Shown piece after piece: positions 1 through 64,000 of a DNA stretch of 64,000 nucleotides (position 1 is the first letter of the stretch; each line of letters begins with the position of its first letter). The notes under the pieces were generated by a model, which saw only the letters and a list, made by a program, of their open reading frames with translations, searched no databases and was not told where the DNA came from. The stretch comes from Heptranchias perlo (taxonomy: Eukaryota), in assembly GCF_035084215.1 (NCBI RefSeq), contig NC_090363.1, positions 12,400,001 through 12,464,000 on the forward strand, in the 5' to 3' direction. The position numbers and the translations under genes are program-made.

Positions 1-11
1 TTAGGCAGGAA

Positions 12-81
12 ATGGGACGAGCAGCAATTTTCTACGAATCAGTCATCTGCTATCCAATTCTTGCAATTATTGGTCTTCCCA
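12..81 (+). CDS. GPR139-like orphan class A GPCR, copy 1, exon 1 (MGRAAIFYESVICYPILAIIGLP + 1 nt)
   Basis: ATG at 12; 70 nt ending at a GTAAGT donor (82). YPILAIIGLP supplies the first half of TM1, and phase 1 matches the exon-2 acceptor. Confidence 0.88.
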
Positions 82-97
82 GTAAGTAATAAATTAA

Positions 98-222
98 TGA
101 TGAAAGGTCATCGACCTGAAACGTTAACTTTGCTTGTTTGCCACAGATGCTGCCTCACTGAGTATTTCCAGCATTTTCTGTTTTTATTTCAGAGTTCCAG
201 CATCCGCAGTATTCTGCTCTTG
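98..222 (+). mobile_element. Penelope-like element terminal fragment with degenerate minimal hammerhead motif in the intron (paralogues start at ~10029, 22791, 37159, 49509, 60136)
   Basis: TGAYGAA-AGGTC-atc-GACCT-GAAACGTTAAC...CACAGATGCTGCC...GAGTATTTCCAGCATTTTCTG; recognised as a common elasmobranch repeat terminus. Confidence 0.65.
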
Positions 223-636
223 CATGAATAACAAGCATGTATTAAGTGAAACATAAATGCATTGTTGCTTTCACGTTTTGCTGTTTGCCTCCATCTCTTT
301 GTTCCTTGGTTGCCCATTTTATGATAAGCTGATTGAATAGAAATCTCTCACTTATCCTTATTTTCTTCAAAACGATAACTATTGTGATATTATAGAGTGC
401 TCTCGAAACGTATACATCAAATGCAAGTTCTCCCCTTTGATAAGCGCCTTGCAATTAGCTACCTGGAATACCTGTGGCCATCAGGTTTATCGTGAGGATC
501 ATTATGCGGAGTTTTAACCAGATTTCTCTGGCCTCCTTTCTCATAAATGATAAACAGCCAATGCTAAAGGAGTGTGATTTTATATCGCTGATCTATTTCT
601 TTGTGATTCTCCTGCTTTCTTTCCAATTTCTTTCAG

Positions 637-1532
637 CGAACCTGATGTCAGTTGTGATCCTGTCCCGGGGAAAGTGCAGTCTCTCCAAAGGAATCACTCG
701 TTACATGGCGGCCATGGCAGTAGCAGATCTAATGGTTTGCATGTTTAATGTCATTTTGCAAAATATCTTCAGGTATCATTTTCTAGATTCATGGTTGAGC
801 TACACTTACGTGTGCCGTTTTACTGCTTTTATACAAGTATTTAGCAGCCAACTCTCTGTCTGGTTCACAGTATCATTCACGTTTGACCGCTTCATATCCA
901 TTTGTTGTCAGAAACTAAAATTAAAATATTGCACAGAAAGAACTGCCACTATAGTTTTAATGATCGTGTGTGCGCTCAGCTTTTTGATGAATATTCCTGT
1001 TTATCTCCGTTATGAGCCCTACTCTATTATTGACGATATACAGTGGGGGTGCCGTACAGTAACAGGATATTATTCTTCATCCGCATGGGTAGCTTACAAA
1101 TGGATTAGCACTCTCTCATCCCTAATTCTCCCATTCCCTTTGTTATTGCTGTTAAATTCTCTCACGGCCAGGCACATCTTAGTGGCCAGTAGATCTCGCA
1201 GAGCCCTGAAGAGCCGCAACAACGGGGATAACAGCAGTGATCCCGAGATGAAGAACCGAAGAACATCCATCATTCTGCTCTTCGCTATCTCGGGCAGTTT
1301 TATTGTGTTGTGGACGCCGATTACTATAATAAACATCTGTGTCGGTGTGACGGAGACACCTACTTTCAAAGGTTCAAACTCACTTTATTTGGCAATTGGA
1401 ATCACACTTCTGCTGATGTATTTGAGCTCCTGCACGAACACATACATTTATGCATTGACCCAGAGGAGATTCCGTGAGGAGATGAAGAATATGGTGAAAT
1501 ATCCATTTACTGTCGTTAAGTTATTTAAATAA
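637..1532 (+). CDS. GPR139-like orphan class A GPCR, copy 1, exon 2 (spliced protein 321 aa)
   Basis: Polypyrimidine tract plus TTTCAG acceptor (631-636). 7TM motifs NLMSVVILSRGKC, ADL, TFDRF, LWTP, NTYIY. The ORF-track N-terminus (474-636) is intronic read-through. Confidence 0.92.
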
Positions 1533-1999
1533 TTATATTTTAATTCCTCGCATTTTCCTGGCATCTAGGTTGTTTTTTGCGACTTGAAGTTTTTGGCTGA
1601 GGCCAGTTATTGCACCCATTGGTTCTCATCCTTCCACAACATCAGTTGACCATTTTCCCACCTCACAAGGTGATGGCAGTTACGCTGCTGTTCTAAAACT
1701 CGCCATACCAATGTCAGCAAACGAATCACACCGAATCCTCCAAACATATTGCTGATAGGATAAACTTCACAATGTTTCACAATCGTCTATTTTTTGAACA
1801 ATTGAGCGAGCGAAGTTCCCAATCGGTTCCCGACGATTTGCGGAAGATTCGCTTTGGCTCCCATTGGTGAAGATATCAATTACATAACATAAAGATTCCA
1901 TCTGGTCTGTACGTGCGAGGGCGTCAGATACTCATCAGGGATACTTCTTCTGCGTCCAGTCTGTAAGGATGTCACTGTCGTCCCTGTGTGTAAGGGTTT

Positions 2000-2597
2000 G
2001 AAATTGATGCAACAGCTATACAAAGCACTGACTAAACCGCACCTGGAATACTGTGTACAGCTCTGAGCACCGCACCATCGGAAGGAAATATTGATCTTGG
2101 AGGGAGTGCTGCCTAGGTTTACGAGAATGATACCTGGACGCCAAGGGTTAAATTAGGTGAGATTACACAATCTAGGTTTGTCTTCCCTGGAATTTACAAG
2201 ATTAAGGTGTGAGTTGATCGAAGTTTTCAAGATATTAAGGGGAACTGATAGGACAAATAGAGAAAAACTATTTCCGCTGGCCGGTGAGTCTCGGACAAGG
2301 GGATACAGCCTAAAAATAGAGCCAGAACCTACAGGAGTGAAGTTATGAAACACTTCTACACCCAAAGGGAGGTGGAATTTGGAACTTTCTTCGGCAATCG
2401 GCAGTGGATGCTAGCTCTATTGTTAATTTTAAATCTGAGATTGACCTATTTTTGTTAATCAAAGGGAGTAAAGGATTTGGTGCTGAGGCGGGTATAGGAA
2501 GTTAGTGCACAGATCAGCCATGAATTCATTGAATGGAAGAACAGCCTCGAGGGGCTAAATGTCCCACTCCTGTTCCTATGATCCTATGTTCCTATGA
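2000..2597 (+). mobile_element. Old 5'-truncated CR1 LINE 3' fragment (paralogues ~14612-15190, 24650-25246, 41750-42330, 51885-52484)
   Basis: Degenerate QLYK..PHLEYCVQ..RLRCELIEVFKIL..RTRG ORF2 C-terminus and a (TTCCTATG)-type tail. Confidence 0.85.
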
Positions 2598-2784
2598 TAT
2601 CAGAAACACAACAATATATGTATTTCTTCAAAGAGTAAGGGACAGAAATTTTGTTTCTTTGTGATAAGCTTCACACTGCTGTCCTGACCGGAGATTGATA
2701 GGCAAGGGAAGTCACATCACTGGGTGTGCAAGACTATCTCACAATTGGACCATATTGGAAAATAGCAGAACCTTTTTGTTTCAT

Positions 2785-3160
2785 TTATTCTTCGAATGTG
2801 GGCATCCCTGGCTAGGCCGTCCTTTATTGCCCATCCATAGTTGCCCTGAAAACGTGATGACGGGCTTTCTTCCTTGAATCACCGTAAGTTTTTTGAAACA
2901 AATATGTGGCTTGCGTGGCCACATTTGAGTGTAGGAAAGAGTCAACCAAGCACCTCTGCGCCAGAATGGATGGCTGATTTCCTTCCCGAAAGGACATCAT
3001 TGAAACGATTGGGTTTTTTAAAGTATCGGACTGCTTTATGATCACTTTTATTGGCTTTTATTTCCATAGAAACAGAATAAAAATTCTCATAAAGTGATGG
3101 TGCAATTCACAGCATCTGGATTACTAGCCCAGCAATATAACCATTGCATTACCATACCCA
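2785..3160 (-). mobile_element. tRNA-derived SINE with LINE-derived 3' tail (paralogues ~15385-15770, 25445-26710 split by a LINE, 42525-42880, 52680-53050)
   Basis: The minus strand starts with a tRNA-like head (..TGGTTATATTGCTGGGCTAGTAATCCAGA; GTTCAA B box in B-type copies). Its 3' ~90 nt match the LINE end at 26326-26420. Confidence 0.75.
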
Positions 3161-3528
3161 TAACTTCATGATAATGCAGTGTGCAGTTGGCTCAATCCGC
3201 GAATCTGAGCCTTGTTTCTAAACAATCCGTTCCAATTAAAAGCTCATGTTTTGATGTTTTTGGCGTTAGGAGCTCAACAATTCACTTCAATGCTCAAGGA
3301 TTGTGGACGTGTAAAAGTTGGGCGGGGTCCGCTCTCCTGCTCAAATTTAAATGACCCCTCTGTGAAAGCGTGCCTGTCTGGAAGCTGGGAACAGCTGAGC
3401 TTTGATTAATCCTAGAGTACATCACATGTCAAGAATCACAGTGCATCCTCTCAGATACTGGAAGATCATACCCTCTGGACCATGTGGCAGGCTTAGCCGA
3501 AAACGTCCGTTAATGTTTACCTGTGAAA

Positions 3529-4001
3529 GCCCTTACATTTTGCAGAAATACATATGATAATGCATTGCTTATGGTATTCGTGCACACTGAAACCAAAGGT
3601 ATTCCTCATCATCTCCTGATGTCCTCCGGCGTACAGACCAATTGCAACTTCTCTGTTCTGCAGCTGATATTTTCACTCATATGGACCAAAGGCAATCTTT
3701 CCGTTCTGCAGATGATCTCGTCACTCATCGGGACCAGATGGAATCTTCCAGTTATGCATCTGATATCGTCACTCATAGGAACCAAAGGCAATTTTCTCAA
3801 TGTGTCGATTATATATTTACTCATAGCAATGAAAGGGAATCTTCCCGTTGTGTAAATAATATCTTCACTCATAGGGACCTGGTGGAATCCTGCCATTGTG
3901 TATCTGACATCTTGACTCGTAGGGGAAAAAAAGGAATTTTCCCCCCTTTGTCAAGCACTGATGGGAATCTTCTCCATCTACGTTTTTATCTCAAATATGA
4001 A
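3529..4001. repeat. Right arm of the downstream inverted repeat, with ~6-7 degenerate 48-bp tandem units
   Basis: Unit like TGATATCTTCACTCATAGGGACCAAAGGGAATCTTCCCGTTCTGCAGA; 16-aa periodicity in the overlapping ORFs. Confidence 0.85.
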
Positions 4002-5315
4002 ATGTTTTAAGCTTTAAGTTACGCATGTGATCATCTAACGTTCACCAGATTGATACATCTGGATGAAAGTGTTCAATATGTAACTTGTACTTCATTGCTT
4101 TTTCCCCGTCTACGTATGTTGTGAGTCTATCTTAAGAATTGATCGCAACTCAGGAAATGCAAAAATGTAATTCATTGCCCGCATGACTGATTGATTACTT
4201 TTTCGCTCTGCTGAGCACATCTGAATCAAAATTGCAATGAATTTATGTGATTTTAAAATATTTTTACTGAGCCAATTCACCAGAAATACTTTTCCATGCA
4301 ATTTGATTTGATATAACTGTCCTGCTTAACGAGTCGATGGCCAATTTATCAGGTCATGAGCTATCTTCGAAAGGCCTGATGTGTAAATGAGATCATTCAT
4401 GATGCAATGATTGGACGGTGATAAACTTAGACAAGAATCATTGGCGGATTAAAAGAGGAAAGTTGATTATATCGGCCTGCTATCAACAAAGTGGTGGATA
4501 TGATTGCATGATGAATGACAAAAGTAATTATTTTGGGAAAGGAACGGAGTGATGCAGAGTACAGATTGTGGGGAGTTCCTCAGTCCTAAAAGACTCAGGC
4601 GATGGGCCATGAGCAACTGCGCAAGTAGAGGGACATAAGGGGAAGTTTGACAGCAATAAGCCAATCGTTCGTTCCAAATCTTATGATATTAGCTTGTTTA
4701 ATTGTTCTATTATCATCCCTATCAATGGCTTTGAATATTTGTAAATTAAATTACCAAAACACTCACCAGTCGGAATCTGATGGTGCATAAAGGAGCCAAT
4801 GAGGTCATCAGTAGAACTGCCTCACCGAACTCCATACTGGTGATCAGAGATTGGAAGAGAACTTTCATGTCGATGGATTAATTAAGATTTAAAAATTACC
4901 TCCTTAATTTTGGAAAGCACAAGGTTAAGTGCAATAGGCCTTTAGTTAGAAAGTCTGAGCAATCGACGTTCTTTGGGATAGAACGTTGGCAAACAGCTCT
5001 ATAAGTAAAAAGGATATGAGGAATGAATGCAACCGACAGTGTGTAAACAGAACAACACGTGGCTGAGATCAGACACATGCATCTCGAAAACCATAGGAAG
5101 AATTCTACCAGAGTTAGAGTTTTTTGGAGTTAATGAAAGGCATGATCCAACATACAGTTTATTATAATGTTGAAACATTACATAATGTGGCCGTGAGAAT
5201 GCCTTGAAGACATTTTAGTGAGGTTTCACTATATGATTGGTATATTAATATATTCCAATTTGGCTTTCACAAGCTTAATCCACATTCAAACATGTGCCTG
5301 GGGCAGGAAATCAAC

Positions 5316-7195
5316 ATAGGAACAAGAGTAAACCATTTAGTCCCTCGACCCTTTCCGCTGTTCAATGAGATCATGGCTGATCTGTATCCTAACTCCATCC
5401 ACCCGCCTTGGTTCCTGATCCTTAAACAACCTTGGCTGGCAAAACTTCAATCGATGTAAGATTTATAATTATTTATTGAAGTAGCATCTGTTGCTTTTTG
5501 TGGGAGAGAGTTCCACATTGCTACCACTCTATGTGTGAAGAAATGTTTCCTAATTTCTCACCTCAAAAGCCTGGTTATGATGTTAAGGTTATGTCCCCTT
5601 GTCCGAGACTCCCCAACCAGCAGAATTTTTTCCCCTCCACCGACCCGATCATATCCTTTCCAAATCCAAAAAAAGTCAATCAAATCACCCGTTAACCTTT
5701 TATATTCGTGGGACTACAAGACTGGTTCGTGTATTCTCAGCATATAATCTAACACTTGGAGCCCTGGTAACATTTCTTCACTCAGAGGGTGGTGAACCTA
5801 TGGAATTCTCTGCCACAGAAGGCTGTGGAGGCCAAGTCACTGAACATATTTAAGAAGGAGCCAGATAGATTTCTAGACACAAAAGACATCAAGGGGTATG
5901 GGGAGAGAGTGGGAATATGGTGTTGAGATAAAGGATCAGCCATGATCATATTGAATGGCGGAGCAGGCTCAAAAGGGCGGAATGGCCTACTCCTGCTCCT
6001 ATTTTCTAAGTTTCCATGTAACATTCTGGTGAATTTGCGCTGCACTCCTTCCAAGGCCAATATATCCTTTCTGAACTGCAGTGCCCAGAACTGTACACAG
6101 TACTCTTGATGTAGTCTAACCAGGGCTTTGGAAAGCTGGAGCAAACCTTCCTCCCCTTTATATTCTAGCCCTCCACTTATAAAGGCTAACATTCCATTAG
6201 TCTTTGTGATTATTTTTTATTACCTGACTACAACATTTTAGTGATCTGTGTAGATGGACCATTAAATATCGTTGGACCTGCACTGGTCCTAACTTTTCAC
6301 CATTTAAAAATACTCGGATCAATCCTTTTTTGGTCCAAAATGGATGACCTCACACTTGTCTGAAATTAAATTTCAATAACTTCGCCACAACAAAAGTTAG
6401 ACTGACAGATTTTTAATTTCCTGGTACTTCTCTCTCGCATCTTTCTTAAATAAAGGTTTTACATTTGCAGTATTCCAATCTAAAGACGCAATTCCAGAAT
6501 CGAGAGAGTTTTGGAAGAGTATGGCTAAAGCATCTGCAATTTCCTCACCGACTTCCTTTAAAATCCAGGCGTGGAAACCATCAGGCCCTGAGGATTTGTC
6601 AGTCTATACTGCCCTTATTAATCCTAATTTTGTTGTCTTGCTTACATTAACGTCAGTGAGTTTCAGTCCTTGATTCATTATTAATTTCCCTGGAATGTCA
6701 GATATATTATCCTTTTCCTCTACTGTGAAGATTGACACAAAATAATTATTCAACAAGTCTGCCACTTCCTTATTTTCATTTGAAATATTACCAGCGTCTG
6801 TTTTGATTACCGTTTTTCTTCTAATATAATCGTAAACACCTTTTGTGTTAATCTTGGTATCCCTCGCAAGTTTCTTTTCATATTCCGTTTTTGCAGCTCT
6901 TATTATCTCTTTTTGTTTCCTTTGCTGTTCTTTATATCACCACCAGTCCCCTGGATCTACACTATTCCTTGCACTTTTTAAATGCTCTTTCGTTTAGTTT
7001 TATGTTACCTCTCATCTTTTTATTCTGCCATGGCTCTTCATTGGTACGTTACATTATTTTTTGAACACCGCCCACTGATCATCGGTAGTTTTACTCGTAA
7101 ACAGTTTTGATAAGTTTGCTTTCGTCAATCTCTGTCTCACCGCTTTAAAGTTAGACATATCACCATCTAGAATCTTAGTAATCGTGTTAGGTTTC
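5316..7195 (-). mobile_element. Old degraded CR1 LINE (paralogues ~17926-19192, 29760-31700, 45036-46285, 55205-57120)
   Basis: Minus-strand peptides LAFISGGLEYK..LVRLHQEYCVQFW..LEGVQRKFTR and further upstream ORF2 pieces. Confidence 0.85.
5775..6017 (+). mobile_element. Short nested CR1 3' end with 8-bp TSD GTAACATT (A-type marker; also 30257-30489 and 55674-55906)
   Basis: FFTQRVVNLWNSLP-type sequence plus tail. TSD at 5767-5774 and 6018-6025; empty sites at 18376 and 45486. Confidence 0.85.
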
Positions 7196-7200
7196 TCCTT

Positions 7201-7490
7201 CGGGAATGAATCATTCCCTTTTAACCACTGTGTACTGTACATGTACAGGACTGACAATGAAACACACACGGGCCGTACAGTACCAGATGTGAGCAAATCA
7301 TTCTTTTTTCCCCTTGTGTACTGTACTTATAAAGGAGCTGACATTAGGACACAAACACAGGCCGTACAATACTAGAAGGGCGTGACTCAGTCCCTTTTTC
7401 CCGCTGTGTGCTGTCCATGTGCAGAAGCTGACACTGAGACATACACGGGCCATACTGTCCCAGACGGGAGTGAACCATTCCCCTTTAATA
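7201..7490. repeat. ~88-89-bp tandem repeat (paralogues ~19903-20180, 31710-32152, 46930-47210, 57125-57590)
   Basis: Unit like GCTGACACTGAGACACACACGGGCCATACAGTACCAGACGGGAGTGAATCGTTCCCTTTTACCCGCTGTGTACTGTACATGTACAGGA; about 3-5 copies per unit. Confidence 0.85.
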
Positions 7491-7504
7491 TGTAACGTGT
7501 TACA

Positions 7505-8040
7505 TTGTGTTACATAGCATTTACAACAGAGAAACAATCCATTCGGACTTTCTCCGACATGAAGTTATCATGCTTCCCCTTAACTACATTTATAGCTTCC
7601 GCCTTAACTTCTCCATGTGGTAGCAAGTTCCATTCTCTAACAACTCTGTGGGTAAAGACGTTGCCCCTGAATTTTTTATTGGATTTATTAGTGACTATTT
7701 TATTTTCATGGCCCCTCGTTTTGGACTCCTCCACAACTGGTAACATCTTCTCTACTTCTACCCTCTCAAACACCTTCATAATCCTGAAGACCTCTATTAG
7801 GTCACCCATCAGCCTTCCCTTTTCTTGAGAAAAGATGTCCAGCCTGTTTGGTCTTTCTTAAAATTTTGATATCATCCATGTAATGTTTTTTGGAATCTTC
7901 TCTAGTGCCTCGATACCCTTTTGTAACATGGAGACCGCAGTACTCAAAGTGTGGTCGAACCAACGTTCTATTTTGGTTTAACATAACTTCTCTGCTTTTC
8001 AATTCTATTCGTTTAGAAATGAACCCCTGTGTGTTGTTTG
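7505..8040 (-). mobile_element. CR1 3' fragment (paralogues ~20195-20845, 32165-32820, 47230-47550, 57600-58140)
   Basis: GDLIEVFRIMK..KTRGH..FTHRVVREWNLLP peptide on the minus strand. Confidence 0.85.
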
Positions 8041-8044
8041 TATT

Positions 8045-9250
8045 TTTATGGCCTTGTATGGAGCAGGATGGTGCGCTCAAACGTGTCAAAGTCTGAGGTC
8101 ATGTCGAGAAGGGTGAGGAGGGATGGTTCACCACGGTCACAGTCACATGGGATGTCATTTGTGACTTTGATAAGTTCCGTTTCAATCCTGTGGCAGGAGC
8201 GGAAACCTGATTGGAGGGGTTCAAACATGGAATAGGGGGAAAGATGGGCACGGATTTCGGGAGGAGACAACAACTTCAAGGACATTGGAGCGGAAATGCA
8301 GGTTGGAGATTGTAGTTTGCAAGGGCAGATGGGCGAAGGTGTTCTTTTGAGCAGGGTTGTGATGACGACAGATTTAAAGGAGAGCGAGCCAGTAAAATAG
8401 CCATTGATTTGCTTCAAATTCTGACACAAAAGAGTTCACAGCGTGAGAGAAGTTTAGGAATACACGTCAGTCAGAAATACAAAATCTTGGAGATGCTTAA
8501 CAAGCCTGTTAACATGTGGAAGAGAAACTCAGGTTAAAACTCTGCATGAGGATCCTCACGTTAAACCTGATGGCCACAGTTATTCCAGGCAGCTTAGGAC
8601 AGGGAAACGTTAATATCATCAGCTAACATGGGGCTAGGAAGTGAAGTTGGGTGGACAGCAGTTTGGTGGGAATAGGGTCGAGGTAGCAGGAGGTGGTCAA
8701 GACTAGCTCGGAGAGCGCATGAGGAGAGACAGGCGAGAAAGTAGAGAAAGGTGGAAGTTCAAGGCTAGGGCAGGGAGGAACCTTGGGGTAAGTTTGGCTT
8801 CGTGGGTTAAGGGAAAGCAGGGAAGCGGCAGAGGCAGCAGAACGGATGGTCTCAATCTTAGTAATAACGAAGTCCATGAGCTCGTCGCACTTGTTGTTGG
8901 AGCTGACTGCAGAGGGGCAGTGATTAGAGGTTCAAGAATACCGTTTGCAGTGGAGAAATGACGCCGGGGTTAATGTTATCATTCCAGGATGGTCCTGGAA
9001 TATTGAGCAATTTTGGCAGAGGTGAATAGGACACGATAAAGCTTTATGTAGTCCAGCCAGATCTGGCAATGGATTGTTATACCAGTTGTCCGCCGTAAAT
9101 GTTCAAGTCTGGGTCCCTTGGACTTCAGGGAGGGGAGATATGGGCTGTAACGGGGGTAAGGACCAGGGTGAGAGGCAATAATTGTTTTAATGGAGCAAGG
9201 GCATCAAAGTTGGAGGTACGGTGTGATTGAGCAGATCGGTAGCCATTAGG
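8045..9250 (-). mobile_element. L2-clade LINE ORF2 fragment interrupted by an inverted intron-derived insert (paralogues ~20846-22040, 32826-36395, 47553-48755, 58147-59360)
   Basis: Peptides KIETIR..LDPIPTKLL and QSGFRSCH..ETELIKVTND..LLDLTSDFDTV, typical of L2 reverse transcriptase. Confidence 0.85.
8390..8594 (-). repeat. Inverted duplicate of a GPCR intron segment (paralogues ~21190-21395, 33166-33377, 47893-48099, 58488-58699)
   Basis: The reverse complement reads CCTGGAATAACTGTGGCCATCAGGTTT..GTGAGGATCCT..CACGCTGTGAA..AATTTGAAG.AAATCAATGGCTATTTTACTG, matching intron 10393-10750 without the MITE. Confidence 0.9.
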
Positions 9251-9820
9251 TACAGTGTAGATATTTTATATTGAAAAAAATATGCATTCAGGGTACGACA
9301 ATGACTAACAGTCACTCAATCGCCGACCATGTTGCGCTGGTGAAATTGTGTTCGTCGCACCAGCACCTGATTGAACGGTGCTGCCGGGTGATGACCCATT
9401 TTATATTCCCCTCCCAGCTCCGATATTGTATCTCATGTTGTCAATGCGATTTACTCTATCACTCTATCACTCTCACAGCTTTTTGGTATGATTTGCACTT
9501 TGACGGTTAAGTGCTAACTGACAGGTTCACATTTTATTCCCCTTCTTCTCCAATTCACTTTTAATTTTTAGAACTGGAACAACGGAGCCTTCGTAGAATT
9601 AATTAAAGCATCGAGTTACCAAGAGCTAAATAACGTCATCAAGAAACTGCTTTGAGGTCACAGTTTCAGCGCGGGGGATGACTGAGCCTCAGAGTGCCCA
9701 GTGGAGCCTCGATTTTCGCACTGCCTCATTAAATGATCGTGGAGCGCACTTTACTCATTGATTTGGAAAATAAATATGTTCTAATATGTTTGTTCGAAGG
9801 CCCGTGGCTAATACCATCTC

Positions 9821-9866
9821 TTATGTAAAACCACTGTGTCCCTGTGGGATTGACTGGTGTATAAAA
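9821..9866 (+). promoter_or_regulatory. Core promoter of copy 2: TTATGTAA, TCCCTGTGGGA, TATAAAA
   Basis: TTATGTAA at 9821-9828, TCCCTGTGGGA at 9839-9849, TATAAAA at 9860-9866; same spacing upstream of exon 1 in all visible copies. Confidence 0.65.
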
Positions 9867-9942
9867 CAGCTCCTGTTTCAGTTCATTGTCTTTGTGTCCA
9901 AACCACACCCTTGCTTCCACGATTGTCCGGTTTCGGCAGGAA

Positions 9943-10012
9943 ATGGGACGGGCAGCAGTTTTCTCCGAATCAGTCATTTGCTATCCAATTCTTGCAATTA
10001 TTGGTCTTCCCA
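9943..10012 (+). CDS. GPR139-like GPCR copy 2, exon 1 (MGRAAVFSESVICYPILAIIGLP)
   Basis: ATG at 9943, 70 nt, GTAAGT donor at 10013, TATA box 83 nt upstream. Confidence 0.88.
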
Positions 10013-10560
10013 GTAAGTAATAAATTAATGACGAAAGGTCATCGACCTGAAACGTTAACTCTGTTCCTTTCTCCAAAGATGCTGCCTCACTGAGTATTTT
10101 CAGCATTTTCTGTTTTTATTTCAGAGTTCCAGAATCCGCAGTATTCTGCGCTTGCAGTAATAACCAGCAATTATTATGTGGACCACTTTAAAATGCATTG
10201 TTGCTTTCACAATGTGCTGTTTGCCTCCATCTCTTTCTTCCTTGGTTGCCCATTTTATGGTAAGTTTATTGAATAGAAAGCTCTCACTTTGCCTTACTTC
10301 TTATAAAAGGAAAACTATTGTGATATTATATAAGGCTCTCTAAATGCATACATCAAATGCAAGTTCTCCCGTTTGTTAAACGCCTTGCAATCAGCTACAT
10401 GGAATAACTGTGGCCATCAGGTTTATCGTGAGGATCCTTATGCGGAGTTTTAACCAGAGTTTATCTTCCAAATGTCAACAGGCCGGTTACGCATCTCCAA
10501 GATTCAGTATACCTGACTCACGTGAATTCCTAAACTTCTCCCACGCTGTGAATTGACTTT

Positions 10561-10708
10561 GGGGGCGAATTCAACCTAACCCGACTGTCGGGAAACTGAC
10601 GGGATCGTGTGCATCGCTGGTTTAATACCCCATCCCATTATATCCACTATTGAACGCAAAGGGTTCTAAAACCGGCGTTTCACGCCATACTTGGGTTAAA
10701 ATTACCCC
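10561..10708. mobile_element. ~150-bp palindromic MITE in the intron (also 37692-37839, 50035-50181, 60643-60790)
   Basis: TIR-like GGGGG.AATTTAACCC / GGGTTAAAATTACCCC and inner arms CGCTGGTTTTATACCCC / GGGGTGTAAAACCGGCG; absent from the inverted intron duplicate. Confidence 0.75.
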
Positions 10709-11101
10709 TTCTGTCGCATAATTTGAAGGAAATCAATGGCTATTTTACTGAACTCTCTTCATCACTTGCTCAGGATGAAATGGCTTCTCATAAGTAATGT
10801 GTCTCCGAAAATATCATTGACAAAATCGTGAAAATGTCACAGTAAATCACGTGTGTCAAAGGAGGAGCCAATTTCCAGCAATTCGTATGCTGCACATACT
10901 TTATTCTCGACTGGAATCACTTAAATCAGCAGATAGTAGTGAGTGAATTTGGCACTGTCCTGATCTGGTTCTCTCAGTACAGCACCCGGTGAGACTGGGA
11001 GGAATCCGTCTCAGTAACAAGCCTCCTTTCTCACAAATACCAAACAGCCAATTCCAAAGGAGTGTGATTTTATATCTTGTTTTTTTTTCAATTTATTTCA
11101 G

Positions 11102-11997
11102 CAAACCTGATGTCAGTTGTGATCCTGTCCCGGGGAAAGTGCGGTCTCTCCAAAGGAATCACTCGTTACATGGCGGCCATGGCAGTAGCAGATCTAATGG
11201 TTTGCATGTTTAATGTAATATTACGAAATATCTTCAGGTATCATTTTCGAGATTCATGGTTGAGCTACACTTACGTGTGCCGTTTTACTGCTTTTATACA
11301 AGTATTTAGTAGCCAGCTCTCTGTCTGGTTCACAGTTTCATTCACGTTTGACCGCTTCATATCAATTTGTTGTCAGAAACTAAAATTGAAATATTGCACC
11401 GAAAGAACTGCCAGTGTAGTTTTAACGACCATATGTGTGGTCAGCTTTTTGATGAATATTCCTGTTTATTTCCGATTTGAGCCATACTATATGGTTGATA
11501 ATATACAGTGGGGCTGCCGTACAGTTAGAGGATATTTTTCTTCACCGGCATGGGTAGCTTACAAATGGATTAGCACTCTCTCATTCCCAATTCTCCCATT
11601 CCCTTTGTTATTGCTGTTAAATTCTCTCACTGCCAGGCACATCTTAGTGGCCAGTAGATCTCGCAGAGCCCTGAAGAGCCGAAACAATGGGGAGAACAGC
11701 ATTGATCCCGAGATGAAGAACCGAAGAACATCCATCATTCTGCTCTTCGCTGTCTCGGGGAGTTTTATTGTGTTGTGGACGCCGATTACTGTAATAAACA
11801 TCTGTGTCGGTGTGACGGAGACACTTAGTTTCAAAGGTTCAAACTCACTTTATTTGGCAATTAGAATCACACTTCTGCTGATGTATTTGAGCTCCTGCAC
11901 GAACACGTGCATTTATGCATTGACCCAGAGGAGATTCCGAGAGGAGATGAAGAATATGGTGAAATATCCGGTTACTTTCGTTATCAAGTTATTTTAA
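11102..11997 (+). CDS. GPR139-like GPCR copy 2, exon 2 (spliced 321 aa)
   Basis: TTTCAG acceptor ending at 11101; intact 7TM ORF with DRF and NTCIY. Confidence 0.92.
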
Positions 11998-12511
11998 TAA
12001 TTAAATTTTATTTACTCGCATTTTCCTGGTATCTAGGTTCGTTGTTGCTCCTTGAAGTGTTCGGCTGAGGCCAGGTATTGCACCCATTGGTTCTCATCCT
12101 TCCACAACACCAGTTGTCCATTTTCCTACCTCACAAGGTGATGGCAGTTCCGCTGCTGTTCTAAAACTCGCCATACCGATATGAGAAAACGAATCGCACC
12201 GAATTCTCTAAACATATTACTGATAGAATGTTTTGCGTTATCTAAAAGTTCACAACATTTCACAATGGTTCATTTTTTTAGATGAAAGGACAGAGAGCGA
12301 AGGTCCCCATCAGTTCTTGGCAAATTTCGGAAGATTCTCTTTGGCTCCTATGAGTGAAAATACCAGATACTCACCGTGAAGATTCCATCTGGTCTGTACA
12401 TGTGAGGGCATCAGTGACTCATTGTGGATATTTCTTCTGTATCCAATCCGTAAGGTTATCAGTGTGATCCCTATGTCTAACAGGTTGGAAGTTATGCTCC
12501 AGCTATACAAA

Positions 12512-14611
12512 CATAGAAACATAGAAAATAGGAGCAGGAGTAGGCATTCGTCCCATCAAGCATGTTCCGCCTTTCATTATAATCATGGCTGACCCTCTAT
12601 CTCAATGCCATATTCCCGCTCGCTCCCCATACCCTTCGATGCCTTCATTGTCTAGAAATTGATCTAGCTCCTTCTTAAATATATTTAGTGACTTGGCCTC
12701 TACAGCCTTCTGTGGAAGAGAATTACACAGGTTCACCACCCTCTGAGTGAAGAAGCTTCTCCTCATCTCAGTCCTAAATGTCCTACCCCATATCCTGAGA
12801 CTGTGACTCCTCGTTCTGGATCCCACAGCCAGGGGAAACATCCGCCCTGCATCCAGTCTGTCTAGCCCTGTCAGAGTTTTCAATGTTTCAATGAGATGCC
12901 CTCTCATTCTTCTAAACTGGAGTAAATACAGGCCGAGTCGACCCAATCAGTCCTCAAACGACAGTGCCGCCATCCCACGTATCAGCCTGGTGAACCTTCG
13001 TTGCACTCCGTCTATGGCAATTATATCCTTTATTAGATAAGGAGACCAAAACTGCACACAATACTCCAGATGTGGTCTCACCAAGCCCTGTATAACTGCA
13101 GTAAGACATATTTGCTCCTGTACTCAAATCCTCTTGCAATGAAGGCCAACATACCATTTGCCTTCCTAACTGCTTGCTGCACCTGCATGTTTGCTTTCAG
13201 TGACTGGTGTACAAGGACATCCAGGTCCCTTTGTACATTAACATTTCCCAGTCCATCACGATTTAAATAATACTCTGCCTTTCTGTTTTTTCTTCCGAAG
13301 TGGATAACTTCACATTTATCCACATTATACTGCATCTGCCATGTATTTGCCCACTCACTCAACTTACCTCAATCGCCTTGATGCCCCGTTTCTTTCTCCT
13401 CACATCTCATGATCCCACCTAGTTTTGTGTCGTCAGCAAACTTGGAAATATTACATTTGGTTCTCTCCTCCAAATCATTGATATATATTGTGAATAGCTG
13501 GGGCACAAGCACCGATCCCTGTAGTAACCCACTAGTCACTGCCTGCCACCACGAAAAAGACCCATTTATTCCAACTCTCTGTTTCCTGTCTGTTAACCAA
13601 TTTTCAATCCACGACAGTATATTACCCCCAATCCAATGTGCTTTAAATTTTCATGTGGGTCTTTATCAAAGGCTTTCTGAAATTCCAAATAAACCACATC
13701 TACTGGTTCTCCCTGATCTATTCTACCAGTTATATCCTCAAAAAACTGCAGTGATTTTGTCAAACATGATTTTCCTTTCAGAAATCCATGTTGAATTTGT
13801 CCAATCCCTTTGATATTTTCTAAGTGTCCTGTTATCACATCCTTTATAATAGACTCCAGCATTTTCCCTTCTACTGATGTTAGGCTACCCGGTCTGTAGT
13901 TCCCTGTTTTCTCTCTCCCTCAATTTTTAAAATAGTGGGCTTACATTTGCCACCCTCCAATCTGCAGGAACTGTTCCATAATCGATCGAATTTTGGAAAA
14001 TGACAACTCATGCATCCACTATTTCCATGGTTACCGCTTTCAGTATTCTGGGATGCAGATTATCAGGCCCTGTGGATTTATCGGCTTTCAGTCCCATTAA
14101 TTTTTCCCGTACTATTTTTTTACTAATACTAATTTCCTTTAATTCCTCCTTCTCACTACTCCCTTAGTTCCCTAGCATTTCTGGGAAGTTGTTTTTGTCC
14201 TCTTCCGTGAAGACAGAACCAAAGTATTTGTTCAATTGCTCTGCCATTTCCTTCTTCCCCATTATAAATTCTTTCGTTTCTGACTGTGAGGGACTTACAT
14301 TTGTCTTCGCTAATCTTTTTCTTTTTACATACTTGTTGAAGCTTTTACAGTCCACTTCGATGTCACTTGCAAGTTTACTCTCATCCTCTATTTTTCCCTT
14401 CTTAATTGATCTCTTGATCCTTTTTTGCTGAATTCTAAACAGCTCCCAATCTTCAGGCTTGCTTCTTTTTCCGGTAACTTTATATGATTCCTCTTTTGAT
14501 CTAATACCATTCTTAATTTCTTTTGTTAGCCACGGTTAGGCCGCTTTTCCTTTTGCGTTTTCGTGCCAGAAAGGAATGTATAATTGTTGCAATGCATGCA
14601 TTGCTTCCTGT
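12512..14611 (-). mobile_element. CR1 LINE, ~2.1 kb, 5'-truncated, TSD TATACAAA (B-type marker)
   Basis: RT peptides QHGFLKGKSCLT, VDVVYLEFQKAFDK, FADDTKLGG; (TTTCTATG)n tail; TSD at 12504-12511 and 14612-14619. Confidence 0.92.
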
Positions 14612-16135
14612 TATACAAAGCCCTGGTTAGACCGCACCTGGAGAACTGTGTACAGTTCAAAGTACCTCAACATTGCCAGGATATTGAACTTGATGGAAGG
14701 GCAGCGTTGATTTACTAGAATGATACTTGGACTCCAAGGGTTAAATTATGAGAGATTACACAAACTAGGGTTGTATTCCCTGGAATGTGAAAGATTAAGG
14801 GGTGATTTGCTCGAAGTTTTCAAGATATTAAAGGGAACTGATAGGGTAGATAGAGAGAAAGTATTTACGCTTGTTGAGGACTCTAGGACTAGGGGACATA
14901 GCCGAAAATTACAGCCAGCATCTTGAGGAGTGAAGTTAGGAAACGCTTCCACACGCAAAGGATGATAGAAGTTTGGAACTCTCTTCGGCAAACGGCAGTT
15001 GATGCTAACTCAATTGTTAATTGTTAATCTGAGATTGATAGATTTTTGTTAACTAAAGGTGTCAATGGATTTGGGGCGAAGGCGGGTATATAGAGTTAGA
15101 TCAGAGATCAGCCATGAATTCTTTAAATGGCAGAATAGGCTCGAGGAGTTAAATGGCCTACTCATGTGCCTATGATCCAATGTTCCAATGATATCAGAAC
15201 CATAACAATATGGTATGTAATTCCGCAACAAGTAAGGGACAAAAATAGTGTGTCTTTGTGACAAGGTCCACACAGCTCTCCTGACGGGAGATTGATAGAC
15301 ACAGGAAGTCACATTGTTGGGTGTGCGAGGTTATATAACAATTGGACCATATTGTAAATAGCAGGGTTTTTTAATTTAATTTATTCTCAGAATGTGTACA
15401 TCCCTGGCTAGGCCGGCCTTTATTGCCCATCGCTAGTTGCTGTGAGAAGGTGATGACGGACTTTCTTCCTTGAATCATCTTTATTGGTATGATACAAATG
15501 TGTGGCTTGCATGTCCATTATGAGGGTAGATAAGGGTCAACCAAGTAACAATAGGCCAGAATCTATGACAGTTTTCCTTCCCTGAAGGACATCATTGAAC
15601 CGATTCGGTTTTTAAAACTATCAGATTGCCTTATGATCACTTTTACTGGCTTTTTTTTCCAGATGTCCAGGGAAACAGAATTAAAATTCTCATAAAGCGG
15701 TGCTGCAATTTGAACTCAAGGTCTCTGAATTACTAGCCCAGGAATATAACCGTTACATTGTCGTAACCGTTATATCATTATAATGCACTGTCAAGCTTGC
15801 CCAATTCATGAATCTGAGCCTTGTTTGTTAAAGATCTGCTCCAATTAGAAGATTATGATTTGATTTTTGGCGTTAGGAGCTCAACTATTCGCTTCAATGC
15901 TCAAGGACTGAGGACATGTAGAAGTTGGGCGGGGTCCATTCTCCTGGTCAAATTTAAATGACCCCTCTGCGAAAGTATGCATGTCTGGAGGCTGGGAGCA
16001 GCTCAGCTTGAATTAAACCTGGAGTACATCACATGTAGAGAATCACAGTGCATCCTGACAGGCAGTGAAAGATCACACGCTCTGGACCATGTGTCATACT
16101 GAGCAGAAAACCACCGCCTATGTTAACACGTGAAA

Positions 16136-16616
16136 TCACTTACTTTGTGCAGAAATACATAGCACATTTTATTGCTTCTGATACCTTTGCACACGGTGAC
16201 TAAAGGTATTCTTGATCCGTTCCTGATGTCCTCTCACATATAAACCAGTTGTAACCACCCTGTTCTGTAGCTGATATTTTCACTCATATGGACCAATGGC
16301 AACCATTCCGTTCTGCAGATTATGTAGTCACGCATAGGGACCAGATGGAATCTTCCAGTTATGTACCTGAGATCTTCACTCATAGGGACCAAAGGAAATT
16401 TTCCCATAGTGTAGATGATACGTTTACTCATAGGGATCAAAGGGAATCTTCCTATTCTGCATCTGATATCTTCACTCATAGCGACCTGATGGCCTCCTCA
16501 CATTTTGTATCTGACATCTTGACTCGTAGGGAAAAAAGGAATCTTCCACCCTTTGTCAAGCACTGATGGGAATCTTCCCCTGCTGCGTTTTCATCTAAAA
16601 AATGAACAATTGTGAA
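16136..16616. repeat. Right arm / 48-bp minisatellite, unit 2
   Basis: Same 48-bp units; the reverse complement of its end matches 12258-12370. Confidence 0.85.
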
Positions 16617-19544
16617 CAATATTAAGGATTAAGTGATGCATGTGATCGTCCAACATTCACCAGATTCAAACATCTAGATGAAAGTGTCCAATATGTCACT
16701 TGTAAGTCAATATTTTCTCCCAGTCTACATATATTGTAAATTTATCTTCAGAATTGATCGCAACTGGGGTAATACAAAAATCTAATTCATTGCCTGCATG
16801 CCTGATTGATTACTTGTTTGCTCTGGTGAGCAGATCTGAATCCACATTGCAATGAATTTACCTGATTTTAAAATATTTTAGTCAGCCAAATCTGCAGAAA
16901 TACTTTTCCATGCAATTTGATTTGATATAACTGTCCTGCTTGACGTGTCGAAGGCCATTTTATCAGGACATAAGCAATCTTCTAAGGGGCTGATGTGCAA
17001 ATGATGTCATTCAGATGATGATAAACTTAGGCAAGAAACGTTGGTGGATTAAAAGAGAAAAGTTGATTATATCGGCCTGCTATCAACAAAATGGTGGATA
17101 AGATTGCACAATGAATGATAAAAGTAATTATTTTGGGAAAGGAACGGAGTGATGCAGAGAACAGATTGTGGGGAGGTCCTCAGTTGAAAATAAAAGAATC
17201 AGGCGATGGGCCATGAGCAACTGCGCAGGTAGAGGGTCTTATGCGGATGTTTGTCAGCAATCAGCCAATCTTTCATTCAAAATCTTATGATATTAGCTTG
17301 TTTAGTTGTTCAAATTTCAATCCCTGTCAATGGCGTTGACTATCAGCAAATTAAATTACCAAAATACTCACCAGTAGGAATCTGATGGTGGATCGATATA
17401 TATCGAGGACATCGGTATAACTGCCTCATCGAACTCCATGCTGGTGTTCAAAGATTAGAAGAGATCTTTCATGTCGATGAAGTAATTAAGATTTGAAAAT
17501 TACCGCCTTAATTTTGGAAAACACAGGGTTAAGTGCTTAACCTTGGCCTTTCGTTAGAAAGTCAGAGCAATCGACGTTCTTTGGGATGGAACGTTGACAA
17601 ACAGCTCTTTAACTGAAAAGGATATGAGGAATGAATGCAACCGACGGTGTGCAAACAGAACAACACGTGACTGCGATCAGACACATGCATCCAGAGAATC
17701 AAAGGAAGAATTCTACCAGAATTAGATTTTTTTTGGAGTCAATGACAGGCAGGATCCGACATACAGTTTATGATAATCTTGACAACATTACATAAAATGG
17801 CCGTGAGAAAGCCTTGAAGACATTTTAGTGAAGTTTCACTGTATGGTTGGTATTTTAATATATTCCAATTTCGCTTTCAAAAGCTTAACACACAATAAAA
17901 CATGTGCATGAGACAGGAAATCAACGTAGGAACGGAAGTATGTCATTCAGTCCCTCGAGACTTTTCCGCTGTTCAATGAGATCATGACTTATCTGTATCC
18001 TAATTTCATCCACCCGCCTTGGTTCCATATCCTTAAATAACCTTGGCTGGAAAAACTGTCAACGATCTCAGATTTAAAGTTATTAATTGAAGTAGCATCT
18101 ATTGCTTTTTGTGGGAGAGAGTTCCACATTGAGAATCTATGTGTGAAGAAAGATTTCCTAACTTCTCTCCTGAATGGCCTTGCTCTGAATTTAAGGTTAT
18201 GGCCCTTTGTCGTCGACTCCACAATCAGCAGAAAAAAAATTGTCTTCATCTACCCTATCAATTCCTTTCAAAATCCTAAAAACGTCAATCAATTCACCCG
18301 TTACCCTTCTATATTCGAGGGACTACAAGCCTGGTTTGTGTATTCTCAGCTCATAATCTAATCCTTGGACCCATGGTAACATTCACCTGAATTTGCGCTG
18401 CACTTCTTCCAAGGACAATATATCCTTCCAGAGGCGCAGTGTCTATTACTATACACAGTACTCCAGATGTAGACTAACCAGGGCTTTGTATAACTGCAGC
18501 AAAGTTTCCTCTCCTTCAAATTCCAGCCCTCTACTTATAAAGGCTAACATTCCATTAGGCTTTTTGTTTATTTTTTGTCCCTGACGACTACATTTTAGTG
18601 ATCTGTGTAAATGGACCACAACATATCTTTGGACTTCCACTGTTCCTAAATTTTCACCATTTTAAAATACTCGGATCAATCCCTTTTTGGTCTAAAATGG
18701 ATGATCTCACACTTGCCTGAATTGAAATTTCAATAAATTGCACACAACAAATGTTAGACTAATAGATTTTAAATTTCATGGTATTTCTCTCTCATTTTTC
18801 TTAAATAATGGAGTTACATTTGCAGTATTCCAATGTGAAGGGCCAATTCCAGATTCGGGAGAGCTTTGAAGATTATGGCTAAAGCAACTGTAATTTCCTC
18901 ACCTAATTCCTTTAAAATCTTGGTTGTAAACTATAAGGCCTGGGGATTTGTCATTCCATACGGCCGTTATTATTTCTAATTCAATTTTCTTGCTTACATT
19001 ATCGTCAGTGAGTTCCAGTCCTTGATTCATCATTAGTTTCCCTGAAATGTCAGGAATGCTATCCTATTCCTCTACTGTGAAGACTGACACAAAGGAATTA
19101 TCCATCACGTCAACCATTTCCTTATTTTCATTTGCAATATTACCAGCATCTTTTTTGATCACCCCTTTTATTGTAAAATAATGATAAACACACTTTTAAA
19201 GTCCCTGCTATCTTTCCAGAGACAGGAGATGGGATTGTTCGATGGAGATGGAGGATTTGCTCAATTCAATACGGTCAGAATTAAATTGTGTCCCTCACAT
19301 CTGCACTGCATTGAAGCTGTTCCCAGTAAACATCCTGAGGCAATGAAATGGGTAACCGTGTCTGAGAAATTTAAAAGTGACAAAACACACAAAGGAAGAG
19401 GAGATGGGAGAAAATACAAAATCTGAGGCGCAGAACAGAGCACAAGGAAGGTGTTAGCAACAATTACAGTTTTGCATCTGTTGTGTATTTGCAGCAGATG
19501 CTGTTTAACTTTAGTTCTTTAATGTAGTCGCTGGACAGCGAGTG

Positions 19545-19760
19545 CTGTTCCTGGGGAGGCTGAGGTACTTGGGCACAAGGGGTGTAGGAGATAGGCAGTG
19601 AGGGTACCTGGGGTCCTTGGGCAACAGTGTGAAGGGGAGACAGGCTGCGAGGTGTCCCTGGGTTGCTTGTGCCACAGAGGAGGAGAAGACAGTTGTTGAG
19701 GGAGCCCTGGGGTGCTTGGACCACAGGGGGGAGGGGAAACAGGCTGCGAGGGGTCCTTGG
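19545..19760. repeat. G-rich ~50-bp degenerate tandem repeat, B-type units only (also ~46625-46790)
   Basis: CCTGGGGT.CTTGG.CACAG..GGGGAGACAGGCTGCGAGG repeated about 4 times; one unit fewer in unit 4. Confidence 0.7.
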
Positions 19761-22582
19761 ATTATATTATGTGAACAGTGACACCGATACACACATACAT
19801 TGAACAGTCAGTAACACATGTCCCGTGAATGTGCTGACTCATTTATGACACATTTTTAATATCAAATCAAAAATTCCTAGGTATGACAGAGACTTTACGT
19901 CAATCATTCCCTTTTGCTCACGGTGTAAGTACATGTACAGGAGCTGAAACTGAGACACACATGGGCCATACAGTCCCAGACGGGAGTGAATCGTTCCCTT
20001 GTACCCGCTGTGCGCTGTACACGGAGATGAGCTGACAATGAGACACACACAGGCCTCACATTACCAGACGGGAGTGAATTATTCCCTTTTACCCGCTGTG
20101 TGCTGTCCAAGTACAAAAGCTGAAACTGAGACACATACGAGCCATACAGTCCCAGACGGGAATGAATCATTCCTATTTACTCTGTATGGTATTACATAGA
20201 GTTATATCGAATTTACAGCACAGAAACAGGCCACTCGGCCCAACTGGTCTGTGCTCGTTTTTATACTCCGCACAAGCCTCGTTTCACTTTATTTCATCAA
20301 ACCCTATCTGCATGTCCTCGATCACTTTCTCTGACATGTACTTAGTATGCTTCCCCTTAACTACATTTCTACTATTCGCCTGAACTGCTCCATGTGGCAG
20401 CAAGTTCCACATTCCAACATCTTTGTGGGTAAAGAATTTTCTCTGAATTATTTATTGGATTTATTACTAACTATCTTATTTTTATGGCCCATCGTTTTGG
20501 ATTCCTCCATTAGTGGTAACATCTTCTCTCCGTCTACCCTCTCAAACACCTTCATAATTATGAAAACTACTATGAGATCACCCCTCAGCCTTCAGTTTTC
20601 TGGAGAAAAGAGCTCCAGCCTGTTTGGTCTTTCCCGATAGTTGTACCCTCTCAATTTTGATATCATCCTTGTAAACCTCTTTTGAACTTTCTCCAGTGCC
20701 CCTATACGCTGTTGTAATATGGAGACCGGAGCTGTACGCAGTATTCCAAGTGTGGTCTAACCAACATTCTATATAGGTTGAACAAAACTTCTCTGCTTTT
20801 CAATTCTATTCACTTAGAAACGAACCCTTGTGCTTTCTTTGCATGTTATGGCCTTTTATGGAGGAGGATGGTGTTCTCAACCGTGTCAAAGTCTGAGGTC
20901 AGGTCGAGCAGGACGAGACGGGATAGCTCACCACGGTCACAGTCATATAGGATGTAATTTGTGACTTTGATAAGGGCCGTTTTCGTGCTGTAGCAGAGGC
21001 GGAAGCCTGATTGGAAGGATTCAATCATGGCGTTGCGGGAAAGATGGGCACATGTTTGGGAGGCGAAAACAACTTCAAGGACCTTGGAGTGGAAATGTAG
21101 ATCGGAGATGGTAGTTTGCATGGACAGGTGGGCCAAGGTTTTTTTTTGTGAGCAGGGGGTGATGGCGGCAGATTTAAAGGAGAGCGGGTCGATAAAATAG
21201 CCATTGATTTGCTTCAATTTCTGACACAAAAGAAACAGAGTTCACAGCATGAGAGGAGTTTAGAAATACACGTGAGTCAGAAATACAAAATCTTGGAGAA
21301 GTGTAACAGGCCTGTTAACAACTGGAAGAGAAACTCAGGTTAAAACTCCGCATGAGGGGCCTCACATTAGACCTGGTGGCTACAGTTATTCCAGGAAATG
21401 GGACAGGGACAATATCAGCTAACATGGGGGCTCGGAAGAGAGGTTGGGTGGTCAGCAGTTGGGTGAGAATAGGGTTGACGTAGCAGGAAGTGGGTTTCAT
21501 GGTCAAGATAAGCTTGAAGAGGGCATGAGGGGAGATAGGAGAGAAACTGGAGAATGATGGAAGTTCAAGGCAAAGGCTGGTAAGATATTGGTGTAAGTTT
21601 TGCTCGGTGGGCTTACGGAAGGGAGGGAAGCGGAAGAGGCAGCTGAACCGATAGCCTCAATCTTAGAAATAGAGTACTGTTGTTGGAGTTGAGGGTAGAG
21701 GGGGCAGGACAAAGAGTTTTAAAAAGACGGTTTGTGGTGAAGAGAAGCCGGGGGTTATGTTTGCATTCCAGGATGATCTTGGAATAGTGAGCAATTTTGA
21801 CAGAGGAGAACAGGACCCGATAAAACTTTATGTGCTCCATCCAGATCTGGCAATGAATTGCTAAACAAGTTGTCTGCCGTTAATGTTCAAATCTGGGTCC
21901 CATCGACTTAAGGGAGTGGAGATGGGGACTGTACCAGGGGCAAGGACCAGGGTGAGAGAGAGTAATGTTTTTAAGGAGCAAGGGCATCAAAGTTGGAGGT
22001 GCGTTTGTGATTGAGCAGATAGGTAGCCATTAGGTACAATGCAGATATATAATATTGATCAAGATAACCATTCAGGGTACGACATTGACCAATGGTCACT
22101 CAATCGCCGACCATGTTGCGCTGGTGAAATTGTGTTAATTGCCGTGGCACCTGATTGAACGGTGCTGCCGGGTGAGGACCCATTTTATATTGCACTCCCA
22201 GCATCGATATTGTATGTCATGAAGTCAATACGATTTACTCTATCACTTTATCACTCTCACAGCTTTTCGATATCATTTACACTTTGACTGTTATGTGCCA
22301 ACGGACGGGTTCACATTTTATTCCCCTTCTTCTCCATTTCACTTTTAATTTTTATAACTGGTGCAAAGAAGCCTTCGCAGAATTAATTAAAGCACTGTGT
22401 TACAAAGAGCAGAATAACGCGATCAAGATGATGTAATGAGGTAACAGGTTCAGAGCGGGGCATTAATTAGCCTGAGAATGCCCATTGGAGCCTTGATTTC
22501 CTCACTGCCTCATTAAGTGATCGTTTTGAAAATAATTGTATTCTGATGTGTTTGTTCGAGGGCGCGTGGCTCAGACCTGGTC

Positions 22583-22628
22583 TTATGTAAAACCACTGTC
22601 TCCCTGTGGGATTGGCTGGTGCATAAAA
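22583..22628 (+). promoter_or_regulatory. Core promoter of copy 3 (CATAAAA TATA variant)
   Basis: TTATGTAA at 22583, TCCCTGTGGGA, CATAAAA at 22622-22628. Confidence 0.6.
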
Positions 22629-22704
22629 CAGCTCCTGTTTTAATGCATTGCCTTTGTGTCCAAACTAGATCATTGCTTCCACGATTGTCTCGCTTAGTCA
22701 GGAA

Positions 22705-22774
22705 ATGGGACGACCAGCAATTTTCTACGAGTCAGTCATTTGCTATCCAATTCTTGCAATTATTGGTCTTCCCA
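22705..22774 (+). CDS. GPR139-like GPCR copy 3, exon 1 (MGRPAIFYESVICYPILAIIGLP)
   Basis: ATG at 22705, 70 nt, GTAAGT donor at 22775. Confidence 0.88.
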
Positions 22775-23316
22775 GTAAGTAATAACTTAATGACGAAAGG
22801 TCATCGACCTGAAACGATAACTCTGCTTCTTTCTCCACAGATGCTGTCTCACTGAGTATTTTCAGCATTTTCTGTTTTTATTTCAGAGTTCCAGCATCCG
22901 CAGTATTCTGCTCTTGCAGTAATAACAAATATTTATTATGTGGACCATTGTTCAGTGCATTGTTACTTTCACTATGATGAAAAGGCTTCTCATCAGTAAT
23001 GTGTCTCTCATAAGATCATTGACAAACTCGTGAAAGTGTCACAGTAAATCACGTGTGTCAAAAAAGGAGCCAATTTACAGCAATTCGTACGTTGCACATC
23101 TTTTATTCTTGAATGAGGTCAATTAAATCAGTGAGTGAACTTGACAACACCCTGTTCTGGATGTCTCAGTAACCCACCCAGTGAGACTGGGAGGAATCCG
23201 TTTCAGTAACAAGCCTCCTGTTTCACAGTTACGAAACATTGAATTCCAAGGAGTGTGAATTTATATCGCTGATCTTTTTCTTCGTTAATTCTCCAATTTT
23301 TTCCAATTTCTTACAG

Positions 23317-24215
23317 CGAATCTGATGTCAGTTGTGATCCTGTCCCGCGGAAAGTGCGGTCTCTCCAAAGGAATCACTCGTTACATGGCGGCCATGGCAG
23401 TAGCAGATCTGATGGTTTGCATGTTTAATGTCATTTTGCAAAACATCTTTAGGTATCATTTTCGAGATTCATGGTTGAGCTACACTTACGTGTGCCGTTT
23501 TACTGCTTTTATGCAAGTATTTAGTAGCCAACTCTCTGTCTGGTTCACAGTATCATTCACCTTTGACCGCTTCATATCCATTTGTTGTCAGAAACTAAAA
23601 TTAAAATATTGCAGCGAAGGTACTGCCACTGTGGTTTTAACGATCGTGTGTGTGCTCTGCTTTTTGATGAATATTCCTGTTTATTTCCGATTTGAGCCAT
23701 ACTATAGAGTTGATCATAAAGAGTGGGGCTGCCGTACAGTAACAGGATATTTTTCTTCACCGGCATGGGTAGCTTACAAATGGATTAGCACTCTCTCATC
23801 CCCAATTCTCCCATTCCCTTTGTTATTGCTGTTAAATTCTCTCACTGCCAGGCACATCTTAGTGGCCAGTAGATCTCGCAGAGCCCTGAAGAGCCGCAAC
23901 AAGCGGGAGAACAGCAGTGATCCCGAGATGAAGAACCGAAGAACATCCATCATTCTGCTCTTCGCTATCTCGGGGAGTTTTATTGTGTTGTGGACGCCGA
24001 TTACTGTAATAAACATCTGTGTCGGTGTGACGGAGACACCTACTTTCAAAGGTTCAAACTCACTTTATTTGGCAATTAGAATCACACTTGTGCTGATGTA
24101 TTTGAGCTCCTGCACGAACACGTGCATTTATGCATTGACACAGAGGAGATTCCGAGAGGAGATGAAGAATATGGTGAAATATCCGGTTACTCTCATTAAT
24201 AAGTTACTTAAATAA
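23317..24215 (+). CDS. GPR139-like GPCR copy 3, exon 2 (spliced 322 aa)
   Basis: TTACAG acceptor ending at 23316; intact 7TM ORF. Confidence 0.92.
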
Positions 24216-25526
24216 TTACATTTTATTTACTCGCATTTTCCTGGTATCTAGGTTCCTTGTTGCGACTTGAAGTGTTTGGCTGAGGCCAGGTATTGCACCC
24301 ATTGGTTCTCATCCTCCCACAACACCAGTTGGCCATTTTCCTACCTCACAAGGTGATGGTAGTTCCGCTGCTGTTCAAAAACTCGCCATACCGATATTAG
24401 AAAACGAATCACACCGAATTCTCCAAACATATTGCTTCACAACGTTTCACAATTGTTCATTTTTTGAGATGAAAGCACAGCGAGCGAAGGTCTCCATTGG
24501 TTCACTACGATTTGCGACTGGTGAAGATATCATACACACAACGTGAAGATTCCATCTGGTCTGTACGTGTGAGTGCATCGGAGACTCATCCGCGATACTT
24601 CTTCTGTATCCAGTCAGGAGGATGTCAGTGTGGTCCCTGTGTGTAAGGGGTTGGAAGTTATGCTACAGCTTTTCAAAGCCCTGGGTAAACCGCACCTGGA
24701 GTATGTGTACAGCTCTGAGCACCGCACCTTAGGAAGGACATATTGACCTTGGAGGTAGTGCAGCCGAGGTTTACCAGAATGATACCTGGACTCCAAGGGT
24801 TAAATTAGGAGAGATTACACAAATTAGGGTTGTATTCCCTGGAATTTAGAAGATTAAGGTGTGAGTTGATCGAAGCTTTCAAGAAATTAAAGGGAACTGA
24901 TGGGGTAAATACCGAAAGCCTATTTCCGCTGGTTGGGGAGTATAGGACGAGGGGATACAGCCTAAAAATAGAGCCATAACCTTCAGGAGTGAATTTAGGA
25001 ATCACTTCTAAACACAAAGGATGGTAGAATTTTGACCTTTCTTCGGCAATCGGCGGTGGATGCTAAGTCGATTGTTAATTTGAAATCTGAGATTGATCTA
25101 TTTTTGTTATTCATTGGTATTAAAGGATTTCGGGCCAAGGAGGGTATATGAAGTTAGTGCGCAGATAGCCATGAATTCATTGAATGGAAGAACAGGCTCG
25201 AGGGGCTAAATGGCCTACTCCTGTTCCTATGATCATATGTTCCTATGATATCAGAAACACAACAATATGATATGTATTTCTTGAAAAAGTAAGGGACAGA
25301 AATGTTGTTTCTTTGTGATAAGCTCCACAATGCTGTCCTGACTGCAGATTGAGAGACACAGGAAGTCGCATCACTGGGTGTGCGAGACTATATAACAATT
25401 GGACCATATTGGAAAATAGCAGAACCATTCTATTTGATTTATTCTTCGAATGTGGGCATCCCTGGCTAGGCCGTCCTTTATTGCCCATCCCTAGTTGCCC
25501 TGAGAAGGTGATGACGGGCTTTCTTC

Positions 25527-26425
25527 GATGATGATTGCACAGTGTTCAGTTCAATTCGCAACCCCTCAAATAATGAAGCAGTTCGAGCCCGCATGCAGCA
25601 AGACCTGGACAACATCCAGGCTTGGGCTCATAATTGGCAAGTAACATTCACGCCAGATAAGTGACAGTCAATGACCATCTCCAACAAGAGAGAGTCTAAG
25701 CACCTCCCCTTGACATTCAACGGCATTACCATCGCCGAATCCCCCACCATCAACATCCTGGGGGTCACCATTGAGAAGAAACTTCACTGGACCAGCCATA
25801 TAATTACTGTGGCTCCGAGAGCAGGTCAGACGCTGGATATTCTGCGGCGAGTGACTCATCTCCTGACTCCCCAAAGCCTTTCCACCATCTACAAGGCACA
25901 AGTCAGGAGTGTGATGGAATACTCTCCACTTGCTTGGATGAGTGCAGCTCCAACAACACTCAAGAAGCTTGACACCATCCAAGATAAAGCAGCCCGCTTG
26001 ATTGGCACCCCATCCACCAACCTAAACATTCACTCCATTCACCACCGGCGCACTATGGCTGCAGTGTGTACCATCCACAGGATGCACTGCAGCAGCTCGC
26101 CAAGGCTTCTTCGACAGCAACTCCCAAACCCGCGACCTCTATCACCTAGAAGGACAAAAGCAGCAGGCACATGGGAACAACACCACCTGCACATTCCCCT
26201 CCAAGTCACACACCATCCCGACTTGGGAATATATCGCCGTTCCTTCATCATCGCTGGGTTAAAATCCTGGAACTCCCTTCCTAACAGCACTGTGGGAGAA
26301 CCGTCACCACACGGACTGCAGGGGTTCAAGAAGGCGGCTCACCACCACCTTCTCAAGGGCAATTAGGGATGGGCAATAAATGCTGGCCTCGCCAACGATG
26401 CCACATCCCATGAACGAATAAAAAA
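25527..26425 (+). mobile_element. Young 5'-truncated non-LTR retrotransposon (CR1/L2-group; exact clade uncertain), partner of the SINE
   Basis: 231-aa ORF ILGVTI..LSTIYKAQVRSVMEYSPLAW..WNSLP, A-rich tail; absent from the paralogous units. Confidence 0.88.
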
Positions 26426-26915
26426 AATCACCGTTAGTTGTTTGAAACAAATGTTTGGCTTGCGTGGCCACTTTAGAGGGTAGGAAAGAGTCAACCAAGC
26501 ACCTCTGGGCCAGAATGGATGGCTGATTTCCTTCCCTAAAGGACATCATTGAAACGATTGGGTTTTTAAAAAAAGTATTGGACTGCTTTGTATCACTTTT
26601 ACCGGCTTTTACTTCCAGAGATCAGAATTAAATTCTCATAAAGTGATGGTGCAATTCACAGCATCTGGATTACTAGCCCAGCAATATAACCAGTACATTA
26701 CCAAACCATGGCTTCATTATAATGCAGTGTGCAGCTGGCTCAGTCCGCGAATCTGAGCCTTGTTTGTAAACGATCCGTTCTAATTAAAAGGTCATGCTTT
26801 GATTTTTGGCGTTCGGAGCTCAACAATTCACTTCAATGCTCAAGGATTGGGGGCATTTAGAAGTTGGGAGGGGTCCGCTCTCCTGTTCAAATTTAAATGA
26901 CCCCTCTGCGAAAGT

Positions 26916-28967
26916 CAAACCATCAAGTCCCGGTGGCATCCTAGTAAATCTTTTCTGCACTCTTTCTAGTTTAATAATATCCTTTCCATAATAGGGTGAC
27001 CAGAACTGTACACAGTATTCCAAGTGTGGCCTTACTAATGTCTTGTACAACTTCAACAAGACATCCCAACTCCTGTATTCAATGTTCTGACCAATGAAAC
27101 CAAGCATGCTGAATGCCTTCTTCACCACCCTATCCACCTGTGACTCCACTTTCAAGGAGCTATGAACCTGTACTCCTAGATCTCTTTGTTCTATAACTCT
27201 CCCCAACGCCCTACCATTAACGGAGTAGGTCCTGGCCCGATTCGATCTACCAAAATGCATCACCTCACATTTATCTAAATTAAACTCCCTCTGCCATTCA
27301 TCGGCTCACTGGCCCAATTTATCAAGATCCCGTTGCAATCCTAGATAACCTTCTTCACTGTCCACAATGCCACCAATCTTGGTGTCATCTGCAAACTTAC
27401 TAACCATGCCTCCTAAATTCTCATCCAAATCATTAATATAAATAACAAATAACAGCGGACCCAGCACCGATCCCTGAGGCACACCGCTGGTCACAGGCCT
27501 CCAGTTTGAAAAACAACCCTCTACAACCACCCTCTGTCTTCTGTCGTCAAGCCAATTTTGTATCCAATTGGCTACCTCACCTTGGATCCCGTGAGATTTA
27601 ACCTTATGTAACAACCTACCATGCGGTACCTTGTCAAAGGCTTTGCTAAAGTCCATGTAGACCACGTCTACTGCACAGCCCTCATCTATCTTCTTGGTTA
27701 CCCCTTCAAAAAACTTAATCAAATTCGTGAGACATGATTTTCCTCTCACAAAACCATGCTGACTGTTCCTAATCAGTCCCTGCCTCTCCAACTGCATGTA
27801 GATCCGGTCTCTCAGAATACCCTCGAACAACTTACCCACTACAGATGTCAGGCTCACCGGTCTGCAGTTCCCAGGCTTTTCCCTGCCGCCCTTCTTAAAC
27901 AAAGGCACAACATTTGCTACCCTCCAATCTTCAGGCACCTCATCTGTAGCTGTCGATGATTCAAATATCTCTGCTAGGGGACCCGCAATTTCCTCCCTAA
28001 CCTCCCATAAAGTCCTGGGATACATTTCATTAGGTCCCTGAGATTTATCTACCTTGATGCGCGTTAAGACTTCCAGCACCTCCCTCTCTGTAATATGTAC
28101 ACTCCTCAAGACATCACTATTTATTTCCCCAAGTTCCCTAACATCCATGCCTTTCTCAACCGTAAATACCGATGTGAAATATTCATTTAGGATCTCACCC
28201 ATCTCTTGTGGTTCCGCACATAGGTGACCTTGTTGATCCTTAAGAGGCCCTACTCTCTCCCTAGTTACTCTTTTGCCCTTTATGTATTTGTAGAAGCTCT
28301 TTGGATTTTCCTTTGCCTTATCTGCCAAAGCAATCTCATGTCCCCTTTTTGCCCTCCTGATTTCTCTCTGAACTCTACTCCGGCAATCTCTATACTCTTC
28401 AAGGGATCCACTTGATCCCAGCTGCCTATGCATGTCATAGGCCTCCTTCTTCTTTTTGACCAGGGCCCCAATCTCCCGAGTCATCCAAGGTTCCCTACTT
28501 CTACCAGCCTTGCCCTTCACTTTATAAGGAATGTGCTTACCCTGAACCCTGGTTAACACACTTTTGAAAGCCTCCCACGTACCAGACGTCCCTTTGCCTG
28601 CCAACAGACTCTCTCAATCAACTTCTGAAAGTTCCTGTCCAATACCATCAAAATTGGCCTTTCCCCAAATTACAATTTTAGCTTTTGGGCCAGATCTATC
28701 ATTCTCCATAGCTATCTTAAAACTAATGGAATTATGATCACTGGTCCCAAAGTGATCCCTCACTAACACTTCTGTCACCTGCCCTTCCTTATTTCCCAAG
28801 AGGAGGTCAAGTTTTGCCCCCTCTCTAGTCGGGCCATCCACATACTGAATGAGAAATTCCTCCTGAATACACTCAACAAATTTCTCTCCATCCAAGCCCC
28901 TAATGCTATGGCTGTCCCATTCAAGGTTGGGAAAGTTAAAGTCCCCTACTATTACCATCCTATAAAT
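26916..28967 (-). mobile_element. Young internal CR1 ORF2 fragment (end of endonuclease plus RT) replacing ~1.15 kb of the unit
   Basis: 432-aa ORF with [36 protein letters not shown]. No 3' tail and no TSD. Confidence 0.9.
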
Positions 28968-29801
28968 GTAATTATTTTGGGAAAGGAACGGAGTGATGCA
29001 GAGAACAGATTGTGGGGAGTTCCTCAGTCCTAAAAGATTCAGGGGATGGGCCATGAGCAACTGCGCAAGCAGAGGGACATCAGGGGAAGTTTGACAGCAA
29101 TATGCCAGTCGTTCATTCCAAATCTGATGATATCAGCTTGTTTAATTGTTCAAATATCATCCCTATCAATGGCATTGAATATTTGTAAATTAAATTGCCA
29201 AAATACTCACCAATAGGAATCTGATGGTGTCTAAAGGAGCCAATGAGGACATCAGTAGAACTGCCTCACCGAAATCCATACTGGTGATCAGAGATTAGAA
29301 GAGAACTTTCATGTCGATGGATTAATTAAGATTTAAAAATTACCTCCTTAATTTTGGAAATCACACGGTTAAGTGCAATAGGCCTTGAGTTAGAAAGTCA
29401 GAGCAATCGACATTCTTTGGGATAGAACGTTGACAAACAGCTCTATAAGAAAAAAGGATATGAGGAATGAATGCAACCGACAGTGTGTGAACAGAACAAC
29501 ACGTGGCTGAAATCAGACACATGCATCCAGAGAACCATAGGAAGAATTCGCCCAGAATTAGAGATTTTGGAGTCAATGAAAGGCAGGATCCAACATACAG
29601 TTTATTATTATCTTGACAACATTATACAAAGTGACCGTGAGAATGCCTTGAAGACATTTTATGGAGGTTCCACGATATGATTGGTCTATTGATATCTGAC
29701 AATTTGGCTTTCACATGCTTAACACACATTCAAACATGTGTATGGGGCAGGAAATCAACAGAGGAATAAGAGTAAATAATTCAGTCCCTCGAGCCCTTTC
29801 T

Positions 29802-29864
29802 GCTGATGGCTGAGATCATGGCTGATGGCTGAGATCATGGCTGATGGCTGAGATCATGGCTGAT
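29802..29864. repeat. 19-bp tandem triplication (GCTGATGGCTGAGATCATG)x3
   Basis: Directly visible; not amplified at the paralogous positions. Confidence 0.9.
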
Positions 29865-32704
29865 CTGTATCCTAACTCCATCCACCCGCCTTGGTTCCAG
29901 ATACTTAAATAACCTTGGCTCGCAAAACTGTTATCGATCTCAGATTTAAAATTATTAATTGAAGTCGCATCTGTTGCTTTTAGTGGGATAGAGTTCCACA
30001 TTGCTACCACACTATGTGTGAAGAGATGTTTCCTAATTTCTCTCCTGAATGACATGGTTATGATTTTAAGGTTATGTCCGTTTGTCCTAGACTCACTAAC
30101 CAGCGGAAAATTTTTCGCTCATCTAACCTATCAAATCCTTTCAAAAACCCCAAAACGTCAATCAAATCACCTGTTAACCTTCTATATTCGAGGGACGACA
30201 AACTTGGTTTGTGCATTCTCACCACATAATCTAACCCTTGGAGCCCTGGTAACATTTCTTCTCTCAGAGGTTGGTGAACCTGTGGAATTCTTTACCTCAG
30301 AAGGCCAAGTCACCGAATATATTTAAGAAAGAGCTAGATAGATTTCTATACACAAAAGGCATCGATGGGTATGGGGAGAAAGCGGGAATATGGTATTGAG
30401 AAAGAGGATCAGCCATGATCATATTGAATGGTGGAGCAGTCTCTTAGGGCCGAATGGCCTAATCCTGCTCCTATTTTCTATGTTTCTATGTAACATTCTG
30501 GTGAATTGCGCTGCACTCCTTCCAAGGCCAATATATCCTTTCTGAGGCGCAGTGCCCAGAACTGTACACAGTACTCCAGATGTAGTCGACCAGAGCTTTG
30601 GAGCGCAGCAGCAAACCTTCCTCCCCTTTATATTCTAGCCCTCTACTTATAAAGGCTCACATACCATCAGCCTTTTGATTATTTTTTGTACCTGACTGCT
30701 ACATTTTAGTGAATTGTGTTGATGGACCATTAAATCTCGTTGGAACTCAGCTGTTCCTCACTTTTCACCATTTAAAAATACTGGGATCAATCCTTTTTTG
30801 GTCCAAAGTGGATGACTTCACACTTGCCTGAATTGAAATTTCAATAACTTCACAACAACAAATGTTAGACTAACAGATTTATAATTTCCTGGTATCTCGC
30901 TCTGATCTTTCTTCAATAATTGGAGTTATATTTGCGGTATTCCAATTTAAAGACGCAATTCCAGAATCGGGAGAGCTTTTGAAGATTATGGCTAAAGCAT
31001 CTGCTATTTCCTCACCTACTTCCTTTAAAATCCTGGGGTGGAAACCATCAGGCCCTGGGGATTTGTCAGTCTATACTGCCCTTATTATTTCTAATTCTGT
31101 TGTCTTGATTACATTAACGTCAGTGAGTTTCAGTCCTTGATTCATTATTAGTTTCCATGGAATGTCAGGTGTATTATCCTTTTCCTCTACTGCGAAGATT
31201 GACACAAAGTAATTATTAAGAATCTACCACTTCCTTATTTTGATTTGCAATATTATCAGTGTCTGTTTTGATTACCGTTTTTCTTCTAATATAATCGTAA
31301 ACACCTTTTGTGTTAATCTTGGTATCCCTCGCAAGTTTCTTTTCGTATTCCGTTTTTGCAGATCTTATTATCTCTTTTGGTTTCCTTTGCTGTTCTTTAT
31401 ATCTCCCCCAGTTCCCTGGATCTAAACTATTCTTTGCACTATTTTATGTACTTTCGTTTAGTTTTACGTTACCTCTCATCTTTTTATTCTGCCATGACTG
31501 TTTTATTTGGTACGAAGAGCTCTTGCCCCTTTGGGGTATATACTGGTCCTGTATCAAGTTAAAATCTCTATTGAACACCACCCACTGATCATCTGTAGTT
31601 TGACTCGATAACAGTTTGGATAAGTTTGCTTTTGTCAGTCTCTGTCTCACCGCTTTAAAGTGAGACATATCACAATCTGGAATCTTAGTAATTGTGCTAC
31701 ATTTCTCCTTAGGAAGTGAATCATTCCTTTTTAGACACTGTGTACTGTACATCTACAGGACTGACACTGAGACATGCATGTGCCATACAGTACCAGACGG
31801 GAGTGAGTCGTTCCCTAAAACCCGCTGTGTACTGTACATGTACAGGAGCTAACACTGAGACAAACATATCCCACAAACTACCAGACGGGAATGAATCGTC
31901 CCCTTAAATCCGCTGTGTACTGTACATGTACAAGAGTTGACACTGAGACATACACGGGTCATACAGTACCAGACGCAAGTGAATTTTGCCCTTGTACCCG
32001 CTGTGCGATATACGTGTAGAGCAGCTGACACTGAGACACACACACAGGCCGTACAGTACCAGAAGGGAGTGACTTATTCCCTTTTACCCGCTGTGTGCTG
32101 TCCATGTGCGAAAGCTGACACTGAGTCGTACACGAGCCATATTGTCCCAGACATATGTACTATGTAACGTGTTACATAGTGTTACGTAGAATTTAAATCA
32201 GAGAGACAATCCATTCGGACTTTCTCCGACATGAAGTTATCATGCTTCCCCCTTAACTACATTTACATTTTCCGCCTGAACTTCTCCATGTGGTAGCAAG
32301 TTCCATATTCAAACAACTCTGAGTGTAAAGAAGTTTCTCCTGAATTCTTTGTTGCATTTATTAGTGACTATTTTATTTTTATGGCCCCTCGTTTTGGATT
32401 CCTCCACAAATGGTAATATATTTTCGACGTCCACCCGCTCAAACACCTTCATAATTTTGAAGTCCTTTATTTGGTCACGCATCAGCTTTCTCTTTTCTGG
32501 AGAAAAAATCTCCAGCCTGTTTGGTCTTTCTTGAAAGTTGTACCCTCTCAATTTTGAAAACATCCATGCAATTTTTTTAACCTTCTCCAGTGCCTCTGTA
32601 CTCTTTTGTAACATGGAGACCGCAGTACTCGAAGTATGGTCTAACCAACGTTCTATTTTGGTTTAACATAACTTCGCTGCTTTTCAATTCTATTCGTTTA
32701 GAAA

Positions 32705-32796
32705 CATTTACCTGAGGAAGGAGGAAGCCTCCGAAAGCTTGTGAATTTAAAATAAAATTGCTGGACTATAACTTGGTGTTGTAAAATTGTTTACAA
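32705..32796 (+). mobile_element. 92-bp Penelope-like terminal insertion with 8-bp TSD TTTAGAAA
   Basis: TSD at 32697-32704 and 32797-32804; empty site in the other units; contains a hammerhead core and AATAAA (32751). Confidence 0.85.
32706..32746 (+). ncRNA. Minimal type I hammerhead ribozyme motif
   Basis: AUUUAC-CUGAGGA-A-GGAG(gaagc)CUCC-GAAA-GCUU/GUGAAU: stem I, core, stem II and a palindromic AAGCUU stem III. Confidence 0.72.
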
Positions 32797-33469
32797 TTTA
32801 GAAATGAACCCCTTGTTTGTATTTTTATGGCCTTGTACGGAGGAGGATGGTGTGCTAAACCGTGTCAAAGTCTGAAATCAGGTCGAGAAGGATGAGGAGG
32901 GATGGTTCACCACGGTCACAGTCACATAGGATGTCATTTGTGAGTTTGATAAGTTCTGTTTCAATCCTGTGGCAGGAGCGGAAACCTGATTGGAGGTGCT
33001 CAAACATGGAATAGGGGGATAGATGGGCACGGATTTCGGGAGGTGACAAGTTCAAGGACCTTGGAGTGGAAATGCAGGTTGGAGATTGTAGTTTGCAAGG
33101 GCAGATGGGAGAAGGGGTTTTTTTGAGCAGTGGTGTGATGACGGCAAATTTAAAGGAGAAGGAGACAGTATAATAGCCATTGATTTGCTTCAAATTCTGA
33201 CACAAATGAAATAAGAGTTCACAGCGTGAGAGAAGTTTAGGAATACACGTGAGTCAGAAATACAAAATCTTGGAGATGCTCAACAGGCCTGTTAACATCT
33301 GGAAGAGAAACTCAGGTTAAAACTCTGCATGAGGATCCTCACGTTAAACCTGATTGCCATAGTTATTCCAGGCAGCTTAGGACAGGGAAAGGTTCACAAC
33401 ATCAGCTAACATGGGGCTAGGAAGAGAAATTGTGTGGTCAGCAGTTTGGTGCGAATAGGGTCGAGGTAG

Positions 33470-35822
33470 TATTGGGCGTACTATATAGGCCTCCTAATAG
33501 TTGCAACTCTGCTGGAAGTAGTATTAATCAGGAAACAGTCGGGGCATATAATAAGGGAACAGCATTAATTATGGGGGATTTTAACTATCATATTAACTGG
33601 ACAAATCAAATTGGGCAGGGCAGCCTTGAGGAAGAGTTTATTGGGTGTATTAGGGATGGATTTCTTGAGCAGTATGTAACTGATCCTACAAGGGGGCAAG
33701 CAACCTTGGACCCGGTCCTGTGTAATGAGCCAGGATTAATTAATAATGTCCTAGTTAAGGATCCCCTTGGAATGAGTGACCATAACATGGTTACATTCCA
33801 TATCCAATTCGAGGGTGAGAAGGTTGGTTCTCAAACAAGCGTACTGAGCTTGAATAAAGGAGACTATGATGGTATGAGGGCGGAATTGATTAAAGTGGAC
33901 TGGGAAAATAGATTAAGGGGTAAGACGGTACATGAGCAGTGGTGTTCATTTAAGGAGTTATTTTACAACTTTCAAAACAAATATATTCCACTGAGGAAAA
34001 AAAGGTGTAAAAGAAATGACAGCCATCCGTGGCTAAGTAAAGAAATTAAGGATAGTATCTGACTAAAAACAAGGACATATATGGTTGCCAAACTTGGTGG
34101 GAGGATAGAAGATTGGGAAGTCTTCAAAAGACAGCAAAAATTAACTAAAGGATTGATTAAGAAAGGGAAGATAGATTATGAAAATAAATTAGCAAAAAAT
34201 ATAAAAACAGATAGCAAGAGTTTCTACAGTTATATAAAAAGAAAAAGGGTGGCTAGGTCCCTTAGAGGATGAGACCGGGAAATTAATAGTGGGAAACATG
34301 GAGATGGCAAAAATGCTGAACAAATATTTTGTTTCAGTCTTTACGGTAGAGGACACTAAGAATATCCCAACACTGGACAAACAGGGGGCTCTAGGGGGGG
34401 AGGAGCTAAATACGATTAAAATCACTAAGGAATTGGTACTTAGTAAATTAATGGGACTCAAGGCGGATAAATCCCCTGGACCTGATGGCTTACATCCTAG
34501 GGTCTTGAGGGAAGTGTCAGTGGGGATTGTGGATGCTTTGGTAACAATTTTCCAAAATTCTCTGGACTCGGCAAAGGTCCTGGCAGATTGGAAAACTGCT
34601 AATGTAACACCCTTATTTAAAAAAGGTAGTAGGCAGAAGGCTGGAAATTATAGACCAGTTAGCCTAACGTCTGTGGTGGGTAAAATTTTGGAGTCTATTA
34701 TTAAGGAGACAGTCGCGGAACATTTGGATAAACATAATTTAATAGGACAAAGTCAGCATGGCTTTACGAAGGGGAAGTCATGCCTGACAAATTTGCTTGA
34801 GTTCTTTGAGGACATAACGTACAGGGTGGATAAAGGGGAACCAGTGGACGTAGTGTATTTAGACGTCCAGAAGGCATTCGATAAGGTGCCACATAAAAGA
34901 TTATTGCTCAAGATAAAGAATCACTGGATTGGGGGTAATATTCTGGCATGGGTGGAGGATTGGTGATCTAACAGGAAGCAGAGAGTTGGGATAAATGGTT
35001 CATTCTCGGACTGGCAACCTGTAGCCAGTGGTGTTCCGCAGGGGTCGGTGCTGGGTCCCCAACTCTTTACGATTTATATTAATGATTTGGAGGAGGGGAC
35101 CGAGTGCAACATATCGAAGATTACAGATGATACAAAGATGGGAGGGAAAGTAGAGAGTGAGGAGGACATAAAAAACCTGCAGGGGGGATATGGACAGGCT
35201 GGGTGAGTGGGCGGAGATTTGGCAGATGAAGTACAATATTGGAAAATGTGAGGTGATGCACTTTGGCAGGAAAACCAGAGAGCAAGTTATTATCTTGATG
35301 GCAAGAGACTGGAAAGTACTGCAGTGCAAAGGGATCTGGGGGTACTGTGCAAGAAAATCAAAAAGTAGATTGGGACTCTACTCATTGGAGTTCAGAAGAA
35401 TGAGAGGCGATCTAATTGAAACATATAAGATTGTGAAGGGGCTTGATCGGGTGGATGCGGTGAGGATGTTCCCAAGGTTGGGTGAAACTAGAACTAGGCG
35501 GCATAATCTTAGAATAAGGGGCTGCTCCTTCAAAACTGAGATGAGGGGAAACTTCTTCACTCAGAGAGTGGTAGGTCTGTGGAATTTGCTGCCCCAGGAA
35601 GCTGTGGAAGCTACATCATTGAATAAATTGAAAACAGAAATAGACAGTTTCCGAGAAGTGAACGGAATTAGGGGTTACGGGGAGCGGGCAGGAAATTGGA
35701 CATGAATTTAGATTTGAGGTTAGGATCAGATCAGCCATGATCTTATTAAATGGCGGAGCAGGCTCGAAGGGCCGATTGGCCTACTCCTGCTCCTATTTCT
35801 TATGTTCTTATGTTCTTATGTC
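33470..35822 (+). mobile_element. Young CR1 LINE (~2.35 kb, with an internal deletion) inserted into the L2 of unit 3
   Basis: Endonuclease motifs YRPP, GDFN, SDH; RT motifs; (TTCTTATG)n tail; the empty site GAGGTAGCAGGAGG is present in the other A-type units. Confidence 0.92.
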
Positions 35823-36950
35823 GCAGGAGGTGGTCAAGGCTAGCTCGGAGAGCGCATGAGGAGAGACAGGCGAGAAAGTAGAGAAACCTGGATGTTCAAG
35901 GCTAGGGCAGGGAGGATGCTTGGGGTAAGTTTGGTTTGGTGGGCTAAGGGAAAGGAGGGAAGCGGCAGAGGCAGCTGAACGGATGGTCTCAATCTTGGTA
36001 ATTAAGAAGTCCATGAGCTCGTCACACTCGTTGTTGGAGATGACTGTAGAGGGGCAGTGGTTAGAGGTTTAAGAAGACCGTTTGCAGTGGTGAAAAGAAG
36101 CCGGGGTTTATGTTTTCATTCCAGGATGATCCTGGAATAGTGAACAATTTTGACAGAGGAGAACAGGACCCGATAAAGCTTTATATGATCCAGCCAGATC
36201 TGGCAATGAATTGATAAACCAGTTGTCGGCCATAAATGTTCAAGTCTGGGTCCCTTGGACTTAAGGGAGTGGAGATGGGAACTGTGCCAAGGGCAAGGAC
36301 CAGTGTGAGAGGGAGTAATGGTTTTAATGGAGCAAGGGCAACAACGTTGGAGGTGCGGGAGTGATTGAGCAGATCGGTAGCCATTAGGTACAGTGCAGAT
36401 ATTTTATATTGATCAAAATATCCATTCAGGGTACGACAATGACCAACGGTCACTCAATCGCCGACCATGTTGCGCTGGTGAAATTGTGTTCGTCGTCCTC
36501 GCACCTGATTGAACGGTGCAGCCGGGTGGTGACTCATTTTATATTCCATTCCCAGCTTCGATATTGTATGTCATGATGTCAATGCGATTTACTCTATCAC
36601 AATCACAGCTTTTTGGTATCATTTGCACTTTGACTGTTAATTGCTAACTCAGAGGTTCACTTTTTATTCCCCTTCTTCTCCATTTCACTTTTAATTTTTA
36701 TAACTGGAACAACGGAGCTTTTGCAGAATTAATTAAAGCATCGTGTTACCAAGAGCAAAATAACGTCATCAAGAAATTGCTTTGAGGTCACAGTTTCAGA
36801 GCGGGGGATGACTTAGCCTGAGAGTGCCCAGTGGAGCCTCGATTTTCGCACTGCCCCATTAAATGATCGTGGAGCGCACTTTACTCATTGATTTGGAAAA
36901 TAAACATGTTCTAATATGTTTGTTCGAAGACCCGTGGCAAATAACATCTC

Positions 36951-36996
36951 TTATGTAAAACCACTGTGTCCCTGTGGGACTGACTGGTGTATAAAA
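36951..36996 (+). promoter_or_regulatory. Core promoter of copy 4
   Basis: TTATGTAA at 36951, TCCCTGTGGGA, TATAAAA at 36990-36996. Confidence 0.65.
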
Positions 36997-37072
36997 CAGC
37001 TCCTATTTCAATGCATTGTCTTTGTGTCCAAACCAGAGCCTTGCTTCCACGATTGTCTGAATTAGGCAGGAA

Positions 37073-37142
37073 ATGGGACGAGCAGCAATTTTCTACGAAT
37101 CAGTCATCTGCTATCCAATTCTTGCAATTATTGGTCTTCCCA
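37073..37142 (+). CDS. GPR139-like GPCR copy 4, exon 1
   Basis: ATG at 37073, 70 nt, GTAAGT donor at 37143; nucleotide-identical to copy 1 exon 1. Confidence 0.88.
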
Positions 37143-38232
37143 GTAAGTAATAAATTAATGACGAAAGGTCATCGACCTGAAACGTTAACTCTGCTTTTTT
37201 CTCCACAGATGCTGCCTCACTGAGTATTTTCAGCATTTTCTGTTTTTATTTCAGAGTTCCAGAATCCGCAGTATTCTGCTCTTGCAGTAATAACAAGCAT
37301 TTATTATGTGGACCATTGTTTCAATGCATTGTTGCTTTCACAATGTGCTGTTTGCCTCCATCTCTTTCTTCCTTGGTTGCCCATTTTATGGTAAGTTTAT
37401 TGAACAGAAAGCTCTCACTTTGCCTTACTTCTTATAAAAGGAAAACTATTGTGATATTATATAAGGCTCTCTAAATGCATACATCAAATGCAAGTTCTCC
37501 CCTTTGTTGAACGCCTTACAATCAGCTACATGGAATAACTGTGGCCATCAGATTTATCGTGAGGATCCTTATGCGGAGTGTTAACCAGAGTTTATCTTCC
37601 AAATGTCAACAGGCCGGTTACGCATCTCCAAGATTCAGTATACCTGACTCACTTGAATTCCTTATCTTCTCCCACGCTGCGAATTGATTTTGGGGGCGAT
37701 TTCAACCGAACCCGACTGTCGGGAAACTGACGGGATCGTGTGCATCGCTTGTTTAATACCCCATCCCATTTTATCCACTATTGAACGCAAAGGGTTCTAA
37801 AGCCGGCGTTTCACGCCATACTTGGGTTAAAATTACCCCTTCTATCGCATAATTTGAAGGAAATCAATGGCTATTTTACTGAACTCTCTTCATCACCTGC
37901 TCTGGATGAAAAGGCTTCTCCTCAGTAATGTGCCTCCGAAAAGATCATTGACAAAATTGTGAAACTGTCACAGGAAATCACGTGTGTCAAAGGAGGGGCC
38001 AATTTCCAGCAATTCGTATGCTGCACATATTTGATTCTCGACTGGGATCAGTTCAATCAGCAGATAGTAGCGAGTGAATTTGACACCGTCCTAATCTGGT
38101 TGTCTCAGTGCAGCACCCGGTGAGACTGGGAGGAATCCGTCTCAGTAACAAGCCTCCTTTCTCATAAATACCAAACAGCCAATTGCAAAGGAGTGTGATT
38201 TTATTTCCTGTTTTTTTTTCAATTTCTTTCAG

Positions 38233-39134
38233 CAAACCTGATGTCAGTTGTGATCCTGTCCCGGGGAAAGTGCGGTCTCTCCAAAGGAATCACTCGTTAC
38301 ATGGCGGCCATGGCAGTAGCAGATCTAATGGTTTGCATGTTTAATGTAATATTACGAAATATCTTCAGGTATCATTTTCGAGATTCATGGTTGAGCTACA
38401 CTTACGTGTGCCGTTTTACTGCTTTTATACAAGTATTTAGTAGCCAGCTCTCTGTATGGTTCACAGTTTCATTCACCTTTGACCGCTTCATATCGATTTG
38501 TTGTCAGAAACTAAAATTGAAATATTGCACCGAAAGAACTGCCAGTGTAGTTTTAACGACCATATGTGTGGTCAGCTTTTTGATGAATATGCCTGTTTAT
38601 TTCCGATTTGAGCCATACCATATGGTTGATCATATAGAGTGGGGCTGCCGTACAGTTACAGGGTATTTTTCTTCACCGGCATGGGTAGCTTACAAATGGA
38701 TTAGCACTCTCTCATTCCCAATTCTCCCATTCCCTTTGTTATTGCTGTTAAATTCCCTCACTGCCAGGCACATCTTAGTGGCCAGTAGATCTCGCAGAGT
38801 CCTGAAGAGCCGAAACAATGGGGAGAACCGCAGTGATCCCGAGATGAAGAACCGAAGAACATCCATCATTCTGCTCTTCGCTATCTCGGGGAGTTTTATT
38901 GTGTTGTGGACGCCGATTGCTGTAATAAACATCTGTGTCGGTGTGACGGAGACACTTAGTTTCAAAGGTTCAAACTCACTTTATTTGGCAATCAGAATCA
39001 CACTTCTGTTGATGTATTTGAGCTCCTGCACGAACACGTGCATTTATGCATTGACCCAAAGGAGATTCCGAGAGGAGATGAAGAATATGTTGAAATATCC
39101 GGTTACTTTCGTTTTCAAGTTACTTAATAATTAA
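38233..39134 (+). CDS. GPR139-like GPCR copy 4, exon 2 (spliced 323 aa)
   Basis: TTTCAG acceptor ending at 38232; intact 7TM ORF. Confidence 0.92.
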
Positions 39135-39641
39135 ATTTTATTTACTCGCATTTTCCTGGTATCTAGGTTCGTTGTTGCTACTTGAAGTGTTCGGCTGAGG
39201 CCAGCTATTGCACACAGTGGTTCTCATCCTCCCACAACACCAATTGTCCATTTTCCTACCTCACAAGGTGATGGCAGTTCCGCTCCTGTTCTAAAACTCG
39301 CCATACCGATATGAGAAAACGAATCGCACCGAATTCTCTAAACATATTACTGATAGAATGTTTTGCGGTCTCTAAAAGTTCACAACATTTCACAATGGTT
39401 CATTTTTTGAGATGAAAGGACAGAGAGCGAAGGTCCCCATCAGTTCTTGGCAAATTTCGGAATATTCCCTTTGGCTCCTATGAGTGAAAATACCAGATAC
39501 TCACCGTGAAGAGTCCATCTGGTCTGTACATGTGAGGGCATCAGTGACTCATTGGGGATATTTCTTCTGTATCCAATCCGTCAGGTTATCAGTGTGATCC
39601 CTATGTCTAACAGGTTGGAAGTTATGCTCCAGCGATACAAA

Positions 39642-41749
39642 CATAGAAACATATAGAAACATAGAAAATAGGAGCAGGAGTAGGCATTCGTCACATCAAG
39701 CCTGTTCCGCCATTCATTATAATCATGGCTGACCCTCTATCTCAATGCCATATTCCCGCTCGCTCCCCATACCCCTTGATGCCTTCAGTGTCTAGAAATT
39801 TATCTAGCTCCTTCTTAAATATATTTAGTGAATTGGCCTCTACAGCCTTCTGTGGTAGAGAATTCCACAGATTCACCACACTCTGAGTGAAGAAGCTTCT
39901 CCTCATCTCAGTCCTAAATGGCCTACCCCATATCCTGACACTGTGACTCCTCGTTCTGGATCCCACAGCCAGGGGAAACATCCGCCCTGCATCCGGTCTG
40001 TCTAGCCCTGTCAGAGTTTTACATATTTCAATGAATACTCTCTCATTCTTCTAAACTGGAGTAAATACAGGCCGAGTCGACCCAATCTCTCCTCAAACGA
40101 CAGTGCTGCCATCCCAGGAATCAGCCTGGTGAACCTTCGTTGCACTCCCTCTAAGGCAATTATATCCTTTATTAGATAAGGAGACCAAAACTGCACACAA
40201 TACTCCAGATGTGGTCTCACCAAGCCCTGTATAACTGCAGTAAGACATATTTGCTCCTGTACTCAAATCCTCTTGCAATGAAGGCCAACATACTATTTGC
40301 CTTCCTAACTGCTTGCTGCACCTGCATGTTTGCTTTCAGTGACTGGTGTACAAAGACACCCAGGTCCCTTTGTACATTAACATTTCCCAGTCCATCACCA
40401 TTTAAATAATACTCTGCCTTTCTGTTTTTTCTTCTGAAGTGGATAACTTCACATTTAGCCACATTATACTGCATCTGCCATGTATTTGCCCACTCACTCA
40501 ACTTACCTCAATCGACTTGATGCCTCTTTGATTTGTCCTCACATTTCATGATCCCACCTAATTTTGTGTCGTCAGCAAACTTGGAAATATTACATTTGGT
40601 TCTCTTCTCCAAATCATTGATATATATTGTGAATAGCTGGGGCCCAAGCACTGATCCCTCCCGTAACCCACTAGTCACTGCCTGCCACCACGAAAAAGAC
40701 CCATTTATTCCAACTCTCTGTTTCCTGTCTGTTAACCAATTTTCAATCCACGACAGTATATTACCCCCAATCCAATGTGCTTTCATTTTTCATGTGGGTC
40801 TTTATCAAAGGCTTTCTGAAATTCCAAATAAACCACATCTACTGGTTCTCTCTTACCTATTCTACCAGTTATATCCTCAAAAAACTGCAGTGATTTTGTC
40901 AAACATGATTATCCTTTCAGAAATCCATGTTGACTTTGTCTAATCCCTTTGATATTTTCTAAGTGTCCTGTTATCACATCCTTGATAATAGACTCTAGCA
41001 TTTTTCCTACTACTGATGTTAGGCGACCCGGTCTGTTTTCCCTGTTTTTTCTCTCCCTCAATTTTTAAAATAGTGGGCTTACATTTGCCACCCTCCAATC
41101 TGCAGGAACTGTTCCATAATCGATCGAATTTTGGAAAATGACAACTCATGCATCCACTATTTCCATGGCTACCGCTTTTATTATTCTGGGATGCACATTA
41201 TCAGGCCCTGTGGATTTATCGGCTTTCAGTCCCATTAATTTCTCCAGTACTATTTTTTTACTAATACGAATTTCCTTTAATTCCTCCTTCTCACTACTCC
41301 CTTGGTTCCCTCGCATTTCTGGGAAGTTATTTGTGTCCTTTTCCGTGAAGACAAAACCGAAGTATTTGTTCAATTGCTCTGCAATTTCCTTCTTCCCCAT
41401 TATAAATTCTTCCGTTTCTGACTGTAAGGGACTTACATTTGTCTTCGCTAATCTTCTTCTTTTTACATACTTATTGAAGCTTTTACAGTCCACTTCTATG
41501 TCCCTTGCAAGTTTACTCTCATACTCTATTTTTCCCTTCTTAATTGATCTCTTGATCCTTTTTTGCTGAATTCTAAACTGCTCCCAATCTTCAGGCTTGC
41601 TTCTTTTTCCGGTAACTTTATATGATTCCTCTTTGGATCTAATACTATTCTTAATTTCTTTTGTTAGCCACGGTTAGGCCGCTTTTCCTTTTGTGTTTTC
41701 GTGCCAGAAAGGAATGTATAATTGTTGCAATGCATGCATTGCTTCCTGT
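39642..41749 (-). mobile_element. Paralogous B-type CR1 insertion in unit 4
   Basis: Same junctions as 12512-14611 (GATACAAA / TATACAAA). Confidence 0.92.
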
Positions 41750-43246
41750 TATACAAAGCCCTGGTTAGACCGCACCTGGAGAACTGTGTACAGTTCAAAG
41801 TACCTCAACATGGAAAGGATATTGAACTTGATGGAAGGGCAGCGTTGATTTACTAGAATGATACTTGGACTCCAAGGGTTCAATTGTAAGAGATTACACA
41901 AACTAGGGTACATCATCCCTGGAATGTGGAAGATTAAGGGGTGATTTGCTCGAAGTTTTCAAGATATTAAAGGGAACTGATAGGGTAGATCGAGAGAAAG
42001 TATTTACGCTGGTTGAGGACTCTAGGACTAGGGGACATAGCCGAAAAATTAGAGCCGGCATCTTGAGGAGTGAAGTTAGGAAACGCTTCCACACGCAAAG
42101 GATGGTAGAAGTTTGGAACTCCCTTCGGCAAACGGCAGTTGATGCTAACTCAATTGTTAACTGTTAATCTGAGATTGATAGATTTTTGTTAACTAAAGGT
42201 GTCAAGCGATTTGGGGCGAAGGCGGGTATATTGGGTTAGATCAGAGATCAGCCATGAATTCATTAAATGGCAGAACAGGCTCGAGGGGTTAAATGGCCTA
42301 CTCATGTGCCTATGATCCAATGTTCCAATGATATCAGAACCATAACAATATGGTATGTAATTCTGCAACAAGTAAGGGACAGAAATTGTGTTTCTTTGTG
42401 ACAAGGTCCACACAGCTCTCCTGACGGGAGATTGATAGACACAGGAAGTCACATCGTTGGGTGTGCGAGGTTATATAACAATTGGACCATATTGTAAAAT
42501 AGCAGAATTTTTTTTAAAATTTATTCTCAGAATGTGTACATCCCTGGCTAGGCCGTGAGAAGGTGATGACGGACCTTCTTCCTTGAATCATCTTTATTGG
42601 TATGATACAAATGTGTGGCTTGCATGTCCATTATGAGGGTAGATAAGAGTCAACCAAGTAACAATAGGCCAGAATCTATGACAGTTTTCCTTCCCTAAAG
42701 GACATCATTGAACCGATTCGGTTTTTAAAACTATCAGATTGCCTTATGATCACTTTTACTGGCTTTTTTCCAGATGTCCAGGGAAACAGAATTAAAATTC
42801 TCATAAAGCGGTGGTGCAATTTGAACTCAAGGTCTCCGAATTACTAGCCCAGGAATATAACCGCTTCATTGTCGTAACCGTTATATCATTATAATGCACT
42901 GTCAAGCTTGCCCAATTCATAAATCTGTGCCTTGTTTGTTAAAGATCTGCTCCAATTAGAAGATTATGATTTGATTTTTGGCTTTAGGAGCTCAACTATT
43001 CGCTTCAATGCTCAAGGACTGAGAACATGTAGAAGTTGGGCGGGGTCCATTCTCCTGGTCAAATTTAAACGACCTCTCTGCGAAAGTATGCCTGTCTGGA
43101 GGCTGGGAGCAGCTCAGCTTGAGTTAAACCTAGAGTACATCACATGTGGAGAATCACAATGCATCCTGACAAGCAGTGGAAGATCACACGCTCTGGACCA
43201 TGTGTCATACTTCGCAGAAAACCACCGCCTATGTTTGCACGTGAAA

Positions 43247-43727
43247 TCCCTTACTTTGTGCAGAAATACATCGCATATTTTATTGCTTCTGATACCCTTG
43301 CACACGGTGACCAAAGGTATTCTTGATCAGTTCCTGCTGTCCTCTCACATGCAAACCAGTAGTAACCACCCTGTGCTGTAGCTGATATTTTCAGTCATAT
43401 GGACCAACAGCAACCTTTCCGTTCTGCAGATTATACAGTCACTCATAGGGACCAGATGGAATCTTCCAGTTATGTACCTGATATCTTCACTCATAGGGAC
43501 CAAAGGAAATTTTCCCATTGTGCAGATGATACGTTTACTCATAGGGATCAAAGGGAATCTTCCTATTCTGTATCTGATATTTTCGCTCATAGCGACCTGA
43601 TGGCTTCCTCACATTTTGTATCTGACATCTTGACTCGTAGGGAAAATAGGAATCTTCTACCCTTTGTCAAGCACTGATGGGAATCTTCCCCTGCTGCGTT
43701 TTCATCTCAAAAATGAACAATTGTGAA
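43247..43727. repeat. Right arm / 48-bp minisatellite, unit 4
   Basis: Paralogue of 16136-16616. Confidence 0.85.
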
Positions 43728-46700
43728 CAATATTAAGGATTAAGTTGTGCATGTGATCGTCTAACATTCATCAGATTCAAACATCTGGATGAAAGTGTCC
43801 AATATGTCACTTGTACGTCAATGTTTTCTCCCAGTCTACATATATTGTAAATTTATCTTCAGAATTGATCGCAACTGGGGCAATTCAAAAATCGAATTCA
43901 TTGTCCGCATGCCTGATTGATTACTTGTTCGTTCTGCTGAGCAGATCTGAATCCACATTGCAATGAATTTACCTGATTTTAAAATATTTTAGTTTGCCAA
44001 ATCTACAGAAATACTTTTCCATGCAATTCGATTTGACATAACTGTCCTGCTTGACGTGTCGAAGGCCATTTTATCAGGACAGAAGCAATCTTCCAAGGGG
44101 CTGATGTGCAAATGATGTCATTCAGATGATGATACACTTAGGCAAGAAACGTTGGTGGATTAAAAGAGAAAAGTTGATTAAATCTGCCTGCTATCAACAA
44201 AATGGTGGATAGGATTGCATGATGAATGATAAAAATAGTTATTTTGGGAAAGGAATGGAGTGACGCAGAGAACAGATTGTGCAAAGATCTTCAGTTGACA
44301 ATAAAAGAATCAGGCGATGGGTCATGAACAACTGCGCAAGTAGAGGGTCATATGCGGATGTTTTTAAGCAATAAGCCAATCTTTCATTCAAAATCTTATG
44401 ATATTAGCTTGTTTATTTGTTCAAATGTCAATCCCTGTCAATGGCGTTGACTATCAGCAAACTAAATTACCAAAATACTCACCAGTAGGAATCTGATGGA
44501 GTATCGATATAGATCGAGGACATCGGTATAACTGCCTCACTGAACTCCATATTGGTGATCAGAGATTTGAATAGATCTTTCGTGTCGATGAAGTAATTAA
44601 GATTTGAAAATTACGTCCTTAATTTTGGAAAACACAGGGTTAAGTGCTTAACCTTGGCCTTTAGTTAGAATGACAGAGCTATCGACGTTCTTTGGGATAG
44701 AACGTTGACAAACAGCTATTTAAGTAAAAAGGATATGAGGAATGAATGCAACCGACAGTGTGTAAACAGAACAACACGTGGCTGAGATCAGACACATGCA
44801 TCTGGAGAACCAAAGGAAGAATTCGACCAGAATTAGATTTTTTTGGAGTCAATGAAAGGCAGGATCCAACAAACAGTTTATTATAATCTTGACAACATTA
44901 CATAAAGTGGCCCTGAGATTGCCTTGAAGACATTTTAGTGAAGTTTCACAACATGGTTGGTATTTTGATATATTCCAAATTGGCTTTCAGTAGCTTAACG
45001 CACATTAAAACATGTGCATGAGACAGGAAATCAACGTCGGAACAGGAATATGTCATTCAGTCCCTCGAGCCTTCTCCGCTGTTCAATGAGATCATGACTT
45101 ATCTGTATCCTAATTTCATCCTCCCGCCTTGGCTCCATATCCTCAAATAACCTTGGCAAGAAAAACTGTCAACGATCTCAGATTTAAAGTTATTAATTGA
45201 AGTAGCATCTATTGCATTTTGTGGGAGAGAGTTCCACATTGAGAATCTATGTGTGAAGAAAGATTTCCCAACTTCTCTCCTGAATGGCCTTGCTCTGAAT
45301 TTAATGTTATGGCCCTTTGTCCTCGACTCCACAATCAGCACAAAAAAATTCTCTCCATCTACCCTATGAATTCCTTTCAAAATCCTTAAAACGGCAATCA
45401 AATCACCAGATAACCTTTTTTTATTTGAGGGACTACAAGCCTGGTTTGTGTATTCTCACCTTATAATCTAATCCTTGGATCCCTGGTAACATTCACGTGA
45501 ATTTGCGCTGCACTCCTTCCAAGGACAATATATCCTTTCTGAGGCGCAGTGCACATTACTATACACAGTAGTCCAGATGTAGACTAACCAGGGCTTTGTA
45601 TAACTGTAGCAAACCTTCCTCTTCTTTATATTCTAGCCCTCTACTTCTAATGCCTAACATTCCATTAGACTTTTTTATTTTTTTTGTTCCTGACGACTAC
45701 ATTTTAGTGATCTGTGTAGATGGAACACAAAATCTCCTTGGACCTCCACCGTTCCTAACTTTTCACCATTTAAAAATACTGGGATCAATCCCTTTTTGGT
45801 CCAAAATGGATGACCTCACACTTGCCTGAATTGAAATTTCAATAACTTCCCCACAACAAATGTTGGATTATTAGATTTTAAATTTCATGGTATTTCTCTC
45901 TCAATTTTCTTCAATAATGGAGTTACATTTGCAGTATTCCAATCTAAAGGGACAATTCCAGAATCGGGAGAGCTGTGAATATTATGGCGAAAGCATCGGC
46001 AATTTCATCACCTACTTTCTTTAAAATACTGGGTGTAAAGTATAAGGCCTGGGGATTTGTCATTCTATACGGCCATCATTATTTCTAATTTAGTTTTCTT
46101 GCTTACATTATCGTCAGTGAGTTCCAGTCCTTGATTCATTAGTAGTTTCCCTGGAATGTCAGGTATATTATCCTATTCCTCTACTGTGAGGACTAACACA
46201 AAGGAATTATTCATCACGTCAGCCATTTCCTTATTTTCATTAGCAATATTACCCTTTTTTTCTTACATAATGATAAACACATATATAAAGCCCCTGCTAT
46301 CTTTACAGAGGCAGGAGTTGGGGTTGTTCAATGGAGATGGAGGGTTTGCTCAATTCAATAAGGTCAGAATTCGATTGTGTCCCTCACATCTGCACTGTTC
46401 CCAGTAAACATCCTGAGGCAATGAAATGGGTAACCGAGTCTGAGAAATTTCAAAGTGACGAAACACACAAAGGAAGAGTAGATGGGAGAATATGCAAAAC
46501 CTGAGGCCGAGAACAGAGCACAAGGAAGCTGTTAGTATCAAATAAAGTTTTGCATCTGTTGTATATTTGGAACAGATGCTGTTTAACTTTAATTCTTTAA
46601 TGTCGTCGCTGGACAGCGAGTGCTTTGCCTGGGGAGGCTGGGGTACTTGGGCACAAGGGGTGTAGGAGATAGGCTGCGAGGTGTCCCTGGGTTGCTTGTG

Positions 46701-49300
46701 CCACAGAGGAGAGGAAGACGGTATTCAGGGAGCCCTGGGGTGCTTGGACCATAGGGGGAAGGGGAAACAAGCTGCACGGGTCCTTGGATTATATTATGTG
46801 AACAGTGACACCGATACACACATACATTGAACAGTCAGTAACACATGTCCAGTGTATGTGCTGACCCATTTGTGACACACTTTTAATATCAAATCAAAAA
46901 TTCCTCGGTATGACAGAGACTTTCCGTCAATCATTCCCTTTTACTCACGATGTAAGTAAATGTACAGGAGCTGACACTGAGACACACATGTGACATTAAA
47001 GTATCAGACGGAAGTGATTCGTTCCCTTAAACCCGTTGTGTACTGTACATGTACTGGAGTTGAAACTGAGACACACATGGACCATACAGTACCAGACGGG
47101 AGTGAATCGTTCCCTTGTACCCGCTGTGCGCTGTACACGTAGAGGAGCTGACACTGAGACACACACGAGCCATACAGTCCCATACGGGAGTGAATCATTC
47201 CCATTTACTGTGTATGGTATTACGTAGAGTTACATTGAATTTACAGCACAGAAACAGGCCATTCGGCCCAACTGGTCTGTGCTCGTTTTTATACTCCACA
47301 CAAGCCTCGTTCCACTTTTTTTCGACCGACCCTATCAGCACGTCCTCTATCACTTTCTCCGACATGTACTTTCATGCTTCCCCTTAACTACATTTCTACT
47401 ACTCGCCTGAACTGTTTTTGTAACATGGAGACTGAAGCTGTACTCAGTACTCTTAGTGTGGTCCAACCAACATTCTCTATAGGGTTAATATAACTTCTCT
47501 GCTTTTCAATTCTATTCATTTAGAAATGAACCCCTGTGCTTTGTTTGCATTTTTATGGCCTTGTATGGAGGATGATGGTGTTCTCAACCGTGTCAAAGTC
47601 TGAGGTCAGGTCGAGCAGGATGAGGAGGGATAGTTCACCACGGTCACAGTTACTTAGGATGTCATTTGTGACTTTGATAAGGGCCATTTCAGTGCTGTGG
47701 CAGAGGCGGAAACCTGATTGGAAGGATTCAAACATGGAGCTTCGGGAAGGATCGGCACATATTTGGGAGGCAACAACTTCAGGGACCTTGGAGTGGAAAT
47801 GCAGGTTGGAGATGGTTGTTTCTTTCGACAGGTAGGCCAAGGTTGTTTGTTTGAGGAGGGGGGTGATGGCGGCAGATTTAAAGGAGAGTGGGTCAGTAAA
47901 ATAGCCATTGATTTGCTTCAAATTCTGACACAAAAGAATCAGAGTTCACAGCGTGAGAGAAGTATAGAAATACACGTGAACCATAAATACAAAATCTTGG
48001 AGATGTGCCACAGGCCTGTTAACAACTGGAAGATAAACTCAGGTTAAAACTCTGCATGAGGATCCTCACATTAGACCTGGTGGCCACAGTTATTCCAGGA
48101 AATGGGACAGGGAAACCTCAACAATATCAGCTAACATGGGGGCTCGGAAGAGAAGTTGGGTAGTCAGCAGTTTGGTGGGAATAGGTTTGACGCAGCAGGA
48201 AGTGGGTTTCATGGTCAAGATAAGCTCGGAGACGGCATGAGGGGAGTTAGGAGAGAAACTGGAGAAAGATGGAAGTTCAAGGCTAGGGCAGGGAGGAACT
48301 TTGCAGTAAGTATGGCTTGGTGGGCTTAGGGAAGGGAGGGAAGCAGCAGATGCAGCTGAACCGATGGTCTCAATCTTAGAAATAGAGTACTGTTGCTGGA
48401 GTTGAGGGTGGAGGAGGCAGATGAATGAGGTTTAAAAATACCGTTTGCAGTGGAGAAGAGAAGCCGCGGGTTATGTTTGCATTCCAGGATGATCCTGGAA
48501 GAGTGAGCAGTTTTGATAGAGGAGAACAGGACCCGATAAAGCTTTGTGTGCTCCATCCAGGACTGGCAATGAATTGCTCAACCAATTGTCCACCATAAAT
48601 ATTCAAATCTGGATCCGATCGACTTAAGGGAGTGGAGATGGGGGCTGTACCAGGGGCAAGGACCAGGGTGATAGAGAGTAAATGTTTTAATGGGGGCAAG
48701 GGCATCAAATTTGGAGGTGCGTTTGTGATTAAGCAGATCGGTAGCCATTAGGTAAAGTGAAGATATTTTATATTGATCAAAATAACCATTCAGGGTACGA
48801 CTATGGCCAACGGTCACTCAATCACCGACCATGTTGTGCTGGTGAAATTGTGTTAATCGCCCTGGCATCTGATTGAAAGGTGCTGCCGCGTGATAACCCA
48901 TTTTATATTCCACTCCCAGCTTCGATATTTTATGTCATGAAGTCAATACGATTTACTCTATCACTCTATCACTCTCACAGCTTTTCGATATCATTTACAT
49001 TTCAATTGTTAAATGCTAACGGACGGGTTCACCTTTTATTCCCCTTCTTCTCCATTTAACTTTTAATTTTGATGACTGAAGCAACGAAGCCTTCGCAGAA
49101 TGAATTAAAGCATCGTGTTCGCAAGGGCAGAATGAAGCGGTCAGGATGATGTAATGAGGTAACAGGTTCAGAGCGGGTCATTAATTATCCTGAGAATGCC
49201 CAGTGGAGCCTCGATTTTCTCATTGCCTCACGAAGTGATCGTTTGGAAAATAAATGTGTTCTAATGTGTTTATTCCAGCGCGCGTGGCTGATACCGGGTT

Positions 49301-49346
49301 TTATGTAAAACCACTGTCTCCCTGTGGGACTGACTGGTGTATAAAA
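49301..49346 (+). promoter_or_regulatory. Core promoter of copy 5
   Basis: TTATGTAA at 49301, TCCCTGTGGGA, TATAAAA at 49340-49346. Confidence 0.65.
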
Positions 49347-49422
49347 CACCTCCTGTTTCAATGCATTGTCTTTGTGTCCAAACCAGACCCTTGCATCCAC
49401 GATTGTCTCGCTCAGGCAGGAA

Positions 49423-49492
49423 ATGGGAGGATCAGCAATTTTCTACGAATCAGTCATTTGCTATCCAATTCTTGCAATTATTGGTCTTCCCA
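49423..49492 (+). CDS. GPR139-like GPCR copy 5, exon 1 (MGGSAIFYESVICYPILAIIGLP)
   Basis: ATG at 49423, 70 nt, GTAAGT donor at 49493. Confidence 0.88.
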
Positions 49493-50589
49493 GTAAGTAA
49501 TAAATTAATGACGAAAGGTCATAGACCTGACACGTTAACTCTGCTTCTTTCTCCACAGATTCTGCGTCACTGAGTATTTTCGGCATTTTCTGATATTTTT
49601 CAGATTTCCAGGATCCGCAGCATTTTGCTTTTGAAGTAATAACAAGTATTTATTATTTGGACCATTGTTTAAATGCATTGTTGCTTTTAATACATGCTGT
49701 TTGCCTCCACATCTTTGTTCCTTGGTTGCCCATTTTATGGTAAGTTTAATGAATATAAATCTCTCACTTATTTACTTCAAAATGACAACTTTTGTGATAT
49801 TATATCAGGCTCTCTAAACGTATACATCAAATGCAAGCTCTCCCCTTTGTTAAACGACTTGCAATCAGCAACCTGGAATGACTGTGGCCATCAGATCAAA
49901 CGTGAAGGTTCTCATGCGGAGTTTTAAAATGAGTTTCTCTTCCACATGTTAACAGGCCTGGTGTGCATCTCCGAGATGCTGTATTTCTGATTCACGAGCA
50001 TTCCTAAACTTTTGTCACGCAGTGAATTGACTTTGGGGGGAAATTTAACCCAACCCGACCGTCGGGAAACTGACATCGTCGGGTCTTACGCTGGTTTTAT
50101 ACCCCACCAGATTTTACCCTCCATTGACGTTAATGGGGTGTAAAACCGGCGTTTCACCGGATCCGTGGGTTAAAATTACCCGTTTTTTGTCAGAATTTGA
50201 AGTAAATCAATGGCTATTTTACTGAACTCTGTTCATTACCATCACAGGAGGACGCGGCTTCTCATCAGTAATGTGTCTCTCATAAGATCATTGACAAACT
50301 CTTGAAACTGTCACATTAAATCACGTGTGTCAAAGGAGGGGCCAATTTCGTTATTGGCACATACTTTATTCTCCAATGAGGTCAATTAAATCAGCAGAGT
50401 AGTGAGTGAACTTGGCATCGTCCAGATCTGGTTGTCTCAGGAACACACCCAGTGAGACTGGGAGGAATCCGATTCAGCAACAAGCCTCCTGTCTCACAGT
50501 TACGAAACATTCAATTCCAAAGCAGTGTGATTTTACATCGCTAATCTATTTCTTCGTTAATTCTCCTGTTTTCTTCCAATTTCTTACAG

Positions 50590-51485
50590 CGAACCTGATG
50601 TCAGTTGTGATCCTGTCCCGGGGAAAGTGCGGTCTCTCCAAAGGCATCACTCGTTACATGGCGGCCATGGCAGTAGCAGATCTAATGGTTTGCATGTTTA
50701 ATGTAATTTTGCAAAACATATTTAGGTATCATTTTCTAGATTCATGGTTGAGCTACACTTACGTGTGTCGTTTTACTGCTTTTGTACAAGTATTTAGTAT
50801 TCAACTCTCTGTCTGGTTCACAGTATCATTCACGTTTGACCGCTTCATATCGATTTGTTGTCAGAAACTAAAATTGAAATATTGCACCGAAAGAACTGCC
50901 TCTGTAGTTTTAACGATTGTGTGTATACTCAGCTTTTTGATGATTATTCCTGTTTATTTCCGTTATGAACCCTCCTCTATTATTGACGAAATGCCGTGGG
51001 GCTGCCGTACAGTAACAGGATATTATTCTTCATCCGCATGGGTCGCTTACACATGGATCAAAACTCTCTCAACCCCAATTCTCCCATTCCCTTTGTTATT
51101 GCTGTTAAATTCTCTCACTGCCAGGCACATCTTAGTGGCCAGTAGATCTCGCAGAGCCCTGAGGAGCCGAAACAATGGGGAGAACGGCAGTGATCCCGAG
51201 ATGAAGAACCGAAGAACATCCATCATTCTGCTCTTCGCTATCTCGGGGAGTTTTATTGTGTTGTGGACGCCGATTACTGTAATAAACATCTGTGTCGGTG
51301 TGACGGAGACACTTAGTTTCAAAGGTTCAAACTCACTTTATTTGGCAATTAGAATCGCACTTCTGCTGATGTATTTGAGCTCCTGCACGAACACGTGTAT
51401 TTATGCATTGACCCAGAGGAGATTCCGTGAGGAGATGAAGAATATTGTGAAATATCCATTTACTTTCATTGAGTTATTTAAATAA
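50590..51485 (+). CDS. GPR139-like GPCR copy 5, exon 2 (spliced 321 aa)
   Basis: TTACAG acceptor ending at 50589; intact 7TM ORF. The ORF-track N-terminus (50406-50589) is intronic. Confidence 0.92.
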
Positions 51486-53417
51486 TTAAAAGTTAATTAC
51501 TCGCATTGTCCTGGTATCTAGGTTCGTTGTTGCTACTTGAAGTATTTGGCTGAGGCCAGGTATTGCACCCATTGGTTCTCATCCTCCCACAACACCAGTT
51601 GGCCACTTTCCTACCTCACAAGATGATGGTAGTTCCGCTGCTGTTCTAAAAGTCGCCATACAAATATCAGAAAACTAATCACACCGAATTCTCCAAACAT
51701 ATTGCTGATAGGATGTTATAATATAAACTTCACAACGTTTCACAATTGTTCATTTTTTGAGATGAAAGAACAGTGAGCGAATGTCCCCATCGGTCTGTAC
51801 GTGTGAGGGCATCAGAGACTCATGGCGGATACTTCTTCTGTATCCAGTCTTGAAGGATGTCAGTTTGGTCCCTGTGTGTAAGGGGTTGGAAGTTATGCTA
51901 CAGCTATACAAAGCTCTGGTTGAAGCGCACCTGGAGTACTTTGTACAGCTCTGAGCACCGCACGTTAGGAAAGATATATTGACCTTGGAGGGAGTGCAGC
52001 ATCGGTTTACCAGAATGATACCTGGACGCCAAGGGTTAAATTAGGAGAGATTACACAAATTAGGGTTGTATTCACTGGAATTTAGAAAATTATGTTGTGA
52101 GTTGATCGAAGTTTTCAAGATATTAAGGGGAACTGATCAGGTAAATAGAGAGAAACTATTTCCGCAGGTCGGGGAGTCTAGGACTTGGGGATGCAGCCTA
52201 AAAATAGAGCCAGAACCTTCAGGAGTGAAGTTAGGAAACACTTCCACACCCAAAGGGTCGTAGAATTTGGAACTTTCTTCGGCAATCAGCGGTTGATGCC
52301 AGCTCTATTGTTAATTTTCAATCTGAGATTGATCTATTTTTGTTAATCAAAGGTAGTAAAGGATTTGGTGCTAAGGCGGTTATATGAAATGAGTTCACAG
52401 ATCAGCCATGAATTCATTGAATGGCAGAATATGCTCGAGGGGTTAAATGGCCTACTCCTGTTTCTATGATCATATGTTCCTATGATATCAGAAACACAAC
52501 AATATGAGATGTATTTCTTCAAAAAGTAAGGGACAGAAATGTCGTTTCTTTATGATAAGCTGCACACCGCTCTCCTGACTGGAGATTGATAGGCACAGGA
52601 AGTCACATCACTGGGTGTGGGGAATTATATAACAATTGGACCATATTGGAAAATAGCGGGCTCTTTTTATTTCATTTATTCTTAGAATGTGGTTATTCCT
52701 GGCTCGGCCTTCCTTTCTTGCCCATCCCTAGTTGCCCTGAGAACGTGATGACGGGTTTTCTTCCTTGAATTACCGTTAGTTTTTTGAAACAATTGTGTGG
52801 CTTGCGTGGCCACTTTAGAGGGTAGGAAAGAGACAACCAAGCACCTCTGGGCCAGAATGGATGGCTGATTTCCTTCCCTAAAGGACATCATTGAACCGAT
52901 TGGGTTTATAAAAGTATCGGACTGCTGTATGATCACTTTTACTGGCTTTTATTTCCAGAGAAACAGAAATAAAATTCTCATAAAGCGATCGTGCAATTCA
53001 CAGTCTCTGAATTACTAGCCCAGCAAAAAAACCAGTACATTACCATACCCATGACTTCAATATAATGCAGTGTGCAGCTGGCTCAATCCGCAAATCTGAG
53101 CCTTGTTTGGAAACGATCCGTACTAATTAAAAGTTCATGCTTTGATTTTTGGCGTCAGGAGCTCAACAATTCGCTCCAATGCTCAAGGATTAGGGAAGTG
53201 TAAATGTTGGGCGAGTTCCACTCTCCTGGTCAAATTTAAATGAACCCTCTGCGAAAGTATGCCTGTCTGGAAACTGGGAACAGCTTAGCTTGAATTAATC
53301 CTAGAGTGTATCACTTGTCAAGAATCACAGTGCATCCTCTCAGACACTGGAAAATCATACCCTCTGGACCATGTGGCAGGCTCAGCGGAAAACCTCCGTC
53401 AATGCTTACCTGTGAAA

Positions 53418-53888
53418 TCCCTTACATTTTGCAGAAATACATATGATAATGCATTGCTTATGGTATCCGTGCACAGGGAAGCCAAGGTATTCCTCATCAT
53501 CTCCTGATGTACTCCGGCATACAGACCAGTTGTAACTTCCCTGGTCTGCAGCTGATATTTTCACTCATGTGGAACAAAGGCAATCTTTCCGTTCTGTAGA
53601 TGATCTCGTCACTCATAGGGACCAGATGGAATCTTCCAGTTATGTACCTGATGTCTTCACTCATAGGAACCAAAGGCAATTTTCTCAATGTGTCGATTAT
53701 ATATTTACTCATAGCAATGAAAGGGAATCTTCCCGTTGTGTAAATGATATCTTCACTCATAGGGACCTCTTGGAATCCTGCCATTGTGTATCTGACATCT
53801 TGACTCGTAGGGGAAAAAAAGGAATCTTCCCCTCTTTGTCAAGCACTGATGGGAATCTTCTCCATCTACGTTTTCATCTCAAAAATTA
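53418..53888. repeat. Right arm / 48-bp minisatellite, unit 5
   Basis: Paralogue of 3529-4001. Confidence 0.85.
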
Positions 53889-56800
53889 ATAGTTTTAAGC
53901 TTTAAGTTACGCATGTGATCATCTAACGTTCACCAGATTGATGCATCTGGATGAAAGTGTCCAATATGTAACTTGTACTTCATTGTTTTTTCCCAGTCTA
54001 CGTATGTTGTAAATCTATCTTAAGAATTGATCGCAACTCGGGGAATACAAAAATGTACTTCATTGCCCGCATGCCGGATTGATTACTTTTTCGCTCTGCT
54101 GAGCACATCTGAATCAAAATTGCAATGAATTTATTTGATTTTAAAATATTTTTACTTCGACAAATCTACAGAAATATCTTTCCATGCAATTTGATTTGAT
54201 ACAACTGTCCTGCTTAACGAGTCGAAGGTCATTTAATCAGGGCATGAGCTATCTTCGAAAGTCCAGGTATGCAAATGACATCAATCATGATGCAATGATT
54301 GGACGGTGATAAACTTAGACAAGAATCATTGGCGGATTAAAAGAGGAAAGTTGATTATATCGGCCTGCTATCAACAAAATGGTGGATATAATTGCATGAT
54401 GAATGACAAAAGTAATTATTATGGGAAAGGAACGGAGTGATGCAGAGAACAGATTGTGAGGAGCTCCTCAGTCCTAAAAGACTCAGGGGATGGGCCATAA
54501 GCAACTGCGCAAGTAGAGGGACATAAGGGGAAATTTGACAGCAATAAGCCAATCGTTCATTTCAAATGTTATGATATTAGCTTGTTCAATTGTTCAAATA
54601 TCATCCCTATTAATGGCTATGAATATTTGCAAATTAAATTACCAAAATGCTCACCAGGAGGAATCTGATGGTGTATAAAGGAGCCAATGAGGTCATCAGT
54701 AGAACTGTCTCACCGCAATCCATACTGGTGATCAGAGATTAGAAGAGAACTTTCATGTCGATGGATTAATTAAGATTTAAAAATTACCTCCTTAATTTTG
54801 GAAAGCACAGGGTTAAGTGCAATAGGCCTTTAGTTAGAAAGTCAGAGCAATCGACGTTCTTTGGGATAGAACGTTGACAAACAGCACTATAAGTAAAAAG
54901 GATATGAGGAATGAATGCAACCGACAGTGTGTAAACAGAACAACACGTGGCTGAGATCAGACACATGCATCCAGAGAACCATAGGAAGAATTCGCCCAGA
55001 ATTAGAGATTTTGGAGTCAATGAAAGGCAGGATCCAACATACAGCTTTTTATAATCTTGACAACATTATATAAAGTGACCGTGAGAATGCCTTGAAGACA
55101 TTTTAGGGAGGTTTCACAAAATGATTGGTATATTGATATCTGCCAATTTGGCTTTCACATGCTTAACACACATTCAAACATGTGTATGGGGCAGGAAATC
55201 AACAGAAGAGCAAGAGTAAACAATTCAGTCCCTCGAGCGCTTTCTGCTGTTCAATGGTTGATGGCTGAGATCATGGCTGATCTGTATCCTAACTCCATCC
55301 ACCCGCCTTGGTTCCTGATCCTCAAATAACCTTGGCTAGCAAAACTGTTATCGATCTCAGATTTAAAATGATTCATTGAAGTCGCATCTGTTGCTTTTAG
55401 TGGGAGAGAGTTCCACATTGCTACCACTCTATGTGTGAAGAAATGTTTCCTAATTTCTCTCCTGAATGACATGGTTATGACTTTAAGGTTATGTCCGTTT
55501 GTCCTAGACTCACTAACCAGCGGAAAATTTTTCTCTCATCTACCCTGTCAAATCCTTTCAAAGACCCAAAAACGTCAATCAAATCACCCGTTAACCTTCG
55601 ATATTCGAGGGACGACAAACCTGCTTTGTGTATTCTCACCACATAATCTAACTCTTGGAGCCCTGGTAACATTTCTTCTCTCAGAAGGTGGTGAACCTAT
55701 GGATTTCTTTACCTCAGAAGGCTAAGTCACCGAATATATTTAAGAAAGAGCGAGATAGATTTCTAGACACAAAAGGCATCAAGGGGTATGGGGAGAAAGC
55801 GGGAATATGGTATTTAGAAAGAGGATCAGCCATGATCATGTTGAATGGTGGAGCAGTCTCTTAGGGCCGAATGGCCTAATCCTGCTCCTATTTTCTATGT
55901 TTCTATGTAACATTCTGGTGAATTTGCGCTGCACTCCTTCCAAGGCCAATATATCCTTTCGGAGGCGCAGTGCCCAGAACTGTACACAGTACTCCAGATG
56001 TAATCTAACCAGGGCTTTGGAAAGCTGCAGCAAACCTTCCTCCCCTTTATATTCTCGCCCTCTACTTATAAAGGCTCACATACCATTAGCCTTTTGATTA
56101 TTTTTTGTACTAGACTGCTACATTTTTGTGAACTGTGTAGATGGACCATTAAATCTCGTTGAGCCTGCACTGTTCCTAGATTTTCACCATTTAAAAATAC
56201 TCGGATCAATCCTTTTTTGGTCCAAAATGGATGTCTTCACACTTGCCTGAATTGAAATTTCAATAACTTCCCCACAACAAATGTTACACTAACAGATTTA
56301 TAATTTTCTGGTACCTCGCTCTGATCTTTCTTCAATAATGGAGTTATATTTGCGGTATTCCAATCTAAAGACGCAATTCCAGAATCGCGAGAGCTTTTGA
56401 AGATTATGGATAAAGCATCTGCAATTTCCTCACCTACTTCCTTTAACATCCTGGGGTGGAAACCAGGTCCTGGGGATTTGTCAGTCTATACTGCCCTTAT
56501 TATTTCTAAATCTGTTGTCTTGATTACATTAACGTCAGTGAGTTTCAGTCCTTGATTCATTAGTAGTTTCCATGGAATGTCAGGTATATTATCATTTTCC
56601 TCTACTGTGAATATTGACACAAAGTAATTATTAAGAATCTACCACTTCCTTATTTTGATATGCAATATTACCAGCGTCTGTTTTGATTACCGTATTTCTT
56701 CTAATATAATCGTAAACACCTTTTGTGTTAATCTTGGCATCCCTCGCAAGTTTCTTTTCGTATTCCGTTTTTGCAGATCTTATTATCTCTTTTGGTTTCC

Positions 56801-59800
56801 TTTGTTGTTCTTTATATCTCCCCCAGTCCCCTGGATCTAAACTATTCTTTGCACTATTTTATGTACTTTCGTTTAGTTTTATGTTATCTCTCATCTTTTT
56901 ATTCTGCCATGACTGTTTTATTTAGTACGAAGAGCTCTTGCCCCTTTGGGGTATATACTGGTCCTGTATCAAGTTAAAATCTTTATTGAACACCGCCCAC
57001 TCATCATCTGTAGTTTTACTCGATAACAGTTTGGATAAGTTTGCTTTCGTCAGTCTCTGTCTCACCGCTTTAAAGTTAGACATATCACAATCTTGAATCT
57101 TAGTAATTGTGCTACATTTCTCCCTAGGGAGTGAGTCATTCCTTTTTAGACACTGTGTACTGTACATCTACAGGACTGACACTGAGACATACATGTGCCA
57201 TACCTTACCAGACGGAATGAGTCGTTCCCTAAAACCCGCTGTGTACTGTACATGTACAGGAGCTAACACTGAGACATACATATCCCACACACTACCAGAC
57301 GGGAGTGAATCGTTCCCTTAAACCCGCTGTGTACATGTACAGGAGTTGATACTGAGACATACACGGGCCATACAGTACCAGACGCAAGTTAATTATGCCC
57401 TTGTACCCGCTGTACGCTATACGTGTAGAGCAGCTGACACTGAGACACACACACAGGCTGTACAGTACCAGAAGGGAGTGACTTATTCCCTTTTACCCGC
57501 TGTGTGCTGTCCATGTGCGGAAGCTGACACTGAGACGTACACGGGCCATACAGTCCCAGACGGGAGTGAACCATTCCCCTTTACTATGTAACGTGTTACA
57601 TTGTGTGACATAGAATTTAGAGCAGAGAGACAATCCATTCGGACTTTCTCCGACATGAAGTTATCATGCTTCCCCCGAACTTCATTTATAGTATCCGCCT
57701 GAACGTCTCCATGTGGTAGCAAGTTCCATATTCAATCAACTCTGTGGGTAAAGAAGTTTCTCCTAAATTCTTTATTGCATTTATTAGTGACTATTTTATT
57801 TTTATGGCCCCTCGTTTTGGATTCCTCCACAACTGGTAACATCTTTTCTACGTCCACCCTCTCAAACACCTTCATAATTTTGAAGATCTCTATTCCGTCA
57901 CCCATCAGCTTTCTCTTTTCTAGAGAAAAAAACTCCAGCCTGTTTGTTCTTTCTTGAAAGTTGTACCCTTTCAATTTTGATATCACCACGCAATTTTTTT
58001 CACCTTCTCCAGTGCTTCTATACCCTTTTGTAACATTGAGACCGCAGTGCTCGAAGTATGGTCTAACCAACGTTCTATAAAGGTTTAACATAACTTCTCT
58101 GCTTTTCAATTCTATTCGTTTAGAAATGAACGCCGTGTTTGTATTTTTATGGCCTTGTACGGAGGAGGATGGTGTGCTCAACCGTGTCAAAGTCTGAAAT
58201 CAGGTCGAGAAGGATGAGGAGGGACGGTTCACCACGGTCACAGTCACATAGGATGTCATTTGTGACTTCAATAAGTTCCGTTTCAATCCTGTGGCAGGAG
58301 CGGAAACCTGATTGGAGGGGTTGAAACATGGAATAGGGGGAAAGATGGGCACGGATTTCGGGAGGTGACAACTTCAAGGACCTTGGAGTGGAAATGCAGG
58401 TTGGAGATTGTAGTTTGCAAGGACTGATGGGCGAAGGGGGTTTTTTGAGCAGGGGTGTGATGACGGAAAATTTAAAGGAGAGCGAGCCAGTATAACAGCC
58501 ATTGATTTGCTTCAAATTCTGACAAAAACAGACACATAGTTCACAGCGTGAGAGAAGTTTAGGAATACGCGTGAGTCAGAAATACAAAATCTTGGAGATA
58601 CTCAACAGGCCTGTTAACATCTGGAAGAGAAACTCAGGTTAAAACTCTGCATGAGGATCCTCACGTTAAACCTGATGGCCACAGTTATTCCAGGCAGCTT
58701 TGGACAGGGAAAGGTTCACAACATCAGCTAACATCGGGCTAGGAAGAGAAATTGTGTGGTCAGCAGTTTGATGGGAATAAGGTCGAGGTAGCAGGAGGTG
58801 GTCAAGATTAGCTCGCAGAGCGCATGAGGAGAGACAGGCGAGAAAAGAGAGAAACGTAGAAGTTCAAGGCTAGGGCAGGGAGGATGCTTGGGGTAAGTTT
58901 GGTTTGGTGGGCGAAGGGAAGGGAGGGAAGCGGCAGAGCCAGCTGAACGGATGGTCTCAATCTTAGGAACAACGAAGTCCATGAGCTCGTCACACTCGTT
59001 GTTGGAGATGACTGGAGAGGGGCAGTGGTGAGACGTTTAAGAAGACCGTTTGCAGTGGAGAAAAGAAGCCGGGGTTTATGTTTTCATTCCAGGATGATCC
59101 TGGAATAGTGAACAATTTTGACAGAGGTGAACAGGAACCGATAAAGCTTTATATGATCCAGCCGGATCTGGCAATGAATTGATAAACCAGTTGTCGGCCA
59201 TAAATTTTCAAGTCAGGGTCCCTTGGACTTAAGGGAGTGGAGATGGGAGCTGTGCCAAGGGCAAGGACCAGTGTGAGAGGGAGTAATGGTTTTAATGGAG
59301 CAAGGGCAATAAAGTTGGAGGTGCGGGTGTGATTGAGCATATCGGTAGCCATTAGGTACAGAGCAGATATTTTATATTGATCAAAATAGCCATTCAGGGT
59401 ACGACTGTGACCAACGGTCACTCAATCGCCGACCATGTTGCGCTGGTGAAATTGTGTTCGTCGTACTGGCACCTGATTGAACGGTGCAGCCGGGTGGTGA
59501 CCCATTTTATATTCCATTCCCAGCTTCGATATTGTCTGTCATGAAGTCAATGCGATTTAATCTATCATTCTATCACTCTCACAGCTTTTTGATATCATTT
59601 ACACTTTGACACTTAAGTGCTAACGGACGGGTTCACATTTTGTTCCTTTCTCCTCCATTTCACTTTTAATTTTTATAACTGGAAAAACGAAGCGTTCGCA
59701 GAATTAATTAAAGCATCCTGTCACCAAGAGCAAAATAAGGTCATCAAGAAACTGCTTTGAGGTGAGAGTTTCAGAGTGAGGGGTTACTTAGCCTCAGAGT

Positions 59801-59925
59801 GCCCAGTGGAGCCTCGATTTTCGCACTGCCTCATCAAATGATGGTGGAGCGCACTTTAATCATTGATTTGGAAAATAAATATGTTCTAATGTGTTTGTTC
59901 GAAGACCCGTGGCTAATACCAGCTC

Positions 59926-59971
59926 TTATGTCAAACCATTGTCTCCCTGTGGGACTGGCGGTTGTATAAAA
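59926..59971 (+). promoter_or_regulatory. Core promoter of copy 6 (TTATGTAA mutated to TTATGTCA)
   Basis: TTATGTCA at 59926, TCCCTGTGGGA, TATAAAA at 59965-59971. Confidence 0.6.
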
Positions 59972-60047
59972 CAGCTCCTGCTTCAATTCATTGTCTTCGT
60001 GTTCAAACCACACCCTTGCTTCCACGATTGTCCGGTTTAGGCAGGAA

Positions 60048-60119
60048 ATGGGACGTGCAGCAATTTTCTACGAATCAGTCATTTTTGCTATCCTATTCTT
60101 GCAATTATTGGTCTTGCCA
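60048..60119 (+). pseudogene. GPR139-like GPCR copy 6, exon 1 with +2 frameshift
   Basis: 72 nt instead of 70 (ATTTTTGCTAT versus ATTTGCTAT); donor GTAAGC. The spliced product would stop at CAA-ACC-TGA. Confidence 0.7.
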
Positions 60120-61183
60120 GTAAGCAATAAATTAATGACGAAAGGTCATCGACCTGAAACGTTAATTCTGCTTCTTTCTCCACAGATGCTGCCTCACTGA
60201 GTATTTCCACCATTTTCTGCTTTTATTTCAGAGTTCCAGAATCCGCAGTATTCTGCTCTTGCAGTAATAACAAGCATTTATTATGTGGACCATTTTTTAA
60301 ATGCATTGTTGCTTTCACAATGTGCTGTTTGCCTCCATCTCTTTCTTCCTTGGTTGCCCATTTTATGGTAAGTTTATTGAATAGAAAGCTCTCACTTTCC
60401 CTTACTTCCTGTTAAAGGCTCTCTAAATTCATACATCAAATGTAAGTTCTCCCCTTTGTTAAACGCCTTGCAATCAGCTACCTGGAATAACAGTGGTACT
60501 CAGGTTTATCGTGAGGATCCTTATGCGGAGTTTTAACCAGAGTTTATCTTCCAAATGTCAACAGGCCGGTTGCGCATCTCCAAGATTCTTTATTTCTGTC
60601 TCACGCGTATTCCTAAACTTCTCCCTCGCTGTGAATTGACTTGGGGGCGAATTGACCCTAACTTGACTGTCGAGAATCTGACGGGATCGTGTGCAACGCT
60701 GGTTTAATACCCCACCAGATTTTATCTAATATTCAACTCAAAGGGTTCTAAAACCGGAGTTTCACGCCATACTTGGGTTAAAATTACCCCTTCTGTCGGA
60801 TAATTTGAAGGAAATCAATGGCTATTTCACTGAACTCTCTTCATCACCTGCTCTGGATGAAAAGGCTTCTCCTCAGTGATGTGCCTCCGAAAAGATCATT
60901 GACAAAATCGAGAAGCTATCACAGGAAATCACGTGTGTCAAAGGAGGGGCCAATTTCCAGCAATTCGTATGCTGCACATATTTTATTTTCGACTGGGATC
61001 ACTTAATTTAGCAGATAGTAGCGAGTGAATTTGGCACCGTCCTGATCTGGTTGTCTCAGTACAGCACCCGGTGAGACTGGGAGGAATCCGTTTCAGTAAC
61101 AAGCCTCCTTTCTCACAAATACCAAACAGCCAATTCCAAAGGAATGTGCTTTTATATCCTGTTTTTTTTTCAATTTATTTCAG

Positions 61184-62082
61184 CAAACCTGATGTCAGTT
61201 GTGATCCTATCCCGGGGAAAGTGCGGTCTCTCCAAAGGAATCACTCGTTACATGGCGGCCATGGCAGTAGCAGATCTAATGGTTTGCATGTTTAATGTAA
61301 TATTACGAAATATCTTCAGGTATCATTTTCTAAATTCATGGTTGAGCTACACTTACGTGTGCCGTTTTACTGCTTTTATACAAGTATTTAGCAGCCAGCT
61401 CTCTGTCTGGTTCACAGTTTCATTCACCTTTGACCGCTTCATATCCATTTGTTGCCAGAAACTAAAATTGAAATATTGCACCGAAAGAACTGCCAGTGTA
61501 GTTTTAACGACCATATGTGTGGTCAGCTTTTTGATGAATATTCCTGTTTATTTCCGATTTGAGCCATACTATATGGTTGATCATATACAGTGGGGCTGCC
61601 GTACAGTTACAGGGTATTTTTCTTCACCGGCATGGGCAGCTTACAAATGGATTAGCACTCTCTCATCCCCAATTCTCCCATTCCCTTTGTTATTGCTGTT
61701 AAATTATCTCACTGCCAGGCACATCTTAGTGGCCAGTAGATCTCGCAGAGCCCTGAAGAGCCGCAACAATGGGGAGAACAGCAGTGATCCCGAGATGAAT
61801 AACCGAAGAACATCCATCATTCCGCTCTTCGCTATCTCGGGGAGTTTTATTGTGTTGTGGACGCCGATTACTGTAATAAACATCTGTGTCGGTGTGACGG
61901 AGACACCTACTTTCAAAGGTTCAAACTCACTTTATTTGGCAATTAGAATCACACTTCTGCTGATGTATTTGAGCTCCTGCACGAACACGTGCATTTATGC
62001 ATTGACCCAGAGGAGATTCCGAGAGGAAATGAAGAATATGCTGAAATATCCGGTTACTCTCATTATTAAGTTACTTAAATAA
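61184..62082 (+). CDS. GPR139-like GPCR copy 6, exon 2 (open ORF; gene probably pseudogenising or N-terminally truncated)
   Basis: TTTCAG acceptor ending at 61183. ORF intact from ATG 61192, with private substitutions NSL>NYL, IILLF>IIPLF, MKN>MNN. Confidence 0.8.
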
Positions 62083-62592
62083 TTAAATTTTATTTACTCG
62101 CATTTTCCTGGTACCTAGGTTCGTTGTTGCTACTTGAAGTGTTCGGCTGAGGCCAGGTTTTGCACACAGTGGTTCTCATCCTCCCACAACACCAGTTGCC
62201 CATTTTCCGAACACAAAAGGAGATGATAGTTCAGCTGCTGTTCAAAAACTCGCCATACCGATTTGAGAAAACGAATCGCACCGATGTCTATAAACATATT
62301 ACTGATAGAATGTTTTGCGGTATCTAAAACTTCACAACGTTTCACAATGGATCATCTTTTGAGATGAAAGGACAGAGAGCGAAGGTCCCCATCGGTTCTT
62401 GACAAATTGCGGGAGATTCCCTTTGGCTCCTATGAGTGAAGATATCAGATACTCACAGTGAAGATTCCATCTGGTCTGCACATGTGAGGCATCAGTGACT
62501 CATCGGGGATATTTCTTCTGCATCCAATCCGTAAGGATATCAGTGTGATCCCCATGTGTAACGGTTTGGAATTTATGCTACAGCTATACAAA

Positions 62593-63623
62593 CATCGAAA
62601 CTTATAGAAACATAGAAAATAGGAGCAGGAGTAGGCCATTCGGCCCTTCAAGTCTGCTCTGCCATTCAATATAATCAATGCTGATCCTCCATCTCAATAC
62701 CATATTCCTGCTCTCTCCCCATACCCCTCGATGCCTTTTGTGTGTAGAAATCTATCCAGCTCCTTCTTAAATATATTCAGTGACTTGGCCACCACAGCCT
62801 TCTGTGGTTAAGAATTCCACAGATTTCCCACCCTCTGAGTGAAGAAATTTCTGCTCATCTCAGTCCTAAATGTCCTACCTCATATCCTGAGACTGTGACC
62901 CCTCGTTCTGGACAACCCAGCCAGGGGAAACAGCCTCCCTGAATCCAGTCTTTCTAGCCCTGTCAGAGTTTTATATGTTTCAATGAAATCCCCTCTCATT
63001 CTTCTCAACTCGAGTGAATACAAGTCCAGTCAATCCAATCTCTCCTCATATGACAGTCCTGCCATCCCAGGAATCATCCTGGAGAACCTTCGCTGCATTC
63101 CCTCTATGGCATGTATATCCTTTCTTAGGTAAGGAGACCCAAACTGCACACAATACTCCAGATGTGGTCTCACCAAAGCCCTGTATAACTGCAGTAAGAC
63201 ATATTTGCTCCTGCACTCAAATCCTCTTGCAATGAAGGCCAACAGACCATTTGCCTTCCTAACTGCTTGCTGCACCTGCATGATTGCTTTCAGTGACTAG
63301 TGTACAAGGACACCCAGGTCCCTTTGTACATTAACATTTCCCAATTCATCACCATTTAAATAATACTTTGCCTTACTGTTTTTTCTTCCGAAGTGGATAC
63401 TTTACATTTATCCACATAATGATGCATTTACCATGGATTTGCCCACTCACTCAACTTACCTAAATCGCCTTGAGGTCTCTTTGCATCCTCCTCAAAACTC
63501 ACGATCCCACCTAGTTTTGTGTCGTCAGCAAACTTGGAAATATTACATTTGGTTCGCTCATTGATATATATATTGTGACTAGCTGAGGCCCAAGCACCGA
63601 TCCCTGCAGTACCCCACTAGTCA
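62593..63623 (-). mobile_element. B-type CR1 insertion in unit 6, truncated by a deletion
   Basis: Same left junction (TATACAAA then the tail); joins directly to the end of the 48-bp arm at ~63624. Confidence 0.88.
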
Positions 63624-64000
63624 ACCTTTGTCAAGCACTGATGGGAATCTTCTCCAGCTGCGTTTTCATCTCAAAAATGAACAATTGTGAAAAATATTAA
63701 GGATTAAGTTATGCATGTGATCATCTAACGTTCACCAGATTGAAGCATCTGGATGAAAGTGTCCAACATGTCACTTGCACTTCAATGTTTTCCCCCAGTC
63801 TACATATATTGTAAATCTAACTTCAGAATTGATCGCAACTGGGGCAATTCAAAAATCTAATTCATTGCCCGCATGCCTGATTGATTACTTTTTCGCTCTG
63901 CTGAGCAGATCTGAATCCAAATTACAATGAATTGACCTGATTTTAAAATATTTTAGTCAGCCAAATCTACAGAAATACTTTTCCATGCATTTTGATTTGA

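Follow-up and report, generated by a model that had tools for sequence, protein, structure and literature searches.

An array of orphan class A receptors in Heptranchias perlo and the shark and ray family behind it, a candidate chemosensory repertoire

Receptor repertoires such as OR, TAAR, FPR-rs and MRGPR combine a short N-terminus, tandem birth-and-death arrays and a variable pocket with a conserved intracellular face, and each of these families originated from a single conserved ligand receptor. A family of shark and ray genes, one segment of which is described here for Heptranchias perlo, resembles them in its short N-terminus, tandem turnover, variable pocket, conserved intracellular face and single-receptor origin, while differing from them by an intron in the coding region and by Pfam returning only 7tm_1. 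The expansion in sharks may already have been noted in print; a multi-copy 'GPR139' is reportedly mentioned for white and whale shark by Marra et al. 2019. The database name GPR139 is, however, a mislabel for these genes. GPR139 and GPR142 proper are described as L-Trp/L-Phe orphans, with zebrafish GPR139 being 70% identical to its human orthologue (PMC7318219). Next to GPR139/142, Rinne et al. (2019, PMC6504862) placed GPR210A/B, non-mammalian orphans of coelacanth, gar and fish that are low-copy, unlike the shark family; the word 'shark' is absent from the main text of that paper, and its passages on these orphans list neither an amphibian-only nor a shark set. Cartilaginous fishes have been described as GPCR-poor (PMC8455134), and the OR, ORA and TAAR repertoires of catshark as tiny (PMC11979771). 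Titles and abstract openings of the papers found on GPR139 in sharks, among them PMC5207463, contain no mention of a shark expansion.

Kinship with GPR139, GPR142 and an amphibian/sturgeon orphan

The original prediction had called the genes GPR139-like, and of this label a distant kinship stands. In a profile search of the PDB, human GPR139 was the best match of the family (E 1e-22; next 2.9e-15), which makes GPR139 (PDB 7VUG) its nearest solved structure. Common to the family and GPR139/GPR142 are, furthermore, N5.58, the TM1 GLPxN motif as well as intron position and phase, the two coding exons being separated by a phase-1 intron just before N1.50, at the same codon as in shark GPR139. Both the PDB match and the common intron would be expected if the genes were duplicated GPR139/GPR142 aromatic amino-acid sensors. 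Nevertheless, this explanation is very improbable and largely refuted, as the same shark genome holds a separate true GPR139 (contig C25) and a true GPR142 (C26), and the family is only 25% identical to the shark's own GPR139. Comparison of the GPR139 agonist pocket, i.e. E108(3x32), F109(3x33), H187(5x43), W241(6x48), R244(6x51) and N271(7x38), with the aligned array residues Q, V, S/N/K, W, I and L gave one conserved position out of six (W). A clade of the family with GPR139/142 was rejected by the AU test (p=0.0019; 23 of 52 tree rows), in agreement with the 52-row tree, in which GPR139/142 are not grouped with the family. GPR139 also lacks the cysteines at 3.25 and in ECL2, which the family keeps (100% and 98%, respectively), and GPR139/GPR142 are single-copy and conserved, whereas the shark family comprises thousands of variable copies with other pocket residues. 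A first motif pattern meant for GPR139/142 yielded chance matches only.

Phylogeny, proposed earlier as a check against GPR139/GPR142, identified a different sister, namely an orphan of amphibians and sturgeon whose members are likewise auto-named 'probable GPR139' (Xenopus tropicalis XP_031757816.1, Pleurodeles XP_069092602.1, Acipenser RXM35349.1). In the 52-row tree, support amounts to 97/93 for the family and 99/87 for the family plus amphibian/sturgeon sequences; in a smaller tree, the family-plus-amphibian branch reaches 90/89 and is not starred. The amphibian/sturgeon orphan and the shark family are mutual best matches outside their own clades and have the FTFDR and KLK-x-YCT motifs in common, at an identity of only 32-35%. 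Amphibians possess about one conserved cluster per species listed (20 rows at 66-74% identity to the query), in which the pocket is charged and does not vary (R2.61, D5.39, Q5.42, W5.46, K6.51, K6.55, R7.39). The next branch out, a coelacanth-teleost-frog clade (P0219 group) that includes a single shark orthologue on contig C30 (63%), probably corresponds to GPR210A/B. An ancestral jawed-vertebrate orphan, distinct from but related to GPR139/142, has thus been multiplied in sharks and rays; the system earlier proposed as chondrichthyan is so with respect to its expansion, while the lineage itself also persists in amphibians and sturgeon as a conserved sister gene.

The window genes and their array

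The window, i.e. the whole stretch of 64,000 nucleotides that was analysed, contains six two-exon class A GPCR paralogues, all on the + strand, with a 70-bp exon 1 (72 bp in copy 6), an exon 2 of 896-902 bp and a predicted GT-AG phase-1 intron splitting the coding region within TM1. Copy 1 combines exon 1 at 12..81 (ATG to mid-TM1) with exon 2 at 637..1532 and is an intact gene of 321 aa, with YLRYEPYSIIDDIQW as ECL2 and a Pfam 7tm_1 match of E 1.1e-25. In copy 2 (exon 1 at 9943..10012, exon 2 at 11102..11997; intact, 321 aa), proximal promoter words occupy 9787..9868, comprising TGTTTGTTC at 9787-9795 and the TATA-like GGTGTATAAAACA at 9856-9868. The corresponding words of copy 3 (22549..22630) are TGTTTGTTC and a CATAAAA variant, followed by exon 1 at 22705..22774 and exon 2 at 23317..24215 of an intact gene (322 aa) with mosaic history, and those of copy 4 (36917..36998) are TGTTTGTTC and TATAAAA, upstream of exon 1 at 37073..37142 and exon 2 at 38233..39134 (intact, 323 aa). 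In copy 5 (exon 1 at 49423..49492, exon 2 at 50590..51485; intact, 321 aa), the pocket diverges more than in any other window copy (I3.36, I4.57, T5.39, K5.42, T5.46). Copy 6, in contrast, is broken as read in the assembly: its exon 1 (60048..60119) carries a +2 frameshift leading to a first stop after 26 codons, and the frame of exon 2 (61184..62082) is open but out of phase with exon 1. Its donor site is GTAAGC, private changes are found in TM6 (Leu-to-Pro) and TM5 (Ser-to-Tyr), and the TATA pattern of copies 2-5 is not matched exactly. Hence, the six near-identical paralogues first announced are indeed present, but only five are intact, with protein identities of 89.5-95.8% among them. Across the entire window (1..64000, + strand), these genes belong to tandem duplication units of 10-14 kb made up of gene plus shared flanks, LINE fragments and minisatellites of 48 and 88 bp; identity in the longest aligned blocks amounts to 81-93%.

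Assignment to class A (rhodopsin-like) GPCRs follows from motifs, Pfam and fold. N25, D54, DRF, P189, WTP and NTxIY correspond to N1.50, D2.50, the DRY-like motif, P5.50 and the CWxP-like and NPxxY-like motifs, and the AlphaFold2 model of copy 4 exon 2 (pLDDT 87.9) displays a 7TM bundle with an ECL2 hairpin and reaches a TM of about 0.7 to peptide GPCRs in Foldseek. Peptide GPCRs were not separated from one another in that comparison, and with a single protein as query opioid receptors rank above GPR139, so neither method names the receptor family. As Pfam returned 7tm_1 only, with no olfactory (7tm_4), V1R, TAS2R or 7tm_3 model, the genes do not match the family profiles of OR, V1R/ORA, V2R and T2R, while TAAR, which shares 7tm_1, cannot be set apart by Pfam.

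The array runs past the window and comprises 20 copies (G000:C42, 12.257-12.471 Mb), 15 intact and five broken. It originated by recent tandem amplification of a three-gene unit of roughly 35 kb, repeated almost unchanged, for which unequal crossing-over would be the probable mechanism. Among the 15 intact copies, nine distinct ECL2 sequences occur, while TM pockets differ at only few positions, many copies having the same TM pocket as another or one that deviates by a single residue; more divergent pockets are confined to two copies, g01 and window copy 5.

Variation, selection and recombination within the array

The ECL2 strings given earlier for all six copies are exact, as are the ECL1 (FLDS/FRDS/FLNS) and ECL3 (TPTF/TLSF) variants, and the clustering of differences claimed on their basis holds in part. 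In the five intact window copies, ECL2 is enriched in variable columns (10/23 vs 45/290, Fisher p=0.002), variable columns are clustered (scan-statistic p=0.0008) and the outer receptor half is more variable than the inner one (35/153 vs 20/160, p=0.018). However, the canonical pocket list does not include 4.43-4.53, where most TM4 differences fall, and variation extends to ICL3 and C-terminus of the window copies. When the 15 intact copies of the entire array are considered, clustering weakens (scan-statistic p=0.076), the ECL2 Fisher test giving p=0.005.

The originally suggested dN/dS comparison of extracellular and intracellular sites gave a divided answer for the 15 array copies. For ECL2, omega amounts to 1.29 with an interval that includes 1 (CI 0.8-1.68), whereas the other extracellular loops equal intracellular sites (0.55 vs 0.51). 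Non-pocket TM4 (omega 1.0) is as variable and fast as ECL2, the TM pocket class lies below 1 (0.63), and the non-pocket TM core is under purifying selection (0.22). Site models, run on the same copies at low power and in an approximate implementation, did not give significant positive selection in M2a vs M1a (p=0.20 with segment trees, 0.115 with one tree), M8 vs M7 (p=0.074) or M8 vs M8a (p=0.069). With p values of 0.07-0.20 and non-pocket TM4 as fast as ECL2, the proposed adaptive diversification of the ligand face among the six copies is not supported.

Array copies recombine (PHI-type test p=0.0002), and TM5-TM7 are homogenised even at silent sites. Four-fold site divergence is 2.5% in codons 187-290, 10.7% in codons 125-186 and about 13% in flanks (heterogeneity test taken alone, p=0.06), i.e. 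TM4-ECL2 divergence reaches about that of the non-coding flanks. Copy 3 is a mosaic that groups with A-type copies in codons 1-124 (weak support of 57) and with B-type copies in codons 125-186 (100). The near-invariance of TM6-TM7 described before was seen again; it includes synonymous sites and, together with the PHI-type result, points to gene conversion. Overall, the differences within the array cannot be told apart from those that relaxed drift and gene conversion would leave.

On a larger scale, it is improbable, in our judgement, that the amplification was largely neutral, with segmental duplication generating redundant copies and pocket variation reflecting relaxed constraint. The TM4-ECL2 omega of about 1 with non-significant positive selection, the five broken copies out of 20, the hardly changed three-gene unit and the many identical or nearly identical TM pockets would all fit such a history, whereas the TM core omega and the promoter do not. 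Promoter words are kept between subfamilies only about 50% identical, and compared with a relative 1 Mb away the promoter diverges by 12-13%, the coding exon by 15-17% and introns by 21-34%; a promoter more conserved than the coding exon, together with the constrained TM core, argues that the genes are used. Retention of the window subfamily in both sharks and rays (branch 100/100) and the concentration of family variation on pocket positions likewise speak against neutrality.

The whole family and its possible function

An exact TM3 motif pattern of the family matched 2,389 loci in the Heptranchias perlo assembly (reversed control 0), a count that includes pseudogenes and probably also duplicated assembly segments. 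A first look had given 4,743 candidates, with an internal stop in 5 of 131 scored ones, a set biased to best scores. Most family loci sit on contigs other than C42. A protein search with a threshold of E<=1e-20 returned 1,922 proteins; the named rows in the best 120 are all shark or ray. Across the family, pocket positions are hypervariable and the signalling side is conserved: in a 107-sequence alignment, entropy amounts to 2.35 bits at pocket positions, 1.21 at the remaining TM positions (p=1.4e-10 vs pocket) and 1.17 at intracellular ones, while the same pocket positions are near-invariant (about 0.1 bit) in the amphibian sister proteins (n=20). As GPCR families in general tend to be more variable at the pocket than at microswitch positions, this contrast by itself names no sense. 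Large size with birth-and-death turnover and a hypervariable pocket beside a conserved G-protein face are two features that the family shares with chemosensory repertoires. At this family level the repertoire suggested earlier is supported, by the 2,389 matches and the hypervariable pocket, while ligand-face adaptation within the array is not.

Pocket hypervariability and birth-and-death turnover would suit immune receptors equally well, and the array adjoins a complement C4 gene, beginning within about 50 kb of it, which favours an immune role. Like formyl-peptide receptors or MRGPRs, the family might accordingly be carried by leukocytes or by the epithelia of skin, gill and gut and act in innate-immune or barrier surveillance, where it would detect peptides and metabolites stemming from microbes or damage; we regard this as rather unlikely. 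The thioester exon beside the array matched human C4 best (E 2.9e-16 vs 1e-10 for C3), the A2M receptor-domain profile did not pick up the C4 gene on C42, and the described elasmobranch c4 genes all map to the MHC chromosome (PMC10751288). As contig C42 gave no match to MHC class I or class II alpha, an MHC location of the array rests on C4 and that report; MHC class II beta had no match anywhere in the search. Against an immune role stand the missing class I and class II alpha matches and the position of most family loci on other contigs, as well as shark lymphocyte single-cell supplements, in which the strings 'gpr139', 'receptor 139' and 'gpr142' do not occur, a weak argument, as gene identifiers there may differ. 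The supplements of PMC13188829, PMC11372145 and PMC10529500 hold no matching family-name string, and those of PMC13689627 orthologue-mapping rows only, in 4 of 27 matching places. Upstream regions showed no consistent pattern of olfactory (O/E) or immune transcription-factor words. From four runs presumed to be RNA, exon 2 was covered by short contigs of low depth, with neither exon 1 cover nor an exon 1-exon 2 joint, which speaks neither for nor against expression.

Judged from sequence, a birth-and-death repertoire of sensors, probably chemosensory, is the favoured reading. The five intact copies and one broken copy of the window are part of the 20-copy array and of a family with about 2,400 loci or more; we see an even chance that this family serves as a set of sensors for many chemicals, external or sampled at surfaces. 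Different subfamilies would then bind different ligands and signal via one shared G protein, while the 15 intact array copies would, for the most part, supply dosage and fine adjustment for a single ligand class; as site of action, chemosensory epithelium would be preferred over leukocytes. Somewhat more tentatively, the family could represent a fifth, unrecognised chemosensory family of sharks and rays, with thousands of genes that go back to a single orphan still conserved in amphibians and sturgeon; in arrays like the present one, selection would shield the TM4-ECL2-TM5 ligand lid from gene conversion, which would homogenise the signalling half.

The array offers a worked example of family turnover and, taken alone, displays no significant adaptive diversification, while the conserved Xenopus sister gene provides a laboratory handle on the ligand and tissue of the ancestor. 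If expressed in sensory or immune cells, some 2,400 loci in one assembly, hidden by wrong automatic names, would overturn the picture of cartilaginous fishes as GPCR-poor and equipped with few OR, ORA and TAAR genes.

Gene structure and the tandem array

The window carries six class A GPCR genes (copies 1-6, 5' to 3'), all on the plus strand. Their 70-bp exon 1 runs as far as TM1 and is separated by a GT-AG phase-1 intron from an exon 2 of approximately 900 bp. The ECL2, ECL1 and ECL3 strings of the original prediction were recovered exactly in the window sequence, and its six near-identical paralogues are present as genes, but only five are intact (89.5-95.8% identity among them), because exon 1 of copy 6 measures 72 bp, which shifts the frame, and further private damage is found in this copy. 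In the AlphaFold2 model of copy 4 exon 2 (107-row alignment, pLDDT 87.9), the chain folds as a 7TM bundle in which ECL2 forms a hairpin. Public models of the cluster (database proteins P0001-P0006 and P0009) lack exon 1, so that they comprise only 275-277 aa and begin inside TM2. The proximal promoter contains a TGTTTGTTC word, which resembles a Forkhead site, and a TATA box situated ~80 bases upstream; both stand at fixed spacing and are kept even in subfamilies of about 50% identity. These promoter words lie at window positions 9787-9868, 22549-22630, 36917-36998, 49336-49348 and 59892-59900, with the exact first word being absent from copy 5 and the exact TATA pattern from copy 6. Compared with a relative 1 Mb away, the proximal promoter is more conserved than exon 2.

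Close copies extend over 12.257-12.471 Mb of the contig (the window covering 12.400-12.464 Mb) and amount to 20 genes, 15 intact and five broken by a nonsense codon (two genes), loss of the start, deletion of the exon 2 start or a frameshift (one each). The first 15 genes represent a three-gene unit of ~31-35 kb repeated five times; hence, only nine distinct ECL2 sequences occur among the 15 intact copies. Degenerate minisatellites with 48-bp units (window 3636-3943, 16262-16547, 43377-43657, 53552-53831) and 88-bp units (7202-7486, 19929-20180, 31738-32125, 46956-47202, 57127-57584) travel inside the duplication units. LINE fragments with Pfam reverse transcriptase and endonuclease matches lie between copies at 26820-29132 (minus strand) and 33421-35705 (plus strand), while a short repeat in the copy 4 intron (~37159-37284), probably a SINE, shows very high depth in four sequencing runs. 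Further along the contig, an inverted close copy is located at 12.654 Mb, and a second cluster at 12.505-12.637 Mb contains ten family loci that belong to other subfamilies (41-56% identity) and of which three have a split reading frame. This second cluster (loci L033-L040 and L055-L060) has recent tandem copies of its own.

On the upstream side, at a distance of about 50 kb from the array, complement C4 exons were found on the minus strand at ~12.18-12.21 Mb (L021-L024), including a thioester GCAEQ exon with human C4 as best match, an anaphylatoxin exon and an acidic RRRR junction. Elasmobranch c4 genes are placed on the MHC chromosome in PMC10751288, and the strings 'GPR' and 'G protein' are absent from its abstract and the passages covered. 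The proximity to C4 suggests an MHC-region location of the array and favours an immune role. As the function of the family, immune or barrier surveillance is regarded as rather unlikely.

Kinship and size of the family

The label GPR139-like proved correct as to kinship, given that human GPR139 is the best match of the family profile among solved structures (E 1e-22; runner-up 2.9e-15) and that the window genes have the intron codon and phase of the shark's own GPR139. It does not extend to orthology, since true GPR139 (L066, C25:31.07 Mb) and GPR142 (L067, C26:10.78 Mb) are each present separately as single genes, and identity to the former is 25%. A single orthologue of a coelacanth GPR139-like orphan (63%) lies at C30:14.08 Mb (L068). 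From the six agonist-pocket residues published for GPR139 (PMC7318219), the family keeps one, W6.48; C3.25 and the ECL2 cysteine are both present in the family and lacking in GPR139. Amino-acid sensing of the GPR139 type is thus a highly improbable function. The name GPR210A/B has been given to orphans of low copy number that occur in fish and coelacanth and are placed close to GPR139 (Rinne et al. 2019, PMC6504862).

In a 52-row tree, the family forms one branch (supports 97/93) with an amphibian and sturgeon clade as sister (99/87), followed by a coelacanth-teleost-frog clade including one shark orthologue; the tree is unrooted, and this reading assumes a root on the side of GPR139/142 and eight distant matches (one named Aplysia). 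With 23 of these rows, the family-plus-amphibian branch obtained 90/89, and a clade of the family with GPR139/142 was rejected (AU test, p=0.0019). The amphibian sister gene occurs about once per species, and among the 119 candidates scored out of 4,457 it had no one-to-one match in the shark (best 35%, flat). Shark and ray proteins of the window subfamily fall into one group (100/100), so the subfamily is older than the shark-ray split, whereas the array itself is recent.

Exact matching of a degenerate TM3-end pattern gave 2,389 places in the genome (reversed control, 0), a count that takes in pseudogenes and probably duplicated assembly segments and leaves out some subfamilies, among them that of the window, which has Ser where only Ala/Thr is permitted. 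Among the first 100 matches listed, dense groups were seen in C2 at 0.13-7.0 Mb (70) and in C3 from 137.8 Mb (30). On contig C1317, equal-scoring matches are paired exactly 3,999,424 bases apart, reflecting either a recent multi-megabase duplication or an assembly duplication. A protein search returned 1,922 relatives at E<=1e-20; in the best 120, every named row is a shark or ray, the closest (86-89%) being labelled Heptranchias perlo. Automatic names in the family include GPR139, opioid, melatonin, cephalotocin and C5a receptor, and the opioid, cephalotocin and C5a receptor-like names on cluster proteins are misleading.

Selection, conversion and pocket variation

Variable residues of the array are concentrated in TM4-ECL2, and pN/pS is 0.40-0.44 for the whole gene, 0.64-0.72 for ECL2 and 1.3-1.6 for TM4. 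Codon models (GY94, an approximate implementation of our own with trees per segment) gave, for the 15 intact copies, omega values of 0.20 for codons 1-124, 1.06 for 125-186 and 0.56 for 187-313. The expectation of higher dN/dS in extracellular than in intracellular sites held for ECL2 (1.29 vs 0.51), yet not beyond neutrality (0.8-1.68). Non-pocket TM4 reached 1.0, other outer loops 0.55 and the TM core 0.22, with 0.63 for 36 canonical pocket positions, a list based on general GPCR numbering and not on the predicted model; five of these in TM5 vary in the array (5.39, 5.42, 5.43, 5.46, 5.47). Site tests for positive selection in the 15 intact copies were not significant (M2a vs M1a, p=0.20 and 0.115; M8 vs M7, p=0.074; M8 vs M8a, p=0.069). 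Neutral amplification, to which such results might point, is nevertheless considered improbable.

Recombination among the copies is evident (PHI-type, p=0.0002). Four-fold site divergence in eight non-redundant copies is 8.3% for codons 1-124, 10.7% for 125-186 and 2.5% for 187-290, with ~13% in the flanks (site-count test of the contrast, p=0.06). Silent sites hence share in the near-invariance of TM6-TM7 noted originally, for which gene conversion is the preferred explanation. TM4-ECL2 may be shielded from such conversion by selection.

Across the family, pocket positions are more variable (2.35 bits in the 107-row alignment) than other TM positions (1.21; p=1.4e-10) and intracellular ones (1.17). 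In 20 amphibian sister proteins they are almost fixed (~0.1 bit vs 0.49 overall, two of the 36 lacking an aligned residue). Such a contrast, in which one lineage conserves a receptor for a single ligand and another holds a mass of copies with diversified pockets, is also known for TAARs and FPR-related receptors. A candidate chemosensory repertoire is the reading to which we give an even chance. Marra and colleagues reportedly mentioned multi-copy GPR139 in two sharks in 2019; in a largely title-level literature search, no description of the shark expansion was found. While expanded class A sensor repertoires are an already known kind of system, this family itself seems uncharacterised. In the most likely mode of action, the ligands would differ between subfamilies and be bound by ECL2 together with the tops of TM2, 3, 5, 6 and 7, with one G protein being common to the signalling of all, and the array would mainly multiply a single specificity class with small variations.
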